Shown piece by piece: positions 1 to 64,000 of a stretch of DNA of 64,000 bases. Numbering within the stretch: the first letter of the stretch is position 1; each line of letters opens with the position of its first letter. The position numbers and the translations under genes were made by a program. The stretch spans positions 32,001-96,000 of the forward strand of contig CAVRFW010000007.1 of assembly GCA_963720565.1 (NCBI GenBank), in the 5' to 3' direction. This DNA is from Candidatus Bathyarchaeota archaeon. Lineage in GTDB: Archaea; Thermoproteota; Bathyarchaeia; Bathyarchaeales; Bathycorpusculaceae. The notes under the pieces were generated by a model, which was not told the DNA's origin, did no database searches, and saw only the letters and a program-made list of their open reading frames with translations.

Positions 1-1803
1 TGCTATGTGTAGACAAGACGGGCACGATTACGAGTGGAGAGATGATGGTGAAGAAACTCTGGGCTGCAGGCAAGATTTTTGAAGTCATTGGCGACGGATA
101 TAGTCCAGATGGCCACATCACCTTCAACGGCAGAAAGATCGATCGCAGTGAGAACTCAGCCGTCTCTAAGCTTTTGGAGGTTAGTGCTTTCTGCAACAAT
201 GCCAAGCTGAACGCTCCTTCGGACAGAATTGGCAGATGGACGGTTTTGGGAGATCACACTGATGGAGCTTTTCTCGTGTTCGCGGGAAAGGGGGATTTCA
301 ACGTTAGCAAAGCTCTAGCGGAGAATCAAAGAGTTAACCTGATTCCTTTTGATTCCAAGAGGCGAATGATGACGAGTATTCACAGAGATCCGAAGGGAGA
401 GTCAACCGCGTTCACCAAGGGTGCTGGCTCGGAAGTTCTCAAACGATGTACCCGTGTTTTCTATGACAATGAATACATCCTTCTGACAGACGAGACCAAG
501 AAGGCCATAAAAAAACAGATGAACGATTTTGCTTCAGAGGGCTTTCGAGTTCTCGCAATGGCAAAAAAGACTTTCTCAAATGAACCTGAAAACCTATCCC
601 AAGATGTCGAAGAAAACATGACCTTTCTGGGTTTGGCAGCATTGCTGGATCCGCCTAGACCAAAGGTAGAAGCAGCGGTTCAAGAAGCCAAGAATGCAGG
701 TGTAAGAGTCATTATGCTGACCGGTGATCACGAGCTTACTGCCTATTCCATAGCAAAAAAAGTGGGCATCATAACAGCAGAGGACCAGAAAGTCTTCACT
801 GGAAAAGAAATCAGCCAGATGAATGACAAACACTTGACAGACATCCTTGTTAGAGGCGAGTCCGTGTTTGCGAGGATAGCACCCGAACAGAAGCTGAGGA
901 TAGTACACGTCCTGAAATCCATGGGTGAAGTAGTGGCAGTGACAGGAGATGGCGTGAATGACTCCCCCGCGCTTACGGAAGCAAACGTTGGCATAGCAAT
1001 GGGAGCAGGTGGAACCGACGTGGCACGAGAATCCGCCGACTTAATCCTCCTAGACAATGATTTTACATCGATAGTCGAAGGGATTAGGTTGGGAAGGTCA
1101 ACGTTCGACAACCTGAGGAAATTCGTCTCCTATGTCTACACTCACAACTGGGCTGAACTAGTCGCGTTCCTCGTCTTTGTACTGCTTAAAACTCCGCTTC
1201 CGCTGCTTGTGATCCAGGTGCTAGCGATAGACCTCGCGATGGATGTACTCCCTTCCCTTGCCCTGATATTGGAGCCTCCTGAACCCGATGTTATGATGAA
1301 ACCTCCGCGGAAGACGGACACGAGACTGATCAATGTTTCGACTCTGCTCAGGGGTCTCTACATAGGCGTGTTCGCAGCGGTTGTTGCGATCTACTTGGCC
1401 TTCAATGTTTGGGGGAGTTCAGGGTGGGTGTTGGGCCAGAGCACCGTGAGTGATGCAGTGATATACGCTAGAGGTACGACGGTTGTCATGACGGGAATAA
1501 TGGTGGGACAGCTTGGGAACCTCTTTTCCGCACGAACGAGTTCAATATCAGCATTTAAGCTGAACCTGTTTAGAAACCGATGGATTCTTCCTGGCGTACT
1601 GGCTACGTTCGCTATATTGGCAGCAATAGTGTATGTACCTTTCTTCCAGCCGTTATTCGGCACTGCCCCACTGCTTCCGCATGGACCTACTTTTCCTTCT
1701 TCTAATAGCTCCCGCGGTTCTTGTGATGGAGGAGCTAAGAAAGATGCTGAAACGTAAACTGTTACCTGTGTCGTGCGCCAACCTTCAAATACCCAATCAA
1801 TGA
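1..1803 (+). CDS. Cation-transporting P-type ATPase (type II, Ca2+-like), 5' partial, with a frameshift near 1680
   Basis: DKTGT is encoded at 12-26 in frame with ORF 42..1757; KGA, DPPR, TGD and GDGVND motifs are present. The last TM helix (MDLLFLLLIAPAVLVMEELRK) is in another frame, 1681..1803. Confidence 0.92.
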
Positions 1804-2018
1804 AAAAAGTGGAGAGCGCACAAGGTGCTGAGGCAAAAGAGCACGTTGTTGATTTTTGATTTTCATGCAGTTTCAATTAAACATTTGTCCAGTATTATAA
1901 GAGAAAGACTTTTATTCGGTTAGAATATAACTAACTAAAAGAACACATAGCCACAATATTAGGAGTATATTGCAAAAATGATGAGTTTTAAGTTCGAATT
2001 GGTCCGCGGCGATTCCCC

Positions 2019-2687
2019 ATGAAGGTCGCAGCCTTATGGACTGGAGGAAAAGACTCCTCTTTAGCCTGCTACAAAGCCTTGAAAGAAAAATTTGATGTAG
2101 CCTTCGTCATGACCTTCATCTGGGATCAACCACCACCATCACATCCTTTACCCATGATCAAACTTCAATCCGAAGCTCTCCAAATCCCATTCTATTGGCA
2201 AAGAGCATCCCCCCCATATTTCAAAGACTACAAACAAGCCATCCTGGAACTCAAAGAAGACTACGGTATCGAAGGAGTCGTTACCGGCGACATTTCCCGC
2301 GTCGACAGCTTCCATGGCAACTGGATAGACGACGTCTGCAAAGGCACAGGCATCAAAGTAATCAAACCGCTCTGGGAACTAGAGCGCCTTAGAATAGTTG
2401 AAGATCTTTTAAGAAGCGGTTTCAAAGTCATCTTCACCTGCGTCAAAAAACCTTGGTTTAATGAAGATTGGCTGGGAAGAGAAATCGATTCTCAAACCGT
2501 TGAAGAACTAAAAGTTCTCAGCAAAGAAACTGGGATGGACATCTGCGGCGAGAATGGGGAATATCATACAATGACTGTGGACGCGCCCTTCTATAAGAAA
2601 ACCATCAACGTTTCCAAGTTTGAGACGGAAAAAATAAACAATTCATACATCATGAAACCTGTGGATCTTTCACTTACTCAGAAATGA
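2019..2687 (+). CDS. Diphthine--ammonia ligase (Dph6) family ATP pyrophosphatase
   Basis: PP-loop TGGKDS, VVTGDI, and DICGENGEYHT motif. Confidence 0.85.
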   Translation: MKVAALWTGGKDSSLACYKALKEKFDVAFVMTFIWDQPPPSHPLPMIKLQSEALQIPFYWQRASPPYFKDYKQAILELKEDYGIEGVVTGDISRVDSFHGNWIDDVCKGTGIKVIKPLWELERLRIVEDLLRSGFKVIFTCVKKPWFNEDWLGREIDSQTVEELKVLSKETGMDICGENGEYHTMTVDAPFYKKTINVSKFETEKINNSYIMKPVDLSLTQK

Positions 2688-2709
2688 AAGGAGGTGAAGA
2701 CGACTGCAA

Positions 2710-2958
2710 ATGGAAAGTTGTAGGGACTGCGCAAACTTCGAAGATCGCAGGGACAAAGAAGGAGTCGCGCTTTGTGCCATGCACCACGGGCCATCGGTGT
2801 GCTGCCAAGAGTTCAAGCCTAGAAACGCAAGCGTGAACCCAGACAACGTTCATGAGCGATTTTGCCTTAACTGCGCCAACTATGATATAGTAGCAGGCGT
2901 CCCCGTCTGCGCCAGGGACCACAGACCTGGGCGTGCTTGCGGTGCTTTCAGAAGCTGA
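2710..2958 (+). CDS. Small Cys-rich putative metal-binding protein with two internal repeats
   Basis: CxxCAN(F/Y)...C..H....C..F occurs twice; strong RBS GGAGGTGA upstream. Confidence 0.7.
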   Translation: MESCRDCANFEDRRDKEGVALCAMHHGPSVCCQEFKPRNASVNPDNVHERFCLNCANYDIVAGVPVCARDHRPGRACGAFRS

Positions 2959-3077
2959 ATAGAGAAAATAGTCGCTTCGTCATAACACATGTTTGCACAG
3001 TCAGACGATGACGGGCGAGGGTTATGCGTCTCGGTCGGTGGGAAGGGTTAGTGTGCGCTTCCGCGGTAATGCTGTTT

Positions 3078-3587
3078 TTAGGAAGTTTCGTAGCCTGCTG
3101 CCTTAAGCTCCTTGAGTATTTCCGCTCTAATCTCATCCAATGAATCTTTAAAACTCAGGTAAACGATGCCCTGCATATCCGAAGGTTGTTCAACGGGTTT
3201 CTTGAGCAAACAGGCAATCCTGTTACGACCCAGCTTTCCCACAAAAAACCCGAATTCAAGAATCACGTTCTGTCTGGGGCGGGGATAGGCGGTTTTCAAA
3301 AACTTTCTAAGCCTCTGAGGCCTCGACCAAATGCTACCCATTTCAACAAAACCGCCTAAGTCGTCAGGAGTTAGAATGACAAATACGAAACCGACATCCG
3401 AGTAAGCCTCAAGCTTCTCGATCACCGTCTTGCCTCCGCTTGGCTGTTCGCTGAGAACGACAGGTGTTAGACCAAAATCAACAAGCATAGTCTTGAGCTC
3501 ATTTAACGGCTTCAGGTCTTTTCCGTGAGCAATAAAAATCTCTTTCTTCAGAGCTATCGACTTTTTTGGGTCGGTTTCACTTTGCAT
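3078..3587 (-). CDS. Stand-alone TIR-like nucleotide-binding domain protein (PF10137 / CAP12-like TIR)
   Basis: IFIAHGKD, TVIEKLE, ILTPDD and RQNVILEFGFFVGKLGR motifs. Confidence 0.85.
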   Translation of the reverse strand: MQSETDPKKSIALKKEIFIAHGKDLKPLNELKTMLVDFGLTPVVLSEQPSGGKTVIEKLEAYSDVGFVFVILTPDDLGGFVEMGSIWSRPQRLRKFLKTAYPRPRQNVILEFGFFVGKLGRNRIACLLKKPVEQPSDMQGIVYLSFKDSLDEIRAEILKELKAAGYETS

Positions 3588-3805
3588 TTTGACACCTTCT
3601 CGATAAGACTTGTATTCACTAGTTATGTCAAATTCAAAATTTAAGCCCTAAGTACGCCCGGTTAAGCCCGGAGCTTCCCAAGGAGGAACACGCGCTACTT
3701 CAAGAAACGGGCAAACCAAACAGGTCTAAAGATTTTAGCTAGACTAAAACCTCAACGAACTGGAAAAGAAAAAAATGGAGAAGCAAATGTACTTGCGCCG
3801 AGGTT

Positions 3806-3856
3806 TTACGCTTTCTTTGCCGGAGCCTTCTTCTTTGCTGCTTTCTTCTTAGCCAC
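3806..3856 (-). CDS. 16-aa Lys/Ala-rich micropeptide MAKKKAAKKKAPAKKA (histone H1/tail-like); not in the ORF track
   Basis: GTG start, GAGG RBS, TTTTATATA box about 40 nt upstream and a T-tract downstream; composition is only K, A and P after the start. Confidence 0.6.
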   Translation of the reverse strand: MAKKKAAKKKAPAKKA

Positions 3857-4116
3857 TTGTATAGCCTCGGGATTTTATGTATGATAATAATTTGTATATA
3901 AAATTTGCTAAAGCCTGGCGTTTCATATTGTGCCTCTTTAATCGAAATCTAAAGGGCTAAACCATGAAATCTCTAAAAGAGTCTGTTTTTCGATTTTTTG
4001 CCTTGGAAAAACCATTCAGAAGTTGTAGAGGCAGAAATTGTTAATTGTGTAGGCGGAATGTAAAATACAAAGGTTAATATTGCCTTAAAAAGAAAAAGAG
4101 GTGTGGAGAAGTCAAT

Positions 4117-4338
4117 ATGGTCGAATCAGAAATTGCTGTAGCAACCATGCACAGATTATGCAAAAAAGCTGGTGCTGAAAGAGTGAGCGAAGCAGCAGCA
4201 AAGGAACTTGCAAAGGCACTTGAAGAAATTGGCGTAAAGATTGCTAGAGAAGCACTTGATTATGCTATGCATGCCGGAAGAAAAACCATCAAAACGGAAG
4301 ATATCGAGATCGCCACTAGAAAAGTCATGGAAAAATAG
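4117..4338 (+). CDS. Archaeal histone (HMf-like histone fold, no tail)
   Basis: AGAERVS...A.HAGRKTIKTEDI signature, 73 aa. Confidence 0.95.
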   Translation: MVESEIAVATMHRLCKKAGAERVSEAAAKELAKALEEIGVKIAREALDYAMHAGRKTIKTEDIEIATRKVMEK

Positions 4339-4420
4339 TTGTCAAATAATTCAATCTCGTTCTTCGACTATTTCTACAGAGAACCATTCTAGCCAAGTGA
4401 TGTGATAAAAAGGTCTGCGC

Positions 4421-4510
4421 GGGTGGCTTGGGTTTGCTGGTTTACCTCAAGAAACCCCAGAGGGATGGGAGTCTAGGAAGAAAACAGCGTTAACACTATT
4501 AATCATAGCG
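4421..4510 (+). pseudogene. Orphan relic junction: CTERM-tail DNA (motif C) joined to a decayed signal-peptide head
   Basis: ggcttgggtttgctggtttacctcaagaaac...gatgggagtctaggaagaaaacagcgtta matches the intact junction at 39971-40050, but ATG is replaced by AGG and there is no gene body. Confidence 0.7.
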
Positions 4511-4609
4511 TGCATTAGATGTTGAAGTTGAAATGACTAAAGCTGTTCGGATGCTTTTGGGTTTATCATTAATTATGGCACGTGCGCCATCACGAGAGGG
4601 AACGTCAAA

Positions 4610-5815
4610 TTGAAGAGAATTCTGTTTGTAAGCGGTTCGCTCGGTTTGGGGCACGTTGGAAGAGACATCGAAATCGCGAAGGAACTCAGAAAGCTTCGCA
4701 ACGACGTTGAAATCTATTGGATGGCTGAATCCCCCGCTTCAGAAGTGCTCGAAAAAGCAGCAGAAAGACTCTTGCCAGAAGCCAGCCAGCTATACTCATC
4801 GAATTTTGAGCTGGAAAAATCCACCAAGGAATACAAAGCCAACCTCGTCCGATGGGTAAAAAACATGCAAAAGGGCTGGACCAAGAACACCGAAGTCTAC
4901 GCCAAGATATCTGAAACTTATGATTTTGACCTCTGGATAGGTGACGAACCCTACGACATCATGATTGCCTATGAAAAGAATCCGAGCCTAAAGAAATGCC
5001 CCTTTGTGGTTATCAACGACTGTGTAGGATTAGACACAAACACATGGAATCCCGTCGAACACCTCATAGTCAGCATGACGAACAAAGCGTGGCTGAACTT
5101 CCTGAGAAGCGAACCACCACTCGCTGAATTGAACATCATCATAGGAGAACCGGAAGACGTCCCGGACAAAAACTTCGGCTTCATGCGCCCCAACCGCCGC
5201 AGAATCGCTGAAAAATTCGCGAAATTCGTCGGCTACGTCCTTCCAGAAGACATTGAAGAATTCAAAGACAAAGCTTACGCGCGCAAACTTCTAAACTACG
5301 GAAACGAACCATTAATTCTGTGTTCCATAGGCGGTACAGCAGCGGGAAAAGACCTTCTCGATCTATGCATCGCCGCTTACCCAGCCATGAAGGAAAGAAT
5401 CCCAGAACTCCAGATGATCCTGGTTTGCGGACCACGCCTGGCGCCGGATTTCGTCAAAGCCCCAGAAGGCTTGAAAATTGTTGGCTATCTACCTGACCTT
5501 TACAGGCACCTAGGCGCAGCCGACCTTTCCATCGTAACAGGGGGCGGTACGGTAACACTTGAGCTGACCGCTCTCGAAAGACCTTTCCTGTACTTTCCTC
5601 TCAGAGACCATGCTGAGCAGCAGTTTGCCGTAGCTCCAAGATGTAAGCGTCACAACGCCGGCGTCAGGATGGATTACTCAAAAACCACTCCTGAACTACT
5701 CGCCGAGACCGTGTTGTCCAACATCGGCAAACGAGTGGAATATCCTAAGCTTCCGACAAAAGGAGAACAAGAAGCCGCGCGACTGATCGATCAGATTCTC
5801 AGCGGGAAAGTCTGA
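4610..5815 (+). CDS. GT-B glycosyltransferase (GT28/MurG-like C-terminal domain)
   Basis: GLGHVGR N-terminal motif, SIGG, ADLSIVTGGGT..E and EQ motifs. Confidence 0.8.
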   Translation: MKRILFVSGSLGLGHVGRDIEIAKELRKLRNDVEIYWMAESPASEVLEKAAERLLPEASQLYSSNFELEKSTKEYKANLVRWVKNMQKGWTKNTEVYAKISETYDFDLWIGDEPYDIMIAYEKNPSLKKCPFVVINDCVGLDTNTWNPVEHLIVSMTNKAWLNFLRSEPPLAELNIIIGEPEDVPDKNFGFMRPNRRRIAEKFAKFVGYVLPEDIEEFKDKAYARKLLNYGNEPLILCSIGGTAAGKDLLDLCIAAYPAMKERIPELQMILVCGPRLAPDFVKAPEGLKIVGYLPDLYRHLGAADLSIVTGGGTVTLELTALERPFLYFPLRDHAEQQFAVAPRCKRHNAGVRMDYSKTTPELLAETVLSNIGKRVEYPKLPTKGEQEAARLIDQILSGKV

Positions 5816-5878
5816 ACTTGGCGCGCAATGACCCAAAAATAGAGAAAAAAGATTTAGTCAGCTTCCTTTGATCTTCCT

Positions 5879-6322
5879 CTACGCCTCAAGAGTTTGCTTT
5901 AAGTTTTCCAGCATTCCTTCCATGAATTTTTCGGTGTCTTTGCTGTACTTCACCTTGTCAACAAGCTTTCCCAAAATGGAGTAAGGCACTTCGTATTCAT
6001 CTTTGTATGTTAGTTTGGTTCCCACAGGAGTCGGTTCAAAGAGACCAGTTATCGTCATGTTGAGTTTGCTGTCTTTGACTGTTCGCATAACAATCTTCTT
6101 GTTCTTCTCAAATTCAATTATCTCTTCGTCCCATTCGCCCTTTATCTTAAATTCTTCTTTCGGCGTCCAATGCGAAACCGAGCCAACTCCAATAGGTCCT
6201 TCTGAGATCCATTTCCCCTCCAACCATCTTCCCCACACATCATTCATCTTGTCGCTTAACATGAAGGCGAAAACCTTCTCAGGAGGCGCCTTGATATTGA
6301 CAGTCTTAGTTATCCTTGCCAC
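5879..6322 (-). CDS. SRPBCC (polyketide cyclase/START) family protein
   Basis: ITKTVNIKAPPEKVFAF...GPIGVGS; GTG start after GGAGGTGA. Confidence 0.8.
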   Translation of the reverse strand: MARITKTVNIKAPPEKVFAFMLSDKMNDVWGRWLEGKWISEGPIGVGSVSHWTPKEEFKIKGEWDEEIIEFEKNKKIVMRTVKDSKLNMTITGLFEPTPVGTKLTYKDEYEVPYSILGKLVDKVKYSKDTEKFMEGMLENLKQTLEA

Positions 6323-6789
6323 ACAATCACCTCCTTCCGTTTCTTTTGCGCCAGATAATCGTTGCAAGCTTTGAAACCGAGTTGCATGACTTCCGAATGC
6401 GCTTTTGCCGTGTCTACGAAAGGAACGATAAAACGGAACAATAGCTTCTTGGGTCTAACGGTAAACCGAAACCTCGTATTCGTTTTTTCATCTCTCGGTA
6501 CAAACGTGTATACTCCAGTCCCCACAAAATCACCTGCATATTCTAGTTCTATCAACTTGTCCTCCACCAGCTTCGTAATCTTGGCGGAACACTTGAGACT
6601 AGTTCTGCTCTCCGGATTGATGGTTGCGTCAAAGACTGCCCCCTCACGAGCGATTGAACCCATAGGATTGAATCTGATATGTGGCATCCACCATTTTGTG
6701 ACCCCGAAGAGCTCGTTCAAGAAAGCAGTATAGACCGCCATTGGTGGGCTGTCAATAACTGCTTCGTCAGTGACGTCAATTTTGGCCAT
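6310..6789 (-). CDS. SRPBCC family protein
   Basis: IDSPPMAVY...WWMP pattern; overlaps the downstream SRPBCC gene. Confidence 0.7.
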   Translation of the reverse strand: MAKIDVTDEAVIDSPPMAVYTAFLNELFGVTKWWMPHIRFNPMGSIAREGAVFDATINPESRTSLKCSAKITKLVEDKLIELEYAGDFVGTGVYTFVPRDEKTNTRFRFTVRPKKLLFRFIVPFVDTAKAHSEVMQLGFKACNDYLAQKKRKEVIVWQG

Positions 6790-7000
6790 AAACGCTCACT
6801 GCACCTACCTGCTCAAGATGTTCTTTCCAATTGGCCATCGAATCCGTAGATTTTTGAACTTTCTCGATTCGAACCATAAACCTCGCCATGAGTAATCTAT
6901 CCTTGCAGACGAGAGATAAAATCTCCTAAGAAGCGTTTATGAAAAATAATAGTTCGCTATAAATGCCATGATTGTGAGAATAGGCGGTTACGCACCACTT

Positions 7001-7768
7001 CTATTCCCGTTTGGCTCTTCCCCAATAGTGCAAGAACAGTGATTTAGCCCAGTTGACCGCAATTTTGTCCTGCGACTTAAACGACCCATAGTCAAAAATG
7101 CCTTCCAAATTCTCGAAGCCTATTCCGGCAAGTTCCTTCTCCGATAGGAACATGAAGACGCCGATAGTGTCCAAGTACCTGCTCTCCGCCTTCTTTGCTC
7201 TGGCGGCACGATCAAAAGCAGGGTTGTTTGCCAACTCCAAAATGGCTGGGGGAATTGATGCAGTCTTAGGCATCAGTTTTCTAACCTCTACACCACGGGC
7301 AATGGCTTCAAGGAAGAGTGGCAAGGAACTGGGAAGAATCTGGTCGACGATGATCCACATGAACTCTTGAGCTTCCTTCACCGCGTTTTCTGCGTTGAAT
7401 AACATTTCTGTGACACCGTTAACATATTCACTCTTATGTAAGGCACCTATGCTTGCGGCGAATTCTGTAGGCAAAGCTGAGATTCTGTGTGTTTTGAAGT
7501 ACTTCTTGTGTTTGGAAATGAACGCAAAGCTTGGAATAAACTGCAGAGCTGCTTCTCCTACGGGCGTCAGATGAAAAAAGCCGTCCGCATCTTTTGCGAT
7601 GAGGTCTGATTCGGTCAGCCGCGCCATGTTTCTCGCAGTTTCAGGAACGGTGAAGTTGAATCTTTCAGACACGCGAGAAAGTCTAATGGGGCTCTTTTTT
7701 ATTTCTCTGAGAATGTTGAGTCGATCCTCGTTTGAAAGTTCAAAAAAAAGAGCACAGAGTTCTGCCAT
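7001..7768 (-). CDS. ArsR-like winged-HTH regulator with C-terminal sensory domain
   Basis: LFFELSNEDRLNIL...ETARN..RL HTH; paralog of the adjacent gene. Confidence 0.8.
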   Translation of the reverse strand: MAELCALFFELSNEDRLNILREIKKSPIRLSRVSERFNFTVPETARNMARLTESDLIAKDADGFFHLTPVGEAALQFIPSFAFISKHKKYFKTHRISALPTEFAASIGALHKSEYVNGVTEMLFNAENAVKEAQEFMWIIVDQILPSSLPLFLEAIARGVEVRKLMPKTASIPPAILELANNPAFDRAARAKKAESRYLDTIGVFMFLSEKELAGIGFENLEGIFDYGSFKSQDKIAVNWAKSLFLHYWGRAKRE

Positions 7769-7923
7769 TTCTCAGATTACCTTTTGCCACTGGTTGTTTT
7801 TTGAAATTGCCAATACTGTAGTTTATAGTTGACTATTGTATTTCATATTTTCTGTTCGGAAGTTCAATGTTGAGTCTATAGCAGGCGCAGGTTTCTTTGT
7901 CTTCTGATTAGTCTTAGTGCGTG

Positions 7924-8688
7924 CTATCGTTTTGTTTTATCCCAATAGTACGAGAACAAAGATTTTGACCATTTGTGTACGACTTCGTCTTTGGACGTAA
8001 ATCCAAGATAGTCAAATCTTCCATTCGTTTCCGGAAAACAGAGCGTTGCAACTTCCTTTTCAGAAAGAAAAATAGCCACCTCAATTCTTTCAGCATATCT
8101 GCTTTCGAACTTCTTATCTCGTGCAGCGCGATCGAATACGGGATCATTGGCCATTGCAAGAATATCGTCTGGAATACTGGCGTTTCTAGGCAATAGTTTC
8201 TTGAAGGCAACTCCGCGTTTAACCGCTTCAACAGCTATGGGCAGTCCGCTCGCGAGAAGCTGATCAGCAACAAACCAATAGTATTCTTCAGCTTCGCTCA
8301 TCACTCTTTCAATGTTGCGCATAGTTGTCGTCACTTCACTGACTATTTTGCATTTCTCAAGGCTACCCAAACTCACCGAGAACTCGTGAGGTAACTTGGA
8401 TAGAGAATGAGTCAGGAAGTAACTTCTATTCTTGGAAAGAAATTCAAAGCCCGGAAGCAACTCCAAGGCTTCCTCCCCCATGGGAGTCAAATGATAAAAG
8501 CCGCCCGAATCCTTGGCAATCAGGTCTTCCTCGTTGAGTCTCGAAATGTTTCGCGCGGTTTCTGGCACAGTGAAACCAAACTTTTCGGAAATGCGAGAAA
8601 GCCTCATCGGATTCTTCTTGAGCTCACGAAGTATGTTGAGGCGATCCTCATTTGAAAGCTCAAACAAGAGACCGCCCAAGTCTTTCAA
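7924..8688 (-). CDS. ArsR-like winged-HTH regulator, tandem paralog
   Basis: Colinear with 7001..7768 over its full length. Confidence 0.8.
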   Translation of the reverse strand: MKDLGGLLFELSNEDRLNILRELKKNPMRLSRISEKFGFTVPETARNISRLNEEDLIAKDSGGFYHLTPMGEEALELLPGFEFLSKNRSYFLTHSLSKLPHEFSVSLGSLEKCKIVSEVTTTMRNIERVMSEAEEYYWFVADQLLASGLPIAVEAVKRGVAFKKLLPRNASIPDDILAMANDPVFDRAARDKKFESRYAERIEVAIFLSEKEVATLCFPETNGRFDYLGFTSKDEVVHKWSKSLFSYYWDKTKR

Positions 8689-8836
8689 CTTTCAGACCAT
8701 CCTCCCTTGCTTGAACACATACTGAAGTACCCCGTTCTTGATGTACATCGCTTAATAGTTGATTATTATATTTCATATTTTCTGTTTAGAACATCTTATC
8801 TTCTTTTTTTGCCTCACTTATATTTTGGCGAAGCAT

Positions 8837-10522
8837 ATGGAATCAGCAAAATACGATGCAATCATCATCGGTTCAGGCCTTGGAGGCTTGTCGTGTGGCG
8901 CCTACCTCGCTAAAAACGGCTTGAAAGTACTGATTCTTGAAAAGCACACCACCCCCGGAGGATATGCCACTAGCTTCAGAAGAGGCGTTTACACTTTTGA
9001 CTCAACTCTTCACATGATCGCTGGCGTAGGCAAAGGGCAAGACATGTATAGATTCTTAGAATGGTGCGGAGTCGCAGACGAGATAGAATTTCTCAAGCTC
9101 AAACATTTTGCTAGACTAGTCTTTCCAGACCACGATCTGCGAGTGCCAAACGGAAACCTGGAAGAAGTCACAGTGCTCTTGGAAACGAGTTTTCCAAACG
9201 AAAAAGGAATCAGACCTCTTCTCAGGGAAATGACCAAAATTCATGATGACACGCGCAGATTCGTACTCTCGGAGGCACCGATGTGGCAACAGTTACCCAT
9301 CTTTCCATTCAAGTACAGATCACTTTTTCGGATGCTCAAAAAGACAGCCAAACAACTCCTCGATAAACACATCAAGGATTACAAGCTGAAAGCCATTCTA
9401 TTGGCAAACTATGGTTTCTTCGGCTTACCACCAAGCAGATTGAACGCGCTCTCGGTATACGCCAACATCACTTACTGGACTGACGGTGCGTACTACCCCA
9501 AAGGCGGAAATCAAACAATACCTAACGCGTTTGCAGAATTCATCAAACGCAACAAAGGAGAAATTTACCTCAACTCACAAGTCACCTCAATCATAACCGA
9601 GAAAAACCAAGCTATAGGTGTCAGGACAAGAAAAGGAGAAGAATTCTTCGCCGAAAACATAATCTCCAACGCCAGCGCCCCCGAAACATTCCACACCCTC
9701 ATAGGAGACCGAAGACTACCCACCAAATTCCTCGAAAAAATGAAAGGAATGGAACCTTCCACCTCAGGATTCATGGTCTATCTTGGGTTAGATGAGGAGT
9801 TCAAAGCTAAACTGAACAATACAGAGGACTACGAAATCTTCGTCTCAGAAACCTATGACCAAGACACAGACTACGAATGGATAAGTCAATGTGAGACAGA
9901 GAAAGCTAGCTATTTCATAACACTACATTCCAACGTTGACGAATCATTAAGCCCAGCCAACAGATTTGTACTGTCCTTGACTCAGGGTCAACCGTACAGC
10001 CACTGGAAGAAATTCGAAACCGACTACAAAACGGGCAAAAAAGACGAATACAACAAAGAAAAAGACAGACTCGCAGGGATACTCATCAAGAGAGCCGAAA
10101 AAATAATCAGCGGATTATCAAGACACATCGAAGTCATAGAATCAGCAACCCCCCTAACCCTGGAAAGATACACGGGCAACTTCAACGGCGCATTCTACGG
10201 ATGGGCTAACACCACAACTCAATTTACACCTATGGATAGAATGGTCAATAATCCAATCAAGCATCTGCACCTAAGCTCAGCCTGGACGTTTCCAGGAGAA
10301 GGTCAGGCAACAACCATAGCCTGCGGATATAGAACAGCCAGGCATATAATCGGAAGAAAGAAAGGGAAGTATAGGAAGGCTTTGAAACTTTCATTTGTCA
10401 TCATAGCAGTCGCAGTAATTGCCACGCTTTCTCTTCTGCTAGTAAGCTGCAAGAAGTTGTTCATGTCTTACCTGCCAAAATATCCTTGTTGCGACACAAG
10501 AAGGTTAACAAAGTTTTTCTAG
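8837..10522 (+). CDS. Phytoene desaturase / retinol saturase-like FAD-dependent oxidoreductase
   Basis: GSGLGG FAD motif, EKH..PGGY, YYPKGG and ATPLT..RYT..GAFYG; C-terminal hydrophobic extension. Confidence 0.82.
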   Translation: MESAKYDAIIIGSGLGGLSCGAYLAKNGLKVLILEKHTTPGGYATSFRRGVYTFDSTLHMIAGVGKGQDMYRFLEWCGVADEIEFLKLKHFARLVFPDHDLRVPNGNLEEVTVLLETSFPNEKGIRPLLREMTKIHDDTRRFVLSEAPMWQQLPIFPFKYRSLFRMLKKTAKQLLDKHIKDYKLKAILLANYGFFGLPPSRLNALSVYANITYWTDGAYYPKGGNQTIPNAFAEFIKRNKGEIYLNSQVTSIITEKNQAIGVRTRKGEEFFAENIISNASAPETFHTLIGDRRLPTKFLEKMKGMEPSTSGFMVYLGLDEEFKAKLNNTEDYEIFVSETYDQDTDYEWISQCETEKASYFITLHSNVDESLSPANRFVLSLTQGQPYSHWKKFETDYKTGKKDEYNKEKDRLAGILIKRAEKIISGLSRHIEVIESATPLTLERYTGNFNGAFYGWANTTTQFTPMDRMVNNPIKHLHLSSAWTFPGEGQATTIACGYRTARHIIGRKKGKYRKALKLSFVIIAVAVIATLSLLLVSCKKLFMSYLPKYPCCDTRRLTKFF

Positions 10523-10609
10523 CACGTCAATTAGTACAGAAAAGGAAATTACAGAGGCGCTTCTAAGAGTCTGACGATAGTTACAGAAAATGCGTGGAAG
10601 GTGTCGAGA

Positions 10610-10822
10610 ATGAGTTTGCTGCGGAATGCTTTCGGACGGCTGCGGCGCGGGCTTCCAAAAATGGATTTCATGAAAAACAAGCACGAAGACTGCGCTAACT
10701 TTGATAATGGAGCCTGCAAATTCTTTCATTTCACCAATGTGGACCCTAAGGGGCAAGCTTGCCCGCACTTCAAAGCTAAGAAGAAGGCAGAAGTTGAAAC
10801 CGCCGATGCAGGTCATGCCTAA
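10610..10822 (+). CDS. Small Cys-containing protein related to 2710..2958
   Basis: HEDCANF...C...ACPHF; GAAGGTG RBS before ATG 10610. Confidence 0.5.
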   Translation: MSLLRNAFGRLRRGLPKMDFMKNKHEDCANFDNGACKFFHFTNVDPKGQACPHFKAKKKAEVETADAGHA

Positions 10823-11079
10823 TTAAGCAATACTAGTGAAATGGAAAATCATCATTTATCTCGTTGTTTTTCATCAGATTTTCAGCCTCTCTAGTTACTC
10901 TCTTCTTTTTCTCTTCCAGTTCATCGTTTCCGTTAGTTCACTGGTTGCTAGATTGTATTCACACATACACTGTCCGGCAACGGCAGACGCTGTCAAGGGA
11001 GAAAGGGACAAATCGCTGCAACGCTTCAACAACATTGTTTAATACCGAGAATAGCCGCTTAGACTAATGGTGAAGAAAG

Positions 11080-11427
11080 TTGGTTCTTCAAAAAAAGAAT
11101 TTCAGTAAACCTGACGAGACTCAGTCGCCCCCGTATGTAAGGATAGAGAACATCAGAATAGGCGACATGACGATCTCGAAGCAAACCTATCAACCCGGAT
11201 GGCAATGGTCAAAACACATCAAACCTATCGCTAAAACAAATTCCTGTCAAGTGCACCATTTCGGAGTCTGGGTCTCAGGCAAGTTGCGCGTGAGAGCCGA
11301 TGACGGGCAAGAGATAGAATTTGGTCCCGGAGATGTATCTGACATTCCGCCGGGGCATGACGGCTGGGTCGTCGGAAACGAACCTGCAGTCTTCTATGCT
11401 TTCACACCTAAGTCAAACCCGAAGTGA
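11080..11427 (+). CDS. Cupin domain protein
   Basis: PGWQWS.H...SCQVHH.G...GPGD...IPPGHDGWVVG. Confidence 0.85.
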   Translation: MVLQKKNFSKPDETQSPPYVRIENIRIGDMTISKQTYQPGWQWSKHIKPIAKTNSCQVHHFGVWVSGKLRVRADDGQEIEFGPGDVSDIPPGHDGWVVGNEPAVFYAFTPKSNPK

Positions 11428-11616
11428 ACTACTCGCCCGTGAGGGTGAGCGTCTTTTTTCTGAAGCGCGCTACCGGGTCGTTCTTCTATCAGAATAGAGT
11501 GTTCTTCGAGGAGAGCTAAGTACCAGTCTGAAACATTCATGTATTGATGCTGACGTGAAACGCAGAGGGTTAGCACTTTGTCTGGCTCATTATGAGATTA
11601 GACATGGGTATGAGGA

Positions 11617-12123
11617 ATGAATAAGAAATTCACCGCAATAGCGTTGTCTGCATAATAATTGCCACATTGTCTCCACTAGCTAGCTACGTCTATTTCTGCA
11701 GTAGGTTTAACGCTACCTTCGAATCTTACAAGCTGCAAATTTGGGACTTATCACAAGAGAATGAGAAGCTTGAAGAAATTAAAAGATTCATGAATACATA
11801 CGAGAAAAGTCCGTATTTAATGAAGCCGTATCTTGTCACCAACTTGGGATGGTACGTCCATGGTAGCTCTGACCCGGTTCCTAGCTTCCAGAAACACATT
11901 CACCATCTACGGGGAAGTATTAAATGTTGGAGCCACAACAGCAGTAAACTGCAAGTTGATAGTTGATTTCTATGATAACGTGACATTGCTGCAATCATCA
12001 GAAGTTGACGTAGGAGATATTGGGTATTGGACAGATAATTATGTTAGAAGAGTTATTGATTGTGATTGTGCTGATTCTGTAACAAGAGTAGAAGTAACCC
12101 CGAAATGGTCTCTGATTGAATAA
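11617..12123 (+). CDS. Membrane-anchored exported protein, split by two frameshifts (~11645, ~11885)
   Basis: MNKKFTAIA/VVCIIIATL anchor joins ORFs 11667.. and 11833..12123; architecture resembles 41328..41792. Confidence 0.55.
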
Positions 12124-12215
12124 TTGAAAACTATTGGCTTAACGCCGCACGCGTAATTAGAATGGGCGAGACAGACTTTTCAGCAATTCAGAATTGCTTT
12201 GCGAAGAGTCTTGAT

Positions 12216-12651
12216 TTACGGAACTCCCGTCGGTGGTGCTGTAGCGCGCAGCACTTCATTTTGTCTCTCTAACTCAGCAATTTGACCCTTTAGCATTTCA
12301 GTTTGGTTTCTCAAAACGTAGATTTCGTGCCATGCTAGTAAGAGTTGATATTGTTTCTGATGTACTTCGCCAGTGAGTTCCTCATTTTCGGTCTGCAGAG
12401 TTTTAACCACGCCCGTGAGATTTCTTATTTGCCGAATTAAATCTTCACCAAGTGGGCTCCTGTTCTTCGAGAAGATTTTGTAGGGAGTTAACCTGATTGT
12501 TTAGGTCGCTTATTTTCTCATCTCTAGTGCGAATTTCTCCGTTAACGTAATTGCTCGTCGTAAAGTATGTTGCAAGTAGCAATGCTATGCAGACAATTCC
12601 AATTGACATGTTTCGCAGAGTTCTCTTCCTAGTTTGAATCGAATCATTCAT
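12216..12651 (-). CDS. Membrane-anchored coiled-coil protein, frameshifted near 12450
   Basis: TM segment followed by heptad-rich ORFs 12445..12651 and 12216..12410. Confidence 0.5.
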
Positions 12652-13038
12652 GGACTGGTTCTCCAGTCACAGATTATTCGACGGGAGCCTCTTAGTTCTA
12701 CTCAAGGAACAAAACGTTCCAACACCGGAACAACTTCAACTCGGTAAGCCGCGTTAAAGGAAGGTTTCTTAAGGTATTCTCTCCCGTTAGTGTAAGAGTT
12801 CCAGTCTAATACAAGAAAAAGCAAAACCTTGAAAAATAAGGGTAAACGGGGGTTTTAACCCAAATGCCCACGAAATGCGGACGCGATTTTTTGGAATAGC
12901 AGATAAACGTGAGAAAGTGGAGTTGCGCGAGTGTAGATTTCGAACTCTGGCGGGTTTTATGCGAATGTTGAAATACCGCACGCAACAAATGAAATGTGCA
13001 CGTGCTATACTGACTAGGCTTTAGGCGTTTGAGAATCT

Positions 13039-14271
13039 ATGAGAGCTATGTATTCTGTTGTTATCCTTGCCCTTTCCACTTTCATTGTCAACATGGGCGC
13101 AAGCATGATGACTCCCTTTCTCCCGGTGTATGCCAAGTCGTTTGGCGCGACGCTTGGAATCGAGATAGGTCTTTTCACCTCCATGTTTCTTTTGACCAGG
13201 ATTTTCATGAATTATTATTCAGGCAGGAAGTCTGATCGGCTGGGGAGGAAGAGGCTGATTGTGTTGGGCATTGTCATCTGTGCTTTTTCCTCGTTTCTCT
13301 TTGCTATTCCTGTGGGTTGGTATGCTATTTTGGGTGTGAGGGCTCTTCAGGGTGTGGGTTCAGCCATGGTGTGGGTTCCGTCTACGGCTCTTTTGGGGGA
13401 TCTTATACCGCGGGGGAGGAGGGGGTTTGCAATGGGAGTGTATAATTCTCTTTCTATGGCTGGGTGGGTGCTTGGTCCTGGGCTGGGCGGTGTAGTGCAG
13501 GGTTATTTCCGTACTGCGGGTTTGATGTCGCTTGAGGGGAGTTTCCAGGCGGTTTTTTTCGCGTTTGCCCTCTTGCAGGCGGCTGCTCTCGTGTTAGTTG
13601 TTGCCGTTATCCGGGAGCCAGGGGTTAGGCATGGAGGTGAGGCAGAGGAGGAGGTCAGCCAGGAAATGGATGTTTCTGTGAAGAGGTCTCTTTTGGTTAT
13701 GTCGCTTCTGGTTTTCTCTTTCGCGTTTATAGTTGCGCTTATCGAGCCTCTTCTCGTGTATCATGCCCAGCTGGCGTTTGGTCTCTCGGCGGACGAGGTC
13801 ACCTCGAGCATGACAGTTGTTTACCTGGCCTCTGGAGGTCTTGTTATTGGGGCTCAGTTGGTTGCGGGCTTGCTTGCGGACCGTTTCAGCAAGAAGGTCA
13901 TAATTGCCGTTTCGGCCTTAGCTGCCCAGGCTTTGGCGTTTCTGATGCCGTTCGCTGTAGACGTTGCGAATGTGGGTGTCTTGATTGTTCTGTGGTACGG
14001 TTTCTTCAGCCTCGCCACGCCTGCTTACCTGGCGCTTCTGCAGGATCTGTTTCCCCAGCGCCTCAGGGGAACGTTGACCGGGGCGTTCCTGACGATATTT
14101 GATTTGGGCTCGTTAGCTGGACCGATTCTCGGGTTTTTAGTCTATGACAACGTCTCGGCAGCGCTGCCGTTTATAATGAGCGGGATGCTTGGCGTCCTCA
14201 CGGTGATCGCGTTCTTTGCTTACGTGAGGGAACCTGCTCGGGAAGGAAGAGAAATGCGAAAGACGGATTAA
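13039..14271 (+). CDS. MFS transporter
   Basis: About 12 TM segments; GRKSDRLGRK and LADRFSKK motif A. Confidence 0.92.
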   Translation: MRAMYSVVILALSTFIVNMGASMMTPFLPVYAKSFGATLGIEIGLFTSMFLLTRIFMNYYSGRKSDRLGRKRLIVLGIVICAFSSFLFAIPVGWYAILGVRALQGVGSAMVWVPSTALLGDLIPRGRRGFAMGVYNSLSMAGWVLGPGLGGVVQGYFRTAGLMSLEGSFQAVFFAFALLQAAALVLVVAVIREPGVRHGGEAEEEVSQEMDVSVKRSLLVMSLLVFSFAFIVALIEPLLVYHAQLAFGLSADEVTSSMTVVYLASGGLVIGAQLVAGLLADRFSKKVIIAVSALAAQALAFLMPFAVDVANVGVLIVLWYGFFSLATPAYLALLQDLFPQRLRGTLTGAFLTIFDLGSLAGPILGFLVYDNVSAALPFIMSGMLGVLTVIAFFAYVREPAREGREMRKTD

Positions 14272-14303
14272 GCTGGTGTCTGAAGAATAGAGTCAATAAA
14301 TCG

Positions 14304-15960
14304 TTGGAGAGAGGCTTTCTGACCGACCACACCCGCCTTGTACAGGAGATAGAGGATACGATCGTTAAGGATTTCGGGATGACTTACCCCGAGATCAAGC
14401 GTTTTCACTCTTCGCTTTTGGGAAGCATAACCGCTCAGGCCAGCAGGTCCCCCGTGTACGAGGGGCTTGCAACGGTCTCAGACGTGGCTCGTCTAGGCGA
14501 GCTTCCCTTGACGACTTATTCTCATGTTCAGGATTGTTTCGATCGGCTTGGCGTTGAGAAGGTGCTGCAGGCTCCGGCAGCTAGGTTTTGGCACACGTCT
14601 GGTTCGACGGGGAAACCCAAGAAGGTCTACTATGGGAAGCGCGACTTGGATGAGATTGCCCAGGGGCTCCTCCAGTTGCTCTATCTTTGCGGGGCTAGAC
14701 CGTGGAATAGTGCCTGGGTGTTCACGGCGAGCGGTGGAGAGACTCTCTTTGGCTTAGTTTTGGACAAGTACGGATTGGAGGGAACCATAAGTCCTCTGGC
14801 GGGTGAATTGGACCTGATTAAGGCTCTAAGGGAGGCGTCTAGGCTCGATAAGATAGATGTCATGGTTGGGGTGACGTGGCTGTACCTGCTAATGGATAGG
14901 ATCGTGAAGGACCCCCAGGATTTTAAGAGGCTCGTGGCAGGCGAGGTGAAGAAGAAGGTGAAGATCCTAGGTCTCTCTTGGCTTGTGACGCGGTATCTTC
15001 TCAGGGGCATTGACTATGCCCGGCTTGACCGCTCATTGCAGAACGCGAGGCTTGGCTTTTCCCATGCTGAAGCCCTCTCGCCTTATCTGCCTAAGATCAG
15101 GGAGGTTTACCCTAACCTAGAGATGCATGATGTCTTCGGGGCAACGGAGCAGTGGGTCCAGGCCATACAGGTCTCGCCTGAGAAGAATTGGCTTAGCTTT
15201 TTCCTCAGATACTCCATACCCGAGATAGCTCCGCCGGAGGAGATCCTGAAGGGGAAAGACTGACAGGAGCTACAGGGTGAAGGGTGTGCCGTGGTACGAG
15301 TGGGAGAAGGGCTTGAAAGGGGAGCTTATGCTTACGCGCGCTAACGAGTGTTTGCCGCTGGTGAGGTACGCCACGGGCGATCTCGTGGAGGTGATGGACC
15401 CTGCCTTCAGCTTTGAGGTTATGCTTGAGCGGGGGAAGCTGCAGATTACTCTCCCGGCCATAAAGGCGCTGGGGAGAGCTGCGGACTCGGTGGACTTCGC
15501 TGGAGCGGACGAGTCCGGTAACTTTCTGGGCTTCAAGGTCTACTCGCGACAGATCAATGACGCCCTGATGGGGATAAAAAACGTGAGGTGGTGGGAGCTC
15601 TACCACGTGAAGGGGAGCCCCGGCAAGTTCGTCTTCCTAATAATCCCGGAGAACACTGTCTCTGATGAGACCGCATTTAGGAACGAGATCCTGCGTTCCC
15701 TTGTTTACATGTTTGATGACTTCACGGCAGCTGCCCAGGGGAGAGCATTCCTGGTGGGAGGGACCGCTGCCATGGAGGACCAGAGGAACTACTTGGATCT
15801 AATGATAACGCGACCATCTGCCTACGACTTGATTGACGCGGAGATCAAACGGAGAATAAGAGAGGGAAGGACCATGGGGCAGCTCAAACCCAAGAGGGTC
15901 TACGTAGTGGACAACGCCGAGGCCTTGACCGCTCTCACGCAGGAGAAGATGGAAGCCTAA
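14304..15960 (+). CDS. GH3 / phenylacetate-CoA ligase-like adenylate-forming enzyme, frameshifted near 15260
   Basis: TSGSTGKPK, FGATE and LPLVRYATGD motifs are spread across ORFs 14304..15263 and 15277..15960. Confidence 0.75.
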
Positions 15961-16047
15961 GACCGGTTTTCTTCAAGTAGAGCGCACTGACGTTAAAGAG
16001 CGAAACACTTATTGGTCATTCTCTTCAGGAAAGTAGTTGGTGATTGT

Positions 16048-16386
16048 ATGAAGATTACGCGTGTTTATGAAATTGGCGGATTTCAGAATCCTCATGCAGT
16101 TGAAGCGAAAAGATTGTATGACACAGACAATGCTGAAGCAATTCACATGGCGTTGAAGCCGGGGCAATCCTTGAAAAAGCACATCACGCCAGTGGATGTC
16201 TTCTTCTATATTCTGGAAGGCAAAGGCATCGTTGAGATTGGCGACGAAAAACAAGACGTAGAAAAGGACATGCTAATAGAGAGCCCGAAAAACTCGCCTC
16301 ATCTGCTTCGCAACACTGGACAAGACACCTTTAGGTTTCTAGTGGTGAAAGTGCCTAAGCAGAAAGAACCTACAAAATTCCCCTGA
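16048..16386 (+). CDS. Cupin_2 domain protein
   Basis: LKPGQSLKKH...FYILEGKG...SPH.LRN. Confidence 0.85.
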   Translation: MKITRVYEIGGFQNPHAVEAKRLYDTDNAEAIHMALKPGQSLKKHITPVDVFFYILEGKGIVEIGDEKQDVEKDMLIESPKNSPHLLRNTGQDTFRFLVVKVPKQKEPTKFP

Positions 16387-16625
16387 GTCGGCAGCGCACG
16401 CTTGGAATAATCCTTCTGAGGTTGTTACTAGTTTATCCCATGTCCTTTTTCCATGTTGTTTGGCAGTCTTCGCGTGGCCACACTTTCTTTTATGTCTAAT
16501 AATTGTCTAAATAGTTGTACATATGTATATTTCATATTTACATATATGAACAATAGTCCACAATACTTAAATAATTCTGGACAACAGATGTGTTAGAAAC
16601 TGGTTTGGTTGGAGTGGGAACAGAG

Positions 16626-16700
16626 ATGAAGCGCAAATTCAAAGATTGCGAGAAAACCGGAATCGATCCGATAAAGTTAGCTATAGAAGAGGAGGTGTAG
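16626..16700 (+). CDS. Putative 24-aa peptide MKRKFKDCEKTGIDPIKLAIEEEV
   Basis: GGAG upstream; its 3' end carries the RBS of the next sORF. Confidence 0.3.
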   Translation: MKRKFKDCEKTGIDPIKLAIEEEV

Positions 16701-16705
16701 GACAG

Positions 16706-16813
16706 ATGTCTGACTTTGCAATTGCCTTAGCTGGGGCGGCCTCACTTTTCTTTTCATTTGTATACTACAGAATGGAAAGAAACAGCAGAATATTGAACTC
16801 CAAAAAAGAGTAG
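16706..16813 (+). CDS. Putative 35-aa single-TM micropeptide MSDFAIALAGAASLFFSFVYYRMERNSRILNSKKE
   Basis: GGAGGTG RBS, hydrophobic helix with a basic tail, and a T-tract downstream. Confidence 0.5.
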   Translation: MSDFAIALAGAASLFFSFVYYRMERNSRILNSKKE

Positions 16814-16999
16814 GCAAAACCCCTATTTTTATTTTTTCAGCATTCTACCATGGCTGGCGTTTTGCTATGCCACCTGATGAGATCGCGCTACTGCTTCTCC
16901 ACTTTTTGTGAACAGCTAGCAGGTATCCGCCGAAGCCCGGTATCCACACAATGTTTAGAAGGCTGCCGCGCGCTACGTAGTTTTCCTTTCAATGAGGAC

Positions 17000-17764
17000 T
17001 CATTCTACAATTCTCTTGAAGCTTATAGAGGCCAAGACAAACATTGCCCCGTCAAATAACGCTATGGCTAGCAAATCGATTGGAAGGTTAGACAAGTTCC
17101 CGCTAATCATCAGGCCTCTTACAGCGTCGACTATGTAACTCATGGGGTTGAAACGCGAAAACTCCTGCAAGATGGGAGGCATAATCGAGACAGGGTATAG
17201 TGCGTTGCTTGCAAAGAAAAGAGGAAAGGTTATGGCTTGGCCTATGCCCATGAATCTTTCTCTGGTCTTCAGGAAAGAGGCAATGAGGATGGATATTGCT
17301 GCAAATCCTCCGGAGGCAAAGAATACGATTAGGAGAGCCAAAACAAAATACGCGATGTTAGGGAAGAAATTGACTCCGACAAGTAATGCCACTGGAACGA
17401 TGATTAGGGCTTGAAATACAGCCCTGACGCCAGAAGCCATCGATCGGCCTATGACAGTGGCATATCTGCTGGCGGGTGTAACGAGAAGCTTCTTCAAGAT
17501 TCCTGAGTCTCTTTCCCAGACAATGGTTAAGCCGTAGAAGATGGAAACGAAAGTTGTTGACTGTATGAGTATGCCTGGAGTAATGAAGTCCGTGTAAGGT
17601 ATACCGCCGGTTGGTATCGCTGCAATGCTGCTCATTATGGTGCCGTAAACCACTATCCATAGAATAGGTTGAATTGCTCTAGTATAGAGTTCTGTTCTGT
17701 CATGTTTTAGTCTGCGAAGCTCGAGTTCAATCATCACGAGCATTGTTCTCAAAGAGTCTAGCAA
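17000..17764 (-). CDS. ABC-2 transporter permease (DrrB-like)
   Basis: Y..FITPGI, ERDSGILKKLLVTP and FNPMSY. Confidence 0.9.
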   Translation of the reverse strand: MLDSLRTMLVMIELELRRLKHDRTELYTRAIQPILWIVVYGTIMSSIAAIPTGGIPYTDFITPGILIQSTTFVSIFYGLTIVWERDSGILKKLLVTPASRYATVIGRSMASGVRAVFQALIIVPVALLVGVNFFPNIAYFVLALLIVFFASGGFAAISILIASFLKTRERFMGIGQAITFPLFFASNALYPVSIMPPILQEFSRFNPMSYIVDAVRGLMISGNLSNLPIDLLAIALFDGAMFVLASISFKRIVE

Positions 17765-17766
17765 AT

Positions 17767-18762
17767 CTATCCCCGCTTAATCATGCGTCTGGTTTGCGTG
17801 ACGTCGCTGATTCGTCCGCCGGATTCAAGCCTTATTCCAGCATACTTTTGGAAAACGTCATCTAAAGTTGGCTTGGTTATGGAGGCGTTCGTAACAGAAA
17901 TGCCTTCCTCCCGTAGAACCTCGACAACATCAGGCAGAAGTGATTCAGCATCTTTGGTAATGACGGTTAATGCTGAATTGTTTATGATGACGTCGTTAAC
18001 TGAATTTAGCTTTCTGATTTCGCTCAAAGTGTCTTCGTTAACGCTATTGGATTCTATGCCGAGCATGATGACTTCGCCTCCGACTGAACGTTTAAGCTCT
18101 GCTGTTGTGCCTAACTTTACAATCTTTCCTCCATTGATTATGGCTATTTCGTCAGAGTATAAGTCGGCTTCATCCATGTAGTGCGTGTTGAAGAATATCG
18201 TGGACCCATGCTCTTCCCTGATAGAAGCGAGTTCCTCCCAGACCGCTTTTCTCGCAGAAGGATCTAAACCAATAGTGGGTTCGTCTAAGAATAGAATCTT
18301 GGGCTTTGTCAAAAGCGTGCATGCAATCTCAAGTCTTCTGATCATTCCGCCAGAATATGTCTTGACTAGCTGGTTTCCAACATCGCTTAAACCCATTTTT
18401 CCTAGTACGTCCTCAATAACTCTCTTCTTGGGTGATGGAACATTGTAGATTTTGGCGTAGATAAGGAGATTCTCGTAGCCGCTTATGTCGGTCCAAACGC
18501 TCATTTCTTGAGGGACATAGCCCACAAGTCGCCTTATTTTGGCGCCATCGCGGACCACGTCCAATCCGAAAACGGAGGCTGCACCCGAGGTGGGCTTAAG
18601 CTGCGTGGTCAAAATTCTTATCAATGTGGTTTTGCCGGCGCCGTTGGGACCGAGAACAGCAAAAACTTTGCCGACCTCAACTCTCAAATCAACGCCGTCT
18701 AAAGCCCTAACCTTGCCATCATAAACTTTTGTTAATCCTCTAACGTCAACAGCGAACTCCAT
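17767..18762 (-). CDS. ABC transporter ATP-binding protein (DrrA-like)
   Basis: GPNGAGKT, YSGGM, LDEPT and PTLDDVF. Confidence 0.93.
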   Translation of the reverse strand: MEFAVDVRGLTKVYDGKVRALDGVDLRVEVGKVFAVLGPNGAGKTTLIRILTTQLKPTSGAASVFGLDVVRDGAKIRRLVGYVPQEMSVWTDISGYENLLIYAKIYNVPSPKKRVIEDVLGKMGLSDVGNQLVKTYSGGMIRRLEIACTLLTKPKILFLDEPTIGLDPSARKAVWEELASIREEHGSTIFFNTHYMDEADLYSDEIAIINGGKIVKLGTTAELKRSVGGEVIMLGIESNSVNEDTLSEIRKLNSVNDVIINNSALTVITKDAESLLPDVVEVLREEGISVTNASITKPTLDDVFQKYAGIRLESGGRISDVTQTRRMIKRG

Positions 18763-18941
18763 ACTCCACCAAATACCTCGTTGAGTGAGTAAAGGATTCA
18801 GAAAAATTAACTCTGATTTAGGTCTTTCCTATCATGTCAGAAGGGCAGTGCACAGAAGAAATATGCAAGAGAGTCTATTCCAATTCAGGCATGTGTCCTG
18901 AACGAGCGCAACTCTTAGTGGTCAGCACGCGCTGGTTGGTT

Positions 18942-19673
18942 TTATTTCCATTTTGTCAGTATTTCTTCTCGTTGGAAAGTCGCTTTGCTTACATAGAACA
19001 GGGCTACGACTGCGATGGCCATTGCGCCTGATAGTATCAGCGCGAGCGTGTCGGCCGGCATGAACCCAATCGTTGAGCCTAGAAGTAGGATTAGTATGAT
19101 TGGGAGCACGACTAGACTGCCTAGCTGCTGTGCTGCCCTCACGTCGCTGACTCTGGAAGATACTATGACGTTGGCTTCTACACTTAGGATGCATGCTAGG
19201 GGTGCTACTAATCCGACTATGATGATCCAGTTCAAGTTTGGCAACAGGAAAACTCCGAGGTTCATGTACGACCAAGCATCTGCGACTACAACGTAGGCTG
19301 CGGCGCCGATGTAGGTTGCGAGAATGCAGGGAAGAAAAGCGGCTAAGCTTTTGCCGAATAATAGCTCTCCATCAGTTGTTGGGGTAGCCAACAGCGGCTC
19401 TAGGCTCTTCTCAATTTTTTCGCCGACGAAACTGTAGGAGGCGATGACTGTGGGAAGAATCGAGGCCATTACGGCAAAGTACATGTTGAGCACACTCAGA
19501 ATTAGAGTTACGGCTTCTGCGGGAACATCGGCGGGCAAGAAGAGCAGCATGACCAAGGGGAGTATGAGACCGAACATCAGCGGCATCGCAAGTATGGAGT
19601 AGAATATGTACTTGTTCTTTCTGAAAACGCTAAAGTCTTTGGTTGTGACGATCCAGGCCTTCCAGAACCTCAT
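18942..19673 (-). CDS. ABC-2 transporter permease
   Basis: SFVGEKIEKSLEPLLATP; six TM segments. Confidence 0.88.
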   Translation of the reverse strand: MRFWKAWIVTTKDFSVFRKNKYIFYSILAMPLMFGLILPLVMLLFLPADVPAEAVTLILSVLNMYFAVMASILPTVIASYSFVGEKIEKSLEPLLATPTTDGELLFGKSLAAFLPCILATYIGAAAYVVVADAWSYMNLGVFLLPNLNWIIIVGLVAPLACILSVEANVIVSSRVSDVRAAQQLGSLVVLPIILILLLGSTIGFMPADTLALILSGAMAIAVVALFYVSKATFQREEILTKWK

Positions 19674-20599
19674 TTGACATCGTTCTCCCTGATCATTTTT
19701 AGGTAAACATCCTCGAGCGTGGATCTGAGTTCGGTGACAAATTGCACGTTGGCGCCTGCAGCTATCAGAGTACGGACAATCTCCGGGTTATCGTGCTCGG
19801 GGTCGTCCACGTCGAGAACCAGTTTGTTGTCTACGACTCGCGCATTCTTGACCGCGCCGAGCTTTCTAACCGCGGCTAGTGCCTTTTCGTCGGTTCGTTG
19901 CAGGTGAACCACGGTCTTTCTGGCCTGCAAGCCCCTAGCCAAGCTTCCGGGCGCGCCGATCGTGAGTAGCCGCGTTTTAAGTATGCCGATGCGGTCACAG
20001 AGCCTCTCCGCCTCGTCGAGGTTGTGGGTGTTGATGAATATGGTTCGTTTCTCTCTTTTGAGTTCAAGAATGAAGTCTCTGACTGTTTTGGAGGCTTCAG
20101 GGTCCAAGTTTGCGGTTGGCTCATCCAAAAACAGCAGTTTTGGGTCATGGATTAGGGCTCGGGCGATTGCTATTTTCTGTTTGGTGCCCTTGGAAAAGGT
20201 GCCCACGAGATCGTTTCTTCTCTCCCAGATGCCAAGCAGGCTCAGCAGATGTTTTATGTTCTCTTCGCGTTTTTGGGGTGGAACCTCGTAGAGTTTGCCG
20301 TAGAAGTCCAGGTTCTTGATTGCGCTTAGGCTGTCGTATAATCCGACGTTTTCGGGCAGCAACCCAACCATCTTTCTGATTTCTAGGCAATCCTGGGGGC
20401 TGTCCACGCTGAGGTCGCCTATCCTTGCGGTTCCGCTGGTCTTGGCTATCAGGCAGCAGAGCATCCGTATCGTGGTGGTTTTTCCAGCTGCATTCGGCCC
20501 AAGAAAACCGAAAACTTCGCCATCATCCACCTTTAGGGTGAGGTCTTCTACTGCTGTTAGCTCGCCGAATTTTCTGGTCAAGTTTTCTGTTTCAATCAA
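19670..20599 (-). CDS. ABC transporter ATP-binding protein
   Basis: GPNAAGKT, FSKGT and LDEPT. Confidence 0.92.
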   Translation of the reverse strand: MIETENLTRKFGELTAVEDLTLKVDDGEVFGFLGPNAAGKTTTIRMLCCLIAKTSGTARIGDLSVDSPQDCLEIRKMVGLLPENVGLYDSLSAIKNLDFYGKLYEVPPQKREENIKHLLSLLGIWERRNDLVGTFSKGTKQKIAIARALIHDPKLLFLDEPTANLDPEASKTVRDFILELKREKRTIFINTHNLDEAERLCDRIGILKTRLLTIGAPGSLARGLQARKTVVHLQRTDEKALAAVRKLGAVKNARVVDNKLVLDVDDPEHDNPEIVRTLIAAGANVQFVTELRSTLEDVYLKMIRENDVK

Positions 20600-20626
20600 G
20601 CTTTAGCCCTATGCCCCGTGTTCTTT

Positions 20627-20884
20627 TCAAGTCTTCTCGTATTTCGAGTCTTCGATGCGTTTCTTCTCGTACTCTTCTTCGGTGAATGGCTTTTTTATGG
20701 TTTGCGTCTTCTCCGAAATAGGCCAAGTGATTGGGTCCTTGACTGAGGAGTAAAAGTTGAACCAGCCTCTCTTGTTGCAGGCAGGGCACTTCATAAGATG
20801 GTAGGGACCAACGTGCAGCGACAGTATGTTCGATAACCCAGCCTCGAAAACGTTTGTGCACTTCTTGCACTGAAGCCTTACCAT
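20627..20884 (-). CDS. Small zinc-ribbon protein
   Basis: CKKC...CPAC; sits upstream in the same operon direction as the ABC genes. Confidence 0.65.
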   Translation of the reverse strand: MVRLQCKKCTNVFEAGLSNILSLHVGPYHLMKCPACNKRGWFNFYSSVKDPITWPISEKTQTIKKPFTEEEYEKKRIEDSKYEKT

Positions 20885-21018
20885 AACAACCGCTACTCCA
20901 ATGTTCCCTTCTAATATTAATAATTAGCGAGGAGCGCGTGAAGATTTTGTTTAAGCTGAAGTCAAAACGAACTAAATAACTCCATTCCAAAGAATGGGGA
21001 AATCAGCGGCATCTCCAT

Positions 21019-21543
21019 TCATTCAAGATTGACTAGAATTTTTGGTTCTTTCCACTCTTCCCTCAGAATGCTGTATATGCAGTCGTCTCTCCATTTCCCT
21101 CTGCAGAAGAAGGTCTTTCTCAGAACACCTTCCCTCTTGAATCCGACCTTCTCAAGAGCTTTCCATGATGCTATGTTTTCTGGGTCAGCTTTGGCTTGAA
21201 TCCTCACTATGTTTCTTGAGAGGAACAAGTAGTCGATCATTATCTCAATGGCTTCGCTGACATACCCCTTGCCTCTTTCATCGGGCACAACAAAGTATCC
21301 AAGCTCTGTTTCGCCTGCTGCCAGAAAATGAGCAACGTAACCGATCTTTGTTCCGTCCTTCTTCTGCACAAAGAACCACTGTGCATCTTTGAGATTGTCG
21401 AAGGTTTTCTCCAACTCAGTTTTCGTCTCTTGTCTAAGAGGCTCATATTCACCCATAAACTCAGGAGTGTTATCCCATTCCTGCAAGACTCCTAGATCCT
21501 CTCTTTCCATTACTCTGAGGTTCACAGTTTTGCCTTCAAGCAA
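21019..21543 (-). CDS. GNAT N-acetyltransferase (RimJ/RimL type)
   Basis: RGKGY, NIASWKALEKVGF.REG and YSILREEW. Confidence 0.9.
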   Translation of the reverse strand: MLEGKTVNLRVMEREDLGVLQEWDNTPEFMGEYEPLRQETKTELEKTFDNLKDAQWFFVQKKDGTKIGYVAHFLAAGETELGYFVVPDERGKGYVSEAIEIMIDYLFLSRNIVRIQAKADPENIASWKALEKVGFKREGVLRKTFFCRGKWRDDCIYSILREEWKEPKILVNLE

Positions 21544-21799
21544 ACCTTAACACCCGTTTTCACTAGTTTTCAGTCTTTGACGGTTAAGACTTTTGGCATT
21601 CCCCACCAGAACGGTCTCAAATGCTTCAGTAGAAGAGTGCATGAAGATTTTAGCGCGGGCGTATGGTTCTAACGCTTTGTGCTACAAAGAACAACAGGTC
21701 ATAAGCCCCAGTCTTTCACTATCGTTGATAACGCGCGAAAATCCAAGCTCAAAGGGGATCATTCTTAAATATTGTTAGACCAATTGGTTTTGAAGCAGA

Positions 21800-22258
21800 T
21801 TGCCCACTTATCGTAAGCCTAAAAGAAGTGACTGGTCAAAATCACTAATTTTCATAGGAGTTTATGTTGCAGGCATTTCCATTACAGCTTTCTACCTGCT
21901 AGTCAGTTACTGGTACCTCTGGATAGCGTTAGTGGCAGCTGGATTGATGCTGCTTGTTTTATGGCACGCTAAATCTACTGCTTACAGTTGCCCAACATGT
22001 GGCTCAGAATTCGAAATTTCCGCATTAACCGATTTTTTAAGCCCTCACGGAGTAACCAAGGATGGCGGTTGGTTATTCTTGAAATGCCCCGTTTGCGGTA
22101 ACAGGTTAAAAATGCAAGTATTAGTTAAGACAAAAGACAAATCAAACTACCTCCGCTCTTATCACTGGCTTCCTGAAGAGTTTAAACTGAAATCAGAACG
22201 AATATCTTGTCAAACTAAAATCAAAAAGAACCCCTTGAAACTTGATAATAGACTCTGA
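21800..22258 (+). CDS. Two-TM zinc-ribbon protein
   Basis: Two TM helices, then CPTC...CPVC; the C-terminus reads through motif B DNA. Confidence 0.65.
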   Translation: MPTYRKPKRSDWSKSLIFIGVYVAGISITAFYLLVSYWYLWIALVAAGLMLLVLWHAKSTAYSCPTCGSEFEISALTDFLSPHGVTKDGGWLFLKCPVCGNRLKMQVLVKTKDKSNYLRSYHWLPEEFKLKSERISCQTKIKKNPLKLDNRL

Positions 22259-22283
22259 GAATTCCTCGTGCAAGGTTTCTTGT

Positions 22284-22350
22284 TAGTCAAGGAATTTTGA
22301 CTAGAAAAGGGCGTGTTTAGTCAAGAGACCTTTACAAAAACCCCTTTTAG
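22284..22350 (+). promoter_or_regulatory. Motif A (TAGTCAA-N6-TTGACTA ... GGGCGTGTTTAGTCAAGARACCTTTACAAAAACCCCTTTTAG), reference copy
   Basis: Other copies at 24647-24688, 35981-36055, 42785-42856, 45756-45796, 48542-48585, 49897-49916 (half), 51897-51910 (partial), 53128-53196, 56268-56328 and 59211-59256; most end 30-34 nt before a start codon. Confidence 0.8.
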
Positions 22351-22380
22351 CACCCAAACCTGCATAGTAGAGGAACAGAG

Positions 22381-23866
22381 ATGAGCAAAACTGCAGGGTT
22401 GATGTTTGTTCTTGTCCTCCTCGTACCGCTATGCGTTTTCCCTATTCAACCAGCCAGAGCAGAATCAGGAACAATAATTGTCACCAACGTTAACCAGCTA
22501 GCAAACGCTGTTTATGGTGCGACTGATGGAACCACGATAATCGTGAAAAACGGAACCTACGAGTACCAAGAAAGCCAAACACTAGTTATAAGCAGGTCTA
22601 TCTCGCTCGTGGGTGAAGACCCCGATAGCACAATTCTAAACCTGTATCCCCATCGGATAGATCCGCCTTATCCTTACTCTACGCCTTACTATGAAAATGC
22701 AATCGAGGTTCAAGCCAGCGATGTCTTACTATCAGGTTTTACAATAAATAGCGTCGGTGGCTCCCTCTCGGCAAGTGGAAGCAGAGTCCAAATAACGGGC
22801 AATATGATAAATACGTATGTGGTTGCAGAGGGTCGTTACCAGAATATTTCCTTGAATGTTCTAACTGAAGGAATTCAAAATTATGGAACCTACAACAACA
22901 TCGAAAGAAACACAATCATAGGGCATGGCATTTGGGCAGCTGGCGACTTCAGCATAATCAATGGAAACAACATCACGGACTGTAATACTGAATCCGAGGG
23001 TTATGGAATAATGCTGCAGTGGAGTGGAAACACTGTTTTCGGCAATTTCATAGAGAACTGTAATCACGGTGTGAGTGTTTTGGGGACGAGTAGCTTGAAC
23101 AACATCTATTCAAACATGGTTGTCAACAACGTTGGAGGGCTTGAACTTTTTGGTGAAGGAAGCAACAACGCTTTCCATGACAACTACGTAGCCGACAACA
23201 CAATATGGAGTCCTGCTGAGTCACACATACTTGAGGACTGCAGGAGAAAACAACACAGTCTACCATAACAACTTTGTTAATAATGCTGAACAAATTAACA
23301 GTCGTTCTACCTATTACGGTAACTATGGTTCTGAAGCAGCAATCTATCCAATTGGAGACTATGATAATGGCAAGGAAGGTAATTACTGGAGTGACTACAC
23401 TGGAAAAGATGCTGACGGCAACGGAATAGGCGACACTCGCTATTTTAAAGACCTATACCCGCTTATGTACCCGTGGGGTGCCCCGCTTATTTCTATTTTA
23501 GGCTTGGAGAATGCGACATACTCTGGAAATGTTTCTCTGAACTTCAGGGTTAACAAGCCGACTTCTTGGATGGGTTATAGCCTTGACGGATTTTACAATG
23601 TAACCATTGATGGAAACTTGACTCTCACGGGCTTATCAAGCGGTTTGCACAGCATAACTGTATACGCAAAGGACATGTTTGAAAACGCTGGAACTTCAGA
23701 AACAATTTTCTTCACTACAGCGGAAAAACCAGAACCTGAGCAAGATTCTTTCCCAACAACACTACTCATCGGATCCATAATTGCCGTAGTGGCTGTTGTC
23801 GGAGTGGGGTTGCTGGTGTTGTCGGAGTGGGTTGCTGGTTTACCTCAAGAAACGCCGGGGGATTAG
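22381..23866 (+). CDS. Secreted NosD/CASH beta-helix + Ig-like protein with CTERM tail (frameshift ~23210; tail disrupted by a duplication)
   Basis: Signal peptide, parallel beta-helix repeats, GNYWSDY..DGIGD and DSFPTTL tail. Confidence 0.75.
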
Positions 23867-23872
23867 GAATCC

Positions 23873-24646
23873 ATGAGTGGCAAAGCGTTAGTATTGGCAC
23901 TGATATTCGTCTTCTCTGTTTCATTGATCGTTAGCGTGCATAATATTCAAGTTGCTACCGCTAATTTCTTTCCGGGTAATGCCCTGCTGATCTCTTCTCC
24001 AACTTCTGGAATGGTTTACGCAAACACTTCTATTCCACTTATTTTAGTGGCTAATGTTGCTAATCCTACCCCTGAGATTGTGAGCCTTGCTTACAGTCTT
24101 GACGAAAACCCAAATGTAACTCTGACCAATTTGAACAAGACACTTCGCCCCCCAGGTCACATTGACGGTTCCCAATTCTTTGCAGAACTAGTTTTGGAGA
24201 ATCTGTCTGAAGGCAACCACACGCTCAAAGCTTATTCGCAGGATGATTCTGGCGTGCAGATGTCAGCGTCAGTGGAGTTTATGATTGATACAAACTACCA
24301 GACGCCACTTTTGGTTCTGTCCCCCCAAAACATTACCTACTACACAACTGAAGTTCCTCTGACTTTTGTTTGCAGTGAGGAATTCACGTTTGTGTCTCCT
24401 GATTACGTGCTAGACGGTATAGGCATGGGACCTATTTCCGGGAATTTGACTTTGACTGGATTGTCCCTTGGTAAACATGAAATAACAGTTATCGTTTGGA
24501 CTGTGAGGGGAGTTTTTTCTCAAACAGTCTACTTCAGCGTTTCGGAGCCAGAGCCTTTCCCAACCCCGCTGGTCATAAGCTTCGTAATCGCATTGATTGC
24601 TGTTGGCTTGGGTTTGCTGGTTTACTTCAAGAAACGCAAGCGTTAA
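23873..24646 (+). CDS. Secreted tandem Ig-like protein with PEPFPT-CTERM tail
   Basis: Signal peptide; YSLD..NVT..LSEG.H module twice; EPEPFPT...GLLVYFKKRKR. Confidence 0.75.
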   Translation: MSGKALVLALIFVFSVSLIVSVHNIQVATANFFPGNALLISSPTSGMVYANTSIPLILVANVANPTPEIVSLAYSLDENPNVTLTNLNKTLRPPGHIDGSQFFAELVLENLSEGNHTLKAYSQDDSGVQMSASVEFMIDTNYQTPLLVLSPQNITYYTTEVPLTFVCSEEFTFVSPDYVLDGIGMGPISGNLTLTGLSLGKHEITVIVWTVRGVFSQTVYFSVSEPEPFPTPLVISFVIALIAVGLGLLVYFKKRKR

Positions 24647-24722
24647 GCAGAATTGTTGAGTCAATAAAGTTTTACAAAAACGATTTTATCACGCCGTCAC
24701 CCCGATGTAACTGGGAACAGAC

Positions 24723-24833
24723 ATGAACAAGAATGCGGGAGTGTTAATCGTTCCGGTTCTCCTAACTTCGCCTTTCTATGCGCAGCCTAATGCAGCTTTT
24801 GCTGCCTCTGGAGGTGAAGAACGCAATGAGTAA
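24723..24833 (+). pseudogene. Orphan signal-peptide head of an array gene
   Basis: MNKNAGVLIVPVLLTSPFYAQP...AAS* lies 34 nt after motif A; its gaacagacatga start context is identical to 36082. Confidence 0.55.
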
Positions 24834-25536
24834 ACTCAAAGAGATTGCACTATTCATCGTCATAACTGTAATAATTGCTGTACCCCTCTACTTCCTTACC
24901 CTCACTGGCTACAGCTACGGTACTACTGACAAGTGGATCTTGATTGCGTTGAACGTGGTTTTCCTTGCCCTCTTTCTCCTGTTTCTACCCTTCAAGAAGA
25001 AGGTGGCGCGTCTGCCCAACAGCGTCTATCTCGCCTTCATACTAGCTCTCTACGTGGAGATGTATGGCATCCCACTGACAATGTTTCTGTTCGCAGGCTT
25101 CTTCGGACAAAACAACATATTCTCGCTCGAGTTCCTCCTCGCAGGCGTGGTAGGTCAAGAAACGTTCTACCGCGTTTTCAACACCTACATCTTTCCCCTG
25201 TCCAAAATCATTATGGGCATAGGCATACTGCTGATCATTTACGGTTGGAGGGCAATCTACAAGGGTAGAAAAGAAGGCAAGCTTGTGACCACAGGCCTCT
25301 ATGGCGTCATCCGCAACCCGCAATACGTAGGCTTCCTGTTGATCACTCTGGGGTTAAATGTGATGTGGCTGACCATAATCACGCTCATACTCTGGCCTAT
25401 ACTGGCAGTGCTTTACTGGCAGCTCTCAAAAAGAGAAGACAAAGACATGGAGAAACAGTTTGGGCAAGAATTCGTAGATTACAAGAATAGGGTTCCAGGC
25501 TTTTTCCCACGCTTGCGGAAGCGTTCTGCCTCTTAG
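24826..25536 (+). CDS. Isoprenylcysteine carboxyl methyltransferase / PEMT family membrane protein
   Basis: LVTTGLYGVIRNPQY and E....FGQEF.DY..RVP; GGAGGTGA RBS. Confidence 0.85.
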   Translation: MSKLKEIALFIVITVIIAVPLYFLTLTGYSYGTTDKWILIALNVVFLALFLLFLPFKKKVARLPNSVYLAFILALYVEMYGIPLTMFLFAGFFGQNNIFSLEFLLAGVVGQETFYRVFNTYIFPLSKIIMGIGILLIIYGWRAIYKGRKEGKLVTTGLYGVIRNPQYVGFLLITLGLNVMWLTIITLILWPILAVLYWQLSKREDKDMEKQFGQEFVDYKNRVPGFFPRLRKRSAS

Positions 25537-25644
25537 GAGAGAAGAGATGCGCTATCTTGCATTTCAATCTCTCCCGGGAAAAACCGCTGGATTATGGAAA
25601 CCCCCAGAAATAAGCATGGCGACAAAAGTGGATGGAGACTAGGC

Positions 25645-27831
25645 ATGAAAGTAGTACACGAAATAATGTTAACATTGTTGCTGACCAGCGTGTTAACATT
25701 ACCTTTCTCCGTTGAACTCGTTCGATCCGAAGCATTAACCATTGTCATTATGGCTGATGGGACAATTGCCCCTTCAACAGCACCCTTTCTTCGGGATGGA
25801 AACCGTTACGCGTTTACCGGCAACGTTTTTGGCGAAATTGTGGTGGAGAAAAGCAACGTAACAGTGGATGGAAACGGGTATACTCTTCAGGGTTCAGGAA
25901 GCGGAAGTGGGATCAAACTGGCAGGAGTAAATGGCGTCACGATACAGAACACAAATATCCAAAGCTTCACATCCGGCCTCTGGTTTGACGGTTCTTCTGG
26001 AAACACAGTCTTTTCAAACACAATAGCAAACTGCAGCTATGATGGAATTCGTCTTGACGGATCTTCTGGCAATACCATCTCCAGCAACACAATTAAAGAC
26101 AACTATCAGAGCATCCGCCTTCATAGCTCTCCAGACAACAACATCTACAGGAATGTTATAACAAACAGCTACCACGCCGTCTTTTTGCACAGTTCCTCTG
26201 ACAACACCATCTCCGAGAACACGATAACAAACATTTACCTTAGAGGCTTCGAACTCTACAGTTCTTCAGACTTCAACACTATATCCAAAAACAACTTGAC
26301 AAACAGCTTCAGAAGCATATGGCTTTCTGTTTCTTTCAATAACACTTTTTTTGGTAACACAATAACAGGAAACAACTACGAGGGTTTCTCCTTCTACGGT
26401 GCATCCAACAACACCATTTCCGGAAACACCATAACAAACAGCAACTATGACGGCATTTCCCTCTACGGTTCTTCGGAATCTAACACAATAATCCAGAACA
26501 CCTTCAGGGACAATTATCACGGAATCAACTTGCATGATCACTCAAGATTCAACGTGATTTCCGAAAACACGATAACGAACAGCAACCGCGGCATCCACCT
26601 TCATGGATCTTCACAACTCAACACCATCAATGGAAATACCATAACAAACAATTACGAGGGCATTTACCTCGACAGTTCTACAGAGCTTAACACAGTTTCC
26701 CAAAACATTATAACCGACAGTAACCGCGGCATATACCTAGATGGTTCCTCCAAAAATAGTATTTCCAATAACACCTTAACAAGCAACACCGAAGGAATCT
26801 CATTGTATGGCTCTTCTGAATTAAACGCCATCTCTGGAAACATAATAACAAAGAACGACTATGACGGCATCCACATCTACGATTCCCGATACAACACAGT
26901 CTCTGAAAACATCCTGACTGAAAACTATAATGGCATCTATCTAGATGGTTCCTCCAACAACACTGTTTCCGCAAATTCTATAGAAAATAATGGCAATGAT
27001 GGCATATGCCTAGATGATTATTCTGACTCCAACATTGTATCTGGAAACCTATTGAGAAACAATGGTTACGACGGCATCTATATCTATGGTTACTCAAAAT
27101 TCAATTTCATCTCAGCTAACACGATAAGGGACAATGGCTACGACGGCGTCTTCCTTTATTGTTCTGACAACAACACAATCTCCCAGAGCGTGATAGCGAA
27201 CAACTTCAGAGGGATCTTTTTCTGGAATTCTTCAGGAAACATCATCTCTGGAAACGCAATAGCAGACAACCGCTATGACGGCATGTGCCTCCACGGCGCT
27301 TATAACAAAATCTTCGGAAATAACATAACAGACAGCAATTACGACGGCATTGGCCTTCACGGTGCATTCAACGTAATATTCGGAAACAACATATCGGGCA
27401 GCGACTATGACGGCATCCACATCTATGATTCAGTTTACAACACGGTTTTCCATAACAACCTCGTCAACAATACACTTTCTGCTCGCTTATCAGACAGCAC
27501 CAGTAGTTTGGACGGAGGCTATCCTTCAGGCGGTAATTATTGGAGCGACTACACAGGAATCGATGAGTATTCTGGCGCTAATCAAGATAAGCCGGGTAGC
27601 GATGGCATAGGCGACACCCCATATGTTATCGATGAAAACAACCAAGACAATTACCCGCTAATGGCGCCATTTGCAGGCGATAACGACGACATAGTGTTGC
27701 CCACTGAAGAAGTGTTTCCGTTAGCGCAGGTTGTTGTTGCTTCTCTAATTTTTGCTGCTGCTGGTGTGGTTCTGCTGGTTTATTTCCAGAAACGCCAGAA
27801 GGACAAGAATTTATGCAGAACAAGGCAATAG
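25645..27831 (+). CDS. Large secreted NosD/CASH parallel beta-helix protein with CTERM tail
   Basis: More than 20 GIxL..S..N.I..N repeats, GGNYWSDY and VFPL..VYFQKR. Confidence 0.85.
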   Translation: MKVVHEIMLTLLLTSVLTLPFSVELVRSEALTIVIMADGTIAPSTAPFLRDGNRYAFTGNVFGEIVVEKSNVTVDGNGYTLQGSGSGSGIKLAGVNGVTIQNTNIQSFTSGLWFDGSSGNTVFSNTIANCSYDGIRLDGSSGNTISSNTIKDNYQSIRLHSSPDNNIYRNVITNSYHAVFLHSSSDNTISENTITNIYLRGFELYSSSDFNTISKNNLTNSFRSIWLSVSFNNTFFGNTITGNNYEGFSFYGASNNTISGNTITNSNYDGISLYGSSESNTIIQNTFRDNYHGINLHDHSRFNVISENTITNSNRGIHLHGSSQLNTINGNTITNNYEGIYLDSSTELNTVSQNIITDSNRGIYLDGSSKNSISNNTLTSNTEGISLYGSSELNAISGNIITKNDYDGIHIYDSRYNTVSENILTENYNGIYLDGSSNNTVSANSIENNGNDGICLDDYSDSNIVSGNLLRNNGYDGIYIYGYSKFNFISANTIRDNGYDGVFLYCSDNNTISQSVIANNFRGIFFWNSSGNIISGNAIADNRYDGMCLHGAYNKIFGNNITDSNYDGIGLHGAFNVIFGNNISGSDYDGIHIYDSVYNTVFHNNLVNNTLSARLSDSTSSLDGGYPSGGNYWSDYTGIDEYSGANQDKPGSDGIGDTPYVIDENNQDNYPLMAPFAGDNDDIVLPTEEVFPLAQVVVASLIFAAAGVVLLVYFQKRQKDKNLCRTRQ

Positions 27832-28889
27832 CACTAACACTTATCTTGTCTCTCTTTTGCCTACCGCCTGTTAGAGCTTTTGAGGTAACGGCCACTTTGA
27901 CTTTGGAGAATCCAGGCGGTTATTACGGCGTGGCTTATGATTCTGGCAAAGGAGAAGTCTTTTTGACCAATGTGGATTTCGATTTGGTCTACGTAATTTC
28001 AGACAGTAACAATGCAGTAGTCGCAAGTATACCCGTGGGGAGACAGCCTGTGGGAATAGCTTATGATTCTGCGAAGGGTGAACTATTCGTTGCCAATTAT
28101 GGTTCCAATTCGGTTTCGGTTATTTCGGACAGTAACAATACCGTAATTGCAGACATACCCTGTGGGACCGCGCCCTTTGCCGTGGCTTATGATTCCGGTA
28201 AGGGCGAAATCTTCGTGTCCAACTATAATTCTAGTTCTGTCTCGGTGATATCGGATAGCACCTATACCGTAGTCGCAAACATAAGCGTGGGAATTCAACC
28301 CTGTGCTCTAGCCTATGATTCGGGTAAAGGAGAGATATTTGTGGGGCATGCTGGCTGCAATCAGGTTTTGGTGATATCGGACACCACTTACGCCGTTGTC
28401 GCAAACATAACTGTGCAAGATCCCTTGAGTTTGGTTTATGATTCCGGTAAAGGAGAAGTCTTTGTGGCTAACTATAATTCAAGTTCGGTCTCAATTATAT
28501 CAGACGCTACAAACCAGATTGTTGCAACCGTAAATGTGGGAGCAAATCCCGTAGGTATCGCGTATGATTCGGGTAATGGCCAAGTCTATGTGGCAAATTA
28601 CAATTCGAGCTCGGTCTCAGTGATATCCGACAGTAACAATACTGTAATTGCAAATGTAGCTCTGGAAAGCCATCCGCAGGGTATAGGTTTTGATTCTGGT
28701 AAGGGAGAGATATTTGTGACTTATTCTGAAAGCAACAGGATTTCGGTGATATCAATTTCCTCTATCCCACTGCCCGGTCCATCCGTTCCGGAGTATCCAA
28801 TATGGACGATTCTGCCTTTGACTGCCATATTACTAGGGGTCTTGTGTGCTGGCTTGCTGGTTTACGTCAAGAAACGCCACAAGCTCTGA
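27813..28889 (+). CDS. Secreted YVTN/YncE beta-propeller protein with PEY(PEF-like)-CTERM tail
   Basis: Seven AYDSGKGE.FV.N repeats; VPEYP...LLVYVKKR. Confidence 0.85.
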   Translation: MQNKAIALTLILSLFCLPPVRAFEVTATLTLENPGGYYGVAYDSGKGEVFLTNVDFDLVYVISDSNNAVVASIPVGRQPVGIAYDSAKGELFVANYGSNSVSVISDSNNTVIADIPCGTAPFAVAYDSGKGEIFVSNYNSSSVSVISDSTYTVVANISVGIQPCALAYDSGKGEIFVGHAGCNQVLVISDTTYAVVANITVQDPLSLVYDSGKGEVFVANYNSSSVSIISDATNQIVATVNVGANPVGIAYDSGNGQVYVANYNSSSVSVISDSNNTVIANVALESHPQGIGFDSGKGEIFVTYSESNRISVISISSIPLPGPSVPEYPIWTILPLTAILLGVLCAGLLVYVKKRHKL

Positions 28890-28979
28890 TTGTATGCTGA
28901 CTGCGTTCCTGTGGCGGAACAATGTGTTCCTTGAGTAGAACTATATAGGATCTTTACCAGTGTATTGGAGATGATTGCA

Positions 28980-29837
28980 GTGCGAAAGACAACAAAGTTT
29001 CTAAGCTTCATTATCTTAGGATTACTTGCTGCTTCATTGCTTGATTTTCAATCTGTAAAAGCACAATATGCTGATGATGGAAGACCATTCCCCCTTGCTT
29101 CACCAATTGAAATAACTTCACCATCTAACAGCACATATGATTCAGGGTTATTGATGCTCGATATCAGTTTCAAATTGATGCTCAATGTTGAAAAGACAAA
29201 CATAACAGTGCTTTACAGCCTGGATGGAAAAGAAAACACCACTGTCGCAGTATCAACAAAACTCTTTCCAGTAGAAACAACAATAACTTATGCAAACGGC
29301 TCAACACAAACTGGCATTTCATCACTATTCTCTTATTACATCATCAATGCAAGCGTGGCTTTGCCAGAACTCCCTGAAGGTTTTCACAGCATATCAGTCT
29401 ATGGAAGATATGAGCATGTTGGCGGCTCCAATTACAATGTGCATGATAGTAGCAGGGTTTGCTTTACAATCAATAATGGTAAGGCTCCAGTCATATCAAG
29501 TCTAAGTCTTGAAAACATAACTTACAGTCAAGATAATTTGAACTTGAATTTTACGGTTGACGAGTCAACTTCATGGATGGGTTATTGTTTGGATGAACAG
29601 GCTAACGTTACTTTGACTGGGAATTTCACGCTCACACAGCTGCCCTATGGCTCACACACAATAACTATTTACGCAAATGACACGGTTGGAAACATGGGCT
29701 CCTCTGCAACGATCAACTTCAGCATAGCACAACCGTTCCCAACTGCACTTGCCCTGTCATCCGCAGGCGTAGTGGCTATTGTCGGTTTGGGTCTTCTGGT
29801 TTACCACAAGAAACGCTACAAGCTCAAGATTACATGA
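28980..29837 (+). CDS. Secreted Ig-like protein with CTERM tail
   Basis: Signal peptide, SWMGYCLD Ig module and QPFPT...LLVYHKKR. Confidence 0.75.
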   Translation: MRKTTKFLSFIILGLLAASLLDFQSVKAQYADDGRPFPLASPIEITSPSNSTYDSGLLMLDISFKLMLNVEKTNITVLYSLDGKENTTVAVSTKLFPVETTITYANGSTQTGISSLFSYYIINASVALPELPEGFHSISVYGRYEHVGGSNYNVHDSSRVCFTINNGKAPVISSLSLENITYSQDNLNLNFTVDESTSWMGYCLDEQANVTLTGNFTLTQLPYGSHTITIYANDTVGNMGSSATINFSIAQPFPTALALSSAGVVAIVGLGLLVYHKKRYKLKIT

Positions 29838-29964
29838 AGATTTGTCTAAACTAAAATCTAAACGACCTCTTGAAAAAGAGACTTTCAATCAGTCGACCTT
29901 TAAGTTCTACGAGTGAAATGTTCAGTAAAGCGGGGGATTAGGCAACTTTTCCCCAGTAGCAGCG

Positions 29965-30795
29965 TCAATCAACAATGGGAACAAGTGTCCCTGAGCGAAT
30001 GTACCCAGAGGGTTCAGTAACGACTATCTGCCAGACATACTTGTAAACCACACCTTCCCCGTAGACAGGAGAGTAATCTGACGGCGGAACAGTAATCGGA
30101 CTAATATCGACCACAATTGGCCCAGTGAAGTTATGTCCATCAAGGTCAGTAACCTGTTTCAACGTCCTCAGATAGGCCCCCACTCTCATGCCCTGAAGTG
30201 AAGTCTTGTTCCAACCGCCAGCTCGTAACCCTAGCTGCAGAGCACGATACACTGACACAGAAGGTGAGAATGAAGAATTAACGTTTATGTAGGGAATCAC
30301 TCCGAATTCATCATAGTACGCCATTGCCTCAACGTCGATTGCTTTCAAACGCTCATTTTCCCTCTGAAGGTCAAGAGCCTGAGTGTACTCGTAAAAAGCG
30401 AATGCTGTAGTGACTATCAACAAGGCTGAAAGCAACAGAGCCCCTGATTTCAATCCGACTTTCTGGATGGAGAGACGCCGATTAGCTCCTTTAAGATTCC
30501 CTGTCTCTCTGACAGATGACACGTTTTCCACTGTCTGGATTGTGAGCAAAGCATCTTTTCCTTGTTCGGAAAGGCAGTATTTTCCGTATTCGTCGGTCTT
30601 TATTAGTCCATTGAGCTTGGTCAGGTGATGTTGAAGATGCCCGCTGCTTTCAATGGATACCTTCTTTTTTAAATCAGCAAAGCCGAGTGCTCCTTCACTT
30701 AGAACCTTCAAGAGAACTATGCGAGTTGGATGCCCTAGTGCGTCAAATACCTCTGCACGCTGGCGGTCTTTTTCGACATCTTCGGGTTTTTCCAT
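29965..30795 (-). CDS. Membrane-anchored winged-HTH (ArsR-like) regulator with extracytoplasmic domain
   Basis: FDALGHPTR...LQHHL HTH, one TM helix and a C-terminal domain. Confidence 0.8.
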   Translation of the reverse strand: MEKPEDVEKDRQRAEVFDALGHPTRIVLLKVLSEGALGFADLKKKVSIESSGHLQHHLTKLNGLIKTDEYGKYCLSEQGKDALLTIQTVENVSSVRETGNLKGANRRLSIQKVGLKSGALLLSALLIVTTAFAFYEYTQALDLQRENERLKAIDVEAMAYYDEFGVIPYINVNSSFSPSVSVYRALQLGLRAGGWNKTSLQGMRVGAYLRTLKQVTDLDGHNFTGPIVVDISPITVPPSDYSPVYGEGVVYKYVWQIVVTEPSGYIRSGTLVPIVD

Positions 30796-31096
30796 TTTTA
30801 GCAGCCCTTTATGTAAAGGGCTCATTTTGATATTTAATTCCTCGTTTGTAGACCTGTCTAGAAATAGAGTGAGAGTTAAGTCCAGTTTTGTGGACCAAGA
30901 CAAGCTAACCAGTTATTGTCTGTAGTTTTTTGTAAGATGTGATTTTAGGATCTGAATGTTAAGTTTGAAAGCCAATAGAGGAGCGAAAAAGCAGGGATGG
31001 AACCAAGGTAGCGGCAGCCACGCGCGCCAATAGAGATTTTTTGGAAGACAATTCCGTAAGGCTTAAAGATTGTTGCTGCTGAAAAGATTAGTTTTC

Positions 31097-31522
31097 TCAA
31101 GATTCCGATTTCTTGCATTGATTGCAATAGGTGTGTATTTCCAAATGTTGCTCAATATGCGAGTGATTCAATTCTGCAGTTATTTGTGACATGAAATCCC
31201 GAATGGTTAGTGATTCATAATTTTGTATCTTTGCGCAGTTCTTGCAGACGATGTTGATGTGGGGTGAAGTGTCTGGATCATATCTGGTGATTCCGTCACG
31301 AAAGCCCAGTTCTTGTAGCATTCCAATCTCTGTGAGCAAGTGCAGTGTCTGATAGACGGTTGCCAAGCTGAGGGTTGGATATTTCTTCTGCATTGCATGG
31401 TGGATGTGTTCAACTGTTGGGTGTTCTTTGCTCGAAAGGATCAGTTCGCAAATCGCCAGACGTTGGGGGGTAACCCTGAAGTCTTTCTCATGTAATTTGG
31501 CGATGAGTTGTTGAGTGTTCAC
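31097..31522 (-). CDS. Fur/PerR family transcriptional repressor
   Basis: RVTPQR, HPT, SLATVY, H...CxxC and CxxC; divergent from catalase. Confidence 0.92.
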   Translation of the reverse strand: MNTQQLIAKLHEKDFRVTPQRLAICELILSSKEHPTVEHIHHAMQKKYPTLSLATVYQTLHLLTEIGMLQELGFRDGITRYDPDTSPHINIVCKNCAKIQNYESLTIRDFMSQITAELNHSHIEQHLEIHTYCNQCKKSES

Positions 31523-31638
31523 AGTTACTAACTGTGAACTAGGTTATATAAAATGTTTTGTAAGAAATAAGAATACTTAAATAATAATGATTACATCTTT
31601 GTTATGAGTTAAAGTAATAGGGAATGGAGATAGTGAAA

Positions 31639-33087
31639 ATGGAGAGCAAAAAACACTTGACAACCGACCAAGGCGTGCCGGTCACTGACAATCAAAACTC
31701 TTTAACCGTCGGTGAACGCGGTCCTGTCTTGCTGCAAGATGTTCAATTTATTGAGAAGATGGCTCATTTTGATAGAGAGCGTATCCCCGAACGAGTTGTT
31801 CATGCCAAGGGGGCAGGAGCGCATGGGCATTTTCAAGTTTATAGAAACATGGCGGCCTACACCAAGGCGAAGTTCCTTCAAGATCCAGAGAAGAAAACCC
31901 CTGTCCTAGTAAGGTTTTCAACCGTGACCGGAGGAAGAGGCTCAGTTGATACTGCGCGAGATCCCCGGGGATTTGCCGTAAAGTTCTACACTGATGAGGG
32001 TAACTACGACTTGGTCGGAAACAATCTGCCCGTGTTTTTCATCAGAGACGCTATCAAGTTCCCTGATATGGTGCATGCTTTTAAGGGTGAGCCTGATAGC
32101 AACATCCCGTCTTCTTCCTCTTCACATAACAACTTTTGGGAATTCATCTCTTTGACTCCTGAATCCACACACATGATCATATGGCTCTTTTCAGACCGAG
32201 GAACCCCGAAAAGCTACAGGATGACCGAGGGCTTTGGTGTTAACACCTATGTCTGGGTGAATTCAGAAGGAAAGCGGGTTTATGTAAAATATCACTGGAA
32301 GCCGAAATTGGGTGTGCACAATCTTGACCGCCATGAAGCAACTAGGTTGGCGGGTGCCGATCCTGACTATCTGTCTCGTGACCTTTGGGATGCTATCGCC
32401 CGGGGTGAAGAGGTTGAGTATGAACTCTGCGTCCAGCTGATGGAAATTGAGGATGAATTGAAGCAGGATTTTGACCCACTGGATCCGACTAAAACCTGGC
32501 CCGAAAGTAAATTCCCACTCATGCCGGTTGGGAAAATGGTGTTGAATCGGAATCCCAGGAACTTTTTCGCTGAAATTGAGCAGGCGGCTTTCTGTCCAGC
32601 CAGTATTGTTCCAGGAGTAGACTTCTCAGCGGACAAGCTGCTTCAGGGTCGAACGTTCTCATATGCGGATACTCAGCGTCACAGATTGGGACCCAACTAC
32701 CTGCAGATCCCTGTGAACCGTCCACTTGTTGAGGTCAACAACAACCGGCGCGATGGAGCCATGCAAATGGAAACTTACAGTGGTCGCGTGAATTATGAGC
32801 CCTCTACACTTGACGGCGGATCCCCCGTGGAAGCTCCGTCAGGAACCGCTTCCGCCTATTCTGTTGAGGGAGAGGTGGCCAAGAAGAAAATCAGTAAAAC
32901 CAACGATTTCCAACAAGCACGTGAGAAATATCTTTCCCTGAGCAAGATGGACCAGGAACATCTCGCCGATAATCTAATAGCCGATCTGACCCCTATCGAG
33001 AAACAAATCCAGCTGCGAGCCATCGCGAATCTGACTAAGGCGGACCCGGAGCTCGGCAAAGCCGTGGCTGAGGGCTTGAAACTCTAA
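31639..33087 (+). CDS. katA: Monofunctional heme catalase
   Basis: FDRERIPERVVHAKG, VGNN.PVFFIRD and RTFSYADTQRHR. Confidence 0.96.
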   Translation: MESKKHLTTDQGVPVTDNQNSLTVGERGPVLLQDVQFIEKMAHFDRERIPERVVHAKGAGAHGHFQVYRNMAAYTKAKFLQDPEKKTPVLVRFSTVTGGRGSVDTARDPRGFAVKFYTDEGNYDLVGNNLPVFFIRDAIKFPDMVHAFKGEPDSNIPSSSSSHNNFWEFISLTPESTHMIIWLFSDRGTPKSYRMTEGFGVNTYVWVNSEGKRVYVKYHWKPKLGVHNLDRHEATRLAGADPDYLSRDLWDAIARGEEVEYELCVQLMEIEDELKQDFDPLDPTKTWPESKFPLMPVGKMVLNRNPRNFFAEIEQAAFCPASIVPGVDFSADKLLQGRTFSYADTQRHRLGPNYLQIPVNRPLVEVNNNRRDGAMQMETYSGRVNYEPSTLDGGSPVEAPSGTASAYSVEGEVAKKKISKTNDFQQAREKYLSLSKMDQEHLADNLIADLTPIEKQIQLRAIANLTKADPELGKAVAEGLKL

Positions 33088-33270
33088 AACTGACAAAAGA
33101 AGCGCACGCTGAAAAGATAGGGCTAAAGTCGCCCTATTTTATCGCAAAAACCATCGTTAATCAGACGCAACAGGAACATCCTTAAATGAATCAACCTAGT
33201 CCATCGTTTTTTTGTTTCCGCGCGCCAAGAATAGGACACTAATGCAGAGAAACTGCGGGGTCATTTTATT

Positions 33271-34587
33271 TTATTCAATTTCACGTTCTTTTTCAGCTTC
33301 GGAAATAAGACGTTCTTCATTCTCTTCTGCCGTTTTCGGAAGTAGCCCTTTCTTCTTCACCCACAACCACACCAACATCGTCGTAAAAATTGTAGACCCC
33401 ACGATTAGCGCGAGATACCAGCCCATATCCGCTGGACTGAATAAGAATATGTTAGTTTGAGACATCACAGTGGCTATGGTATTTGGCACGATAAATCCTG
33501 CACTGAGGATCGCAAGAAATCCGGCGAGAAGCGTGATTCTATTGTTGAGTACAGTCAGTCGGTTGTTAAGCAACGTCAATCGATTGCTGTATTCCTGCAT
33601 CTTGTTATTTTTTTCCTGGAGCAAATTATTCTTCTCCTGCAGTTTGTTGTTGAGGTCTGCTAGCTTGTTATTCTTTCCCTGGAGCACGTTATTTCTGTCC
33701 TGGAGCAGGTTATTCCTCTCCTGCAGCTGATTATTGTGTATAGACTGCAAACATTCGAGCCCCGACGCAAGAACATCAGACAGGTGTTCTGCCAAGCTTA
33801 GCTGGTCACGTACTTCTCTTATCAATAGGCTTATCTTATCAAGCACTTGAGGGTCATCAGACACAAGGTCGGCGTCGCCGTAGCGGAGTGAATTTAGCGT
33901 ATCCGAAGTTCCCCAGAGGCAGGAGAGATATCTTACGAGTGTGAGCTTTATCTGGTAGATCTGATCGCCGACTGCGCTGCGCACAATGCTTTCGTCCTTG
34001 AGGTCTTTAGTCAAGCCCTCGCTCCATTTGTCAATTTCCTGAAGCTGCTCGAAATTCCTCTCGTTGTTTTCATCTAGGAGTCGGATGAGCAACAGCGTAA
34101 GCAAATCGGTTTTTTTGAGGTCCCGTGGAAGTCGCCTCAAGAAAGCTTCCGCATAACGGTGTAGATTGCGGTAGACGTGAGTTTTGTTGCTGCGTATTGT
34201 CGTTATGAGGTTCTTCTTGAGAAGCATAAGTACTGGATTTATCGTGATGTCAAAACTCTTCGCGCTGATTGCTGGGAGAAGCAAACCCATCTCGGTGTCA
34301 TAGTCTTCGTAGCCTCCCTGGAAACGTGTTCCATCCCCCAATCGAGTCAGAAGTTGCTTTATTAGCAATTCTGAAAAGCCGAATTTGACTCCTGTTTCCA
34401 CAGCTTCCTTTTCAAAGTCGTCCAGCTTAACATCTACCCACGCGATTGATGCCTGCTCTATTAGAGGGAGGAAATCTTCAAAATTTTTTGAACGTTTGCT
34501 CTGTGTGCCACCACTTGTAAGTGTGAAGCAAAAACTAAGGTTTTTTTCTTCGGAAAGAGTGCCAGTTTTATCCTGCAAGTCAGCCAT
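33271..34587 (-). CDS. CorA-like divalent cation transporter with a heptad-repeat insertion
   Basis: WVD motif, long soluble funnel domain, two C-terminal TM helices and KKKG; the GMN position reads MSQTN. Confidence 0.7.
   Translation of the reverse strand: MADLQDKTGTLSEEKNLSFCFTLTSGGTQSKRSKNFEDFLPLIEQASIAWVDVKLDDFEKEAVETGVKFGFSELLIKQLLTRLGDGTRFQGGYEDYDTEMGLLLPAISAKSFDITINPVLMLLKKNLITTIRSNKTHVYRNLHRYAEAFLRRLPRDLKKTDLLTLLLIRLLDENNERNFEQLQEIDKWSEGLTKDLKDESIVRSAVGDQIYQIKLTLVRYLSCLWGTSDTLNSLRYGDADLVSDDPQVLDKISLLIREVRDQLSLAEHLSDVLASGLECLQSIHNNQLQERNNLLQDRNNVLQGKNNKLADLNNKLQEKNNLLQEKNNKMQEYSNRLTLLNNRLTVLNNRITLLAGFLAILSAGFIVPNTIATVMSQTNIFLFSPADMGWYLALIVGSTIFTTMLVWLWVKKKGLLPKTAEENEERLISEAEKEREIE
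33526..33735 (-). repeat. Ten tandem 21-bp (7-aa) repeats, NNxLxxx, inside the CorA-like gene
   Basis: NNQLQER NNLLQDR NNVLQGK NNKLADL NNKLQEK NNLLQEK NNKMQEY SNRLTLL NNRLTVL NNRITLL. Confidence 0.9.
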
Positions 34588-35000
34588 ACGTCTGCCCCCA
34601 TCACGGATTAACGCGTGAATTAATAAGAATTCTCTTTTTGCCAGCAAGTCGCATACTTTTAGATTTCGTTGTTTCTCGCACGCGCAAGGTTAGTTGCAGA
34701 TACAAACTACGGGAAAAAACATCGCGTACGCTACGCTTGTAGCCATACCGAGGTAAGAGGCAATAGATGGTCTATAGAAAAAAGGTCGTCTTAAGCACTG
34801 AAGGTCATGAGGGACTGGTGTTTCAACTTTGCCCTCTTTTAGCGCACGCCTTTTTCCTTCAAATATCAGCTGGAAAGGCTTTGCTGGATGTATTTACTTA
34901 TTCTCGACCTCTTGCTTACGGGAATTAGATAGTAGTTTCAGATTGTTAAGAACATATTAATCTGGCGACATAGCAAAGAATTATTTGAGGTAAAGACGGA

Positions 35001-35204
35001 ATGCCAATAGTTCAAGTTTCTGTTTGGGAAGGAATGACTCTTGAGAACAAGAAGAAAACTGTTGAAGGGATAACCAAGGTTTTTGTAGATTTAGGGGTTC
35101 CTAAGGAAGCAGTTGAGATCGTTATTTATGAAGCTCCGAAGAGAAATTGGGCAACGGGTGGACAATTGCATTCAGAAAGACACGCAAGTACGCCCTCGCT
35201 GTAA
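35001..35204 (+). CDS. 4-oxalocrotonate tautomerase family protein
   Basis: N-terminal Pro (MPIVQV) and NWATGG. Confidence 0.88.
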   Translation: MPIVQVSVWEGMTLENKKKTVEGITKVFVDLGVPKEAVEIVIYEAPKRNWATGGQLHSERHASTPSL

Positions 35205-35388
35205 ACTTCCCTGAAGTTTCTGCCGGATTATTCTGTTATTTTCTTTTCCGTAAAAATTTCTTGTGTAGCGAGTAATAAGTCTATTGAGAAAGAAACCGCT
35301 CAATAGTTGTGGTTGTAGTTGAGCATCCACAAACTTTTAAGTTGTCAGAAGGCGTGAATTGTTAAGTAGAGCGTTTGTGAGGTGAGAA

Positions 35389-35655
35389 ATGTTGATTTTT
35401 GTTAATCTAGGGAGATTCCGTAAGAAACCTGACAAGGCAACGGCTGGTGACTCCGCCAAGATTGTTGAAGAGTTCAAGAAGAAGGGAGTGAATGTGCTGA
35501 ACTGGTATTGGACATTGGGTCGCTACGATACTGTGTTCATATTTGAAGCTGCGAGTGAAAAAGAAGCGTTGAAAACTGCGACTGATATTTCGGAGTGGGT
35601 ATCGAGCGAAACTCTCGTCGCCATACCGAGGCAAGAGGCAATTAGCCTGCTGTAG
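35389..35655 (+). CDS. GYD domain protein
   Basis: YWTLGRYD.V...ETL.A. Confidence 0.85.
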   Translation: MLIFVNLGRFRKKPDKATAGDSAKIVEEFKKKGVNVLNWYWTLGRYDTVFIFEAASEKEALKTATDISEWVSSETLVAIPRQEAISLL

Positions 35656-35755
35656 GGTTTTGCACGTGCAGCATGCTTAGCGGCGTTAGTTCTTTGCTGT
35701 GTTTGATAGTACGCCTATTCTTGTGGAAAGAGTTACTTTCCTTTTTCTGTGTATT

Positions 35756-35887
35756 CTACAACGCCCAGTTGTTTGTAGAAATCCAAGAAGTTCCATGTTT
35801 TTCGACTTCGGCTTTGAGGTCTACGCCCAGCTTCTCAGCTTCAAGTTTCAACTCTTTCTTGACCCTTACGGATAAGACCCTAGTCAC
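35756..35887 (-). pseudogene. Truncated RHH-type antitoxin (VapB/CcdA-like) without a toxin
   Basis: MTRVLSVRVKKELKLEAEKLGVDLKAEVEK, then divergent sequence; not in the ORF track. Confidence 0.55.
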
Positions 35888-36089
35888 ACGCTTCACTCAG
35901 TATACATATCGACTTTGTTGTGTACAGGCGTATGTTAGAATTATGGAGAAATAACCTAGATTCACCCAATAAGCTTCCTTTGTCAAGAATCCTTGACTTG
36001 AGAAAGCGGTTCCTGGGCGTGTTTAGTCAAGAAACCTTTACAAAAATCCTTTTAGCACAGAAACAACCCGAATAGTATATCGAACAGAC

Positions 36090-38708
36090 ATGAGAAGAAT
36101 CATTGCAGGGCTACTTGTCCTGCTCTTCTTTATATCCTTCCTCGCCTTGCCAGCTAAGCCTGTTGCAGGAGTTGAGCCAGCTGAGAATTACTGGGTTTCA
36201 AAGGCGCCTATTGTTGATGCGAGAAGCGATTTTGGCATCGCCGTGGTCAACGGTAAAATCTACGCCATTGGGGGCCAGGGATACAACGGCGTCCTCAGTA
36301 GTAACGAAGAGTACGATCCGGCATCAGACAAATGGATTCGCAAGCAGCCGATGCCTACACCAAGATCGGATTTCGGCATCGCCGTCTACCAGAACAAGAT
36401 CTACTGCATTGGAGGAAGAGCTTACACATATACTGATGTGAATGAAGTCTACGATCCAGCCACTGACACCTGGGAAACCAAGGCTGCATTGCCTAGTCCC
36501 GTGGACCTCCTAAGCGCCAACACCGTGAATGGCGTGATATACGTCGTAAGCGGATACTTCGACTGGGGAGCAAATATGACATCCAACATGAACCTGGCTT
36601 ACGACCCAGCAAACGATTCTTGGACGACGAAGAATTCGCCGCCTCAAAGAATTACTTCCGGCCTAACCGCAGTTGATGGCATGATATATTACGCAGGTTA
36701 CAGAATGACTAACGATCCAGAATCTCCGACAGAGGAAGTAGTGGAGGCATATGATACAGAAACGGGCGGGTGGAAGATCAGACCATACCCCTTTTACAGG
36801 GTGAGAGGACCTGCAGGCGCCACAACCGGAGTACACGGTCCAAAGAAAATCTATATTTTTGACCCTGACGAAACTCACGTTTACGACCCAGCCAGTGACA
36901 GTTGGGCGATTGGCTCCCCGTTGCCCACTTCAAGAGCTAGCCCTGGAGTCGCTGTCATCGACGAAACTTTTTATGTTGTAGGAGGCAGTGAATTGCATGA
37001 AACGTACCCGTTCTGGACGTATACGTATTTCTGGGCAAATGAAATGTACACTCCATTCTTGTTCGGAACTGTTCCAGATGTCTCGTTTGTTTCACCCAGA
37101 AACACGACTTATGCTGAACCAGATATATCTTTGAATGTAACCGTGAGCCAAGTCACTTCTTGGATGGGGTTTAGTCTCGACGGGCATTCAAATGTCACCC
37201 TGACAGGGAACCGTACTGTGGTTGCGCTATCTGAGGGAGAACACTTTTTGTCGGTTTATGCAAGCAATTTTGCAGGAGACGTCATTTCACTCGCTTCGGT
37301 GCACTTTGCTGTTGATCTTTCTCCTCCGCAAATCCTTGTTTCGTCGCCTGAGAACCGATCTTATCCCGCGACCGATGTACCACTGATTTTTATGGAAAAC
37401 GAGTCTGTTGCCCGAGTAGTCTATAGCCTTGATGGGAGAGGAAACCTGACGGTTACTGGCAACACGACTTTATCAGGGTTGTCTCTCGGTCCGCATAACG
37501 TGACAGTTCATGCTTGGGATGCCGCTGGAAATGTCGGAGCCTCGGAGACAATCAGCTTCAGTGTGGCTGAGCCTTTCCCTACGGTGCTTGTTCTTGCTGT
37601 TGCCGTTGTCGCCATTATCCTGGTTGGTGTTGGATGCCTACTCTACAAGAAACGGGGAAGAGGCAAAACCCAAATGAAGAAAACAACAATCCAAATAACG
37701 ATCATCATAGCACTCTCATTCTCATTGCTGGTTGCCACACAGTCCACGAATTCCGCAGTTGCTCAACCACGCATCGACGTAACCATCAGGACGGACGGAA
37801 GCATTGACCCTCCAACCGCACCCATAACAAGAATAGGAAACACATACAAATTGACCAGCGACATAACAGGCAGCATAACTGTCGAGAAATTCAATATAAT
37901 AGTCGACGGTGCAGGGTATAGCCTTCAAGGAAACGGAACCGGAATAGGCATACAAATTTTCAATCCCTACAATTCAACTGTCGTAAGCAGCTATGACGTT
38001 ACGGTCAAGCGTCTTGCCGTTGAAGGTTTCGAAGAAGGCATCGACGTTTTCGGTTATTGGGGGAATGTGATTAGCGGAGTCTCAATCACCGAAAACAACT
38101 TGTCCAATAACGGTGTCGGCGTTCGTTTCTCAAGCTACTTCGCCTTCTCCGACAATAGAATAGTGAACAATAGAATAACAGAAAATGGCATCGGCATCAG
38201 CTTTCAAATGGCTCAGGAAGGCGGAGATGGAAAAGGCAACCTCATCAACCAAAACCTGATTGCAGATAATGATGTAGGTATGCATTTCGTTTGGATGTAC
38301 TCCATAGGCTACGAGACGAATCTAATGAACAATACGATATTCGGCAACGATTTTGTTCATAATTCTCAAAACATTCAAAACGAGCAGATGATCTTCAGCC
38401 CTGAAAGTGTCAACATCTGGGATAATGGTTCCGTTGGAAACTATTGGAGCAACTACAAAGGTGCGGACAGCGATCATGACGGAATAGGTGATACACCGTA
38501 CGTTATTGACGAGCATAATCAAGATAACTGCCCGCTTATGATACCGTTTGGTGAATCTCCAACTCCAGCTCCTTCACGAGAACCTACAACAGAGCCAGAG
38601 CGTCTCCCAACAACACTAGTCATCGGTTCCGTAATTGTGGTAGTGGCTGTTCTTGGCTTGGGTTTGCTGGTTTACCTCAAGAAACGCCGGAAAGGTAAGA
38701 CCCAATGA
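36090..38708 (+). CDS. Kelch + Ig CTERM protein fused in frame to a NosD CTERM protein (second start at 37674)
   Basis: Internal EPFPT-TM-YKKR is followed directly by a new signal peptide MKKTT; second tail ERLPT...VYLKKR. Confidence 0.8.
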   Translation: MRRIIAGLLVLLFFISFLALPAKPVAGVEPAENYWVSKAPIVDARSDFGIAVVNGKIYAIGGQGYNGVLSSNEEYDPASDKWIRKQPMPTPRSDFGIAVYQNKIYCIGGRAYTYTDVNEVYDPATDTWETKAALPSPVDLLSANTVNGVIYVVSGYFDWGANMTSNMNLAYDPANDSWTTKNSPPQRITSGLTAVDGMIYYAGYRMTNDPESPTEEVVEAYDTETGGWKIRPYPFYRVRGPAGATTGVHGPKKIYIFDPDETHVYDPASDSWAIGSPLPTSRASPGVAVIDETFYVVGGSELHETYPFWTYTYFWANEMYTPFLFGTVPDVSFVSPRNTTYAEPDISLNVTVSQVTSWMGFSLDGHSNVTLTGNRTVVALSEGEHFLSVYASNFAGDVISLASVHFAVDLSPPQILVSSPENRSYPATDVPLIFMENESVARVVYSLDGRGNLTVTGNTTLSGLSLGPHNVTVHAWDAAGNVGASETISFSVAEPFPTVLVLAVAVVAIILVGVGCLLYKKRGRGKTQMKKTTIQITIIIALSFSLLVATQSTNSAVAQPRIDVTIRTDGSIDPPTAPITRIGNTYKLTSDITGSITVEKFNIIVDGAGYSLQGNGTGIGIQIFNPYNSTVVSSYDVTVKRLAVEGFEEGIDVFGYWGNVISGVSITENNLSNNGVGVRFSSYFAFSDNRIVNNRITENGIGISFQMAQEGGDGKGNLINQNLIADNDVGMHFVWMYSIGYETNLMNNTIFGNDFVHNSQNIQNEQMIFSPESVNIWDNGSVGNYWSNYKGADSDHDGIGDTPYVIDEHNQDNCPLMIPFGESPTPAPSREPTTEPERLPTTLVIGSVIVVVAVLGLGLLVYLKKRRKGKTQ

Positions 38709-40033
38709 AGAACACGGCAAAAGCGATGACCTTGATTCTGCTATGCTTTCTGGCATTTCTAGCCGCAAATGTGCAATCAGCCCATGCCATCACCATCAAC
38801 AGCGACGGCACAATAACAGGCACGGACAAAATCAGACAAGAAGGAAACGTCTACACGCTAACAGACAACATAATCTACACCATTAGAGTAGGAAAAAGCA
38901 ACGTCGTGATAGACGGTGCAGGCTACACTCTTGAGGGAAACGAGATAGAAGGAAACGGAGCTGGATTGCTTCTGCTTCCTGGAGCAGACAGAGTAACAAT
39001 AAAGAACCTCAAAATAACGAATTTCGTAACCGGCATCCGCCTCAAAGGCACCGGAAACCTTGTTACAGACTGCACTATTTCTGACTGTTCTGCGGGCATT
39101 GACCTTAATGAAGCCGAAGATAACACCATTTCAGACAACAGATTAATCGACACCGATGCTGGAATTGCAATTTCCTATTCTTCAAATAACATATTCAGAG
39201 ACAACAAACTCGAAAATAGCACATTATTCTTCGATGAAGGCTGGCTCAACTCAATCGATACATCAAACAACATCGATGGCAAACCCATATACTACCTAGT
39301 AAACAAGAAGAACCTAACAATTAGTCCTGCTGATTATCCAAACATCGGATATCTTGCCCTTGTAAACTGCACCAACATGACTGTGCGAAACTTGAGACTC
39401 TCAGGAATCACTTTCTCCTTGGTCTCCACGACCAACTCAATGATAATTCATAATAGCCTAACGAACAGTTGGCACGGGCTCCAGATCCGCGATTCCTACG
39501 GCAATGTAATAACTGAGAATTACGTGGCACACAACAAAGAGTTCGGCATTCTCATTAGTTCCACTCTCGCTAACACCATAACTGGAAACATTATTGAAAA
39601 CAACAACGTAGGAGTCTATCTTGTGGGATCATCGCAGATAATATTCCACAACAACTTCATCAACAATTCAATGCACGCGGATTCCGCTGATTGGAACCCG
39701 CTGAACTTCTTACCATTGCCGAACGGGATGCACGTGTGGGATAACGGCTATCCCTCCGGCGGCAATTACTGGAGTAGTCTCAACCCCACAGATGCTAACA
39801 GCGACGGGATAGGCGACACGGCTTATGTGATCAATCAACTCCGAAACAACACAGACCGCTATCCGCTCACGAACCCCGTTGTTATACCAGAAATGCCTAA
39901 CGGATCAAGCGAGGCAGAACCTTTCCCAACAACATTATTCATAAGCTCCGCAATAGCAGTGACTGTGGTTGGTTTGGGTTTGCTGGTTTACCTCAAGAAA
40001 CGTCATCCGAAAACAGGAGATAGGAGTCCATGA
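38705..40033 (+). CDS. Secreted NosD beta-helix protein with CTERM tail
   Basis: Beta-helix repeats, GGNYWS and EPFPT...VYLKKR; ATGA overlap with the upstream gene. Confidence 0.85.
   Translation: MKNTAKAMTLILLCFLAFLAANVQSAHAITINSDGTITGTDKIRQEGNVYTLTDNIIYTIRVGKSNVVIDGAGYTLEGNEIEGNGAGLLLLPGADRVTIKNLKITNFVTGIRLKGTGNLVTDCTISDCSAGIDLNEAEDNTISDNRLIDTDAGIAISYSSNNIFRDNKLENSTLFFDEGWLNSIDTSNNIDGKPIYYLVNKKNLTISPADYPNIGYLALVNCTNMTVRNLRLSGITFSLVSTTNSMIIHNSLTNSWHGLQIRDSYGNVITENYVAHNKEFGILISSTLANTITGNIIENNNVGVYLVGSSQIIFHNNFINNSMHADSADWNPLNFLPLPNGMHVWDNGYPSGGNYWSSLNPTDANSDGIGDTAYVINQLRNNTDRYPLTNPVVIPEMPNGSSEAEPFPTTLFISSAIAVTVVGLGLLVYLKKRHPKTGDRSP
39971..40002 (+). repeat. Motif C (GGTTTGGGTTTGCTGGTTTACYTCAAGAAACG), tail-coding DNA repeat, reference copy
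   Basis: Copies near 4428, 23829, 24608, 28851, 29787, 38657, 41047, 41923, 44265, 47235, 48506, 51795, 54577, 57803, 59173, 60195 and 62667. Confidence 0.85.
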
Positions 40034-41136
40034 AGAAAACGGCTTTAGCAATCATAATGCTTTTTTCATTGATTCCTCTCGCTCACCCGTCTACTGTAAA
40101 TGCGCAAGTCGTTCATGCAACCCCTTCATTTGTTTATTCTCCGCTTACTCCAAGAGTTGGAGACGTTGTCAGTTTCGACGCTTTGTGGTGGGAACAATAC
40201 TGGAACGAAAACTACGACCCACGTACCTTCTCTTACAGTTGGAGTTTTGGAGACGGCACCTTCGAAACTGGCGTTACCGTCAACCACACCTACACTAAAC
40301 CAGGCACCTATGCCGTCGGCGTTACTGTAGATGATAATCTCGGGACTGGCGGCAGTAGCCAGATGGAAATAGAGGTGAGGGAACGAACACCTGTCACCGT
40401 TCATGTTTCTTTGAGCAGTGACTCAGTCTACACTGGACAAGAAGTCACAATCAGCGGAAATCTCACCTATAATGGCACAGGCGTGCCAAATGCTTGGATT
40501 GTTCTTTCGAGCAAAACTTACATTGAGAACGCCATGTGGAATGAAATAGCGTCGGTTAAAACTGATGATAATGGCAAATACTTGACTGTCTGGAAGCCAC
40601 CGCGTGGGAGTTATCAGGTTAAGGCAACATGGATGGGAAATTCTACCTATCCTGAGACAAGTGTAAGCGTTAACCTTGGTGTGAAATCGTATGGGGATTT
40701 TATTACCGAGTTTTCTTCAAATTCAACTATTACTGGATTGAATTTTAACGCGAGTACTCGTATTCTCAGTTTTTCTGCTGAGGGTCCAAGTGGAACAAAC
40801 GGTTACGTTAGGATTACTCTCGAGAAAGACCCTGAATTCGACCCTGAAGGTGTGAGTGTATTCTTAGATGGCAAGCCAATTGAATACGCCATCGCCTCGA
40901 CGAGTCAATCATGGGTTTTGGATATTGCATATTCACACAGTATTCACAACTTGGTTGTGAACTTCAATGGAGCTGCAGAAGCAGACCCTTTCCCAACAAC
41001 CCTACTCATCGGCTCCGTAGTCGCAGTTGTGGCTGCTGTTGTCTGTTTGGGTTTGCTGGTTTACCTCAAGAAAACGTGGCAAGCACAAAAATGCGTGAAG
41101 ATTTTATTTAAACTAAACTCTAAAGGATCCTCTTGA
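40030..41136 (+). CDS. Secreted PKD-domain protein with CTERM tail
   Basis: YSWSFGDG...HTYTKPGTY and DPFPT...VYLKK. Confidence 0.85.
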   Translation: MKKTALAIIMLFSLIPLAHPSTVNAQVVHATPSFVYSPLTPRVGDVVSFDALWWEQYWNENYDPRTFSYSWSFGDGTFETGVTVNHTYTKPGTYAVGVTVDDNLGTGGSSQMEIEVRERTPVTVHVSLSSDSVYTGQEVTISGNLTYNGTGVPNAWIVLSSKTYIENAMWNEIASVKTDDNGKYLTVWKPPRGSYQVKATWMGNSTYPETSVSVNLGVKSYGDFITEFSSNSTITGLNFNASTRILSFSAEGPSGTNGYVRITLEKDPEFDPEGVSVFLDGKPIEYAIASTSQSWVLDIAYSHSIHNLVVNFNGAAEADPFPTTLLIGSVVAVVAAVVCLGLLVYLKKTWQAQKCVKILFKLNSKGSS

Positions 41137-41157
41137 CAAAGGAAGGTTTCTCAAGGT
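41090..41157 (+). repeat. Motif B (RTGCRTGAAGATTTTNTTTAAACTAAAATCTAAA.GA.CYYCTTGA), imperfect palindrome, reference copy
   Basis: Copies near 3728, 20931, 21633 (half), 22198, 29826, 44312 (degenerate), 45686, 47275, 51831 and 62710; the 3' part alone at 12756. Confidence 0.75.
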
Positions 41158-41327
41158 GATCATTGCGTTGTACGTACCTGTTAACTTGGATGTCTTTATG
41201 CATACGCAAATGCACCCGAACTGCCCTGCGCAAGATGGCTCCCAGGCACCGGCTGAGCTAGCAAATGACACTAAGAAGACTTCTGAAAATTACCTTTGTG
41301 GTAGAGGATTATAGTGTAGCGCACGTT

Positions 41328-41792
41328 CTAAGTGGGGAACGTACCTTGCAAACCCGTTACCAATGCATCAGTCCAAACGGGTGTAATAGCCCACCATTCG
41401 ATTGGAGAACCAGCATATTCCAATCTGAAATCCAGTCCCAAAGACATCCCACCCGTGATTCCTGTAAAATCGTGAAATGCATCTATGGCATAGCCTCTGA
41501 CATAGCCTTCTGTGTTAGTGGCAATTATGTGGAGAACTGCGTTGTAAGCTATGCTTTGCCCAGTGTTGTTTACGAAACCGTAAATGTGAAGTGTATAGGG
41601 GACGTGCGTTCTATCGTCTTCCACAGTTAAACCGTCAATAACAATTTTTGGGTTCTTGTCCGTTTCACTTTTTAAGTCAGCTATCTGTCTGTCCTTATCG
41701 GCAATCACTGATGCGTAATAAGCTGCTAATCCGCCTGTTGTAATGATGAAGACGAGACAAGCTGCAAGTGTTATGGATATTTTTCTGTTCAA
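41328..41792 (-). CDS. Membrane-anchored exported hypothetical protein
   Basis: TTG start after GAGG; TM helix, short coil and a beta-rich domain. Confidence 0.65.
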   Translation of the reverse strand: MNRKISITLAACLVFIITTGGLAAYYASVIADKDRQIADLKSETDKNPKIVIDGLTVEDDRTHVPYTLHIYGFVNNTGQSIAYNAVLHIIATNTEGYVRGYAIDAFHDFTGITGGMSLGLDFRLEYAGSPIEWWAITPVWTDALVTGLQGTFPT

Positions 41793-41874
41793 GGCTTTTC
41801 CCTCTTCAAAATCCCTGCTTAATATTGGGGGATTTATTGGTAAAAGTTTTTGCATTAAGGTGAAAGCGCGCGCA

Positions 41875-41970
41875 ATTACCTTATTCATCGGCTCCGTTAT
41901 CGCTGTTGTGGCTGTTGTCTGCTTGGGTTTGCTGGTTTACTTCAAGAAATACACGCATCAGGCATCATAA
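41875..41970 (+). pseudogene. Orphan CTERM tail (TLFIGSVIAVVAVVCLGLLVYFKK) without a gene body
   Basis: Near-identical DNA to the tails at 41000-41073 and 47190-47262; preceded only by the promoter region of a divergent gene. Confidence 0.75.
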
Positions 41971-42087
41971 TAATGGTAACGTTTCAATCAACTAACAATT
42001 GCTAAGAAAGCACTTCAATCTTTCAGAATAGTCGGAACTACAAAAAACCTTTTAGACAGCTCAAACCCTTATTCAACTGGTGAGCCG

Positions 42088-42720
42088 GTGCTCAGTTCTA
42101 GAACGTTTCCAATACCTCTTATTGTAGCAGCACCTTCCCCTATCCCCTACATCCTCCTCTTTCTGGTAGTTCTAATCATTGCCATAGTATTGTTCGTCAA
42201 GTTTCCTTCTTTGAGAATATACCGCAAAACAAGAAACATGCTGTTTTATTCTCTTGTGACAGCAGCGCTTGTTTTAACCTTATTTCAGGCGTATGAAGCG
42301 CCCAGACGGACCGTCTACGAATACTACATCTATGGTTTCCCGAATTATTATCCCGGGAGAACTAACCAGTTTAACCTGACCTGCCAAAATCTTGAATCTG
42401 CCCCAGCCAGTTTCTACATGGTCATAAACAGCGTCAACGCCTCTTTCCCAACCCAGCCACAACTAACCTACATCCCCGTCAACAGCACCGCAATCAAGGT
42501 TCTCTTTACAGTTTCAGAAAACACGTCTCCCCTGGCCGAAGATACAGAGCCAATTTTCTTTGACATCGATGAAAACGTCATAGGCTTCTCTTTCACTGTT
42601 CATCCACAAATAGTCACTGCTACTTTGTTTCCTGCTGGAAGCATTTATAGTGTGGATTACGTTTGGAATGGGCTGGAAAACTACTATGAATTATCCCAGT
42701 TGTATCAGGTCATGGCATAA
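42088..42720 (+). CDS. Two-TM hypothetical protein with exported domain
   Basis: Hydrophobic N-terminus; CAAAAAACCTTTTAG 32 nt upstream. Confidence 0.6.
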   Translation: MLSSRTFPIPLIVAAPSPIPYILLFLVVLIIAIVLFVKFPSLRIYRKTRNMLFYSLVTAALVLTLFQAYEAPRRTVYEYYIYGFPNYYPGRTNQFNLTCQNLESAPASFYMVINSVNASFPTQPQLTYIPVNSTAIKVLFTVSENTSPLAEDTEPIFFDIDENVIGFSFTVHPQIVTATLFPAGSIYSVDYVWNGLENYYELSQLYQVMA

Positions 42721-42887
42721 ATGATGAAATTCTCATAAGAAAGCAAACGTTTTACTAAACTAACCAATTGCTGAACCTAGACTTTGTCAAGAAATCTTGG
42801 CTTTGACTAGTGACAGGCGTGTTTAGTCAAGAAATCTTTGCAAAAACCCCTTTTAGCTGAAATGAGCAAAGATTAATTGGTGCTGAT

Positions 42888-44301
42888 ATGAAAAGAACTG
42901 CATTCGCGTTGTTGTTAATTCTAATGTTCAGCTTTTCAGCTGTGATTGTAACTTGTCAAATTGTTTCATGCGGTGCATCTTCTGCGGATGATTGGCCAAT
43001 CTGTAGGCATGATGCAGCTCAGACTGGCTTTTCAAGCAGTACGGCAACAACATCGGCAGCAGTGCAATTGTGGAATTACACGATTGAGAACTAGCGCCCT
43101 ATCTGCGCCTGAGTCACCTGTTGTTGTTAGCGGACGCGTGTATGTGTGTTCTGACGATTACGGTGTCTGCTGTTTTGAATCGTCTGACGGAACAAAGGTT
43201 TGGAGTTTTAAACCTGAAGCTGAAATGGATTATTACTATTCTCCAACCGTTATTGACGGGCGCGTGTATGCAGGTTCAGACAATGGGCAAGTCTACTGCA
43301 TTGATGCTTCTACTGGCAATAAATTGTGGAATTTCTCAGTTGGCTCGTATGACTTGTGGACAACCGTCGGCGTTCCAGTGAGTTCCTCAGTGAATATTGC
43401 AGAAGGCAGAGCTTATGTTGGAGCTCTGAGTGGAACCCTTTACTGTCTGGACGCAGCAAGCGGCGAGAGACTGTGGCAGTTTTCAACTGGGACACGGGAA
43501 CCGGAGAATAATTACGTTTCGTATCCAACCTCACCAGCCATTTCTTCCGAAGGCTACTGCTACGTTAATAATGTAAACGGAGACATTTTCTGTCTCAACG
43601 CCACTTCAGGCGCACTGGTTTGGAATAGCACAGTGGAAGCCGGAGTCAGTGCTGACGTGGTGGTTGACGGATTCATCTATTTTGGATCTAGTGATGGAAA
43701 CGCATACTGCTTTAACGCTTCAAGTGGAACCAAGATCTGGAACTACACAACTTGGTACAACGCTGCGGGTCCATCCCATAATTATCACTGGGGCAATACG
43801 GTTTCAGATCCTGCCGTAGCCTACGGCCACGTGTATGTTGGGTCTACCGATTTTGACGTTTTTTGTTTAGATGCCCTAACGGGTGAAGAAATTTGGAGTT
43901 TTTCAACTGGCGGAATTGTTAATCCTCCATCTGTAGCTGGAGGCTGCGTCTTCGCAGGGTCATATGATGGCAACCTCTATTGTCTGGATGCATATTCTGG
44001 GGTTGAACTTTGGCGTGTTGCAGCAGGTGTGCCTTCTCCTGTTAATGCCGGAGGCAGCGCTGGCTCTCCATCAGTAGCTGCTGGCGTAGTCTATGTTGTT
44101 GGCAATGGAGTTCTCAGTGCTTGGGGTACCTCATCTCCCAATCCACAATCAACACCCACCGCTACTCCGGAACACACACCAGAGCCTATCTCAACGGCAT
44201 TGGTCATAGCTATCGTAATACTGGTTGCCATAGGTACCATAGCGTTGATAGTTGTCATAGGTGCGGGTTTGCTGGTTTATTACAAGAAACGCAAACATTG
44301 A
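42888..44301 (+). CDS. Secreted PQQ-like (BamB-type) beta-propeller protein with CTERM tail, frameshift ~43090
   Basis: Signal peptide + DDWP..RHD..TG, repeated G.VY.GS.DG..YC.DA..G..LW and LLVYYKKR. Confidence 0.82.
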
Positions 44302-44475
44302 GTAGAAGTTCGGGAAGATTTTAGTTAGATTGCAGTCAAGAGAAAAAAGGAATCTGTGGGAGACATATCTCCACTCCTCTGGAGTCAATTCCCACCATGT
44401 TGCACTTGAGTAAAACCAGTATGAGTACTGAAAAGAATATTCTAGAAAAAAAATTTGTGGTGGCTGGCTTGTTAG

Positions 44476-44789
44476 TTAGTGGGAAGATTTTTTCTTAGAT
44501 TTGGTTTTAGGTTTGGGTGAGGTCTTCTTTTTTGTTTTTCTCTTTGTTTTTGTCTTTGTCGGTTCTGCTTCTGGGGTCTCCACTTTTGCAGGTATAATTC
44601 AACTTCGATAACTTGGATTGCGCCTTCTGGGCATTGTGATTCGCATGTTCTGCAGAGTATGCATTCTTCAACTCTTACTGGCACAGATTTGCCGTCTTTT
44701 ATTTCGTAGACACCGACTGGGCAATTGTTAACGCAGGTTTCACATCCAGTGCATTTAGAGTCAACTATGATTTTAACCACTTTTGCCAT
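44476..44789 (-). CDS. 2x[4Fe-4S] ferredoxin with a basic Lys/Thr-rich tail (frameshift ~44596)
   Basis: CTGCETC...CP and CILCRTC...CP; the alternative frame gives PAKVETPEAEPTKTKTKRKTKKKTSPKPKTKSKKKSSH. Confidence 0.8.
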
Positions 44790-45090
44790 CCCACAAGTTC
44801 CTAAGAGCACTTGTCTTAAATATTTTTTTGAGGGACACCACGTTAGTATTGTCACAGAAAAGGGGGATTGGGCAAGTGACATCCCGCCTAACAGGGGTTC
44901 AAACCTGTCTCTCGCTTTCTTCCGTTGGCTTCCTGAAAAGGTTTAAACTGAAATTAGGAAGCACACACTAGCTCAGCCAAAACCTGAAATACAAAGAGAA
45001 AGAAAAGGAGATTGTGCGGGTAGCATCTCCGCCTAATTGGTGGTTGAGATCTCCAGCTTGCAAGTCAAAAGAATTGATAAACAAATAGCC

Positions 45091-45630
45091 TTAGTTTCTT
45101 TTTTGTTCATCCAATTCATTTCTCAGGATTTCCTCAAGTTCTTTAGCCTGTTTTTCGTAACTCATGGTGCTTCCGATTCGATTCTTAACTGAAAGACTGG
45201 TCATTAGCATATCCAAAGATTGATTAATTTCGGCATTGCCCTTCCTAAGATAGACCAAGACAACTCTACCTTTGACTCTTAATGACAATATTGGTTCTAT
45301 GATACATTTTGAATTAATTTCTCCATTTGCGTTTCTGTAAACTTCAAACGGAATAATTAGAAAGTAGTCTCTCCCCTTAGTTTCTTTTTCGCAAATACTT
45401 ACGCGTTCTTCAATGTTTCTCTTGACTTCATCTGAATGGCAGAAGCTACACAGTTCTTGTGGTGAACTCAGACCAATACCAAGAACATCTTTTCTGTTGA
45501 GCTTTCTTGTTAGGACCTGCATTGGTTTAATTGCGTCACTCAGGTTTACTCGAAAGAAAGTCTTGAGCGTTTTTGTCTTTCCTGAATCGTTGCTCCCGAT
45601 CAGAAGCACTACTGTCTTCATGCTAATCAA
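45091..45630 (-). CDS. Hypothetical protein with an N-terminal P-loop
   Basis: VVLLIGSNDSGKT; visibly AT-rich. Confidence 0.6.
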   Translation of the reverse strand: MISMKTVVLLIGSNDSGKTKTLKTFFRVNLSDAIKPMQVLTRKLNRKDVLGIGLSSPQELCSFCHSDEVKRNIEERVSICEKETKGRDYFLIIPFEVYRNANGEINSKCIIEPILSLRVKGRVVLVYLRKGNAEINQSLDMLMTSLSVKNRIGSTMSYEKQAKELEEILRNELDEQKRN

Positions 45631-45828
45631 ATACCACTTTGCCCATAAAACACATAAAGCTTTTTCAAAAACGCCACTTATTCAAGAGTGCCTGAATATT
45701 TTGTTTGAACTAAAATCTAAACGAACTTGGTTGGTTTAGAAAATCGTTACAGCAAGAATTGTTGACTCAAGAAATCTTTACAAAAACCCCTTTTAGCGCG
45801 AAACAAGCTAGCTATTGTTGGTGCTGTT

Positions 45829-47286
45829 ATGAAGAAAACAACATTAGCACTCTCTCTTATCTTGATTACTCTCTTCTCAATAGCCAATTTCGAACTGAAA
45901 GATTGCGTTCCGCCCATCACACGGGCTGCCACAGTTTCTAGCTCGTATCCAGAAGGGCCACAATTATTATGGAACAAGACAATCTCAGCGTGGAACGAGA
46001 CAGCTGGGCAATACACCCGTTCGTTTGCTGGGGAAATCATTCAAGCAAGCGATGGAGGCTACGTTGTCGCCGGGGGATCCAACGGATCATCCAGCGGGGA
46101 CTGGTATGATTGGTGGCTCGTCAAGACCGATTCAAACGCAAACGTAGAGTGGGAGAAGACTTTCGGCGGCCCTTACCGAGATTTTGCCCATTCAGTCATT
46201 CAGACTAGTGACGGTGGCTATGCGGTCGCAGGCACAATGAATGATAAAGCTACAGTAGTGAAGACAGATTCAGCAGGCAACACCCAGTGGAGCCGAACCT
46301 ACTCCAATGGCACCAACGTTAGTAACTACGCTTCAATTATCCAGACAAGCGATGGAGGCTACGCCATAGCGTGTGACGACTGGGACCGTCCCACATACTT
46401 CACGTACTTTGGCCCCCCATCATATCTCCAACTTATCAAGATCGACGCGTCCGGGAATGTAGAGTGGAACAAGACCTATGGAACGGGAACAACGCGTTCA
46501 GTAATTCAAACCAGCGACGGCGGCTACGCATTATTCGGCGACGACTCAAGAACAGGTTTAGTGCTAATCAAAACTGATTCGCTAGGCAGACAAGAGTGGA
46601 CAAGAACATATGGAACCACAGATGACTACAGTCTTTCAGTGGTTCAAACCAGCGGAGGTGCATTCGTTCTTTTTGGTATGCTAACTGTAGACTGGCGCGG
46701 ACCAGGCCTAATCAAGACCGATGCAGAAGGCAACGAATTGTGGGCGAAGAATTACCTGCGCGAGCGCGCAATACCTTCCGATATGGTTGGTACACGGGAT
46801 GGCGGCTACATTTTCTGCGCGACTGAAGATTGGACAATAGAAGAGGGAGACGTCTTTTTTGAGATCGTCAAGGTTGACTCCGAAGGCAACATTTCATGGG
46901 TAATCAGCCTTGCAGAGGGCAGTGCAGGCATGTCCGTGGTTCAGACATTCGACGGAGGATATGCACTGCTGGAAACCCGCACCCTCATTGATTATCAATC
47001 TTGGGAAGACTATTACTCTGCTGTTTGGATCATAAAAACAGAAAAGACTTCCTCCGATCCAGCACCCACCTTTGCTCCAACATCAACTCATTCACCAGAA
47101 CCCACAACAACTCCAACATTAACTGCTTCTCCAGAACCAATGTCAACTCCAAGTCCAGAACCAACACAGGAACCTGATCCTTTCCCAACAACATTAGTCA
47201 GCGGATCCGCAATCGCAGTAGTTACTGTTGTCTGCTTGGGTTTGCTGGTTTACTTCAAGAAACTCCGCAGGCTCAAGAGTGCATGA
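45829..47286 (+). CDS. Secreted beta-propeller repeat protein with CTERM tail
   Basis: Repeated S(I/V)IQTSDGGY...LIKTD..G..W; PT linker; DPFPT...VYFKK. Confidence 0.8.
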   Translation: MKKTTLALSLILITLFSIANFELKDCVPPITRAATVSSSYPEGPQLLWNKTISAWNETAGQYTRSFAGEIIQASDGGYVVAGGSNGSSSGDWYDWWLVKTDSNANVEWEKTFGGPYRDFAHSVIQTSDGGYAVAGTMNDKATVVKTDSAGNTQWSRTYSNGTNVSNYASIIQTSDGGYAIACDDWDRPTYFTYFGPPSYLQLIKIDASGNVEWNKTYGTGTTRSVIQTSDGGYALFGDDSRTGLVLIKTDSLGRQEWTRTYGTTDDYSLSVVQTSGGAFVLFGMLTVDWRGPGLIKTDAEGNELWAKNYLRERAIPSDMVGTRDGGYIFCATEDWTIEEGDVFFEIVKVDSEGNISWVISLAEGSAGMSVVQTFDGGYALLETRTLIDYQSWEDYYSAVWIIKTEKTSSDPAPTFAPTSTHSPEPTTTPTLTASPEPMSTPSPEPTQEPDPFPTTLVSGSAIAVVTVVCLGLLVYFKKLRRLKSA

Positions 47287-47425
47287 AGAATTTGATTAAA
47301 CCGAAATCGTAATGAATACTTTGCAAAACTAAAATCTAAAAGGACCTCCCAGAGAACTGTTGAACATGGTGTTCTCTAGGGAGAGCTAAATACAGTTTTC
47401 GAACATTATTGAACATGGTGCTGTT

Positions 47426-48541
47426 GTGAAGAAAAGAGCATTAGCACTAACGCTTATCATTCCAATTCTATTCTCAGCCCTAATGGTTGGAGGTCAGCTA
47501 TTTAATCTAGCAACGGCTAAAACCTTTGCCACTGTAAACATCAAAGGCGACGGAAGCGTCGAAGGTTCAGACAAGATTACCCGCAACGGAAACGTCTATA
47601 CATTAACAGGCAACATCATCAATTCCACGATCACTGTCACATGCAACAACGTGGTTCTTGACGGTTCAGGTTTTACTCTTCAGGGACCAACTGGCTGGGT
47701 AGACGGACTGGGCGCAATTAACCTCACGTGCAGCAATGTAACAGTTCAGAACTTTAACATAATCGGGTTTTTTGAAGCGGGAATTATAGGTGCATACAAC
47801 GGCAACAACGTAGTCAACAACAATATCACGAGAACGGACAGAGCCATTGCAGTGTACGCCGACGACTACCGTATTGAAGGCAACTATTTGTCGGATAACG
47901 ACATAGGCATTCGAATAGTAGGAAAAAACAACAATATAACACAAAACCACATCGTTGACAACGCAAAAGGTTTTTTCATAACCAATAGCTCCGGCAACAA
48001 TATTATAGCCAACATAATCGAAAAAAACATGGAAGCTATTTCCACTGGCACCGGTGGCTTCCAAGTCTACCATAACAACTTCATTAACCAAACGATTGGT
48101 TCAGGAGGAAGCTGGGAGGCAATGATTCTGGGAATAGACTTTTACTCTTTGGGTGTGAATGTGACCTTGAAGCCTGATTGGGACAACGGGTACCCCTCAG
48201 GGGGAAACTACTGGAGCGATTACGCTATTGTGTACCCTAATGCAACTGAAATTGCTGATTCAGGAATCGGAGACACAGCGTACTTCATCGGTTTTTCATG
48301 CGCAATCAACAGCACTCATGTAAACACCTACATCGTTGAGGCGGTTGACAGGTATCCCCTAACGACACCCTTCAACATATCTGAACCAGTTATCCCGATT
48401 TCATCTCCTACTCCAACTCCTTCCCCGGAACCTACACCGAAACCAGAGCCTTTTCCAGCAACGCTACTCTTTATCGGTTCAGTAGGAATTGCCACAGCCG
48501 TCATAGGTTTGCTAGTTTACTTCAAGAAAAGCAAGCGTTAA
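47426..48541 (+). CDS. Secreted NosD beta-helix protein with CTERM tail
   Basis: GGNYWSDY and PEPFPA...VYFKK. Confidence 0.85.
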   Translation: MKKRALALTLIIPILFSALMVGGQLFNLATAKTFATVNIKGDGSVEGSDKITRNGNVYTLTGNIINSTITVTCNNVVLDGSGFTLQGPTGWVDGLGAINLTCSNVTVQNFNIIGFFEAGIIGAYNGNNVVNNNITRTDRAIAVYADDYRIEGNYLSDNDIGIRIVGKNNNITQNHIVDNAKGFFITNSSGNNIIANIIEKNMEAISTGTGGFQVYHNNFINQTIGSGGSWEAMILGIDFYSLGVNVTLKPDWDNGYPSGGNYWSDYAIVYPNATEIADSGIGDTAYFIGFSCAINSTHVNTYIVEAVDRYPLTTPFNISEPVIPISSPTPTPSPEPTPKPEPFPATLLFIGSVGIATAVIGLLVYFKKSKR

Positions 48542-48616
48542 GCAGAATTGTTGAGTCAAGAAACCTTTACAAAAACTCCTTTTAGCGCGAAACAAGCTAG
48601 TATTGTTGGTGTTGTT

Positions 48617-49249
48617 ATGAAGAGAGCAACATTGGCAATAATGCTCATGTCTGCCCTTCTGTTTTCGGTAGTCGGAGCTCAGTTCGTTAGTTTGGCAGAG
48701 GCAAATCCATATAGCTTCTTTTGGGAATTTGTTGATCCGATTCCGGGAACAATTCCACCCAAAATAACAATCACAAGCCCAAAAAACTACACTACATACA
48801 CAAGCGGTGACCTCAACTTCACCATGCATGTAGCGAAGCCAGAAACTCCAACTCCAACGGAGTCATACATAATCTATGTACATTACTATTTAGATGGGAT
48901 TTATCATCGTGTTTTCAATAATTATTTTGAACCCGTCCCTGAAGTGGATAACTCCACAGTTTTACATGACCTTAGTGATGGAAATCACACTTTGGTGGTT
49001 CAAGTAGAAGGAGGTGTTGAGCCTGGACCTTATGAAGTGTTCTTCATAGAAAGTAACTCAACAGTTTTCTTCACCGTAAACAAAACATCCAACCCTTCTT
49101 CAGCACCAAGTCCAACATCAACACAAGAATATGGACTGAAATTGTCTTTGCACCAGCAAACAGCAGTACTCTCTGGAACAATAGCTGTTGCCTGCATAGG
49201 TTTGCTTGCTAATTACTTCAAGAAACGCAGGAGGAGCCGGGGCTCATGA
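48617..49249 (+). CDS. Secreted Ig-like protein with CTERM-type tail
   Basis: AEANP signal end, LSDGNH module and LLANYFKKR. Confidence 0.7.
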   Translation: MKRATLAIMLMSALLFSVVGAQFVSLAEANPYSFFWEFVDPIPGTIPPKITITSPKNYTTYTSGDLNFTMHVAKPETPTPTESYIIYVHYYLDGIYHRVFNNYFEPVPEVDNSTVLHDLSDGNHTLVVQVEGGVEPGPYEVFFIESNSTVFFTVNKTSNPSSAPSPTSTQEYGLKLSLHQQTAVLSGTIAVACIGLLANYFKKRRRSRGS

Positions 49250-49941
49250 AGAAAACAAAATTGGCACTTACAATCGTGTCTGGATTAGTTGTTTCATTAG
49301 TTGCTGGAACGCAGTTTGTTAGTCTGGCAGGGGCAAATCCTTTGTGGTTGTTTGATTTTACAGCTCCTCCGTATATTAGATTAGATTCACCTGTGAACAA
49401 GACCTATTCTGGAAATGTCCTGCTGAGTTTCACTGTGATTGCAACAAGGGATTGGGTGAAAGGTATTGATGACTTTCCAGAAATTTATCAGATGCTTAAC
49501 TCTGTGGATTATTATATAGATGGAAGTTTCCGGGGGTCAATTGTGGCTGACAGTAATTTGTCTCATCCTTTTCGCTTCTCTGCTTATTTGACTGACCTGC
49601 ATGATGGGAGCCACTGCTTGATGGTTGAAACAAACTCAACAGGAGTGAAGGGAGGCTATGCTATGGGAAACAGAGTCTATAGAGTACCAGCAAATAGCTC
49701 ATCTGTGACTGTGTACTTCAGTATAGTTGGGGGTGCGTCCCCTTCTCCAACACCTGTATCCGCCCCAACACTTACGACCTCAGCCACTCCAGAACCTACA
49801 GCTACTCGAGGAATTAAGTCACAACCAGATTCTATCTCAGCAACGCTGGTCATGGCATCTGTAAGTGTAATAGCTGTTTTTGCCTGTGTAGCTTTGTTTT
49901 CAAAAACCCCTTTTAGAGCGAAGCAAAATAGAATCGAGTAA
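49246..49941 (+). CDS. Secreted Ig-like protein whose tail is truncated by motif A DNA
   Basis: The TM ends ...ACVALF and then reads SKTPFRA, encoded by caaaaaccccttttag. Confidence 0.7.
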   Translation: MKKTKLALTIVSGLVVSLVAGTQFVSLAGANPLWLFDFTAPPYIRLDSPVNKTYSGNVLLSFTVIATRDWVKGIDDFPEIYQMLNSVDYYIDGSFRGSIVADSNLSHPFRFSAYLTDLHDGSHCLMVETNSTGVKGGYAMGNRVYRVPANSSSVTVYFSIVGGASPSPTPVSAPTLTTSATPEPTATRGIKSQPDSISATLVMASVSVIAVFACVALFSKTPFRAKQNRIE

Positions 49942-50093
49942 ATAAGCATGAAGAAAACATCACCAGAAGTACTGCTCGGCACGCACTTGCAGAGTTACGG
50001 TATGAATTCTAAATCGACAATTCCTAATAGTCCGTCTCAACCAGAAACTGAATTGCACGAAGAAAAACTCTGCATATTAGGAAAAGATGAATT

Positions 50094-51842
50094 ATGAAAA
50101 AGAAGAGCCTCGCAATCCTGCTCTTGTCCTTTCTTATCTGCTTTATTGCATTGGGGAGTTTGACTCGTTTTGGTTTGGCTCAAACTGGGCTTGTAGTTTT
50201 TATAACCTCAGACACAACCTGGACCAAAACGAATAGCCCGATCGCTCTCACTGGTCCCACTGTTGTTAGTTCCGGAGTAACTTTGACGATTGAGGGCGGC
50301 GTAACTGTAAATCTCAATGACTATCCGTTACTCATTAACGGAACGTTAAAAGCAGTCGGCAGTGTTTCAGAGAATATCCACGTAACAGGTCTCAATGTTA
50401 CCTTTGGCGAAAGCGCAAGCTCCTCTTCTGTTTTCCGCAACGTCATAATCGATGCTCCGATTCTAAGCAGCAAACCCCTAGTTCTGAACAATAATACAAT
50501 CAACCAACGCGTTACGATAGGAGATTCTTCAACAATATCCAACAACGTCATCTTTGAAGCGGTTAAGGCTGGAGCTTCATCGACTTTTTCAGACAACACC
50601 ATCACGGGAGAAGTCTGGGTTGGAGACTACTGCGTCTTCCGTGGCAACGAGATCCACGGAGACATCGAGGCGGGAAGATATGCCGTTGTCTCGAACAATT
50701 ACGTCGATGGGAGTCACGTTGTTATCGCGCCATTCGGAGGACACAGTTACACTATCGCTCTTACCGTTGGCGCATTTTCCGAAGTCACGAATAATGCAAT
50801 CTCAGGCGGCGTCACCGCAACTTCATCCAACATAACGGGCAACACAATCGAAGGTGGAGCCCGCTTCACGGATTGGGCTGGAAGACCAGAAGACGCTACG
50901 TCAGCGCTCACTGTTAAGGGGGAATCCTATGTAACCTCTAACGTCATCTACAGCATAACAGGAGGCTACGGATTGATGATTGACGGTGGATCTTCGCTCG
51001 TTTCAGGAAATCTGGTGAAAAACATGATCAGAGTGGCGGGTAACGCGGTCATAGACGGCAATTACATCACGTCAGGGGGGATACAGGTGGGCCACATCTA
51101 CATTTCAGCTTTCAACGACATCGATTACGGCTACGGCGACTCAATAATTAAGAATAATGTTATCAACGGCAGCAACTTCGGAGTCGGCAGCACATATCCA
51201 GACGGAATGGCAACCATTCAAGACAATCTGATTCAAAACTGCGAATACGGCATAAGCCTCATGTCCCAAGCGACAATTCAGAACAACACGATATTCAACA
51301 GTTCAACTGCAATCGGACTCGTTAGCGGTGGTGCCATAGACACGTCACAACCGATTAACTACAACAATATCATCACGTATAGCGAAAACAGCGTGCTCTT
51401 GGCAAACTTTCCTTTAGACGTAGATGCTACATACAACTGGTGGGGAGAAACTGACACCCAAGCTATAAACCTGACTATTCACGACTTCAAATACGATTTG
51501 AACCTTGGAAAAGTGAATTTCCTCCCCATTCTAAATGCCCAAAATCCCCAAGCTCCATCAACAGCATACACGATCCAAACCCCGAATACGCCCGCACTAC
51601 CCACACCACAGCCCACACCCACTCCAACGGCAACTCCAACCCCCACTCCCACATCCCAAACGCCTACTCCGTCGCCATCTCCGTCCCCTTCAACTCCAAC
51701 TCCCTCTCCTTCTCCACAACCTACTTTCCAGCCGGAGCTTTTCCAAATAATATTGGTTATTGTTGCCTCAGCGATAGTTGCTGTTGCTGTAATAGGCTTG
51801 CTGTTTTACTTCAAGAAACGCCGCAATCTCAAGAGTGCATAG
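50094..51842 (+). CDS. Secreted beta-helix protein with PT/PS linker and PELF-CTERM tail
   Basis: ITSDTTWT..NSP, ATYNWWG and QPELF...FYFKKR. Confidence 0.8.
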   Translation: MKKKSLAILLLSFLICFIALGSLTRFGLAQTGLVVFITSDTTWTKTNSPIALTGPTVVSSGVTLTIEGGVTVNLNDYPLLINGTLKAVGSVSENIHVTGLNVTFGESASSSSVFRNVIIDAPILSSKPLVLNNNTINQRVTIGDSSTISNNVIFEAVKAGASSTFSDNTITGEVWVGDYCVFRGNEIHGDIEAGRYAVVSNNYVDGSHVVIAPFGGHSYTIALTVGAFSEVTNNAISGGVTATSSNITGNTIEGGARFTDWAGRPEDATSALTVKGESYVTSNVIYSITGGYGLMIDGGSSLVSGNLVKNMIRVAGNAVIDGNYITSGGIQVGHIYISAFNDIDYGYGDSIIKNNVINGSNFGVGSTYPDGMATIQDNLIQNCEYGISLMSQATIQNNTIFNSSTAIGLVSGGAIDTSQPINYNNIITYSENSVLLANFPLDVDATYNWWGETDTQAINLTIHDFKYDLNLGKVNFLPILNAQNPQAPSTAYTIQTPNTPALPTPQPTPTPTATPTPTPTSQTPTPSPSPSPSTPTPSPSPQPTFQPELFQIILVIVASAIVAVAVIGLLFYFKKRRNLKSA

Positions 51843-51959
51843 AGTTATTATTTAGACTAAAGTCTGTAGGATCTCCTTGTTGGCGTGCTTTTAGCGTTAG
51901 TCAAGAAACTTAGATGAGTTAATATATGGAATATCTGTTTGAGTTGGTTCTGATTTGGA

Positions 51960-52889
51960 TTGAGCCATCATTGGGGTTATTTGGGGGCTTTAGGATCAGC
52001 CATTCTGTTTGGGTTAAGTTCCACTCTCAACAAGATAGCTCTGAATGAAGTTAATCCCATATTGATAGCGGGAACAATCTACTTTGTTGGTGGTCTTCTC
52101 CTTTTGGCAATCCATTTTTCACCTCTTCATGGAGAGCTTCTTGCTCTATTTGAAACAAAAACGGTGACTGAACACAAAATTGCCAAGAAAGACTACAGAA
52201 ATCTGGTATTGATTATTCTGTGTGGGTCAGTAATGGCTCCAGTGATGCTTCTACAGGGACTACAAATTACCACAGCCGTAAATGCCTCGCTCCTACTCAG
52301 CACTGAATCCTTTTTCACAGCATTGATTGCCTTCACCGTTCTTGGAGAGAGAGGTACAAAGAGAGACTACTTCAGCATTATTCTGCTTCTACTAGGAGTA
52401 TTAGTTGTGACAACTAATGGGCATTTCCAGGGATTGAGTCTAACAAGTCAAATTACAGGAAATCTGTTGGTTGTTGGAGCATGTCTGTTTTGGGGATTAG
52501 ACAATACCTTTAGCAAATTTCTCAGCAAGAAAACAGAAATCATATACATTACAGGATTGAAATGTGTGATAGGCGGGTCAATTCTTCTATTATTACCCTT
52601 ACTTCTCAATATTGAATATAATATTCCGTTGGTTGCTTTGCCATACATTTTCACTGTAGGATCCTTGAGTATTGCACTTTCAATTCTGTTGTTTCTCTTT
52701 GCGTTAAGAGAAATTGGTTCAATGAGGACTGGTTCAGTTTATTCTGTTTCTTCACTTTTTGGAGCATTCTTTGCATTTCTAATACTCGGCGAACCATTCT
52801 CTGTTGTTCAAATAATTGCAGGATTGATAATGTTGCTTGCGGTGTATTTGTTATGCAGAAAATGTGTTGCACCTACAGCTTCTCCTTAG
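51960..52889 (+). CDS. EamA/DMT family transporter
   Basis: Ten TM helices with two EamA repeats (..LGE). Confidence 0.88.
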   Translation: MSHHWGYLGALGSAILFGLSSTLNKIALNEVNPILIAGTIYFVGGLLLLAIHFSPLHGELLALFETKTVTEHKIAKKDYRNLVLIILCGSVMAPVMLLQGLQITTAVNASLLLSTESFFTALIAFTVLGERGTKRDYFSIILLLLGVLVVTTNGHFQGLSLTSQITGNLLVVGACLFWGLDNTFSKFLSKKTEIIYITGLKCVIGGSILLLLPLLLNIEYNIPLVALPYIFTVGSLSIALSILLFLFALREIGSMRTGSVYSVSSLFGAFFAFLILGEPFSVVQIIAGLIMLLAVYLLCRKCVAPTASP

Positions 52890-53227
52890 ATTGAGCAAAA
52901 ACCACGTGCATTCATATGTTAAAAAGTCAGGTTAAGATAGCAAGCCCGCCCCGGCAACATCTGAATCTGCTGGGACTTCTACTAATAATTGGAATAAACT
53001 TGTATTATCTCTTAAAGTATGAATGTTCCTGAAGTATGCCCATACGCTTTGACACCTTTCCGCAGCAGCATTTCGATTGTGATGCTCCGGTCACGCTTGG
53101 AGCACTCACTGTCTTCAGTTGCAAGGCTTAGTCAAGGAATCTTGACTGGCATAAGGGCGCGTCCAGTCAAGAAACCTTTACAAAAACCCCTTTTAGCGTG
53201 CAAACACCACATAAAACAGGAACGAGC

Positions 53228-54625
53228 ATGAGTAGAACTGCAGCAGTACTGATAGTTCTGGTTTTCCTTGCGTCAATTCTCGCCATACCAGTTAACCCCG
53301 TTTCTGCAGCATCTCCGGACTCATGGACAGCAAAAACGCCGATGCGGGAAGCAAGAGGCGGCTTAGGCGTTGCCGTAGTAAATGGCAAAATCTACGCAAT
53401 AGGAGGCTCCACAGCAAGCGGACCATATCGCCCAGATGCTTTCGCCGGTGACTTTGTTGGAACAAACGAGGAATACGACCCAACAACAGACACGTGGACC
53501 ACCAAAGCTTCAATGCCAACTCCAAGAGACTACTTCGCCATAGCCGCTTACAAAAACAAAATATACTGCATAGGTGGAGCTGTGGGTTTTAGCGTGGATG
53601 AAGTATCTGGATTTCACTCATACGTTACTTCTGGAGTGACAGAGGTGTATGATACAATCACGAACACTTGGGTTGCCAAGAAATCCATGCCCGATGACGG
53701 AATGCAGATTCAAGCCCATGTGGTAGACGGAAAAATCTTCGTTATGGATTGGTCTTTGGTGTATGTTTATGATCCTGAAAAGGATTCGTGGTCTGAGAAG
53801 ACACGGATGCCTCCGCCTTATCCTTGGTCTTCGCCGGTCTCCGCTGTCGTAGGCAAGAAAATTGTTGTCACTGGTGAGTTTAGAGTCGGATGGAATTACA
53901 CTTCAGCCCAGAAAGTCATGGTTTACGACACGGAAACAGACGGCTGGAGCGAAGGCGAGACTGGTCCAGTCCTTGTTGTTAATGATGCGGCTGTGGCTAC
54001 AGCTGGTGTTAACGCTCTTCAAAGGATTTACGTTTTAGGCTTAAACGCTGGACAGTATCCTGCGCCTTCTACTAATCAGGTTTATGATCCAGAGGCTAAC
54101 GCTTGGACAGCAGCCACTGCGATGCCTACGTTTCGTGTTGATTTTGGTGTTGCAGAGGTTAATGATGTCTTGTACGCAATCGGAGGGTACTCTTACACAT
54201 CAGGCATACACGGTACTGTGACACCAACCGCGGTGAACGAGCAGTACTTCCCCCTCGGTTATGGGGTTCCGCCTGAAATCAATGTTGTTTCGCCAGTGAA
54301 TCAGAAATACAATGGGTCCAGTGTTTCCCTGATTTTCACCGTGGGCAAGCAGGTTAGTTGGGTGGGTTATAGTCTCGATTGGGTGGAAAACGTGACGGTT
54401 GCTGGAAATGCCACTCTTGCTGGATTGTCGAATGGTTTGCACAGCGTGGTGGTTTATGCCAATGACACCTTCGGAAACATGGGAGCATCAGAAATTGTGT
54501 CTTTCACGGTAGCTGTTCCAGAGCCTTTCCCAACAACCCTTGTCATCGTCTCCGCAATCGCAGTAGTCTTGGTTGGTTTGGGGTTGCTGATTTACTTCAA
54601 GAAAGCAAGAAAAAACTTCGCTTAG
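53228..54625 (+). CDS. Secreted Kelch + Ig protein with CTERM tail
   Basis: KIYAIGG...YDP..D.W repeats and PEPFPT...IYFKK. Confidence 0.85.
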   Translation: MSRTAAVLIVLVFLASILAIPVNPVSAASPDSWTAKTPMREARGGLGVAVVNGKIYAIGGSTASGPYRPDAFAGDFVGTNEEYDPTTDTWTTKASMPTPRDYFAIAAYKNKIYCIGGAVGFSVDEVSGFHSYVTSGVTEVYDTITNTWVAKKSMPDDGMQIQAHVVDGKIFVMDWSLVYVYDPEKDSWSEKTRMPPPYPWSSPVSAVVGKKIVVTGEFRVGWNYTSAQKVMVYDTETDGWSEGETGPVLVVNDAAVATAGVNALQRIYVLGLNAGQYPAPSTNQVYDPEANAWTAATAMPTFRVDFGVAEVNDVLYAIGGYSYTSGIHGTVTPTAVNEQYFPLGYGVPPEINVVSPVNQKYNGSSVSLIFTVGKQVSWVGYSLDWVENVTVAGNATLAGLSNGLHSVVVYANDTFGNMGASEIVSFTVAVPEPFPTTLVIVSAIAVVLVGLGLLIYFKKARKNFA

Positions 54626-54846
54626 ACCACTTTAGAGCTACGCAAATACTCAAACCTGCGTTTTAACGAATTATAGGATTCTTTCCAAAACAGCTGGAGT
54701 TTTATCTGCAGTAGTATCCCAACTTTTCTGATTAGCTTTCTATCTCGCGGGTACCCGCTTTACCAGCGCTGGCGAAACACATGGGTAGTGGAGACGTCTC
54801 CCGCCACACCCTTTTTCCGATACAAAACGCGCGCTTCTTGTTTTCT

Positions 54847-56157
54847 CTATAGGTTTCCAGTATCACTGGGTTGTTTTCGTCTTCTAACAATTACCGCGAT
54901 AATCAGCAACGCTGCTATTGTGATGACGAGGGCAGACAGTACTATTGCAGTTGGGAAATTCCAAGGTTGAATGTTTTCAGGGAGCCCGCCGAGTATGTAG
55001 CCAACGTAGACAGGGTCATGTTGAATCTGCATGCCATCCCACACTGGAAAACAGATCCTGTAAATCAGCGAGGACGATTGGTAATCCATGTTGAAGTCTT
55101 GCCATGAACCTCCGAATAGTGCTTCAAGTTGTAGTTGGTCTCTGAAGAACTCCATCCCATTAACGGGGTTTACCCGGATTAATGGCGGGACATCGGAGAA
55201 TGCAGCGGCTTCTGCTTTCGTCTCGTAGGTTTCAACGTGTGTTTGATGAGTCTGGTTGGCTTCGCCACGGTTGAGCGTGTAGTTTCCGCCGAAGACGAAG
55301 TCATAGGCTTTGGCGCCGTCGACTTCCACCTGAGCCAGTTCAGCATCAATTGCTGAGTCTTCTGCAGTTGCCGAATTGAATTCCTCACCGTCCACGTAGG
55401 TCGTGTACGGCTTCGAGGTGTACGTGGCTGTCGCGTACAGCAGGGCCAAGCTTAAACCTTCCAGCGAGAGCTGCGAAGAATCATGAATCAACAGGCTAGT
55501 TATTGGTCCGATGTCGAAGCTGGTCTTTAGGTTTGAGACGTTTCCGTTAACGGTGAAATCGTAGCTCAGGGTTATGTGGCCAAAGACTAATGAAGCTACG
55601 ACGCCGACGCGATGGCTTGCGTTTTGAAGGTATCCGTGGGTGTTCTCATACGTGAAGCTCCAACGGTAATGCGGATCCGAGCCTTCCATGGCCTTCTGGA
55701 TCGGGGTCATGCTGTAGCTGTCGCTCATGTTAACGTACATGTAATATACTATTTCGCTTTCGCCCGAAGTTTGCGGGACTCCATCACCGTTAAAGTCCCG
55801 GTAGACTTCCAGTTCGGAGAGGGCGCTTGCGATGAAGACTTGAGTGCCGTCTGCCATGAAGAAGTGTTGCCCCAAAAGATTAGCCACGGGAACGGGATAG
55901 CCATAGTCTGGAGTAGTGTAAATCGCAAAGTTGATCACCTGAGTGCCGGAAACGCTGACCCAATCGTACCATATGAGCAGAGGCGAATTTTCAGGAACAA
56001 CAGTGCCATTCGTGTATTCGACACCACTAACAGGTATTGTAGTGGACGCTTCCGCCAAACCAATGATTGGGGATTCCGGAACCACAGCAAAACACGAAGT
56101 CACCAACAGCACCGCAGCAACCACTAAGACAGAAAACCTCAAATTTCGCTTAGCCAT
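54847..56157 (-). CDS. Secreted/surface protein with a divergent TM tail (NFPT...RRRK)
   Basis: Signal peptide, C-terminal I.HDP motif and TM helix with basic tail. Confidence 0.7.
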   Translation of the reverse strand: MAKRNLRFSVLVVAAVLLVTSCFAVVPESPIIGLAEASTTIPVSGVEYTNGTVVPENSPLLIWYDWVSVSGTQVINFAIYTTPDYGYPVPVANLLGQHFFMADGTQVFIASALSELEVYRDFNGDGVPQTSGESEIVYYMYVNMSDSYSMTPIQKAMEGSDPHYRWSFTYENTHGYLQNASHRVGVVASLVFGHITLSYDFTVNGNVSNLKTSFDIGPITSLLIHDSSQLSLEGLSLALLYATATYTSKPYTTYVDGEEFNSATAEDSAIDAELAQVEVDGAKAYDFVFGGNYTLNRGEANQTHQTHVETYETKAEAAAFSDVPPLIRVNPVNGMEFFRDQLQLEALFGGSWQDFNMDYQSSSLIYRICFPVWDGMQIQHDPVYVGYILGGLPENIQPWNFPTAIVLSALVITIAALLIIAVIVRRRKQPSDTGNL

Positions 56158-56362
56158 TTCTGTCCCCAAAATAAAATAGGTAACTGAACATTTAGGGTTT
56201 TCTGGCTAAAACAAAATCAGAAGACAAAAGAAAGTACAGTAGTCCCAGTTAAAAAATCCTACGCGCAGGAAATTTGACTATAAAATGGGCGTGTTTAGTC
56301 AAGAAACCTTTACAAAAACCCCTTTAAAACACAGCCACCAAACAATACATGGCGAAAAAAAC

Positions 56363-57847
56363 ATGAGCAAACACGCTGCAATTCTCCTTGCACTAATCTT
56401 ACTCACTCCACTACTTGTAGCGCCGGTTCGGCCTGTCTCTGCTGCTACGTCGGATTCTTGGACGACTATGGCTCCTATGCAGGTTGCGAGATGCGATTTG
56501 GGCGTCGTCACGTTAGGCGGCAGAATATACGCAATAGGCGGAAGCACAGAAAGCGGATACATACCGAACACCGTTGGAAACAACTACACAGCCAAAGGAT
56601 GGATATCGAACTTCAATGAAGAATACAATCCGGCAATAGGCACATGGGCTTTCAAGAAGCCAATGCCCACTCCCAGATACGAGTTTGCGGCAGCTGCTTG
56701 CCAGAACAAGATCTACTGCATAGGCGGTGTGGTTGACTGGCATGTTGGATACTATATTAACCGCACAAAGATCAATGAAGTTTACAACCCGGCGGCTGAT
56801 ATATGGGAGAAGAGAGCATCTGTGCCTTTTAGCCCAGAGGGTCAGGCAAACGTTGTTGGTGGCAAAATCTATTTGGTCGGAGGAGGCGAAACAGGAACGT
56901 TAAACCAAGTCTATGACCCTGCAGCCGACTCTTGGACCCTCGGAGCTTCCTTGCCGGAGAAAGTCTCATTTCAGGTATCTGTTGTCCTCGACGGCAGAAT
57001 ATACGTCAGCGGATTCCTTCAATCCTTGGGAAACGAGTTCCTTGATTCTAAGAATTATGTCTACGACCCGCCAACTGACACTTGGGCCTCGTGTGCCGCT
57101 CTTCCAGCCGACACTTTCAGCGGCGAAGGTGTCCCATGGAGGGGGAACTGGTCGTCGGAAGCTGCCGGTGCAACAACAGGAACGTTGTCTTTAAAACGGA
57201 TCTACGTTTTTTTCACGCAGTATGTTTATTCAGGTCCACTTCCGAATCTGGTCTACAACCCGGTTAACGACTCTTGGTCTCGTGGCGCTGATGTCCCCAC
57301 AAACCGTGAAGATTTCGGCGTTGCTGTCTTAGATGACATGGTGTATCTGGTTGGAGGAAAATATCTTGAGTATCCGTTTCCTGATGACAATTACTTCACA
57401 GTAACACCATTATCGACTAATGAGAGGTATACTCCGTTTGGTTATGGGGTGCCAGACCCCTCTCCCGTGAAATTCTTTGACAGCATTGCCCCAAAAATCA
57501 CAATTACGTCACCAGAGAACAAAACGTACAACACGGACAGTGTCCTCTTGAACTTCACAACTAGTGAACACGCCGCCCAAATACTGTATAGTCTTGACGG
57601 ATTGGAAAACGCGACGTTAAGCGGGAACATCACTCTTTCTGGATTGTCAAACGGTGTGCATGACTTGATTGTCTACGCCAATGACACTTCTGGAAACACT
57701 GGAGCCTCAGAAACGCTATTCTTCACGATCGCAAAGCCAGAGCCTTTCCCAACAACACTACTCCTCGGCTCCGCAATTGCAGCAGTGGCTGTGGTTGGCG
57801 TTGGTTTGCTGTTTTACCTCAAGAAACGCCGGGCAATTCCTCATTGA
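56363..57847 (+). CDS. Secreted Kelch + Ig protein with CTERM tail
   Basis: Kelch repeats and PEPFPT...FYLKKR. Confidence 0.85.
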   Translation: MSKHAAILLALILLTPLLVAPVRPVSAATSDSWTTMAPMQVARCDLGVVTLGGRIYAIGGSTESGYIPNTVGNNYTAKGWISNFNEEYNPAIGTWAFKKPMPTPRYEFAAAACQNKIYCIGGVVDWHVGYYINRTKINEVYNPAADIWEKRASVPFSPEGQANVVGGKIYLVGGGETGTLNQVYDPAADSWTLGASLPEKVSFQVSVVLDGRIYVSGFLQSLGNEFLDSKNYVYDPPTDTWASCAALPADTFSGEGVPWRGNWSSEAAGATTGTLSLKRIYVFFTQYVYSGPLPNLVYNPVNDSWSRGADVPTNREDFGVAVLDDMVYLVGGKYLEYPFPDDNYFTVTPLSTNERYTPFGYGVPDPSPVKFFDSIAPKITITSPENKTYNTDSVLLNFTTSEHAAQILYSLDGLENATLSGNITLSGLSNGVHDLIVYANDTSGNTGASETLFFTIAKPEPFPTTLLLGSAIAAVAVVGVGLLFYLKKRRAIPH

Positions 57848-57939
57848 GGATGTTCCATCCGTGGAACGTTTTGTTCCAAAGATAGAGCGAAATACCAGTC
57901 ACAAGCCATTATCATATAGCGAGGAAGAGGAAATACCCC

Positions 57940-59226
57940 GTGAAGAATACAGCGTTAGTAATGACACTAATACTGGCACTCCTAACGTCACTAATGTTTG
58001 GAGTGCAGCCTGTTAAGTCAAGTCCTAAAACCATTGTTGTCCCTGAAGATTATTCCACAATTCAGGAGGCTGTCAGTCACGCTGCTGACGGCGACACAGT
58101 GCTGGTGAAAAACGGAATCTATCCAATGGATGAAAACACTACAATTGTTATAAGCAAAACTCTGCACCTAGTCGGAGAAGACCCTGCAAAAACAGTGATT
58201 CTTGGAGTCTCCAGCAATCAATATGACAGGGGTGTCGCAATTAGGCTTGCAGCCCCAAACATAACAGTCTCAGGATTCACTATAACAGACTTCAGGGTGG
58301 CGATTGCGTTGGTAAACTATTTTGGAGAGCCAAATCCCTTAGGATGCAGAATAATCAATAACAACATCGTAAACAATTCTGAGGGCATCAGACCTCAAAG
58401 AAACGACCTGCTTATTTCGGAAAACAACATCACCAAGAACGGCATCGGAATAGCAGGTTACAATACAGAAAACGTCTTTGTCACTCGAAATAACATAAGC
58501 GAAAACGGGTATGGCGTAAATATTGGAATATGCAGAAACATCACGATCAGCGAAAACCAAATTTCTGATAACACGGGCGCAATAAATCTAGCCTATTATG
58601 GACCTTACTTTGTCTATGGCAATAAAATAACAGACAACAGTTGGGGAATCAGATTTGCAGAAGCCTGCAGCAACGCAACCGTCTATGGCAATAACATCAC
58701 GCAAAACGGTGTTGGAGTCGCGTTGCTTAATTTCCCAAACGCTGGAGACATAGTTGTCAGCGGAGTCGGAAACACAGTTTTTGGCAATCTGTTCCTTAAT
58801 AACACTAGGCAAGTAGCCAAGGAAGAAAGCAATTACAACTATCCAAACACGACGAGAATGGGCACAGACATTGTCTCATGGGATAACAGCACCGTAGGCA
58901 ACTACTGGAGTGACTATTCTGGACTGGACTATAACAATGACGGAATAGGCGATACAGCATACATCATAGACGAAAACAACAAAGACAACTACCCGTTAAT
59001 TTCGCCATCTGAGATGTCTCCAATTCCAAATTCCAATTCGCCTCCTTCACCAACACCCATACCTACACTGGCTCCAACACCGACTACAAGTCCAGAACCC
59101 ACACCGGAACCGGAGCCTTTCCCAACAACCTTCGTCATCGGTTCCGTAGTCGCTGTGGTGGCTGATGGTTGGTTTGGGTCTGCTGGTTTACCTCAAGAAA
59201 CGCCGTCGTTAAGCAGAAACCTTTAG
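57940..59226 (+). CDS. Secreted NosD beta-helix protein; CTERM tail frameshifted near 59165
   Basis: IVVPEDYSTIQEA and GNYWSDY; motif C DNA is present out of frame. Confidence 0.82.
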   Translation: MKNTALVMTLILALLTSLMFGVQPVKSSPKTIVVPEDYSTIQEAVSHAADGDTVLVKNGIYPMDENTTIVISKTLHLVGEDPAKTVILGVSSNQYDRGVAIRLAAPNITVSGFTITDFRVAIALVNYFGEPNPLGCRIINNNIVNNSEGIRPQRNDLLISENNITKNGIGIAGYNTENVFVTRNNISENGYGVNIGICRNITISENQISDNTGAINLAYYGPYFVYGNKITDNSWGIRFAEACSNATVYGNNITQNGVGVALLNFPNAGDIVVSGVGNTVFGNLFLNNTRQVAKEESNYNYPNTTRMGTDIVSWDNSTVGNYWSDYSGLDYNNDGIGDTAYIIDENNKDNYPLISPSEMSPIPNSNSPPSPTPIPTLAPTPTTSPEPTPEPEPFPTTFVIGSVVAVVADGWFGSAGLPQETPSLSRNL

Positions 59227-59288
59227 TCAATAATTCTTTACAAAAACTCCTTTTAGACTGAGGCTGCCCATTAATGGATGGTAATGCC

Positions 59289-60242
59289 ATGAAGAAAACT
59301 GCATTGGCATTGGCTGCAATAATGGGGTTTGTAGTCATTGCTCGTCCAACGGTTGCGATTGCAGCTGCTAATCCTATCCCTTACCCAAATACACCCAGCA
59401 CAGAATTGCCAACTCTGACTATTAGAACCCCAAAAAATTATTCTGATTACTATGCAAATAACACCTTCAAATTAGAGTTTATTATTATACAACCTGAGTC
59501 TTGGAATTCATACTACAGGGGATTTATCCCCATCATAGGATCTTACGGCACGCGCGTGTATTTGGATGGCAATGCTAACTGGAATCTTCAAAGGTCTCCA
59601 AGAAGTAACACTGTAACAGACTATGCAGCCATTTTCAGCAACCTGACTGACACTGAACATGCAGTGCACATAGTGGTTGAGGCAAGTGCATCTTACAGGG
59701 CATATTATACGAAAGATGGTGAAACTATCACAACTGGAAGAACAAACAACACCTACATCACCCAAACCGTGCATTTTCAACTAGAACCTGCTTCCAAAAC
59801 AGTATCATTCCAAAAGGATCCCCAGGTAGTGAGCAAAGACCCCTATCCAGACCCCCCAACACCTGTTCCCACTACGATTTCGCCTCAAAACACAAGCTAC
59901 ACCACAGACAACATAGCCCAATTCACGCTGCCACTATGCTTCACAATCAACGCAACTGCTTCATGGATAGGTTACTGCTTGGATAATCAATCAAGAATTA
60001 CCATTCATGGAAACAGCACTCTATCAGAATTAAGTGCAGGTCCACATAACATGACATTGTTTGCCAGCGGCACTTTTGGCAATATGGGTATTTCAAACAC
60101 CACTTACTTCAGCATAGAGCCTGCGACAGAACCAGGATCCCTCCCTGGAATTCCTGTCACGGCATATGTGAGTGTGGCAGCCACTCTCAGCATTGGCTTG
60201 CTTGTCTACCTCAAGAAACGCCGTGGGGAAAAGAGTCCATGA
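59289..60242 (+). CDS. Secreted Ig-like protein with CTERM tail
   Basis: AAANP signal end, SWIGYCLD module and LLVYLKKR. Confidence 0.75.
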   Translation: MKKTALALAAIMGFVVIARPTVAIAAANPIPYPNTPSTELPTLTIRTPKNYSDYYANNTFKLEFIIIQPESWNSYYRGFIPIIGSYGTRVYLDGNANWNLQRSPRSNTVTDYAAIFSNLTDTEHAVHIVVEASASYRAYYTKDGETITTGRTNNTYITQTVHFQLEPASKTVSFQKDPQVVSKDPYPDPPTPVPTTISPQNTSYTTDNIAQFTLPLCFTINATASWIGYCLDNQSRITIHGNSTLSELSAGPHNMTLFASGTFGNMGISNTTYFSIEPATEPGSLPGIPVTAYVSVAATLSIGLLVYLKKRRGEKSP

Positions 60243-61993
60243 AGAAGGCAGCAGTATTGTTGGCATTTAGCGTGGCGATTCTAATCTCAACACTTTCCGT
60301 CATTCAGGCTAAAGCCGAGCAGTGGAGCTCACCAGCACAAATCGTGACCCCTTGGTTGGCTAGGCAAGTTGCTCTCTCGATGAGTGCTGATGGAAGCAAA
60401 ATATTGTATTCCGCCTGGGAGGGAGAAGGAGACTGCGACATTTTCATCATCAACTCTGACGGTACCGGGGAGAAGCAGTTAACGGATAGTTCAAGGCTGG
60501 AAGGGTATGCATCAATCAGCGCTGATGGGAGCAAAATTGCCTTCTTGTCCTTCAAATGGTGGGACACTGGTGCGGGCGAACCTCTTCAGGTTGATTATCA
60601 GCTTTTCGTGGTGAATTCAGACGGCACGGGACTTAGTCGGCTGACCGATATGGAAGCGGGCATCCCGTCTATCAATGGCGATGGCAGCAAAGTGGCATTT
60701 TGCTCTGAGGGACTTCTCTATGTGGTTAACTCAGATGGAACGGGACTCAAGCAGCTAACCAACACTAGCACTGCCCTAGACCCTGTTATTAGCGGGGACG
60801 GAAGCAAGATAGCGTTTATCTACAAAGTATACGATTCTGACCCCAATGAGGAAACCAACGATCCCTATTCTGACGATTACGAGTTGCTGGTCATAAACTC
60901 TGATGGAACGGGACTGAGACAGCTGACTTTCAACCGTTACATTTACTATTTTGACACCTATCCCTCAATCAGCGCTGACGGCAACAGAATAGCTTTCTCA
61001 GATGGCCCACTTTTCGTGGTTAACTCTGACGGAACAGGACTCAAACAACTGACCAGCAATGGAACAACGAGTATACTCTTCCCCTCTATAAACGGGGATG
61101 GAACCAGGATAGTTTATTCCTCGTCTCAGTACCTGTATGGGGATAGCACTGTGACCTTTTTCTTGACTAGTACCGATGGGTCAGAATTGACCAACTTGGG
61201 ATCTTGGGGTTTTGGCGAGGTGGCTGGGGGACCTTGCATTAGTATAGACGGAAGCACTATAGCCCTCCCATTTTATCGTGAGGGAATCTATGTTAGTTAT
61301 AACATGGACAGATACAAAGATTTGAGCCCGCCCACCTCAGCTGCAGCCTATGACGGGCAGTGGCATGCCTCTGACTTCAACATCAACCTCACGGCTTCTG
61401 ACGACTTGCTAGTAGCTGCGACTTTCTACAAGATCAATAACGGTGAGACAAAAAACGTCGCTGAAGATGGGCAACCGCTCATCATTACAGAAGGTGCAAA
61501 CAACACGCTAGAATACTGGAGCAGAGATATCTCGGGAAAAATTGAACAGCACAGGCTCTTAACCGACATAAAGCTTGATAAATCAGACCCCACAGGATCG
61601 ATAACCATAAACGACGATGCCAACTCCACCTATTCCACTTCGGTCACACTTTCAATAATCGCCAGTGATGTCTCAGGCATAGCAGAAATGCGTTTCAGCC
61701 ACAATGGAACAGACTGGACAACTTGGGAAAAGTACACTGAATCCAAGAGCTGGACGCTACTTGCGGGAGCAGGAAGCAAGACCGCGTATGCCCAGTTTAA
61801 AGACAACTCTGGGATGGTTTCCCAAATCTACTTCGACTCCATCGAATTAGTCGTTTTTGAACCCACATCCACGCCACAGCCAGAGAATTCTACTGCATCA
61901 CTCGTTGCAGCTTCAGTTGGTATCGCAACAGCTCTCACAGGAACATGTCTGTTCGTTTATTTGAAGAAATTCTGCAGGAATAAGAATCCATGA
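60239..61993 (+). CDS. Secreted TolB/PD40-like beta-propeller + Ig protein with CTERM tail
   Basis: PSISADG.KIAF...VVNSDGTGL.QLT repeats and FVYLKK. Confidence 0.82.
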   Translation: MKKAAVLLAFSVAILISTLSVIQAKAEQWSSPAQIVTPWLARQVALSMSADGSKILYSAWEGEGDCDIFIINSDGTGEKQLTDSSRLEGYASISADGSKIAFLSFKWWDTGAGEPLQVDYQLFVVNSDGTGLSRLTDMEAGIPSINGDGSKVAFCSEGLLYVVNSDGTGLKQLTNTSTALDPVISGDGSKIAFIYKVYDSDPNEETNDPYSDDYELLVINSDGTGLRQLTFNRYIYYFDTYPSISADGNRIAFSDGPLFVVNSDGTGLKQLTSNGTTSILFPSINGDGTRIVYSSSQYLYGDSTVTFFLTSTDGSELTNLGSWGFGEVAGGPCISIDGSTIALPFYREGIYVSYNMDRYKDLSPPTSAAAYDGQWHASDFNINLTASDDLLVAATFYKINNGETKNVAEDGQPLIITEGANNTLEYWSRDISGKIEQHRLLTDIKLDKSDPTGSITINDDANSTYSTSVTLSIIASDVSGIAEMRFSHNGTDWTTWEKYTESKSWTLLAGAGSKTAYAQFKDNSGMVSQIYFDSIELVVFEPTSTPQPENSTASLVAASVGIATALTGTCLFVYLKKFCRNKNP

Positions 61994-62718
61994 AGAAAAC
62001 AGCCTTATTCCTCGTACTCATTCTTGGAATTATCTTAGCTCCAGCTGTCACACAAAAAGTCAACTTGACAGGAGCAAATCCCATCAACTATTCACCACCT
62101 GAGCCAGCAATTCCAGAGTTCACTTTAAAATATTCAGATAATTCCTATAATGTGGTTGGCAACTTCGTACAGAATAAATCAATAGAGATCACAATCAAGA
62201 ATCAGCCAACAGCTTATGTCCTTTGCTATAATGCTAAAGCAAAAAGTCACTCTTCTGAAAATTGGACATCCTATGAGTATTATAATAACAGTAGCTATCT
62301 TACTCCCCAGTTCTTTCTTCCAAATAGACTGTTAGCTTGGAATTCTACCATGACTGTTCTTGCTTTCGGCTTTCAGGGAAACAATGGTTCCGACAACTAC
62401 AATTTGATGTTGGGAAAAGTCAACGATGGTGACAAGATAGATTTTCAAGTTCAAGCATACATAGGGAATTGGTTTCCCGGCAGAGTAGTCAATGCCACTG
62501 CCAGCATTGATTATTGGTCATTAAATATTGATGCAACAGGCGATTGGAGCCCCACACAAACTATAACCATTCAAGAAAGTTCTATTCCAGAACCTACACC
62601 CCTACTAGAGCCTTTCCCAACAACCCTAGCCATAGTGTCTGCAATTGCAGTGGCTGCTGTGTTCGGTTTGGGTTTGCTGGTTTACCTCAAAAAACGCCAA
62701 AAGACTACGAACGCATGA
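61990..62718 (+). CDS. Secreted protein with CTERM tail
   Basis: Signal peptide, IPEFTL..., DWSPTQTITI and EPFPT...VYLKKR. Confidence 0.75.
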   Translation: MKKTALFLVLILGIILAPAVTQKVNLTGANPINYSPPEPAIPEFTLKYSDNSYNVVGNFVQNKSIEITIKNQPTAYVLCYNAKAKSHSSENWTSYEYYNNSSYLTPQFFLPNRLLAWNSTMTVLAFGFQGNNGSDNYNLMLGKVNDGDKIDFQVQAYIGNWFPGRVVNATASIDYWSLNIDATGDWSPTQTITIQESSIPEPTPLLEPFPTTLAIVSAIAVAAVFGLGLLVYLKKRQKTTNA

Positions 62719-63011
62719 AGATTTCATTTAAACTAAACTCTAAAGGATCCCCTTGATAAAGGAAGGCTATTCAAGGTGTTTCCAGTTTTGAATGCTGCTG
62801 CTTCTTTTGGCGGTGAACACGCGCTAAATTGATGAAACAATAACAGCTGTCAAGCGCACCACAAAGCCTCTTCCTAACCTACTTTCAACCTCCTATTTTG
62901 ATACAATTTGCTTGGATAGTGCGCTATAGGGAATGGACTTTTAAAGCCTGATTTACAGGAAGACAGGATTAATAGCAGTCGTAGCCATTTTTAAGAACAC
63001 GCATGACTTGC

Positions 63012-63842
63012 TTATTTGACTAGTTTTCTTCTCATTAGGAAGATGGATAGGAAAAAGAAAGTCAATGCCGCAGCCAGCATCCAAACAATACTCAAGGCAG
63101 TCAGTACCTCTGGGCTGAGCCCTAGGAGTGGCTCCATTTTTCCAAGTGCAAGTGCTCTTGTTAAACCAACCAGGTGTGTTAGTGGCAGGAGGGTGAAAGC
63201 TATGGTTTGGATTGCTTCCGGCAAGACTGTTAGTGGGAAGAAGGTTCCGCTGAGTAGGAACATGGGTGTGATGTAGAGGAATGATGGAAAATTGAAGAAG
63301 TCAATGTTTGAGGCGAGTGCAGTGAAGCACATGCCTATGGAGGCAAACAGTAGCCCGCCGAGGAATGCGAGCGCTGGGATTAGGAGTGCAAGTGGGCTGG
63401 AGATTAAGCCGAAAGCTGCAACTATTGTTAGGACGATTGTGCCGTTTATTGTTGCGCGTGTTGCGCCCCATAAGAGTTCGCCTGCTATGACTTCGTCTAG
63501 GTTGATGGGTGTGGCGATGATGGCGTCGAAAGTTTTCTGAAAGTACATGCGTACAAAAGAAGCGTAGGTGCATTCGAAGAAGGCGCCGTACATTACTGCG
63601 ATGGAGATTAGGCCTGGACCGATGAATTGAATGTATGAGGTTCCTTCAATCGTTCCTGTGATGAGAGATCCTAAGCCGACTCCGAATGCTGCAAGGTACA
63701 AGATTGGCTCTAGGAGTGCGGGCAAGAAGTTGACGAATATTGTTTTGGTGAAAACGTCGAAGTCCCTCTGCCAGACCCTCCAGACGCGGTAGGTGAGCTT
63801 CGGGAAAAAGGAAGAGCCTGGCTTTTTGTTGTCTGTTGTCAT
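63012..63842 (-). CDS. ABC-2 permease (NodJ-like)
   Basis: LEPILYL.AFG.GLG, QKTFDAIIATP and SGTFFP. Confidence 0.9.
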   Translation of the reverse strand: MTTDNKKPGSSFFPKLTYRVWRVWQRDFDVFTKTIFVNFLPALLEPILYLAAFGVGLGSLITGTIEGTSYIQFIGPGLISIAVMYGAFFECTYASFVRMYFQKTFDAIIATPINLDEVIAGELLWGATRATINGTIVLTIVAAFGLISSPLALLIPALAFLGGLLFASIGMCFTALASNIDFFNFPSFLYITPMFLLSGTFFPLTVLPEAIQTIAFTLLPLTHLVGLTRALALGKMEPLLGLSPEVLTALSIVWMLAAALTFFFLSIFLMRRKLVK

Positions 63843-64000
63843 TCTCGCAGTTTTCTCCCGGTTAGCTTTAGGAAGACGTCTTCCAGGTTGGCGACGCGAA
63901 TGCTCATTGGCATTCCTGGAAATTTGCGGGTTATTCTCTCGAAGCTGCCATGCGGTTGATTGGTGAATATTCGGATTTGGTCATTGTAGATTTCGATGTG
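63839..64000 (-). CDS. ABC ATP-binding protein (NodI-like), C-terminal part only
   Basis: ...ANLEDVFLKLTGRKLRE*, overlapping the permease start. Confidence 0.75.
   Translation of the reverse strand, partial: HIEIYNDQIRIFTNQPHGSFERITRKFPGMPMSIRVANLEDVFLKLTGRKLRE

Follow-up and report, generated by a model that had tools for sequence, protein, structure and literature searches.

Nearly all archaeal histones are devoid of tails. Homologs of linker histone H1 were not found in archaea, according to a 2018 review (PMC6136690). The closest described systems include the tail-only H1-like proteins (kinetoplastid H1, the TgH1-like protein of Toxoplasma, and the bacterial H1-like proteins) and the C-terminal domain of H1; the tail-only proteins act on chromatin (PMC9769792).

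The window, i.e., the whole 64,000-nucleotide stretch of Bathyarchaeia DNA analysed, contains a micro-gene for a Lys-rich peptide next to a gene for a tailless histone. This micro-gene is real, conserved, and under protein-level selection. The reading that we prefer, with a probability of about 0.55, is that its product is an H1-tail-like polycation neutralising and bridging DNA in histone chromatin. The locus consists of the following elements:

3764..3775, minus strand: T-tract, predicted archaeal terminator, where the conserved two-gene module ends on the left
3806..3856, minus strand: Lys-rich micro-ORF of subtype B16, GTG start, 16 codons plus TAA, net charge +8
3857..4116, no strand: divergent intergenic region of 260 bp with two separate promoters
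3865..3868, minus strand: ribosome-binding site GAGG of the micro-gene, 8 nt before the GTG, read from the sequence
3895..3909, minus strand: predicted promoter of the micro-gene (BRE and TATA), shared by the two subtypes and the C9 paralog
4068..4081, plus strand: predicted BRE and TATA-like box of the histone, TAATATTG, conserved across 21 aligned loci
4105..4108, plus strand: ribosome-binding site GGAG of the histone, from sequence reading and the 21-locus alignment
4117..4338, plus strand: tailless HMf-type histone, an extra paralog of 73 aa (Pfam PF00808; NCBIfam archaeal histone NF043032)

After its start residue, the peptide is composed of 8 Lys, 6 Ala, and 1 Pro. The micro-gene promoter reads as a BRE-like AGCAAA (3909-3904) followed by the TATA box TTTTATATA (3903-3895), and the histone TATA-like box, TTAATATT, occupies 4074-4081. 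The GAGG is invariant in cassette alignments A1 and A2, although it formed part of the search patterns. A sigma-70 promoter scan stayed at chance level, the sigma-70 model being ill-suited to archaeal promoters. Across 21 loci, the divergent intergenic region aligns with a mean pairwise identity of 79% and a minimum of 66%. A preliminary description of this DNA had proposed an unannotated micro-gene with its own TATA box, ribosome-binding site, and T-tract, head-to-head with a tailless histone; the signals as read and the shuffles described below bear this out, with a 260-bp spacer between the genes. The co-regulation with the histone that it also proposed is not borne out in the window, where about 170 bp separate one TATA box from the other.

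Chance as the origin of the ORF was rejected on the basis of reversed-pattern controls, shuffles, and the codon-level pattern of substitution. In the window's own 2.09-Mb genome, an SD-like site precedes an ORF of 12-25 aa with a Lys content of at least 45% exactly twice, namely at the window micro-gene and at a paralog (G000:C9:341884-341934); five of five local shuffles contained none. A strict micro-ORF pattern matched in 27 of 332 family genomes, its reversed control in none of the 332, and all 30 strict-pattern loci, when translated, reach a stop after 15-23 codons. The variant codons of window-type cassettes (n=23) are synonymous in 9 cases and non-synonymous in 5, with 2, 5, and 10 changes at codon positions 1, 2, and 3, respectively; for type-A cassettes (n=16), the corresponding values are 12 and 9, and 3, 7, and 16. 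Gaps within the aligned micro-ORFs are multiples of three. Conservation of the frame in relatives with synonymous variation, which the preliminary description had proposed looking for, was therefore found. Four RNA-library runs yielded, in X16 and X17, single 151-nt records over the sORF, which run into promoter or intergenic DNA and therefore say nothing about expression. A peptide of such length, cut by trypsin to pieces of 1-3 residues, would escape both gene callers and routine proteomics. The C9 paralog (minus strand; 16 aa, Lys-rich, same promoter layout) is stand-alone and divergent from an ECF S-component gene; its orthologs usually precede a gene for a two-domain ferritin-like protein.

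The same data bear on the idea that the locus is a leader sensing Lys in cis, or else a non-coding RNA whose ORF is incidental. Subtype B shows complementarity between its SD region and the bases that follow the stop, as such a reading would have it. However, the pairing probability of these segments is 0.14 in the window and near 0 in most cassettes, the terminator follows at once, downstream genes vary, and substitutions follow a protein-like pattern. An SD-sequestering stem was rejected because predicted pairing is inconsistent despite the complementary bases, and because its 5' side is fixed by the pattern. A structured RNA was rejected as well: the RNA fold of the window is no better than that of shuffles (z 0.31), and no Rfam match was obtained at E<=1. 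We give this alternative scarcely any credence.

The lineage that carries the family is named by a GTDB scan, in which 26 of 31 micro-ORF loci are titled Bathyarchaeia. The remaining five are micro-ORFs of Methanosarcinales, Woesearchaeota, and Parcubacteria, a 1.5-kb contig, and an Asgard histone. Similar Lys-rich micro-ORFs with a promoter and an SD thus occur in the Methanosarcinales, Woesearchaeota, and Parcubacteria records (L077, L087, and L103, respectively), and the 1.5-kb contig, titled as a bacterium, bears a cassette of the Bathyarchaeia type. In a metagenome scan, 49 of 49 matches were sORFs. A DNA profile of the micro-gene matched in 55 of 84 family genomes and 15 of 56 others. 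Of its 94 matches, 90 were fetched (omitting the window, one locus already seen, and two weak matches), and 74 of these encode a Lys-rich ORF of 13-25 aa, which was thereby verified in 52 of the 84 family genomes and 9 of the 56 others. The 1168 residues of the 74 peptides comprise 672 Lys, 129 Ala, 99 Gly, 47 Pro, and 6 Arg. Copy number is 1-4 per genome, and all three start codons and all three stop codons are represented among 85 distinct cassettes.

Most of the family is stand-alone, a histone being found within 1.5 kb at just 1 of the 74 profile-found loci. The neighbours of other subtypes include genes for ferritin-like proteins (12), ECF-S (11), Na+/H+ exchangers (10), and ribosomal eL40 (7); neighbourhood alone therefore cannot name the function. 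The subtype that follows eL40 is found at L268, L270, L271, L272, L276, L284, and L285. At three eL40-subtype loci, a divergent Alba gene was considered as a second chromatin link and rejected, as eL40 lies in between. The own genome has four Alba-like genes (G000:C9:198230-198499, C5:212321-212596, C5:364909-365163, and C8:99505-99780). At five loci, an acidic Glu/Asp(-Trp) micro-ORF stands directly upstream of the basic one in a charge-matched, operon-like arrangement (L279:1596-1664, L287:1510-1575, L289:1445-1510, L302:1670-1717, and L303:1549-1587), which recalls the pairing of H1 with prothymosin-alpha. Stand-alone acidic E/D/W micro-ORFs occur in the own genome at G000:C5:234190-234255 (plus strand, 21 aa) and G000:C2:76552-76614 (minus strand, 20 aa).

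Coincidental adjacency was the first reading of the histone pairing and was overturned once extra histone paralogs were examined. The best-hit histone loci in relatives, mostly canonical copies adjacent to a TatD-like gene, had an sORF in 0 of 29 cases, and the exact window pattern matched in only one other genome, inside a long protein. The canonical histone of the own genome (G000:C5:179640-179858) likewise lies beside a TatD-like gene, a neighbour named by eye from the sequence. With sORF-first search patterns, which are blind to histones, a histone was found upstream at all 23 window-type loci that could be evaluated, divergently in 21 and in tandem in 2, a further 3 contigs being too short. 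The corresponding counts are 5 of 6 for the 19-aa type, 0 of 27 for type A, and 1 of 21 for the remaining loci. The histone-first test covered 60 fetched regions, mostly the lower-scoring among the best 150 of 183 genus g17 matches, along with six regions from other families and loci L001-L030; two raw sORF matches inside a histone ORF were dropped from the count. Among the matches listed, an sORF lies within 1 kb of 27 of the 37 evaluable non-TatD histones of g17, as against 0 of 43 TatD-adjacent (canonical) histones; in the other families, the count was 0 of 4. The ten unpaired extra histones of g17 among these matches include seven of another paralog group. The pairing with a histone that the preliminary description had noticed is thus conserved and not accidental.

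Among the matches listed, 24 of the 27 paired g17 loci are divergent and 3 tandem, and the divergent spacers measure 124-128 bp in 17 cases, 404-418 bp in four, and 258, 317, and 763 bp in one each. Overall, the pair persists with spacers of 124-128, 249-262, 317-321, 404-418, and 763 bp; it has also come through four tandem rearrangements, and the flanking genes differ at almost every paired locus. At L110, L118, L146, L150, and L151, similarity to the window stops at 3763/3764, and these five loci share with the window only 3763-4348/4381, that is, both genes and their ends. Close relatives retain the pair where they lack the TIR gene or the block 4460-10530. Since the pair is kept despite the loss of flanks, and five loci share nothing else, the two genes constitute a module of roughly 600 bp. 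At L107 and L133, the histone lies upstream in tandem and starts with ATA instead of ATG; that of L107 is also frameshifted, by assembly error or decay.

The window's genome and genome G020 each hold an ECF-adjacent copy of the micro-gene along with the histone-paired copy. Thus, duplication has affected each of two distinct genes, and the copies have remained side by side. It is this joint retention that argues most strongly for a process in which both take part. A generic polycation (a polyamine substitute, or a binder of polyphosphate or membranes) in a stress regulon, devoid of chromatin specificity, would account for the fact that composition alone is conserved and for the position of type A upstream of the ferritin-like gene at 12 of 74 loci. 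It leaves unexplained why one duplicate was retained beside extra histones through rearrangements; moreover, the composition offers no signal peptide and no hydrophobic face for export or membranes. We accord it a slim chance.

Another alternative is a micro-protein that binds RNA or ribosomes, either akin to eL41 and bS22 or a dormancy factor, whose link to the histone would be one of shared regulation only; we consider it unlikely, with a chance that is nonetheless appreciable. The ribosomal micro-proteins eL41, bS22, and bTHX are Arg-rich and of fixed sequence. Like them, the family is tiny, very basic, and missed by gene callers; unlike them, it is Lys-only, Arg being nearly absent (6 of 1168 residues), and it varies in residue order across subtypes and occurs in 1-4 copies per genome. 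The longer members have no Pfam or NCBIfam match (three of 20-23 aa were without an NCBIfam match, two without a Pfam match). YEATS and eL41 searches of the own genome gave no matches, but neither did their controls, so these blanks say nothing either way. The position directly after eL40 at 7 of 74 loci, the acidic E/D/W micro-ORFs that directly precede the basic one at five loci, and the association of a tail-only H1-like protein with ribosomal proteins (PMC9769792) speak for such a role, which leaves the tie to extra histones unexplained (27 of 37 against 0 of 43, among the matches listed).

The partner histone of the window has neither an N-terminal nor a C-terminal tail, and its net charge is +1, compared with +8 for the peptide. 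It has the residues of HMf-type hypernucleosome histones: G16, R19, H49, D59, and, at hydrophobic positions 46 and 62, Y and I. Residues were numbered by their offset from those that PMC6136690 names; the labels R10, R19, K53, and T54 derive in part from 10.1101/2020.04.13.037952. As for the paired histones as a class, the association seen in the preliminary description holds, with the correction that the partner is an extra paralog that evolves fast and not the cell's main histone. Amino-acid identity is 0.81 among 51 distinct paired histones, compared with 0.92 among 40 canonical ones, while identity at third codon positions is 0.67 and 0.54, respectively. The substitutions H49Y (9 of 51), G51R (19 of 51), and E58K (13 of 51) occur in paired histones and in none of the 40 canonical ones; G16, R19, and D59 are intact. 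Partner histones thus change fast, often at the tetramer interface, where residue 49 governs tetramers (PMC6136690; 10.1101/2020.04.13.037952). Extra histones that lack the micro-gene diverge to the same degree (0.80); fast evolution is therefore a property of extra copies and not of pairing. An unpaired extra-histone clade of g17 comprises L159, L174, L178, L179, L188, L195, and L199.

These histones invite another view of the peptide, namely that of a histone tail in trans, which would dock on the variant histone and be acetylated or methylated as a swappable regulatory tail. The linkage to the variant histone is tight and rearrangement-proof, and in the 124-128-bp class the TATA boxes stand back-to-back, about 33 nt apart. 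The peptide resembles an Asgard histone tail (L100, below); Asgard tails are modified in vivo (10.64898/2026.07.02.735847), and tailed histones and a YEATS homolog have been reported in Bathyarchaeota (PMC6136690). Against this, peptide and histone alike carry a net positive charge, the majority of the family has no linked histone, and the two charges do not co-vary. A fused peptide-histone was not found in 151 class genomes with one N-terminal pattern, the single match of which has an in-frame stop. The chance of this reading is, in our opinion, small.

In a DNA tree, all paired histones are nested among the g17 canonical copies. The paired loci are therefore kin, probably with one origin in g17, and the counts given above measure persistence rather than repeated or independent origins. 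At the DNA level, the window histone shares 89.5% identity with canonical copies of g17, compared with 75.3% with the canonical copy of its own genome; searches for the module found it in G004 but not in G001, G002 (74% complete), or G003. These comparisons suggest horizontal transfer of the module from g17 into the window's genus, although AU tests of transfer retained the alternatives (p 0.24-0.27). A viral vehicle was considered and rejected, six pattern matches being long unrelated phage ORFs; no histone relatives were found in viral contigs, and no integrase, transposase, or tRNA was found among the 60 window ORFs scanned.

Several features of the surroundings should be mentioned. Behind the micro-gene, window positions 3078-3587 (minus strand) encode a stand-alone TIR domain of the CAP12/Pycsar type (PF10137); this gene is absent from a close relative (L132). 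Many surface-protein genes of the window's contig end in a repeat (15 matches on C7, 19 genome-wide) that reads, by eye, as a C-terminal membrane anchor; a remnant of it occupies positions 4424-4462 and marks the edge of the block missing in close relatives. Two small Cys-rich ORFs of 82 and 73 aa (2710-2958 and 10601-10822, both plus strand) share a C-x2-C-like start, and neither has a Pfam match.

According to the preferred reading, that of an H1-tail-like polycation, the 16-residue K/A/P peptide would bind DNA by charge and neutralise or bridge it around histone-wrapped chromatin; inherited as one module, the peptide and the extra histone variant together would probably retune chromosome compaction. 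The peptide may be expressed as a short, disordered, and probably abundant polycation, because the gene has its own promoter, SD, and terminator and forms a single-gene unit like most archaeal NAPs. Its target would be DNA rather than RNA, given the excess of Lys over Arg (672 vs 6 in 74 peptides) and the H1-tail-like K/A/P spacing. The stand-alone copy would serve the canonical histone, and the duplicated module would add a dose-matched second set in which the peptide offsets looser oligomers of the variant. Subtypes differ in residue order and composition but preserve charge, so the peptide probably acts electrostatically and not through a fixed docking site. Because the window histone keeps every interface residue tested, compensation of a weak variant does not apply at the window, and charge compensation between peptide and histone was rejected (rho -0.21, p 0.14, not significant). 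The family being mostly stand-alone, the peptide does not need a paired histone. The preliminary description's H1- or histone-tail-like peptide therefore stands as regards make-up, which matches that of H1 C-terminal tails and of the L100 tail, and is qualified by the mostly stand-alone family. Length limits affinity, 16 residues being far below any of the H1-like proteins found (91 aa in PMC9769792).

No description of such a micro-gene was found in full-text searches of the literature; supplements, small-ORF catalogues, and paywalled papers may hold these peptides unnamed. Widespread unannotated Lys micropeptides, one branch of which accompanies a histone variant, are a concrete candidate for the missing linker or tail component of archaea and bear on surveys of archaeal chromatin proteins. 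A bolder proposal, which we put forward as speculation and hold to be unlikely, is that the histone tail of Bathyarchaeia is a separate gene: a modifiable 16-residue tail acting in trans, carried along with a histone variant by a mobile two-gene chromatin module and attended by acidic prothymosin-like chaperones. If true, it would amount to an unrecognised linker or tail system of archaea and a model for tails and H1 preceding their fusion to histone folds.

How, then, does the module compare with known systems? Canonical linker histone H1 has a winged-helix globular domain; the peptide has 16 residues and no hydrophobic core. With the tail-only H1-like proteins it shares the character of a Lys/Ala/Pro low-complexity polycation devoid of a globular domain (PMC9769792). 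Unlike the TgH1-like protein, a long repeat chain of 91 aa (PMC9769792), all verified members measure 13-25 aa, the window peptide having about one sixth of that length, and, unlike the tail-only proteins in general, the peptide is archaeal, its gene forms one module with that of a core-histone variant, and it has no demonstrable homology to them. Its own promoter, SD, and T-tract, along with its small size, agree with the criteria for archaeal NAPs, among which are small size and a single-gene operon, besides high abundance and enrichment in the nucleoid (PMC7613761).

Among histone tails, the peptide resembles, in length and in the alternation of Lys with small residues, the Lys-rich N-tails of Asgard histones and of one Bathyarchaeota B23 histone (PMC10919886). 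Thus, a Promethearchaeota histone of 86 aa (L100:2284-2544, minus strand) has a K/A/P N-tail of nearly identical make-up to the free peptides. The view taken in PMC10919886 is that tails emerge with ease and on separate occasions; this likeness therefore does not indicate descent. Unlike these tails, which are covalent parts of their histones, the peptide comes from a separate gene, divergent in the window and usually on the strand opposite to the histone. Analogously, the partner histones recall the archaeal variants and capstones of Methanobacteriales in being extra paralogs, with changes at residue 49 in 9 of 51 partners (10.1101/2020.04.13.037952). Capstones have a charged or hydrophobic residue 49, whereas the window copy keeps H49, and its paralog group looks young, nested among the canonical copies of g17. 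The passages on such variants in 10.1101/2020.04.13.037952 make no mention of a partner peptide.

What the first reader, a model, noticed from the sequence alone, without database searches (positions are those of the whole stretch)
22284..62777. Cassette-like array of ~21 co-oriented surface-protein genes with constant DNA ends: candidate shuffling/surface-variation system
Seen: unrelated passenger domains (NosD, Kelch, YVTN, PQQ, TolB-like, PKD, Ig) all sit between an MKKTA-type signal peptide and a PEPFPT-TM-VY(F/L)KKR tail, and all are on the + strand. Three recurring DNA motifs (A, B, C) frame them. Unrelated cargo (catalase/PerR, CorA, EamA, ferredoxin) is interleaved, and detached heads and tails occur. 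Inference: the genes are gained, lost and re-ordered as modules by recombination at the constant ends, like an integron or antigenic-variation array built on a protein-sorting signal. No recombinase is in the window, so one would have to act in trans, or the process is homologous recombination.
Basis: partly seen in the sequence, partly recalled or inferred. Interest (0 to 1): 0.88.

Follow-up and report, generated by a model that had tools for sequence, protein, structure and literature searches.

The report
Swappable surface-protein gene array in Bathyarchaeia
An uncultured sediment archaeon keeps about 21 different cell-surface protein genes in one row; they share a promoter at the front and a membrane-anchor sequence at the back, and related organisms show that the genes get swapped at these shared ends, most likely by ordinary homologous recombination rather than by a dedicated integron-like enzyme.

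Summary
The array is real: 21 co-oriented units (signal peptide, mostly unrelated passengers, PEPFP-TM-KKR tail) in a Bathyarchaeia genome. Tail DNA is conserved far beyond codon bias and independently of passenger kinship. Shuffling is supported. None of 4 congeners searched keeps the order. Relatives join window genes in new orders, with switch points in the shared ends. Two other arrays have their own homogenised junctions. The integron-like reading fails: no attC-type sites, no nearby or IntI-type recombinase, and the four mapped switch points lie at four different places. Motif A is an operator plus promoter: a GTCAAG-N4-CTTKAC box 61-65 nt before the ATG in 9 of 9 copies. It also precedes stable non-surface genes and occurs in the same 7 of 63 genera as a membrane-anchored ArsR-type regulator. 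The scan found this operator before in another genome (e1-6516681). Best reading: a surface-protein regulon whose promoter and anchor sequences act as homology arms for RadA-type exchange. Shuffling is shown between populations, not within one, because only contigs were available.

The parts
22286..22352 (+). Motif A: upstream palindrome GTCAAG-N4-TTTGAC, proximal box GTCAAG-N4-CTTTAC, then A-tract and TTTTA (BRE/TATA-like, inferred)
   Evidence: proximal box 61 nt before ATG
22381..23866 (+). Unit 1: NosD-type passenger, frameshift near 23240, tail frameshifted by a short duplication
23873..24646 (+). Unit 2: Ig-like passenger; 54% homologue with another head in G002
24656..24833 (+). Motif A directly after a tail, followed by a detached signal-peptide head
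24778..25536 (+). Cargo: PEMT/ICMT-family methyltransferase; travels with unit 3 in L042 and G002
25645..27831 (+). Unit 3: NosD beta-helix; three different downstream neighbours in window, L042/L040 and G002
27813..28889 (+). Unit 4: YVTN beta-propeller, VPEYP-type tail
28971..29837 (+). Unit 5: Ig-like passenger, followed by motif C at 29836
29965..30903 (-). Membrane-anchored ArsR-type wHTH protein (DUF7347, one TM helix); distant paralogue of the candidate regulator; no motif A upstream
31097..35655 (.). Cargo block: Fur/PerR (-), catalase (+), CorA (-), GYD (+)
   Evidence: catalase 91% nt in G004 in another context
35974..36060 (+). Motif A with upstream palindrome
36090..38708 (+). Units 6 and 7 fused in frame: Kelch gene with internal tail, then a second head at 37674 and a NosD passenger
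38705..40033 (+). Unit 8: NosD; ATGA overlap junctions on both sides
40030..41136 (+). Unit 9: PKD + Ig; followed by motif C (41097-41124)
41328..42720 (.). Two cargo ORFs (41328-41888 -, 42088-42720 +) with an orphan tail at about 41875-41952 between them
42786..44301 (+). Motif A and unit 10 (head at 42888, frameshift near 43100, PQQ-type propeller); motif C at 44314
44330..45630 (.). Cargo: ferredoxin (44472-44882 -) and 45091-45630 (-), with three copies of the genome-wide repeat D
45660..45800 (+). Tail remnant + motif C (45694) + motif A (45762)
45829..47286 (+). Unit 11: unassigned passenger; double motif C at 47285
47426..48541 (+). Unit 12: NosD; tail swapped from about 48462 in a 99% copy in run X2; joined directly to unit 19 in L036
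48509..48616 (+). Tail-to-A junction (motif B, linker, motif A) shared with 24614 and 59180
48617..49249 (+). Unit 13
49246..50050 (+). Unit 14 (to 49941), tail fused to the 3' core of motif A through a CAAAAA microhomology, then a detached head at 49948
50094..51842 (+). Unit 15: beta-helix-like; motif C at 51841
51960..52889 (+). Cargo: EamA transporter
53128..54625 (+). Motif A and unit 16 (Kelch, from 53228); 61% homologue is a solo unit in G001
54847..56169 (-). Surface protein with a different tail, opposite strand
56260..57847 (+). Motif A and unit 17 (Kelch, from 56363)
57940..59226 (+). Unit 18: NosD, tail frameshifted at about 59165 (absent from X2 and X4 contigs)
59222..60242 (+). 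Motif A and unit 19 (from 59289)
60239..61993 (+). Unit 20: PD40/TolB-like propeller + Ig
61990..62777 (+). Unit 21 (to 62718) and motif C with its downstream extension
3695..4500 (+). Outlying junction relics: tail remnant + motif C (3728), archaeal histone gene (4117-4338), orphan tail + decayed head

Best explanation
The array is the gathered core of a surface-protein regulon. Each unit or short operon starts at one promoter type (motif A: one to three GTCAAG-N4-CTT[G/T]AC operators beside a BRE/TATA-like tract), probably read by a membrane-anchored ArsR-type wHTH regulator with a PepSY-like outer domain (inferred). Each protein is exported by a Sec-type signal peptide and held by a Pro-rich spacer, TM helix and basic KKR tail, possibly processed by the genome's archaeosortase-family enzyme (inferred). 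Because every unit carries the same 60-150 bp blocks at both ends, general homologous recombination (RadA) can use them as arms. Unequal crossing-over between junctions deletes, duplicates or re-orders units. Double cross-overs swap a passenger, head or tail, within a chromosome or with incoming DNA. The same exchanges homogenise the junctions. Shown: modular anatomy, changed gene orders and tail swaps among relatives, array-specific junction sequences, promoter geometry, co-occurrence with the regulator. Inferred: RadA as catalyst, regulator binding, sortase cleavage, and selection for surface diversity.
For: Tail codons fixed beyond codon usage: CTG 17 of 19 (genome 0.17), TTG 16 of 19 (0.22), GTT 15 of 16 (0.37), AAG 17 of 18 (0.40), CGC 12 of 13 (0.16). 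Tail identity 0.66 for 119 unrelated-passenger pairs, 0.66 for 17 related pairs, control 0.45. L036 joins unit 12 (82% nt) to unit 19 (86%), switching at the 3' end of motif A; L042 follows 24663-27797 at 91% and leaves in the TM/tail block; L036 also changes its 5' part at a conserved internal NosD motif. X2 record 13 is 99% to 47866-48462, then has another tail and joins to 57851, while X1 and X4 contigs bridge the window's own junction. Arrays L052 and L074 have their own junction consensus: same-amino-acid codon identity 0.74/0.65/0.75 within the three arrays, 0.45-0.58 between, 0.52 among solo genes; nearest neighbour in the same array 26 of 33, null mean 12.7, max 23 of 1000. One chromosomal site holds a YVTN passenger in L099 and a different propeller in L075, alike only in the Ig + tail end. 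Motif A box lies 61-65 nt before ATG in 9 of 9 window copies; 45 of 69 sites have an upstream palindrome, mostly 32-35 or 42-44 bp away. Motif in 37 of 151 genomes; full-length regulator in 42; both in 35; same 7 of 63 genera. RadA present.
Against: No raw or long reads: rearrangement within one population and circles are not shown. Only four switch points were mapped, in relatives 82-99% alike; the X2 event rests on one short contig that could be misassembled. Blocks of 60-150 bp at 65-85% identity are short for RadA. Loci were found with the motifs themselves, which inflates motif conservation in L036-L052, and 3 weak tails were left out. Genome-specific codon use may add to the array-specific signal. 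The regulator link is correlation among kin: 4 of 7 regulator loci have no motif A near, 7 genomes have the regulator without the motif, 2 the motif without a full-length regulator, and four genomes of other genera have a 48-58% similar wHTH-TM part but no motif. No CTERM model is passed convincingly. How unrelated cargo enters is not explained.
Confidence: 0.75

Rival explanations
1. A dedicated site-specific system (integron-like, recombinase in trans) excises and inserts A-gene-tail cassettes, with motif A, B or C as recombination site.
For: Palindromes with short spacers in A and C (C is a 10-3-10 imperfect palindrome); GTTAAGC, an attC-like core, in the tail-to-A linker; one exact 15-bp inverted repeat at 35974 and 41131 brackets units 6-9; solo units sit at sites empty in G000; cargo is bracketed by junction relics; one intact tyrosine recombinase elsewhere in the genome.
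Against: 0 of 18 junctions have an RYYYAAC...GTTRRRY pair and only 1 of 18 folds at z below -2. The three PF00589 hits are on other contigs beside tRNA genes, two are fragments, and the intact one scores 54 bits on XerA (cut-off 220) with no IntI model hit. No Y1 transposase, resolvase, reverse transcriptase or TnpB found; IS110 only as a broken remnant (genome 89% complete). Own-genome integrase queries found one 27-residue hit in 87 relative loci. Switch points differ. Junction sequences drift per array. Motif A precedes radical-SAM and Fe-S genes in stable synteny. At least one solo site is shared between genera (L089, L123), so it is old, not a fresh insertion. No target-site duplication seen by eye. 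0 viral-contig hits.
Confidence: 0.1
2. A static island: old duplications and horizontal gains of co-regulated genes, with shared ends kept only by protein and promoter function; apparent shuffles are old events or assembly errors.
For: Motif A is fully explained as a promoter. X1 contigs at 98-99% keep the local order over 47792-49659. Frameshifts and the fusion may be sequencing errors. A dispersed family of about 17 paralogues with another tail also shows DNA-level tail similarity.
Against: Synonymous positions are fixed across unrelated passengers and relax in solo genes (TTG 3 of 9, GTT 2 of 5). Re-joined orders at 82-99% identity in independent data sets. In the dispersed control family the passengers are homologous and the Leu codon before RK varies (read).
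Confidence: 0.12
3. The tail DNA is itself a functional nucleic-acid signal (RNA processing, translational coupling or a half-operator), which would explain its conservation without frequent recombination.
For: TCAAGAAAC occurs in both the tail and motif A; an exact 26-nt tail match occurs in 9 loci of several Bathyarchaeia genomes; ATGA overlaps couple many genes.
Against: L052 and L074 use different tail sequences; solo genes drift; no Rfam hit and no shared fold.
Confidence: 0.03

Closest known systems
Staphylococcus aureus lpl tandem paralogue clusters (Tsuru and Kobayashi 2008, PMC2568036; abstract and section 19 read)
   Same: Tandem surface-protein genes re-ordered by homologous recombination at a conserved block; the junction between neighbouring ORFs behaves as a unit; deletion, conversion and translocation among relatives; no dedicated recombinase.
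   Different: There the conserved block is central in true paralogues. Here the blocks are the promoter/head and the anchor tail, most passengers are non-homologous, and unrelated cargo is interleaved.
PEP-CTERM/EpsH with the PrsK/PrsR cis-site (Haft et al. 2006, PMC1569441; passages read)
   Same: Unrelated passengers share a C-terminal motif-TM-basic signal and an upstream DNA site whose phylogenetic profile points to its regulator; an exosortase-family gene is present.
   Different: Archaeal; operator plus BRE/TATA-like promoter instead of sigma-54; candidate regulator is one membrane-anchored wHTH protein; genes form long operonic arrays, whereas that paper describes mostly single-gene operons.
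Integrons and CALINs, including archaeal ones (Ghaly et al. 2022, PMC9668308; passages read; 'Bathy' does not occur in its main text)
   Same: Co-oriented array of variable genes, rich in signal peptides, with repeats between genes; an integrase may be absent nearby.
   Different: No attC structure, no IntI; units carry their own promoters; repeats lie inside coding sequence; switch points are not fixed.
ArnR/ArnR1 of Sulfolobus acidocaldarius
   Same: Membrane-bound one-component transcription factors that control surface structures in an archaeon.
   Different: The candidate here has an ArsR-type wHTH, one TM helix and a YpeB/PepSY-like outer domain; homology to ArnR was not tested.
Bathy-6 PQQ-domain gene expansions and variable genomic regions (PMC11697101; sections 11 and 13 read; one supplement file searched, no hits for my terms)
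   Same: Large lineage-specific sets of secreted propeller proteins and island-like regions in Bathyarchaeia.
   Different: The sections read report no shared tails, operator, arrays or shuffling; its Supplementary Text S6 on other regions was not seen.

Membership tests
Integron / CALIN | attC sites with RYYYAAC...GTTRRRY cores (consensus recalled) and a single-strand hairpin after each cassette | tested here: not met
   0 of 18 junctions with the core pair; 1 of 18 with z below -2; no attC covariance model was available
Integron / CALIN | IntI-type tyrosine recombinase in the genome | tested here: not met
   3 PF00589 hits on other contigs; the intact one hits only Xer-type models below cut-off; genome 89% complete
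Integron / CALIN | Fixed cross-over point | tested here: not met
   four mapped switches at four places; small sample
Integron / CALIN | Excised circular cassettes | not testable with these tools
   only contigs served
lpl-type tandem cluster shuffled by homologous recombination | Conserved DNA block in every unit, beyond coding need | tested here: met
lpl-type tandem cluster shuffled by homologous recombination | Changed order or combination among relatives with switches in the block | tested here: met
lpl-type tandem cluster shuffled by homologous recombination | Units are paralogues along their length, block central | tested here: not met
   119 of 136 passenger pairs unrelated; blocks are terminal
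Archaeosortase CTERM systems (PEF-CTERM, PEFG-CTERM and kin) | Motif-TM-basic C-terminal signal on unrelated exported proteins | tested here: met
Archaeosortase CTERM systems (PEF-CTERM, PEFG-CTERM and kin) | Score above a curated CTERM model | tested here: not met
   8 window tails and 8 relatives' tails: PEF-CTERM best 17.6 of 23 bits, PEFG-CTERM 17.3 of 25; one marginal LPXTG_anchor pass, 16.1 against 15.9
Archaeosortase CTERM systems (PEF-CTERM, PEFG-CTERM and kin) | Cognate sortase present and tracking the signal | tested here: inconclusive
   TIGR04178 53 bits over cut-off 23 in G000, but the family is in 119 of 151 genomes of the order; tail distribution across the order was not profiled
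Archaeosortase CTERM systems (PEF-CTERM, PEFG-CTERM and kin) | Cleavage and lipid anchoring | not testable with these tools
   needs proteomics
Archaeal operator/promoter regulon (motif A) | Fixed distance and orientation to start codons, phased palindromes | tested here: met
Archaeal operator/promoter regulon (motif A) | Co-occurring DNA-binding protein, often adjacent | tested here: met
   35 of 37 motif genomes; same 7 of 63 genera; divergent within about 130 bp in G122, G134, G076, G103, G061, G006; not adjacent in 4 of 7 loci
Archaeal operator/promoter regulon (motif A) | Direct binding and transcription start | not testable with these tools
   needs EMSA and RNA data
Insertion sequence / MITE-like unit | Consistent terminal inverted repeats, target duplications, cognate transposase | tested here: not met
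   one 15-bp case only; none seen at filled/empty sites, which are diverged; transposase searches blank or broken

The most novel reading that the evidence does not exclude
The array is an evolved, recombinase-free surface-variation platform: promoter and sorting-signal DNA are kept alike so that any passenger, native or foreign, can be exchanged between A and tail arms at a rate high enough to give cell-to-cell surface diversity within one population, under one envelope-sensing membrane regulator. A stronger form has a still unknown in-trans enzyme acting at motif C or at the tail.
Probability: 0.25. Interest if true: 0.82.

Novelty: new variant of a known kind. Interest (0 to 1): 0.6.

Why it matters
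Bathyarchaeia are abundant, mostly uncultured sediment archaea, and little is known about how they vary or control their surface. This locus gives three testable things at once: a lineage-specific C-terminal anchor signal below the cut-off of the curated CTERM models tested, an operator with a named candidate regulator, and a route by which non-homologous surface genes are exchanged without a dedicated recombinase. It also warns that such arrays break short-read assemblies at their junctions, so they are probably under-counted.

Tried and rejected
attC cores and hairpins: none. Rfam: 0 hits. Tyrosine/serine recombinases, Y1 and IS110 transposases, reverse transcriptase, TnpB near the array: none. 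Viral contigs with motif A, B or D: 0. Exact 39-nt tail-to-A junction in genome contigs: 0. No RNA holder listed. No tRNA in or near the array, although the tRNA-Arg island on C9 also holds tail genes. Terminal-inverted-repeat model: one case only. Repeat D as an attachment-site relic: no integrase or tRNA beside it in 9 of 9 loci; it is genome-wide, not array-specific. Motif C as a small ORF or as an inverted motif A: considered by eye, not resolved. Protein Atlas on the regulator's outer domain gave only unnamed clusters at 0.86-0.90. Paper searches (listings only, apart from the five papers named) found no description of such an array or operator in Bathyarchaeia; the library lacks most subscription papers. 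Earlier-findings look-ups by place and sequence were blank.


Full report
Setting. The window is G000:C7:32001-96000 of a 2.09 Mb, 13-contig genome, 89% complete. All 9 and all 28 genome records with exact matches to the tail motif and to motif A are titled Bathyarchaeia, so the lineage is inferred from those.

Observation. There are 21 units on the + strand from 22381 to 62718, each with a signal-peptide head and a Pro-rich spacer, TM helix and Y(F/L)KK(R) tail, or a damaged form of it. Passengers are NosD/beta-helix, Kelch, YVTN, PQQ-type and TolB-like propellers, PKD, Ig-like or unassigned. A tail profile found 24 hits over 12 bits on C7, all in the window, and 12 on the other contigs. Three junction types recur: a direct ATGA overlap of tail and next head, tail followed by motif A, and tail followed by motif C. 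Cargo, detached heads and orphan tails are as described, and relics extend left to 3.7 kb around a histone gene. Three units are frameshifted and two are fused by one extra base; some of this may be assembly error, since the 59165 shift is absent from X2 and X4 contigs.

Motif B, the tail. Of 19 well-matching tails (3 weak ones left out), synonymous positions are nearly fixed: CTG 17 of 19 against a genome share of 0.17, TTG 16 of 19 against 0.22, GTT 15 of 16 against 0.37, CGC 12 of 13 against 0.16. Among 17 genes, tail identity over 90 nt is 0.66 whether passengers are unrelated (119 pairs) or related (17 pairs); the control is 0.45. Codon bias therefore does not explain the tails, and they do not follow passenger ancestry.

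Shuffling among relatives. None of 4 congeners keeps the locus; only single genes or pairs match, in other places. G002 holds the PEMT + unit 3 block (83% nt), unit 4, a unit 2 homologue and the ferredoxin in another island, in mixed orientation. L042 follows 24663-27797 at 91% and then continues, from the TM/tail block, into motif A and another gene. L036 carries unit 12 (82%) directly followed by unit 19 (86%), switching at the 3' end of motif A, and its 5' part changes at a conserved internal NosD motif. In run X2 a 732-nt contig is 99% alike to unit 12 up to 48462, just after PEPFP, has a different tail, and then matches the linker at 57851; X1 and X4 contigs bridge the window's own junction, and X1 keeps the order over 47792-49659 at 98-99%. 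These are four switch points at four places. All are contigs, so the X2 case could be a misassembly, and within-population switching is untested.

Concerted evolution. L052 (at least 15 surface genes in 20 kb; 12 of 105 passenger pairs related) and L074 are co-oriented arrays in other genomes with their own junction consensus. Codon identity at same-residue positions is 0.74, 0.65 and 0.75 within the three arrays, 0.45-0.58 between them, and 0.52 among ten solo genes of G001 and G003; 26 of 33 tails have their nearest neighbour in their own array (shuffled labels: mean 12.7, maximum 23 in 1000). A recombinase site should stay fixed; a homology arm should drift per array, as seen. Ascertainment by motif and genome-specific codon use both inflate this signal. 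Solo units in G001, G002 and G003 lie at sites empty in G000. At least one site is shared between genera (L089 and L123), and one holds different passengers in two genomes (L099, L075), which fits exchange between A and tail arms and argues against fresh transposition.

Motif A. The proximal box is 61-65 nt before the ATG in 9 of 9 window copies. Of 69 unique sites, 45 have an upstream palindrome, mostly 32-35 or 42-44 bp away; 45 of 61 with a called start lead into a hydrophobic N-terminus. It also precedes radical-SAM and Fe-S genes in conserved synteny. In 151 genomes of the order the motif occurs in 37 (7 of 63 genera; reversed control 0), and a full-length homologue (E below 1e-90, a cut I chose after seeing the table) of a wHTH-TM-ectodomain protein in 42, in the same 7 genera; 35 have both (kin are not independent). 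The two lie divergently within about 130 bp in six genomes, but 4 of 7 loci and 2 of 3 paralogues in G000 have no adjacent motif. The model (pLDDT 83) shows an ArsR-type wHTH, a long TM/coiled helix and an outer domain closest to YpeB and PepSY propeptides (5boi, E 9.6e-7, TM-score 0.26/0.42). Motif A is thus best read as operator plus promoter.

Motif C is a 10-3-10 imperfect palindrome after the last tail of a run, seen only in G000, G002, G004 and L042. Its role is open: terminator, protein site or relic.

Against an integron. No attC core pairs at 18 junctions, no shared hairpin; no integrase on the contig, no IntI match; no Y1 transposase, resolvase, reverse transcriptase or TnpB found, IS110 broken. 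RadA is present. The genome is incomplete, so an unseen enzyme is not excluded.

Sorting. An exosortase/archaeosortase-family gene passes TIGR04178. The tails resemble PEF-CTERM and PEFG-CTERM but stay below their cut-offs, and the sortase family is in 119 of 151 genomes. The tail may be a plain membrane anchor.

Comparison and verdict. It works like the S. aureus lpl clusters (PMC2568036) laid over a PEP-CTERM-type regulon (PMC1569441), with the difference that the exchanged parts are mostly non-homologous genes and the arms are the promoter and the anchor. It is not a member of the integron family. The nine paper searches listed under Tried and rejected found no description in Bathyarchaeia; Supplementary Text S6 of PMC11697101 was not seen and may describe such regions. 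New variant of a known kind; interest 0.6.

Noticed in passing
window 44330-44395, 44864, 45008 (+), 54812 (-); about 20 copies in G000; L130-L138: Repeat D: A-tract, GGGATTGTGCGGG(A/T)GACATCTCC, often followed by a tRNA T-arm-like stretch; one copy (C9:500810) carries the exact 3' end of tRNA-Pro. Widespread in Bathyarchaeia, no integrase beside it in 9 of 9 loci; possibly a terminator or attachment-site relic.
   Followed up: partly
window 4117-4338: Archaeal histone gene bracketed by array junction relics.
   Followed up: partly
G000:C9:179022-180341 and C2:40046-41329: Membrane-anchored ArsR-type regulators with a YpeB/PepSY-like outer domain; exported proteins with the same outer domain sit under motif A in L058, L059, L063, L070.
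   Followed up: yes
G000, e.g. C7:106672-109251, C9:7000-15400, C13:33000-78700: A second, dispersed family of about 17 large exported paralogues with its own SLADQY...LRKK tail and shared upstream sequence; likely the PQQ-domain expansions reported for Bathy-6.
   Followed up: partly
G000:C9:367217-397700, C5:10600-15300, C3:167800-170546: tRNA-Arg-linked island and other patches with small membrane genes and a variant box GTA(A/G)AG-N4-CTTTAC; also holds tail genes.
   Followed up: partly
L022, L024, L030, L031, L099 (G001, G003) and others: An intergenic repeat of about 70 nt just upstream of motif A or after a tail; not found in G000.
   Followed up: no
L019:10125-10340 (G002): Orphan spacer + tail + decayed head directly after a tRNA-Ser gene; the site is empty in G000.
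   Followed up: partly
window 35974 and 41131: Exact 15-bp inverted repeat bracketing units 6-9; single case.
   Followed up: partly
window 3078-3587 (-): Stand-alone CAP12/Pycsar TIR-domain gene.
   Followed up: no
window 7001-8688 (-): Two tandem FilR1/HVO_A0261-type wHTH regulators.
   Followed up: no
G000:C10:861-3586: A decayed mini-array at a contig end with two motif A sites and broken tails; its first gene is intact in L036.
   Followed up: partly
window 54951-55077: A 127-nt piece of the minus-strand surface gene is repeated at 91% at C7:22285-22411.
   Followed up: no
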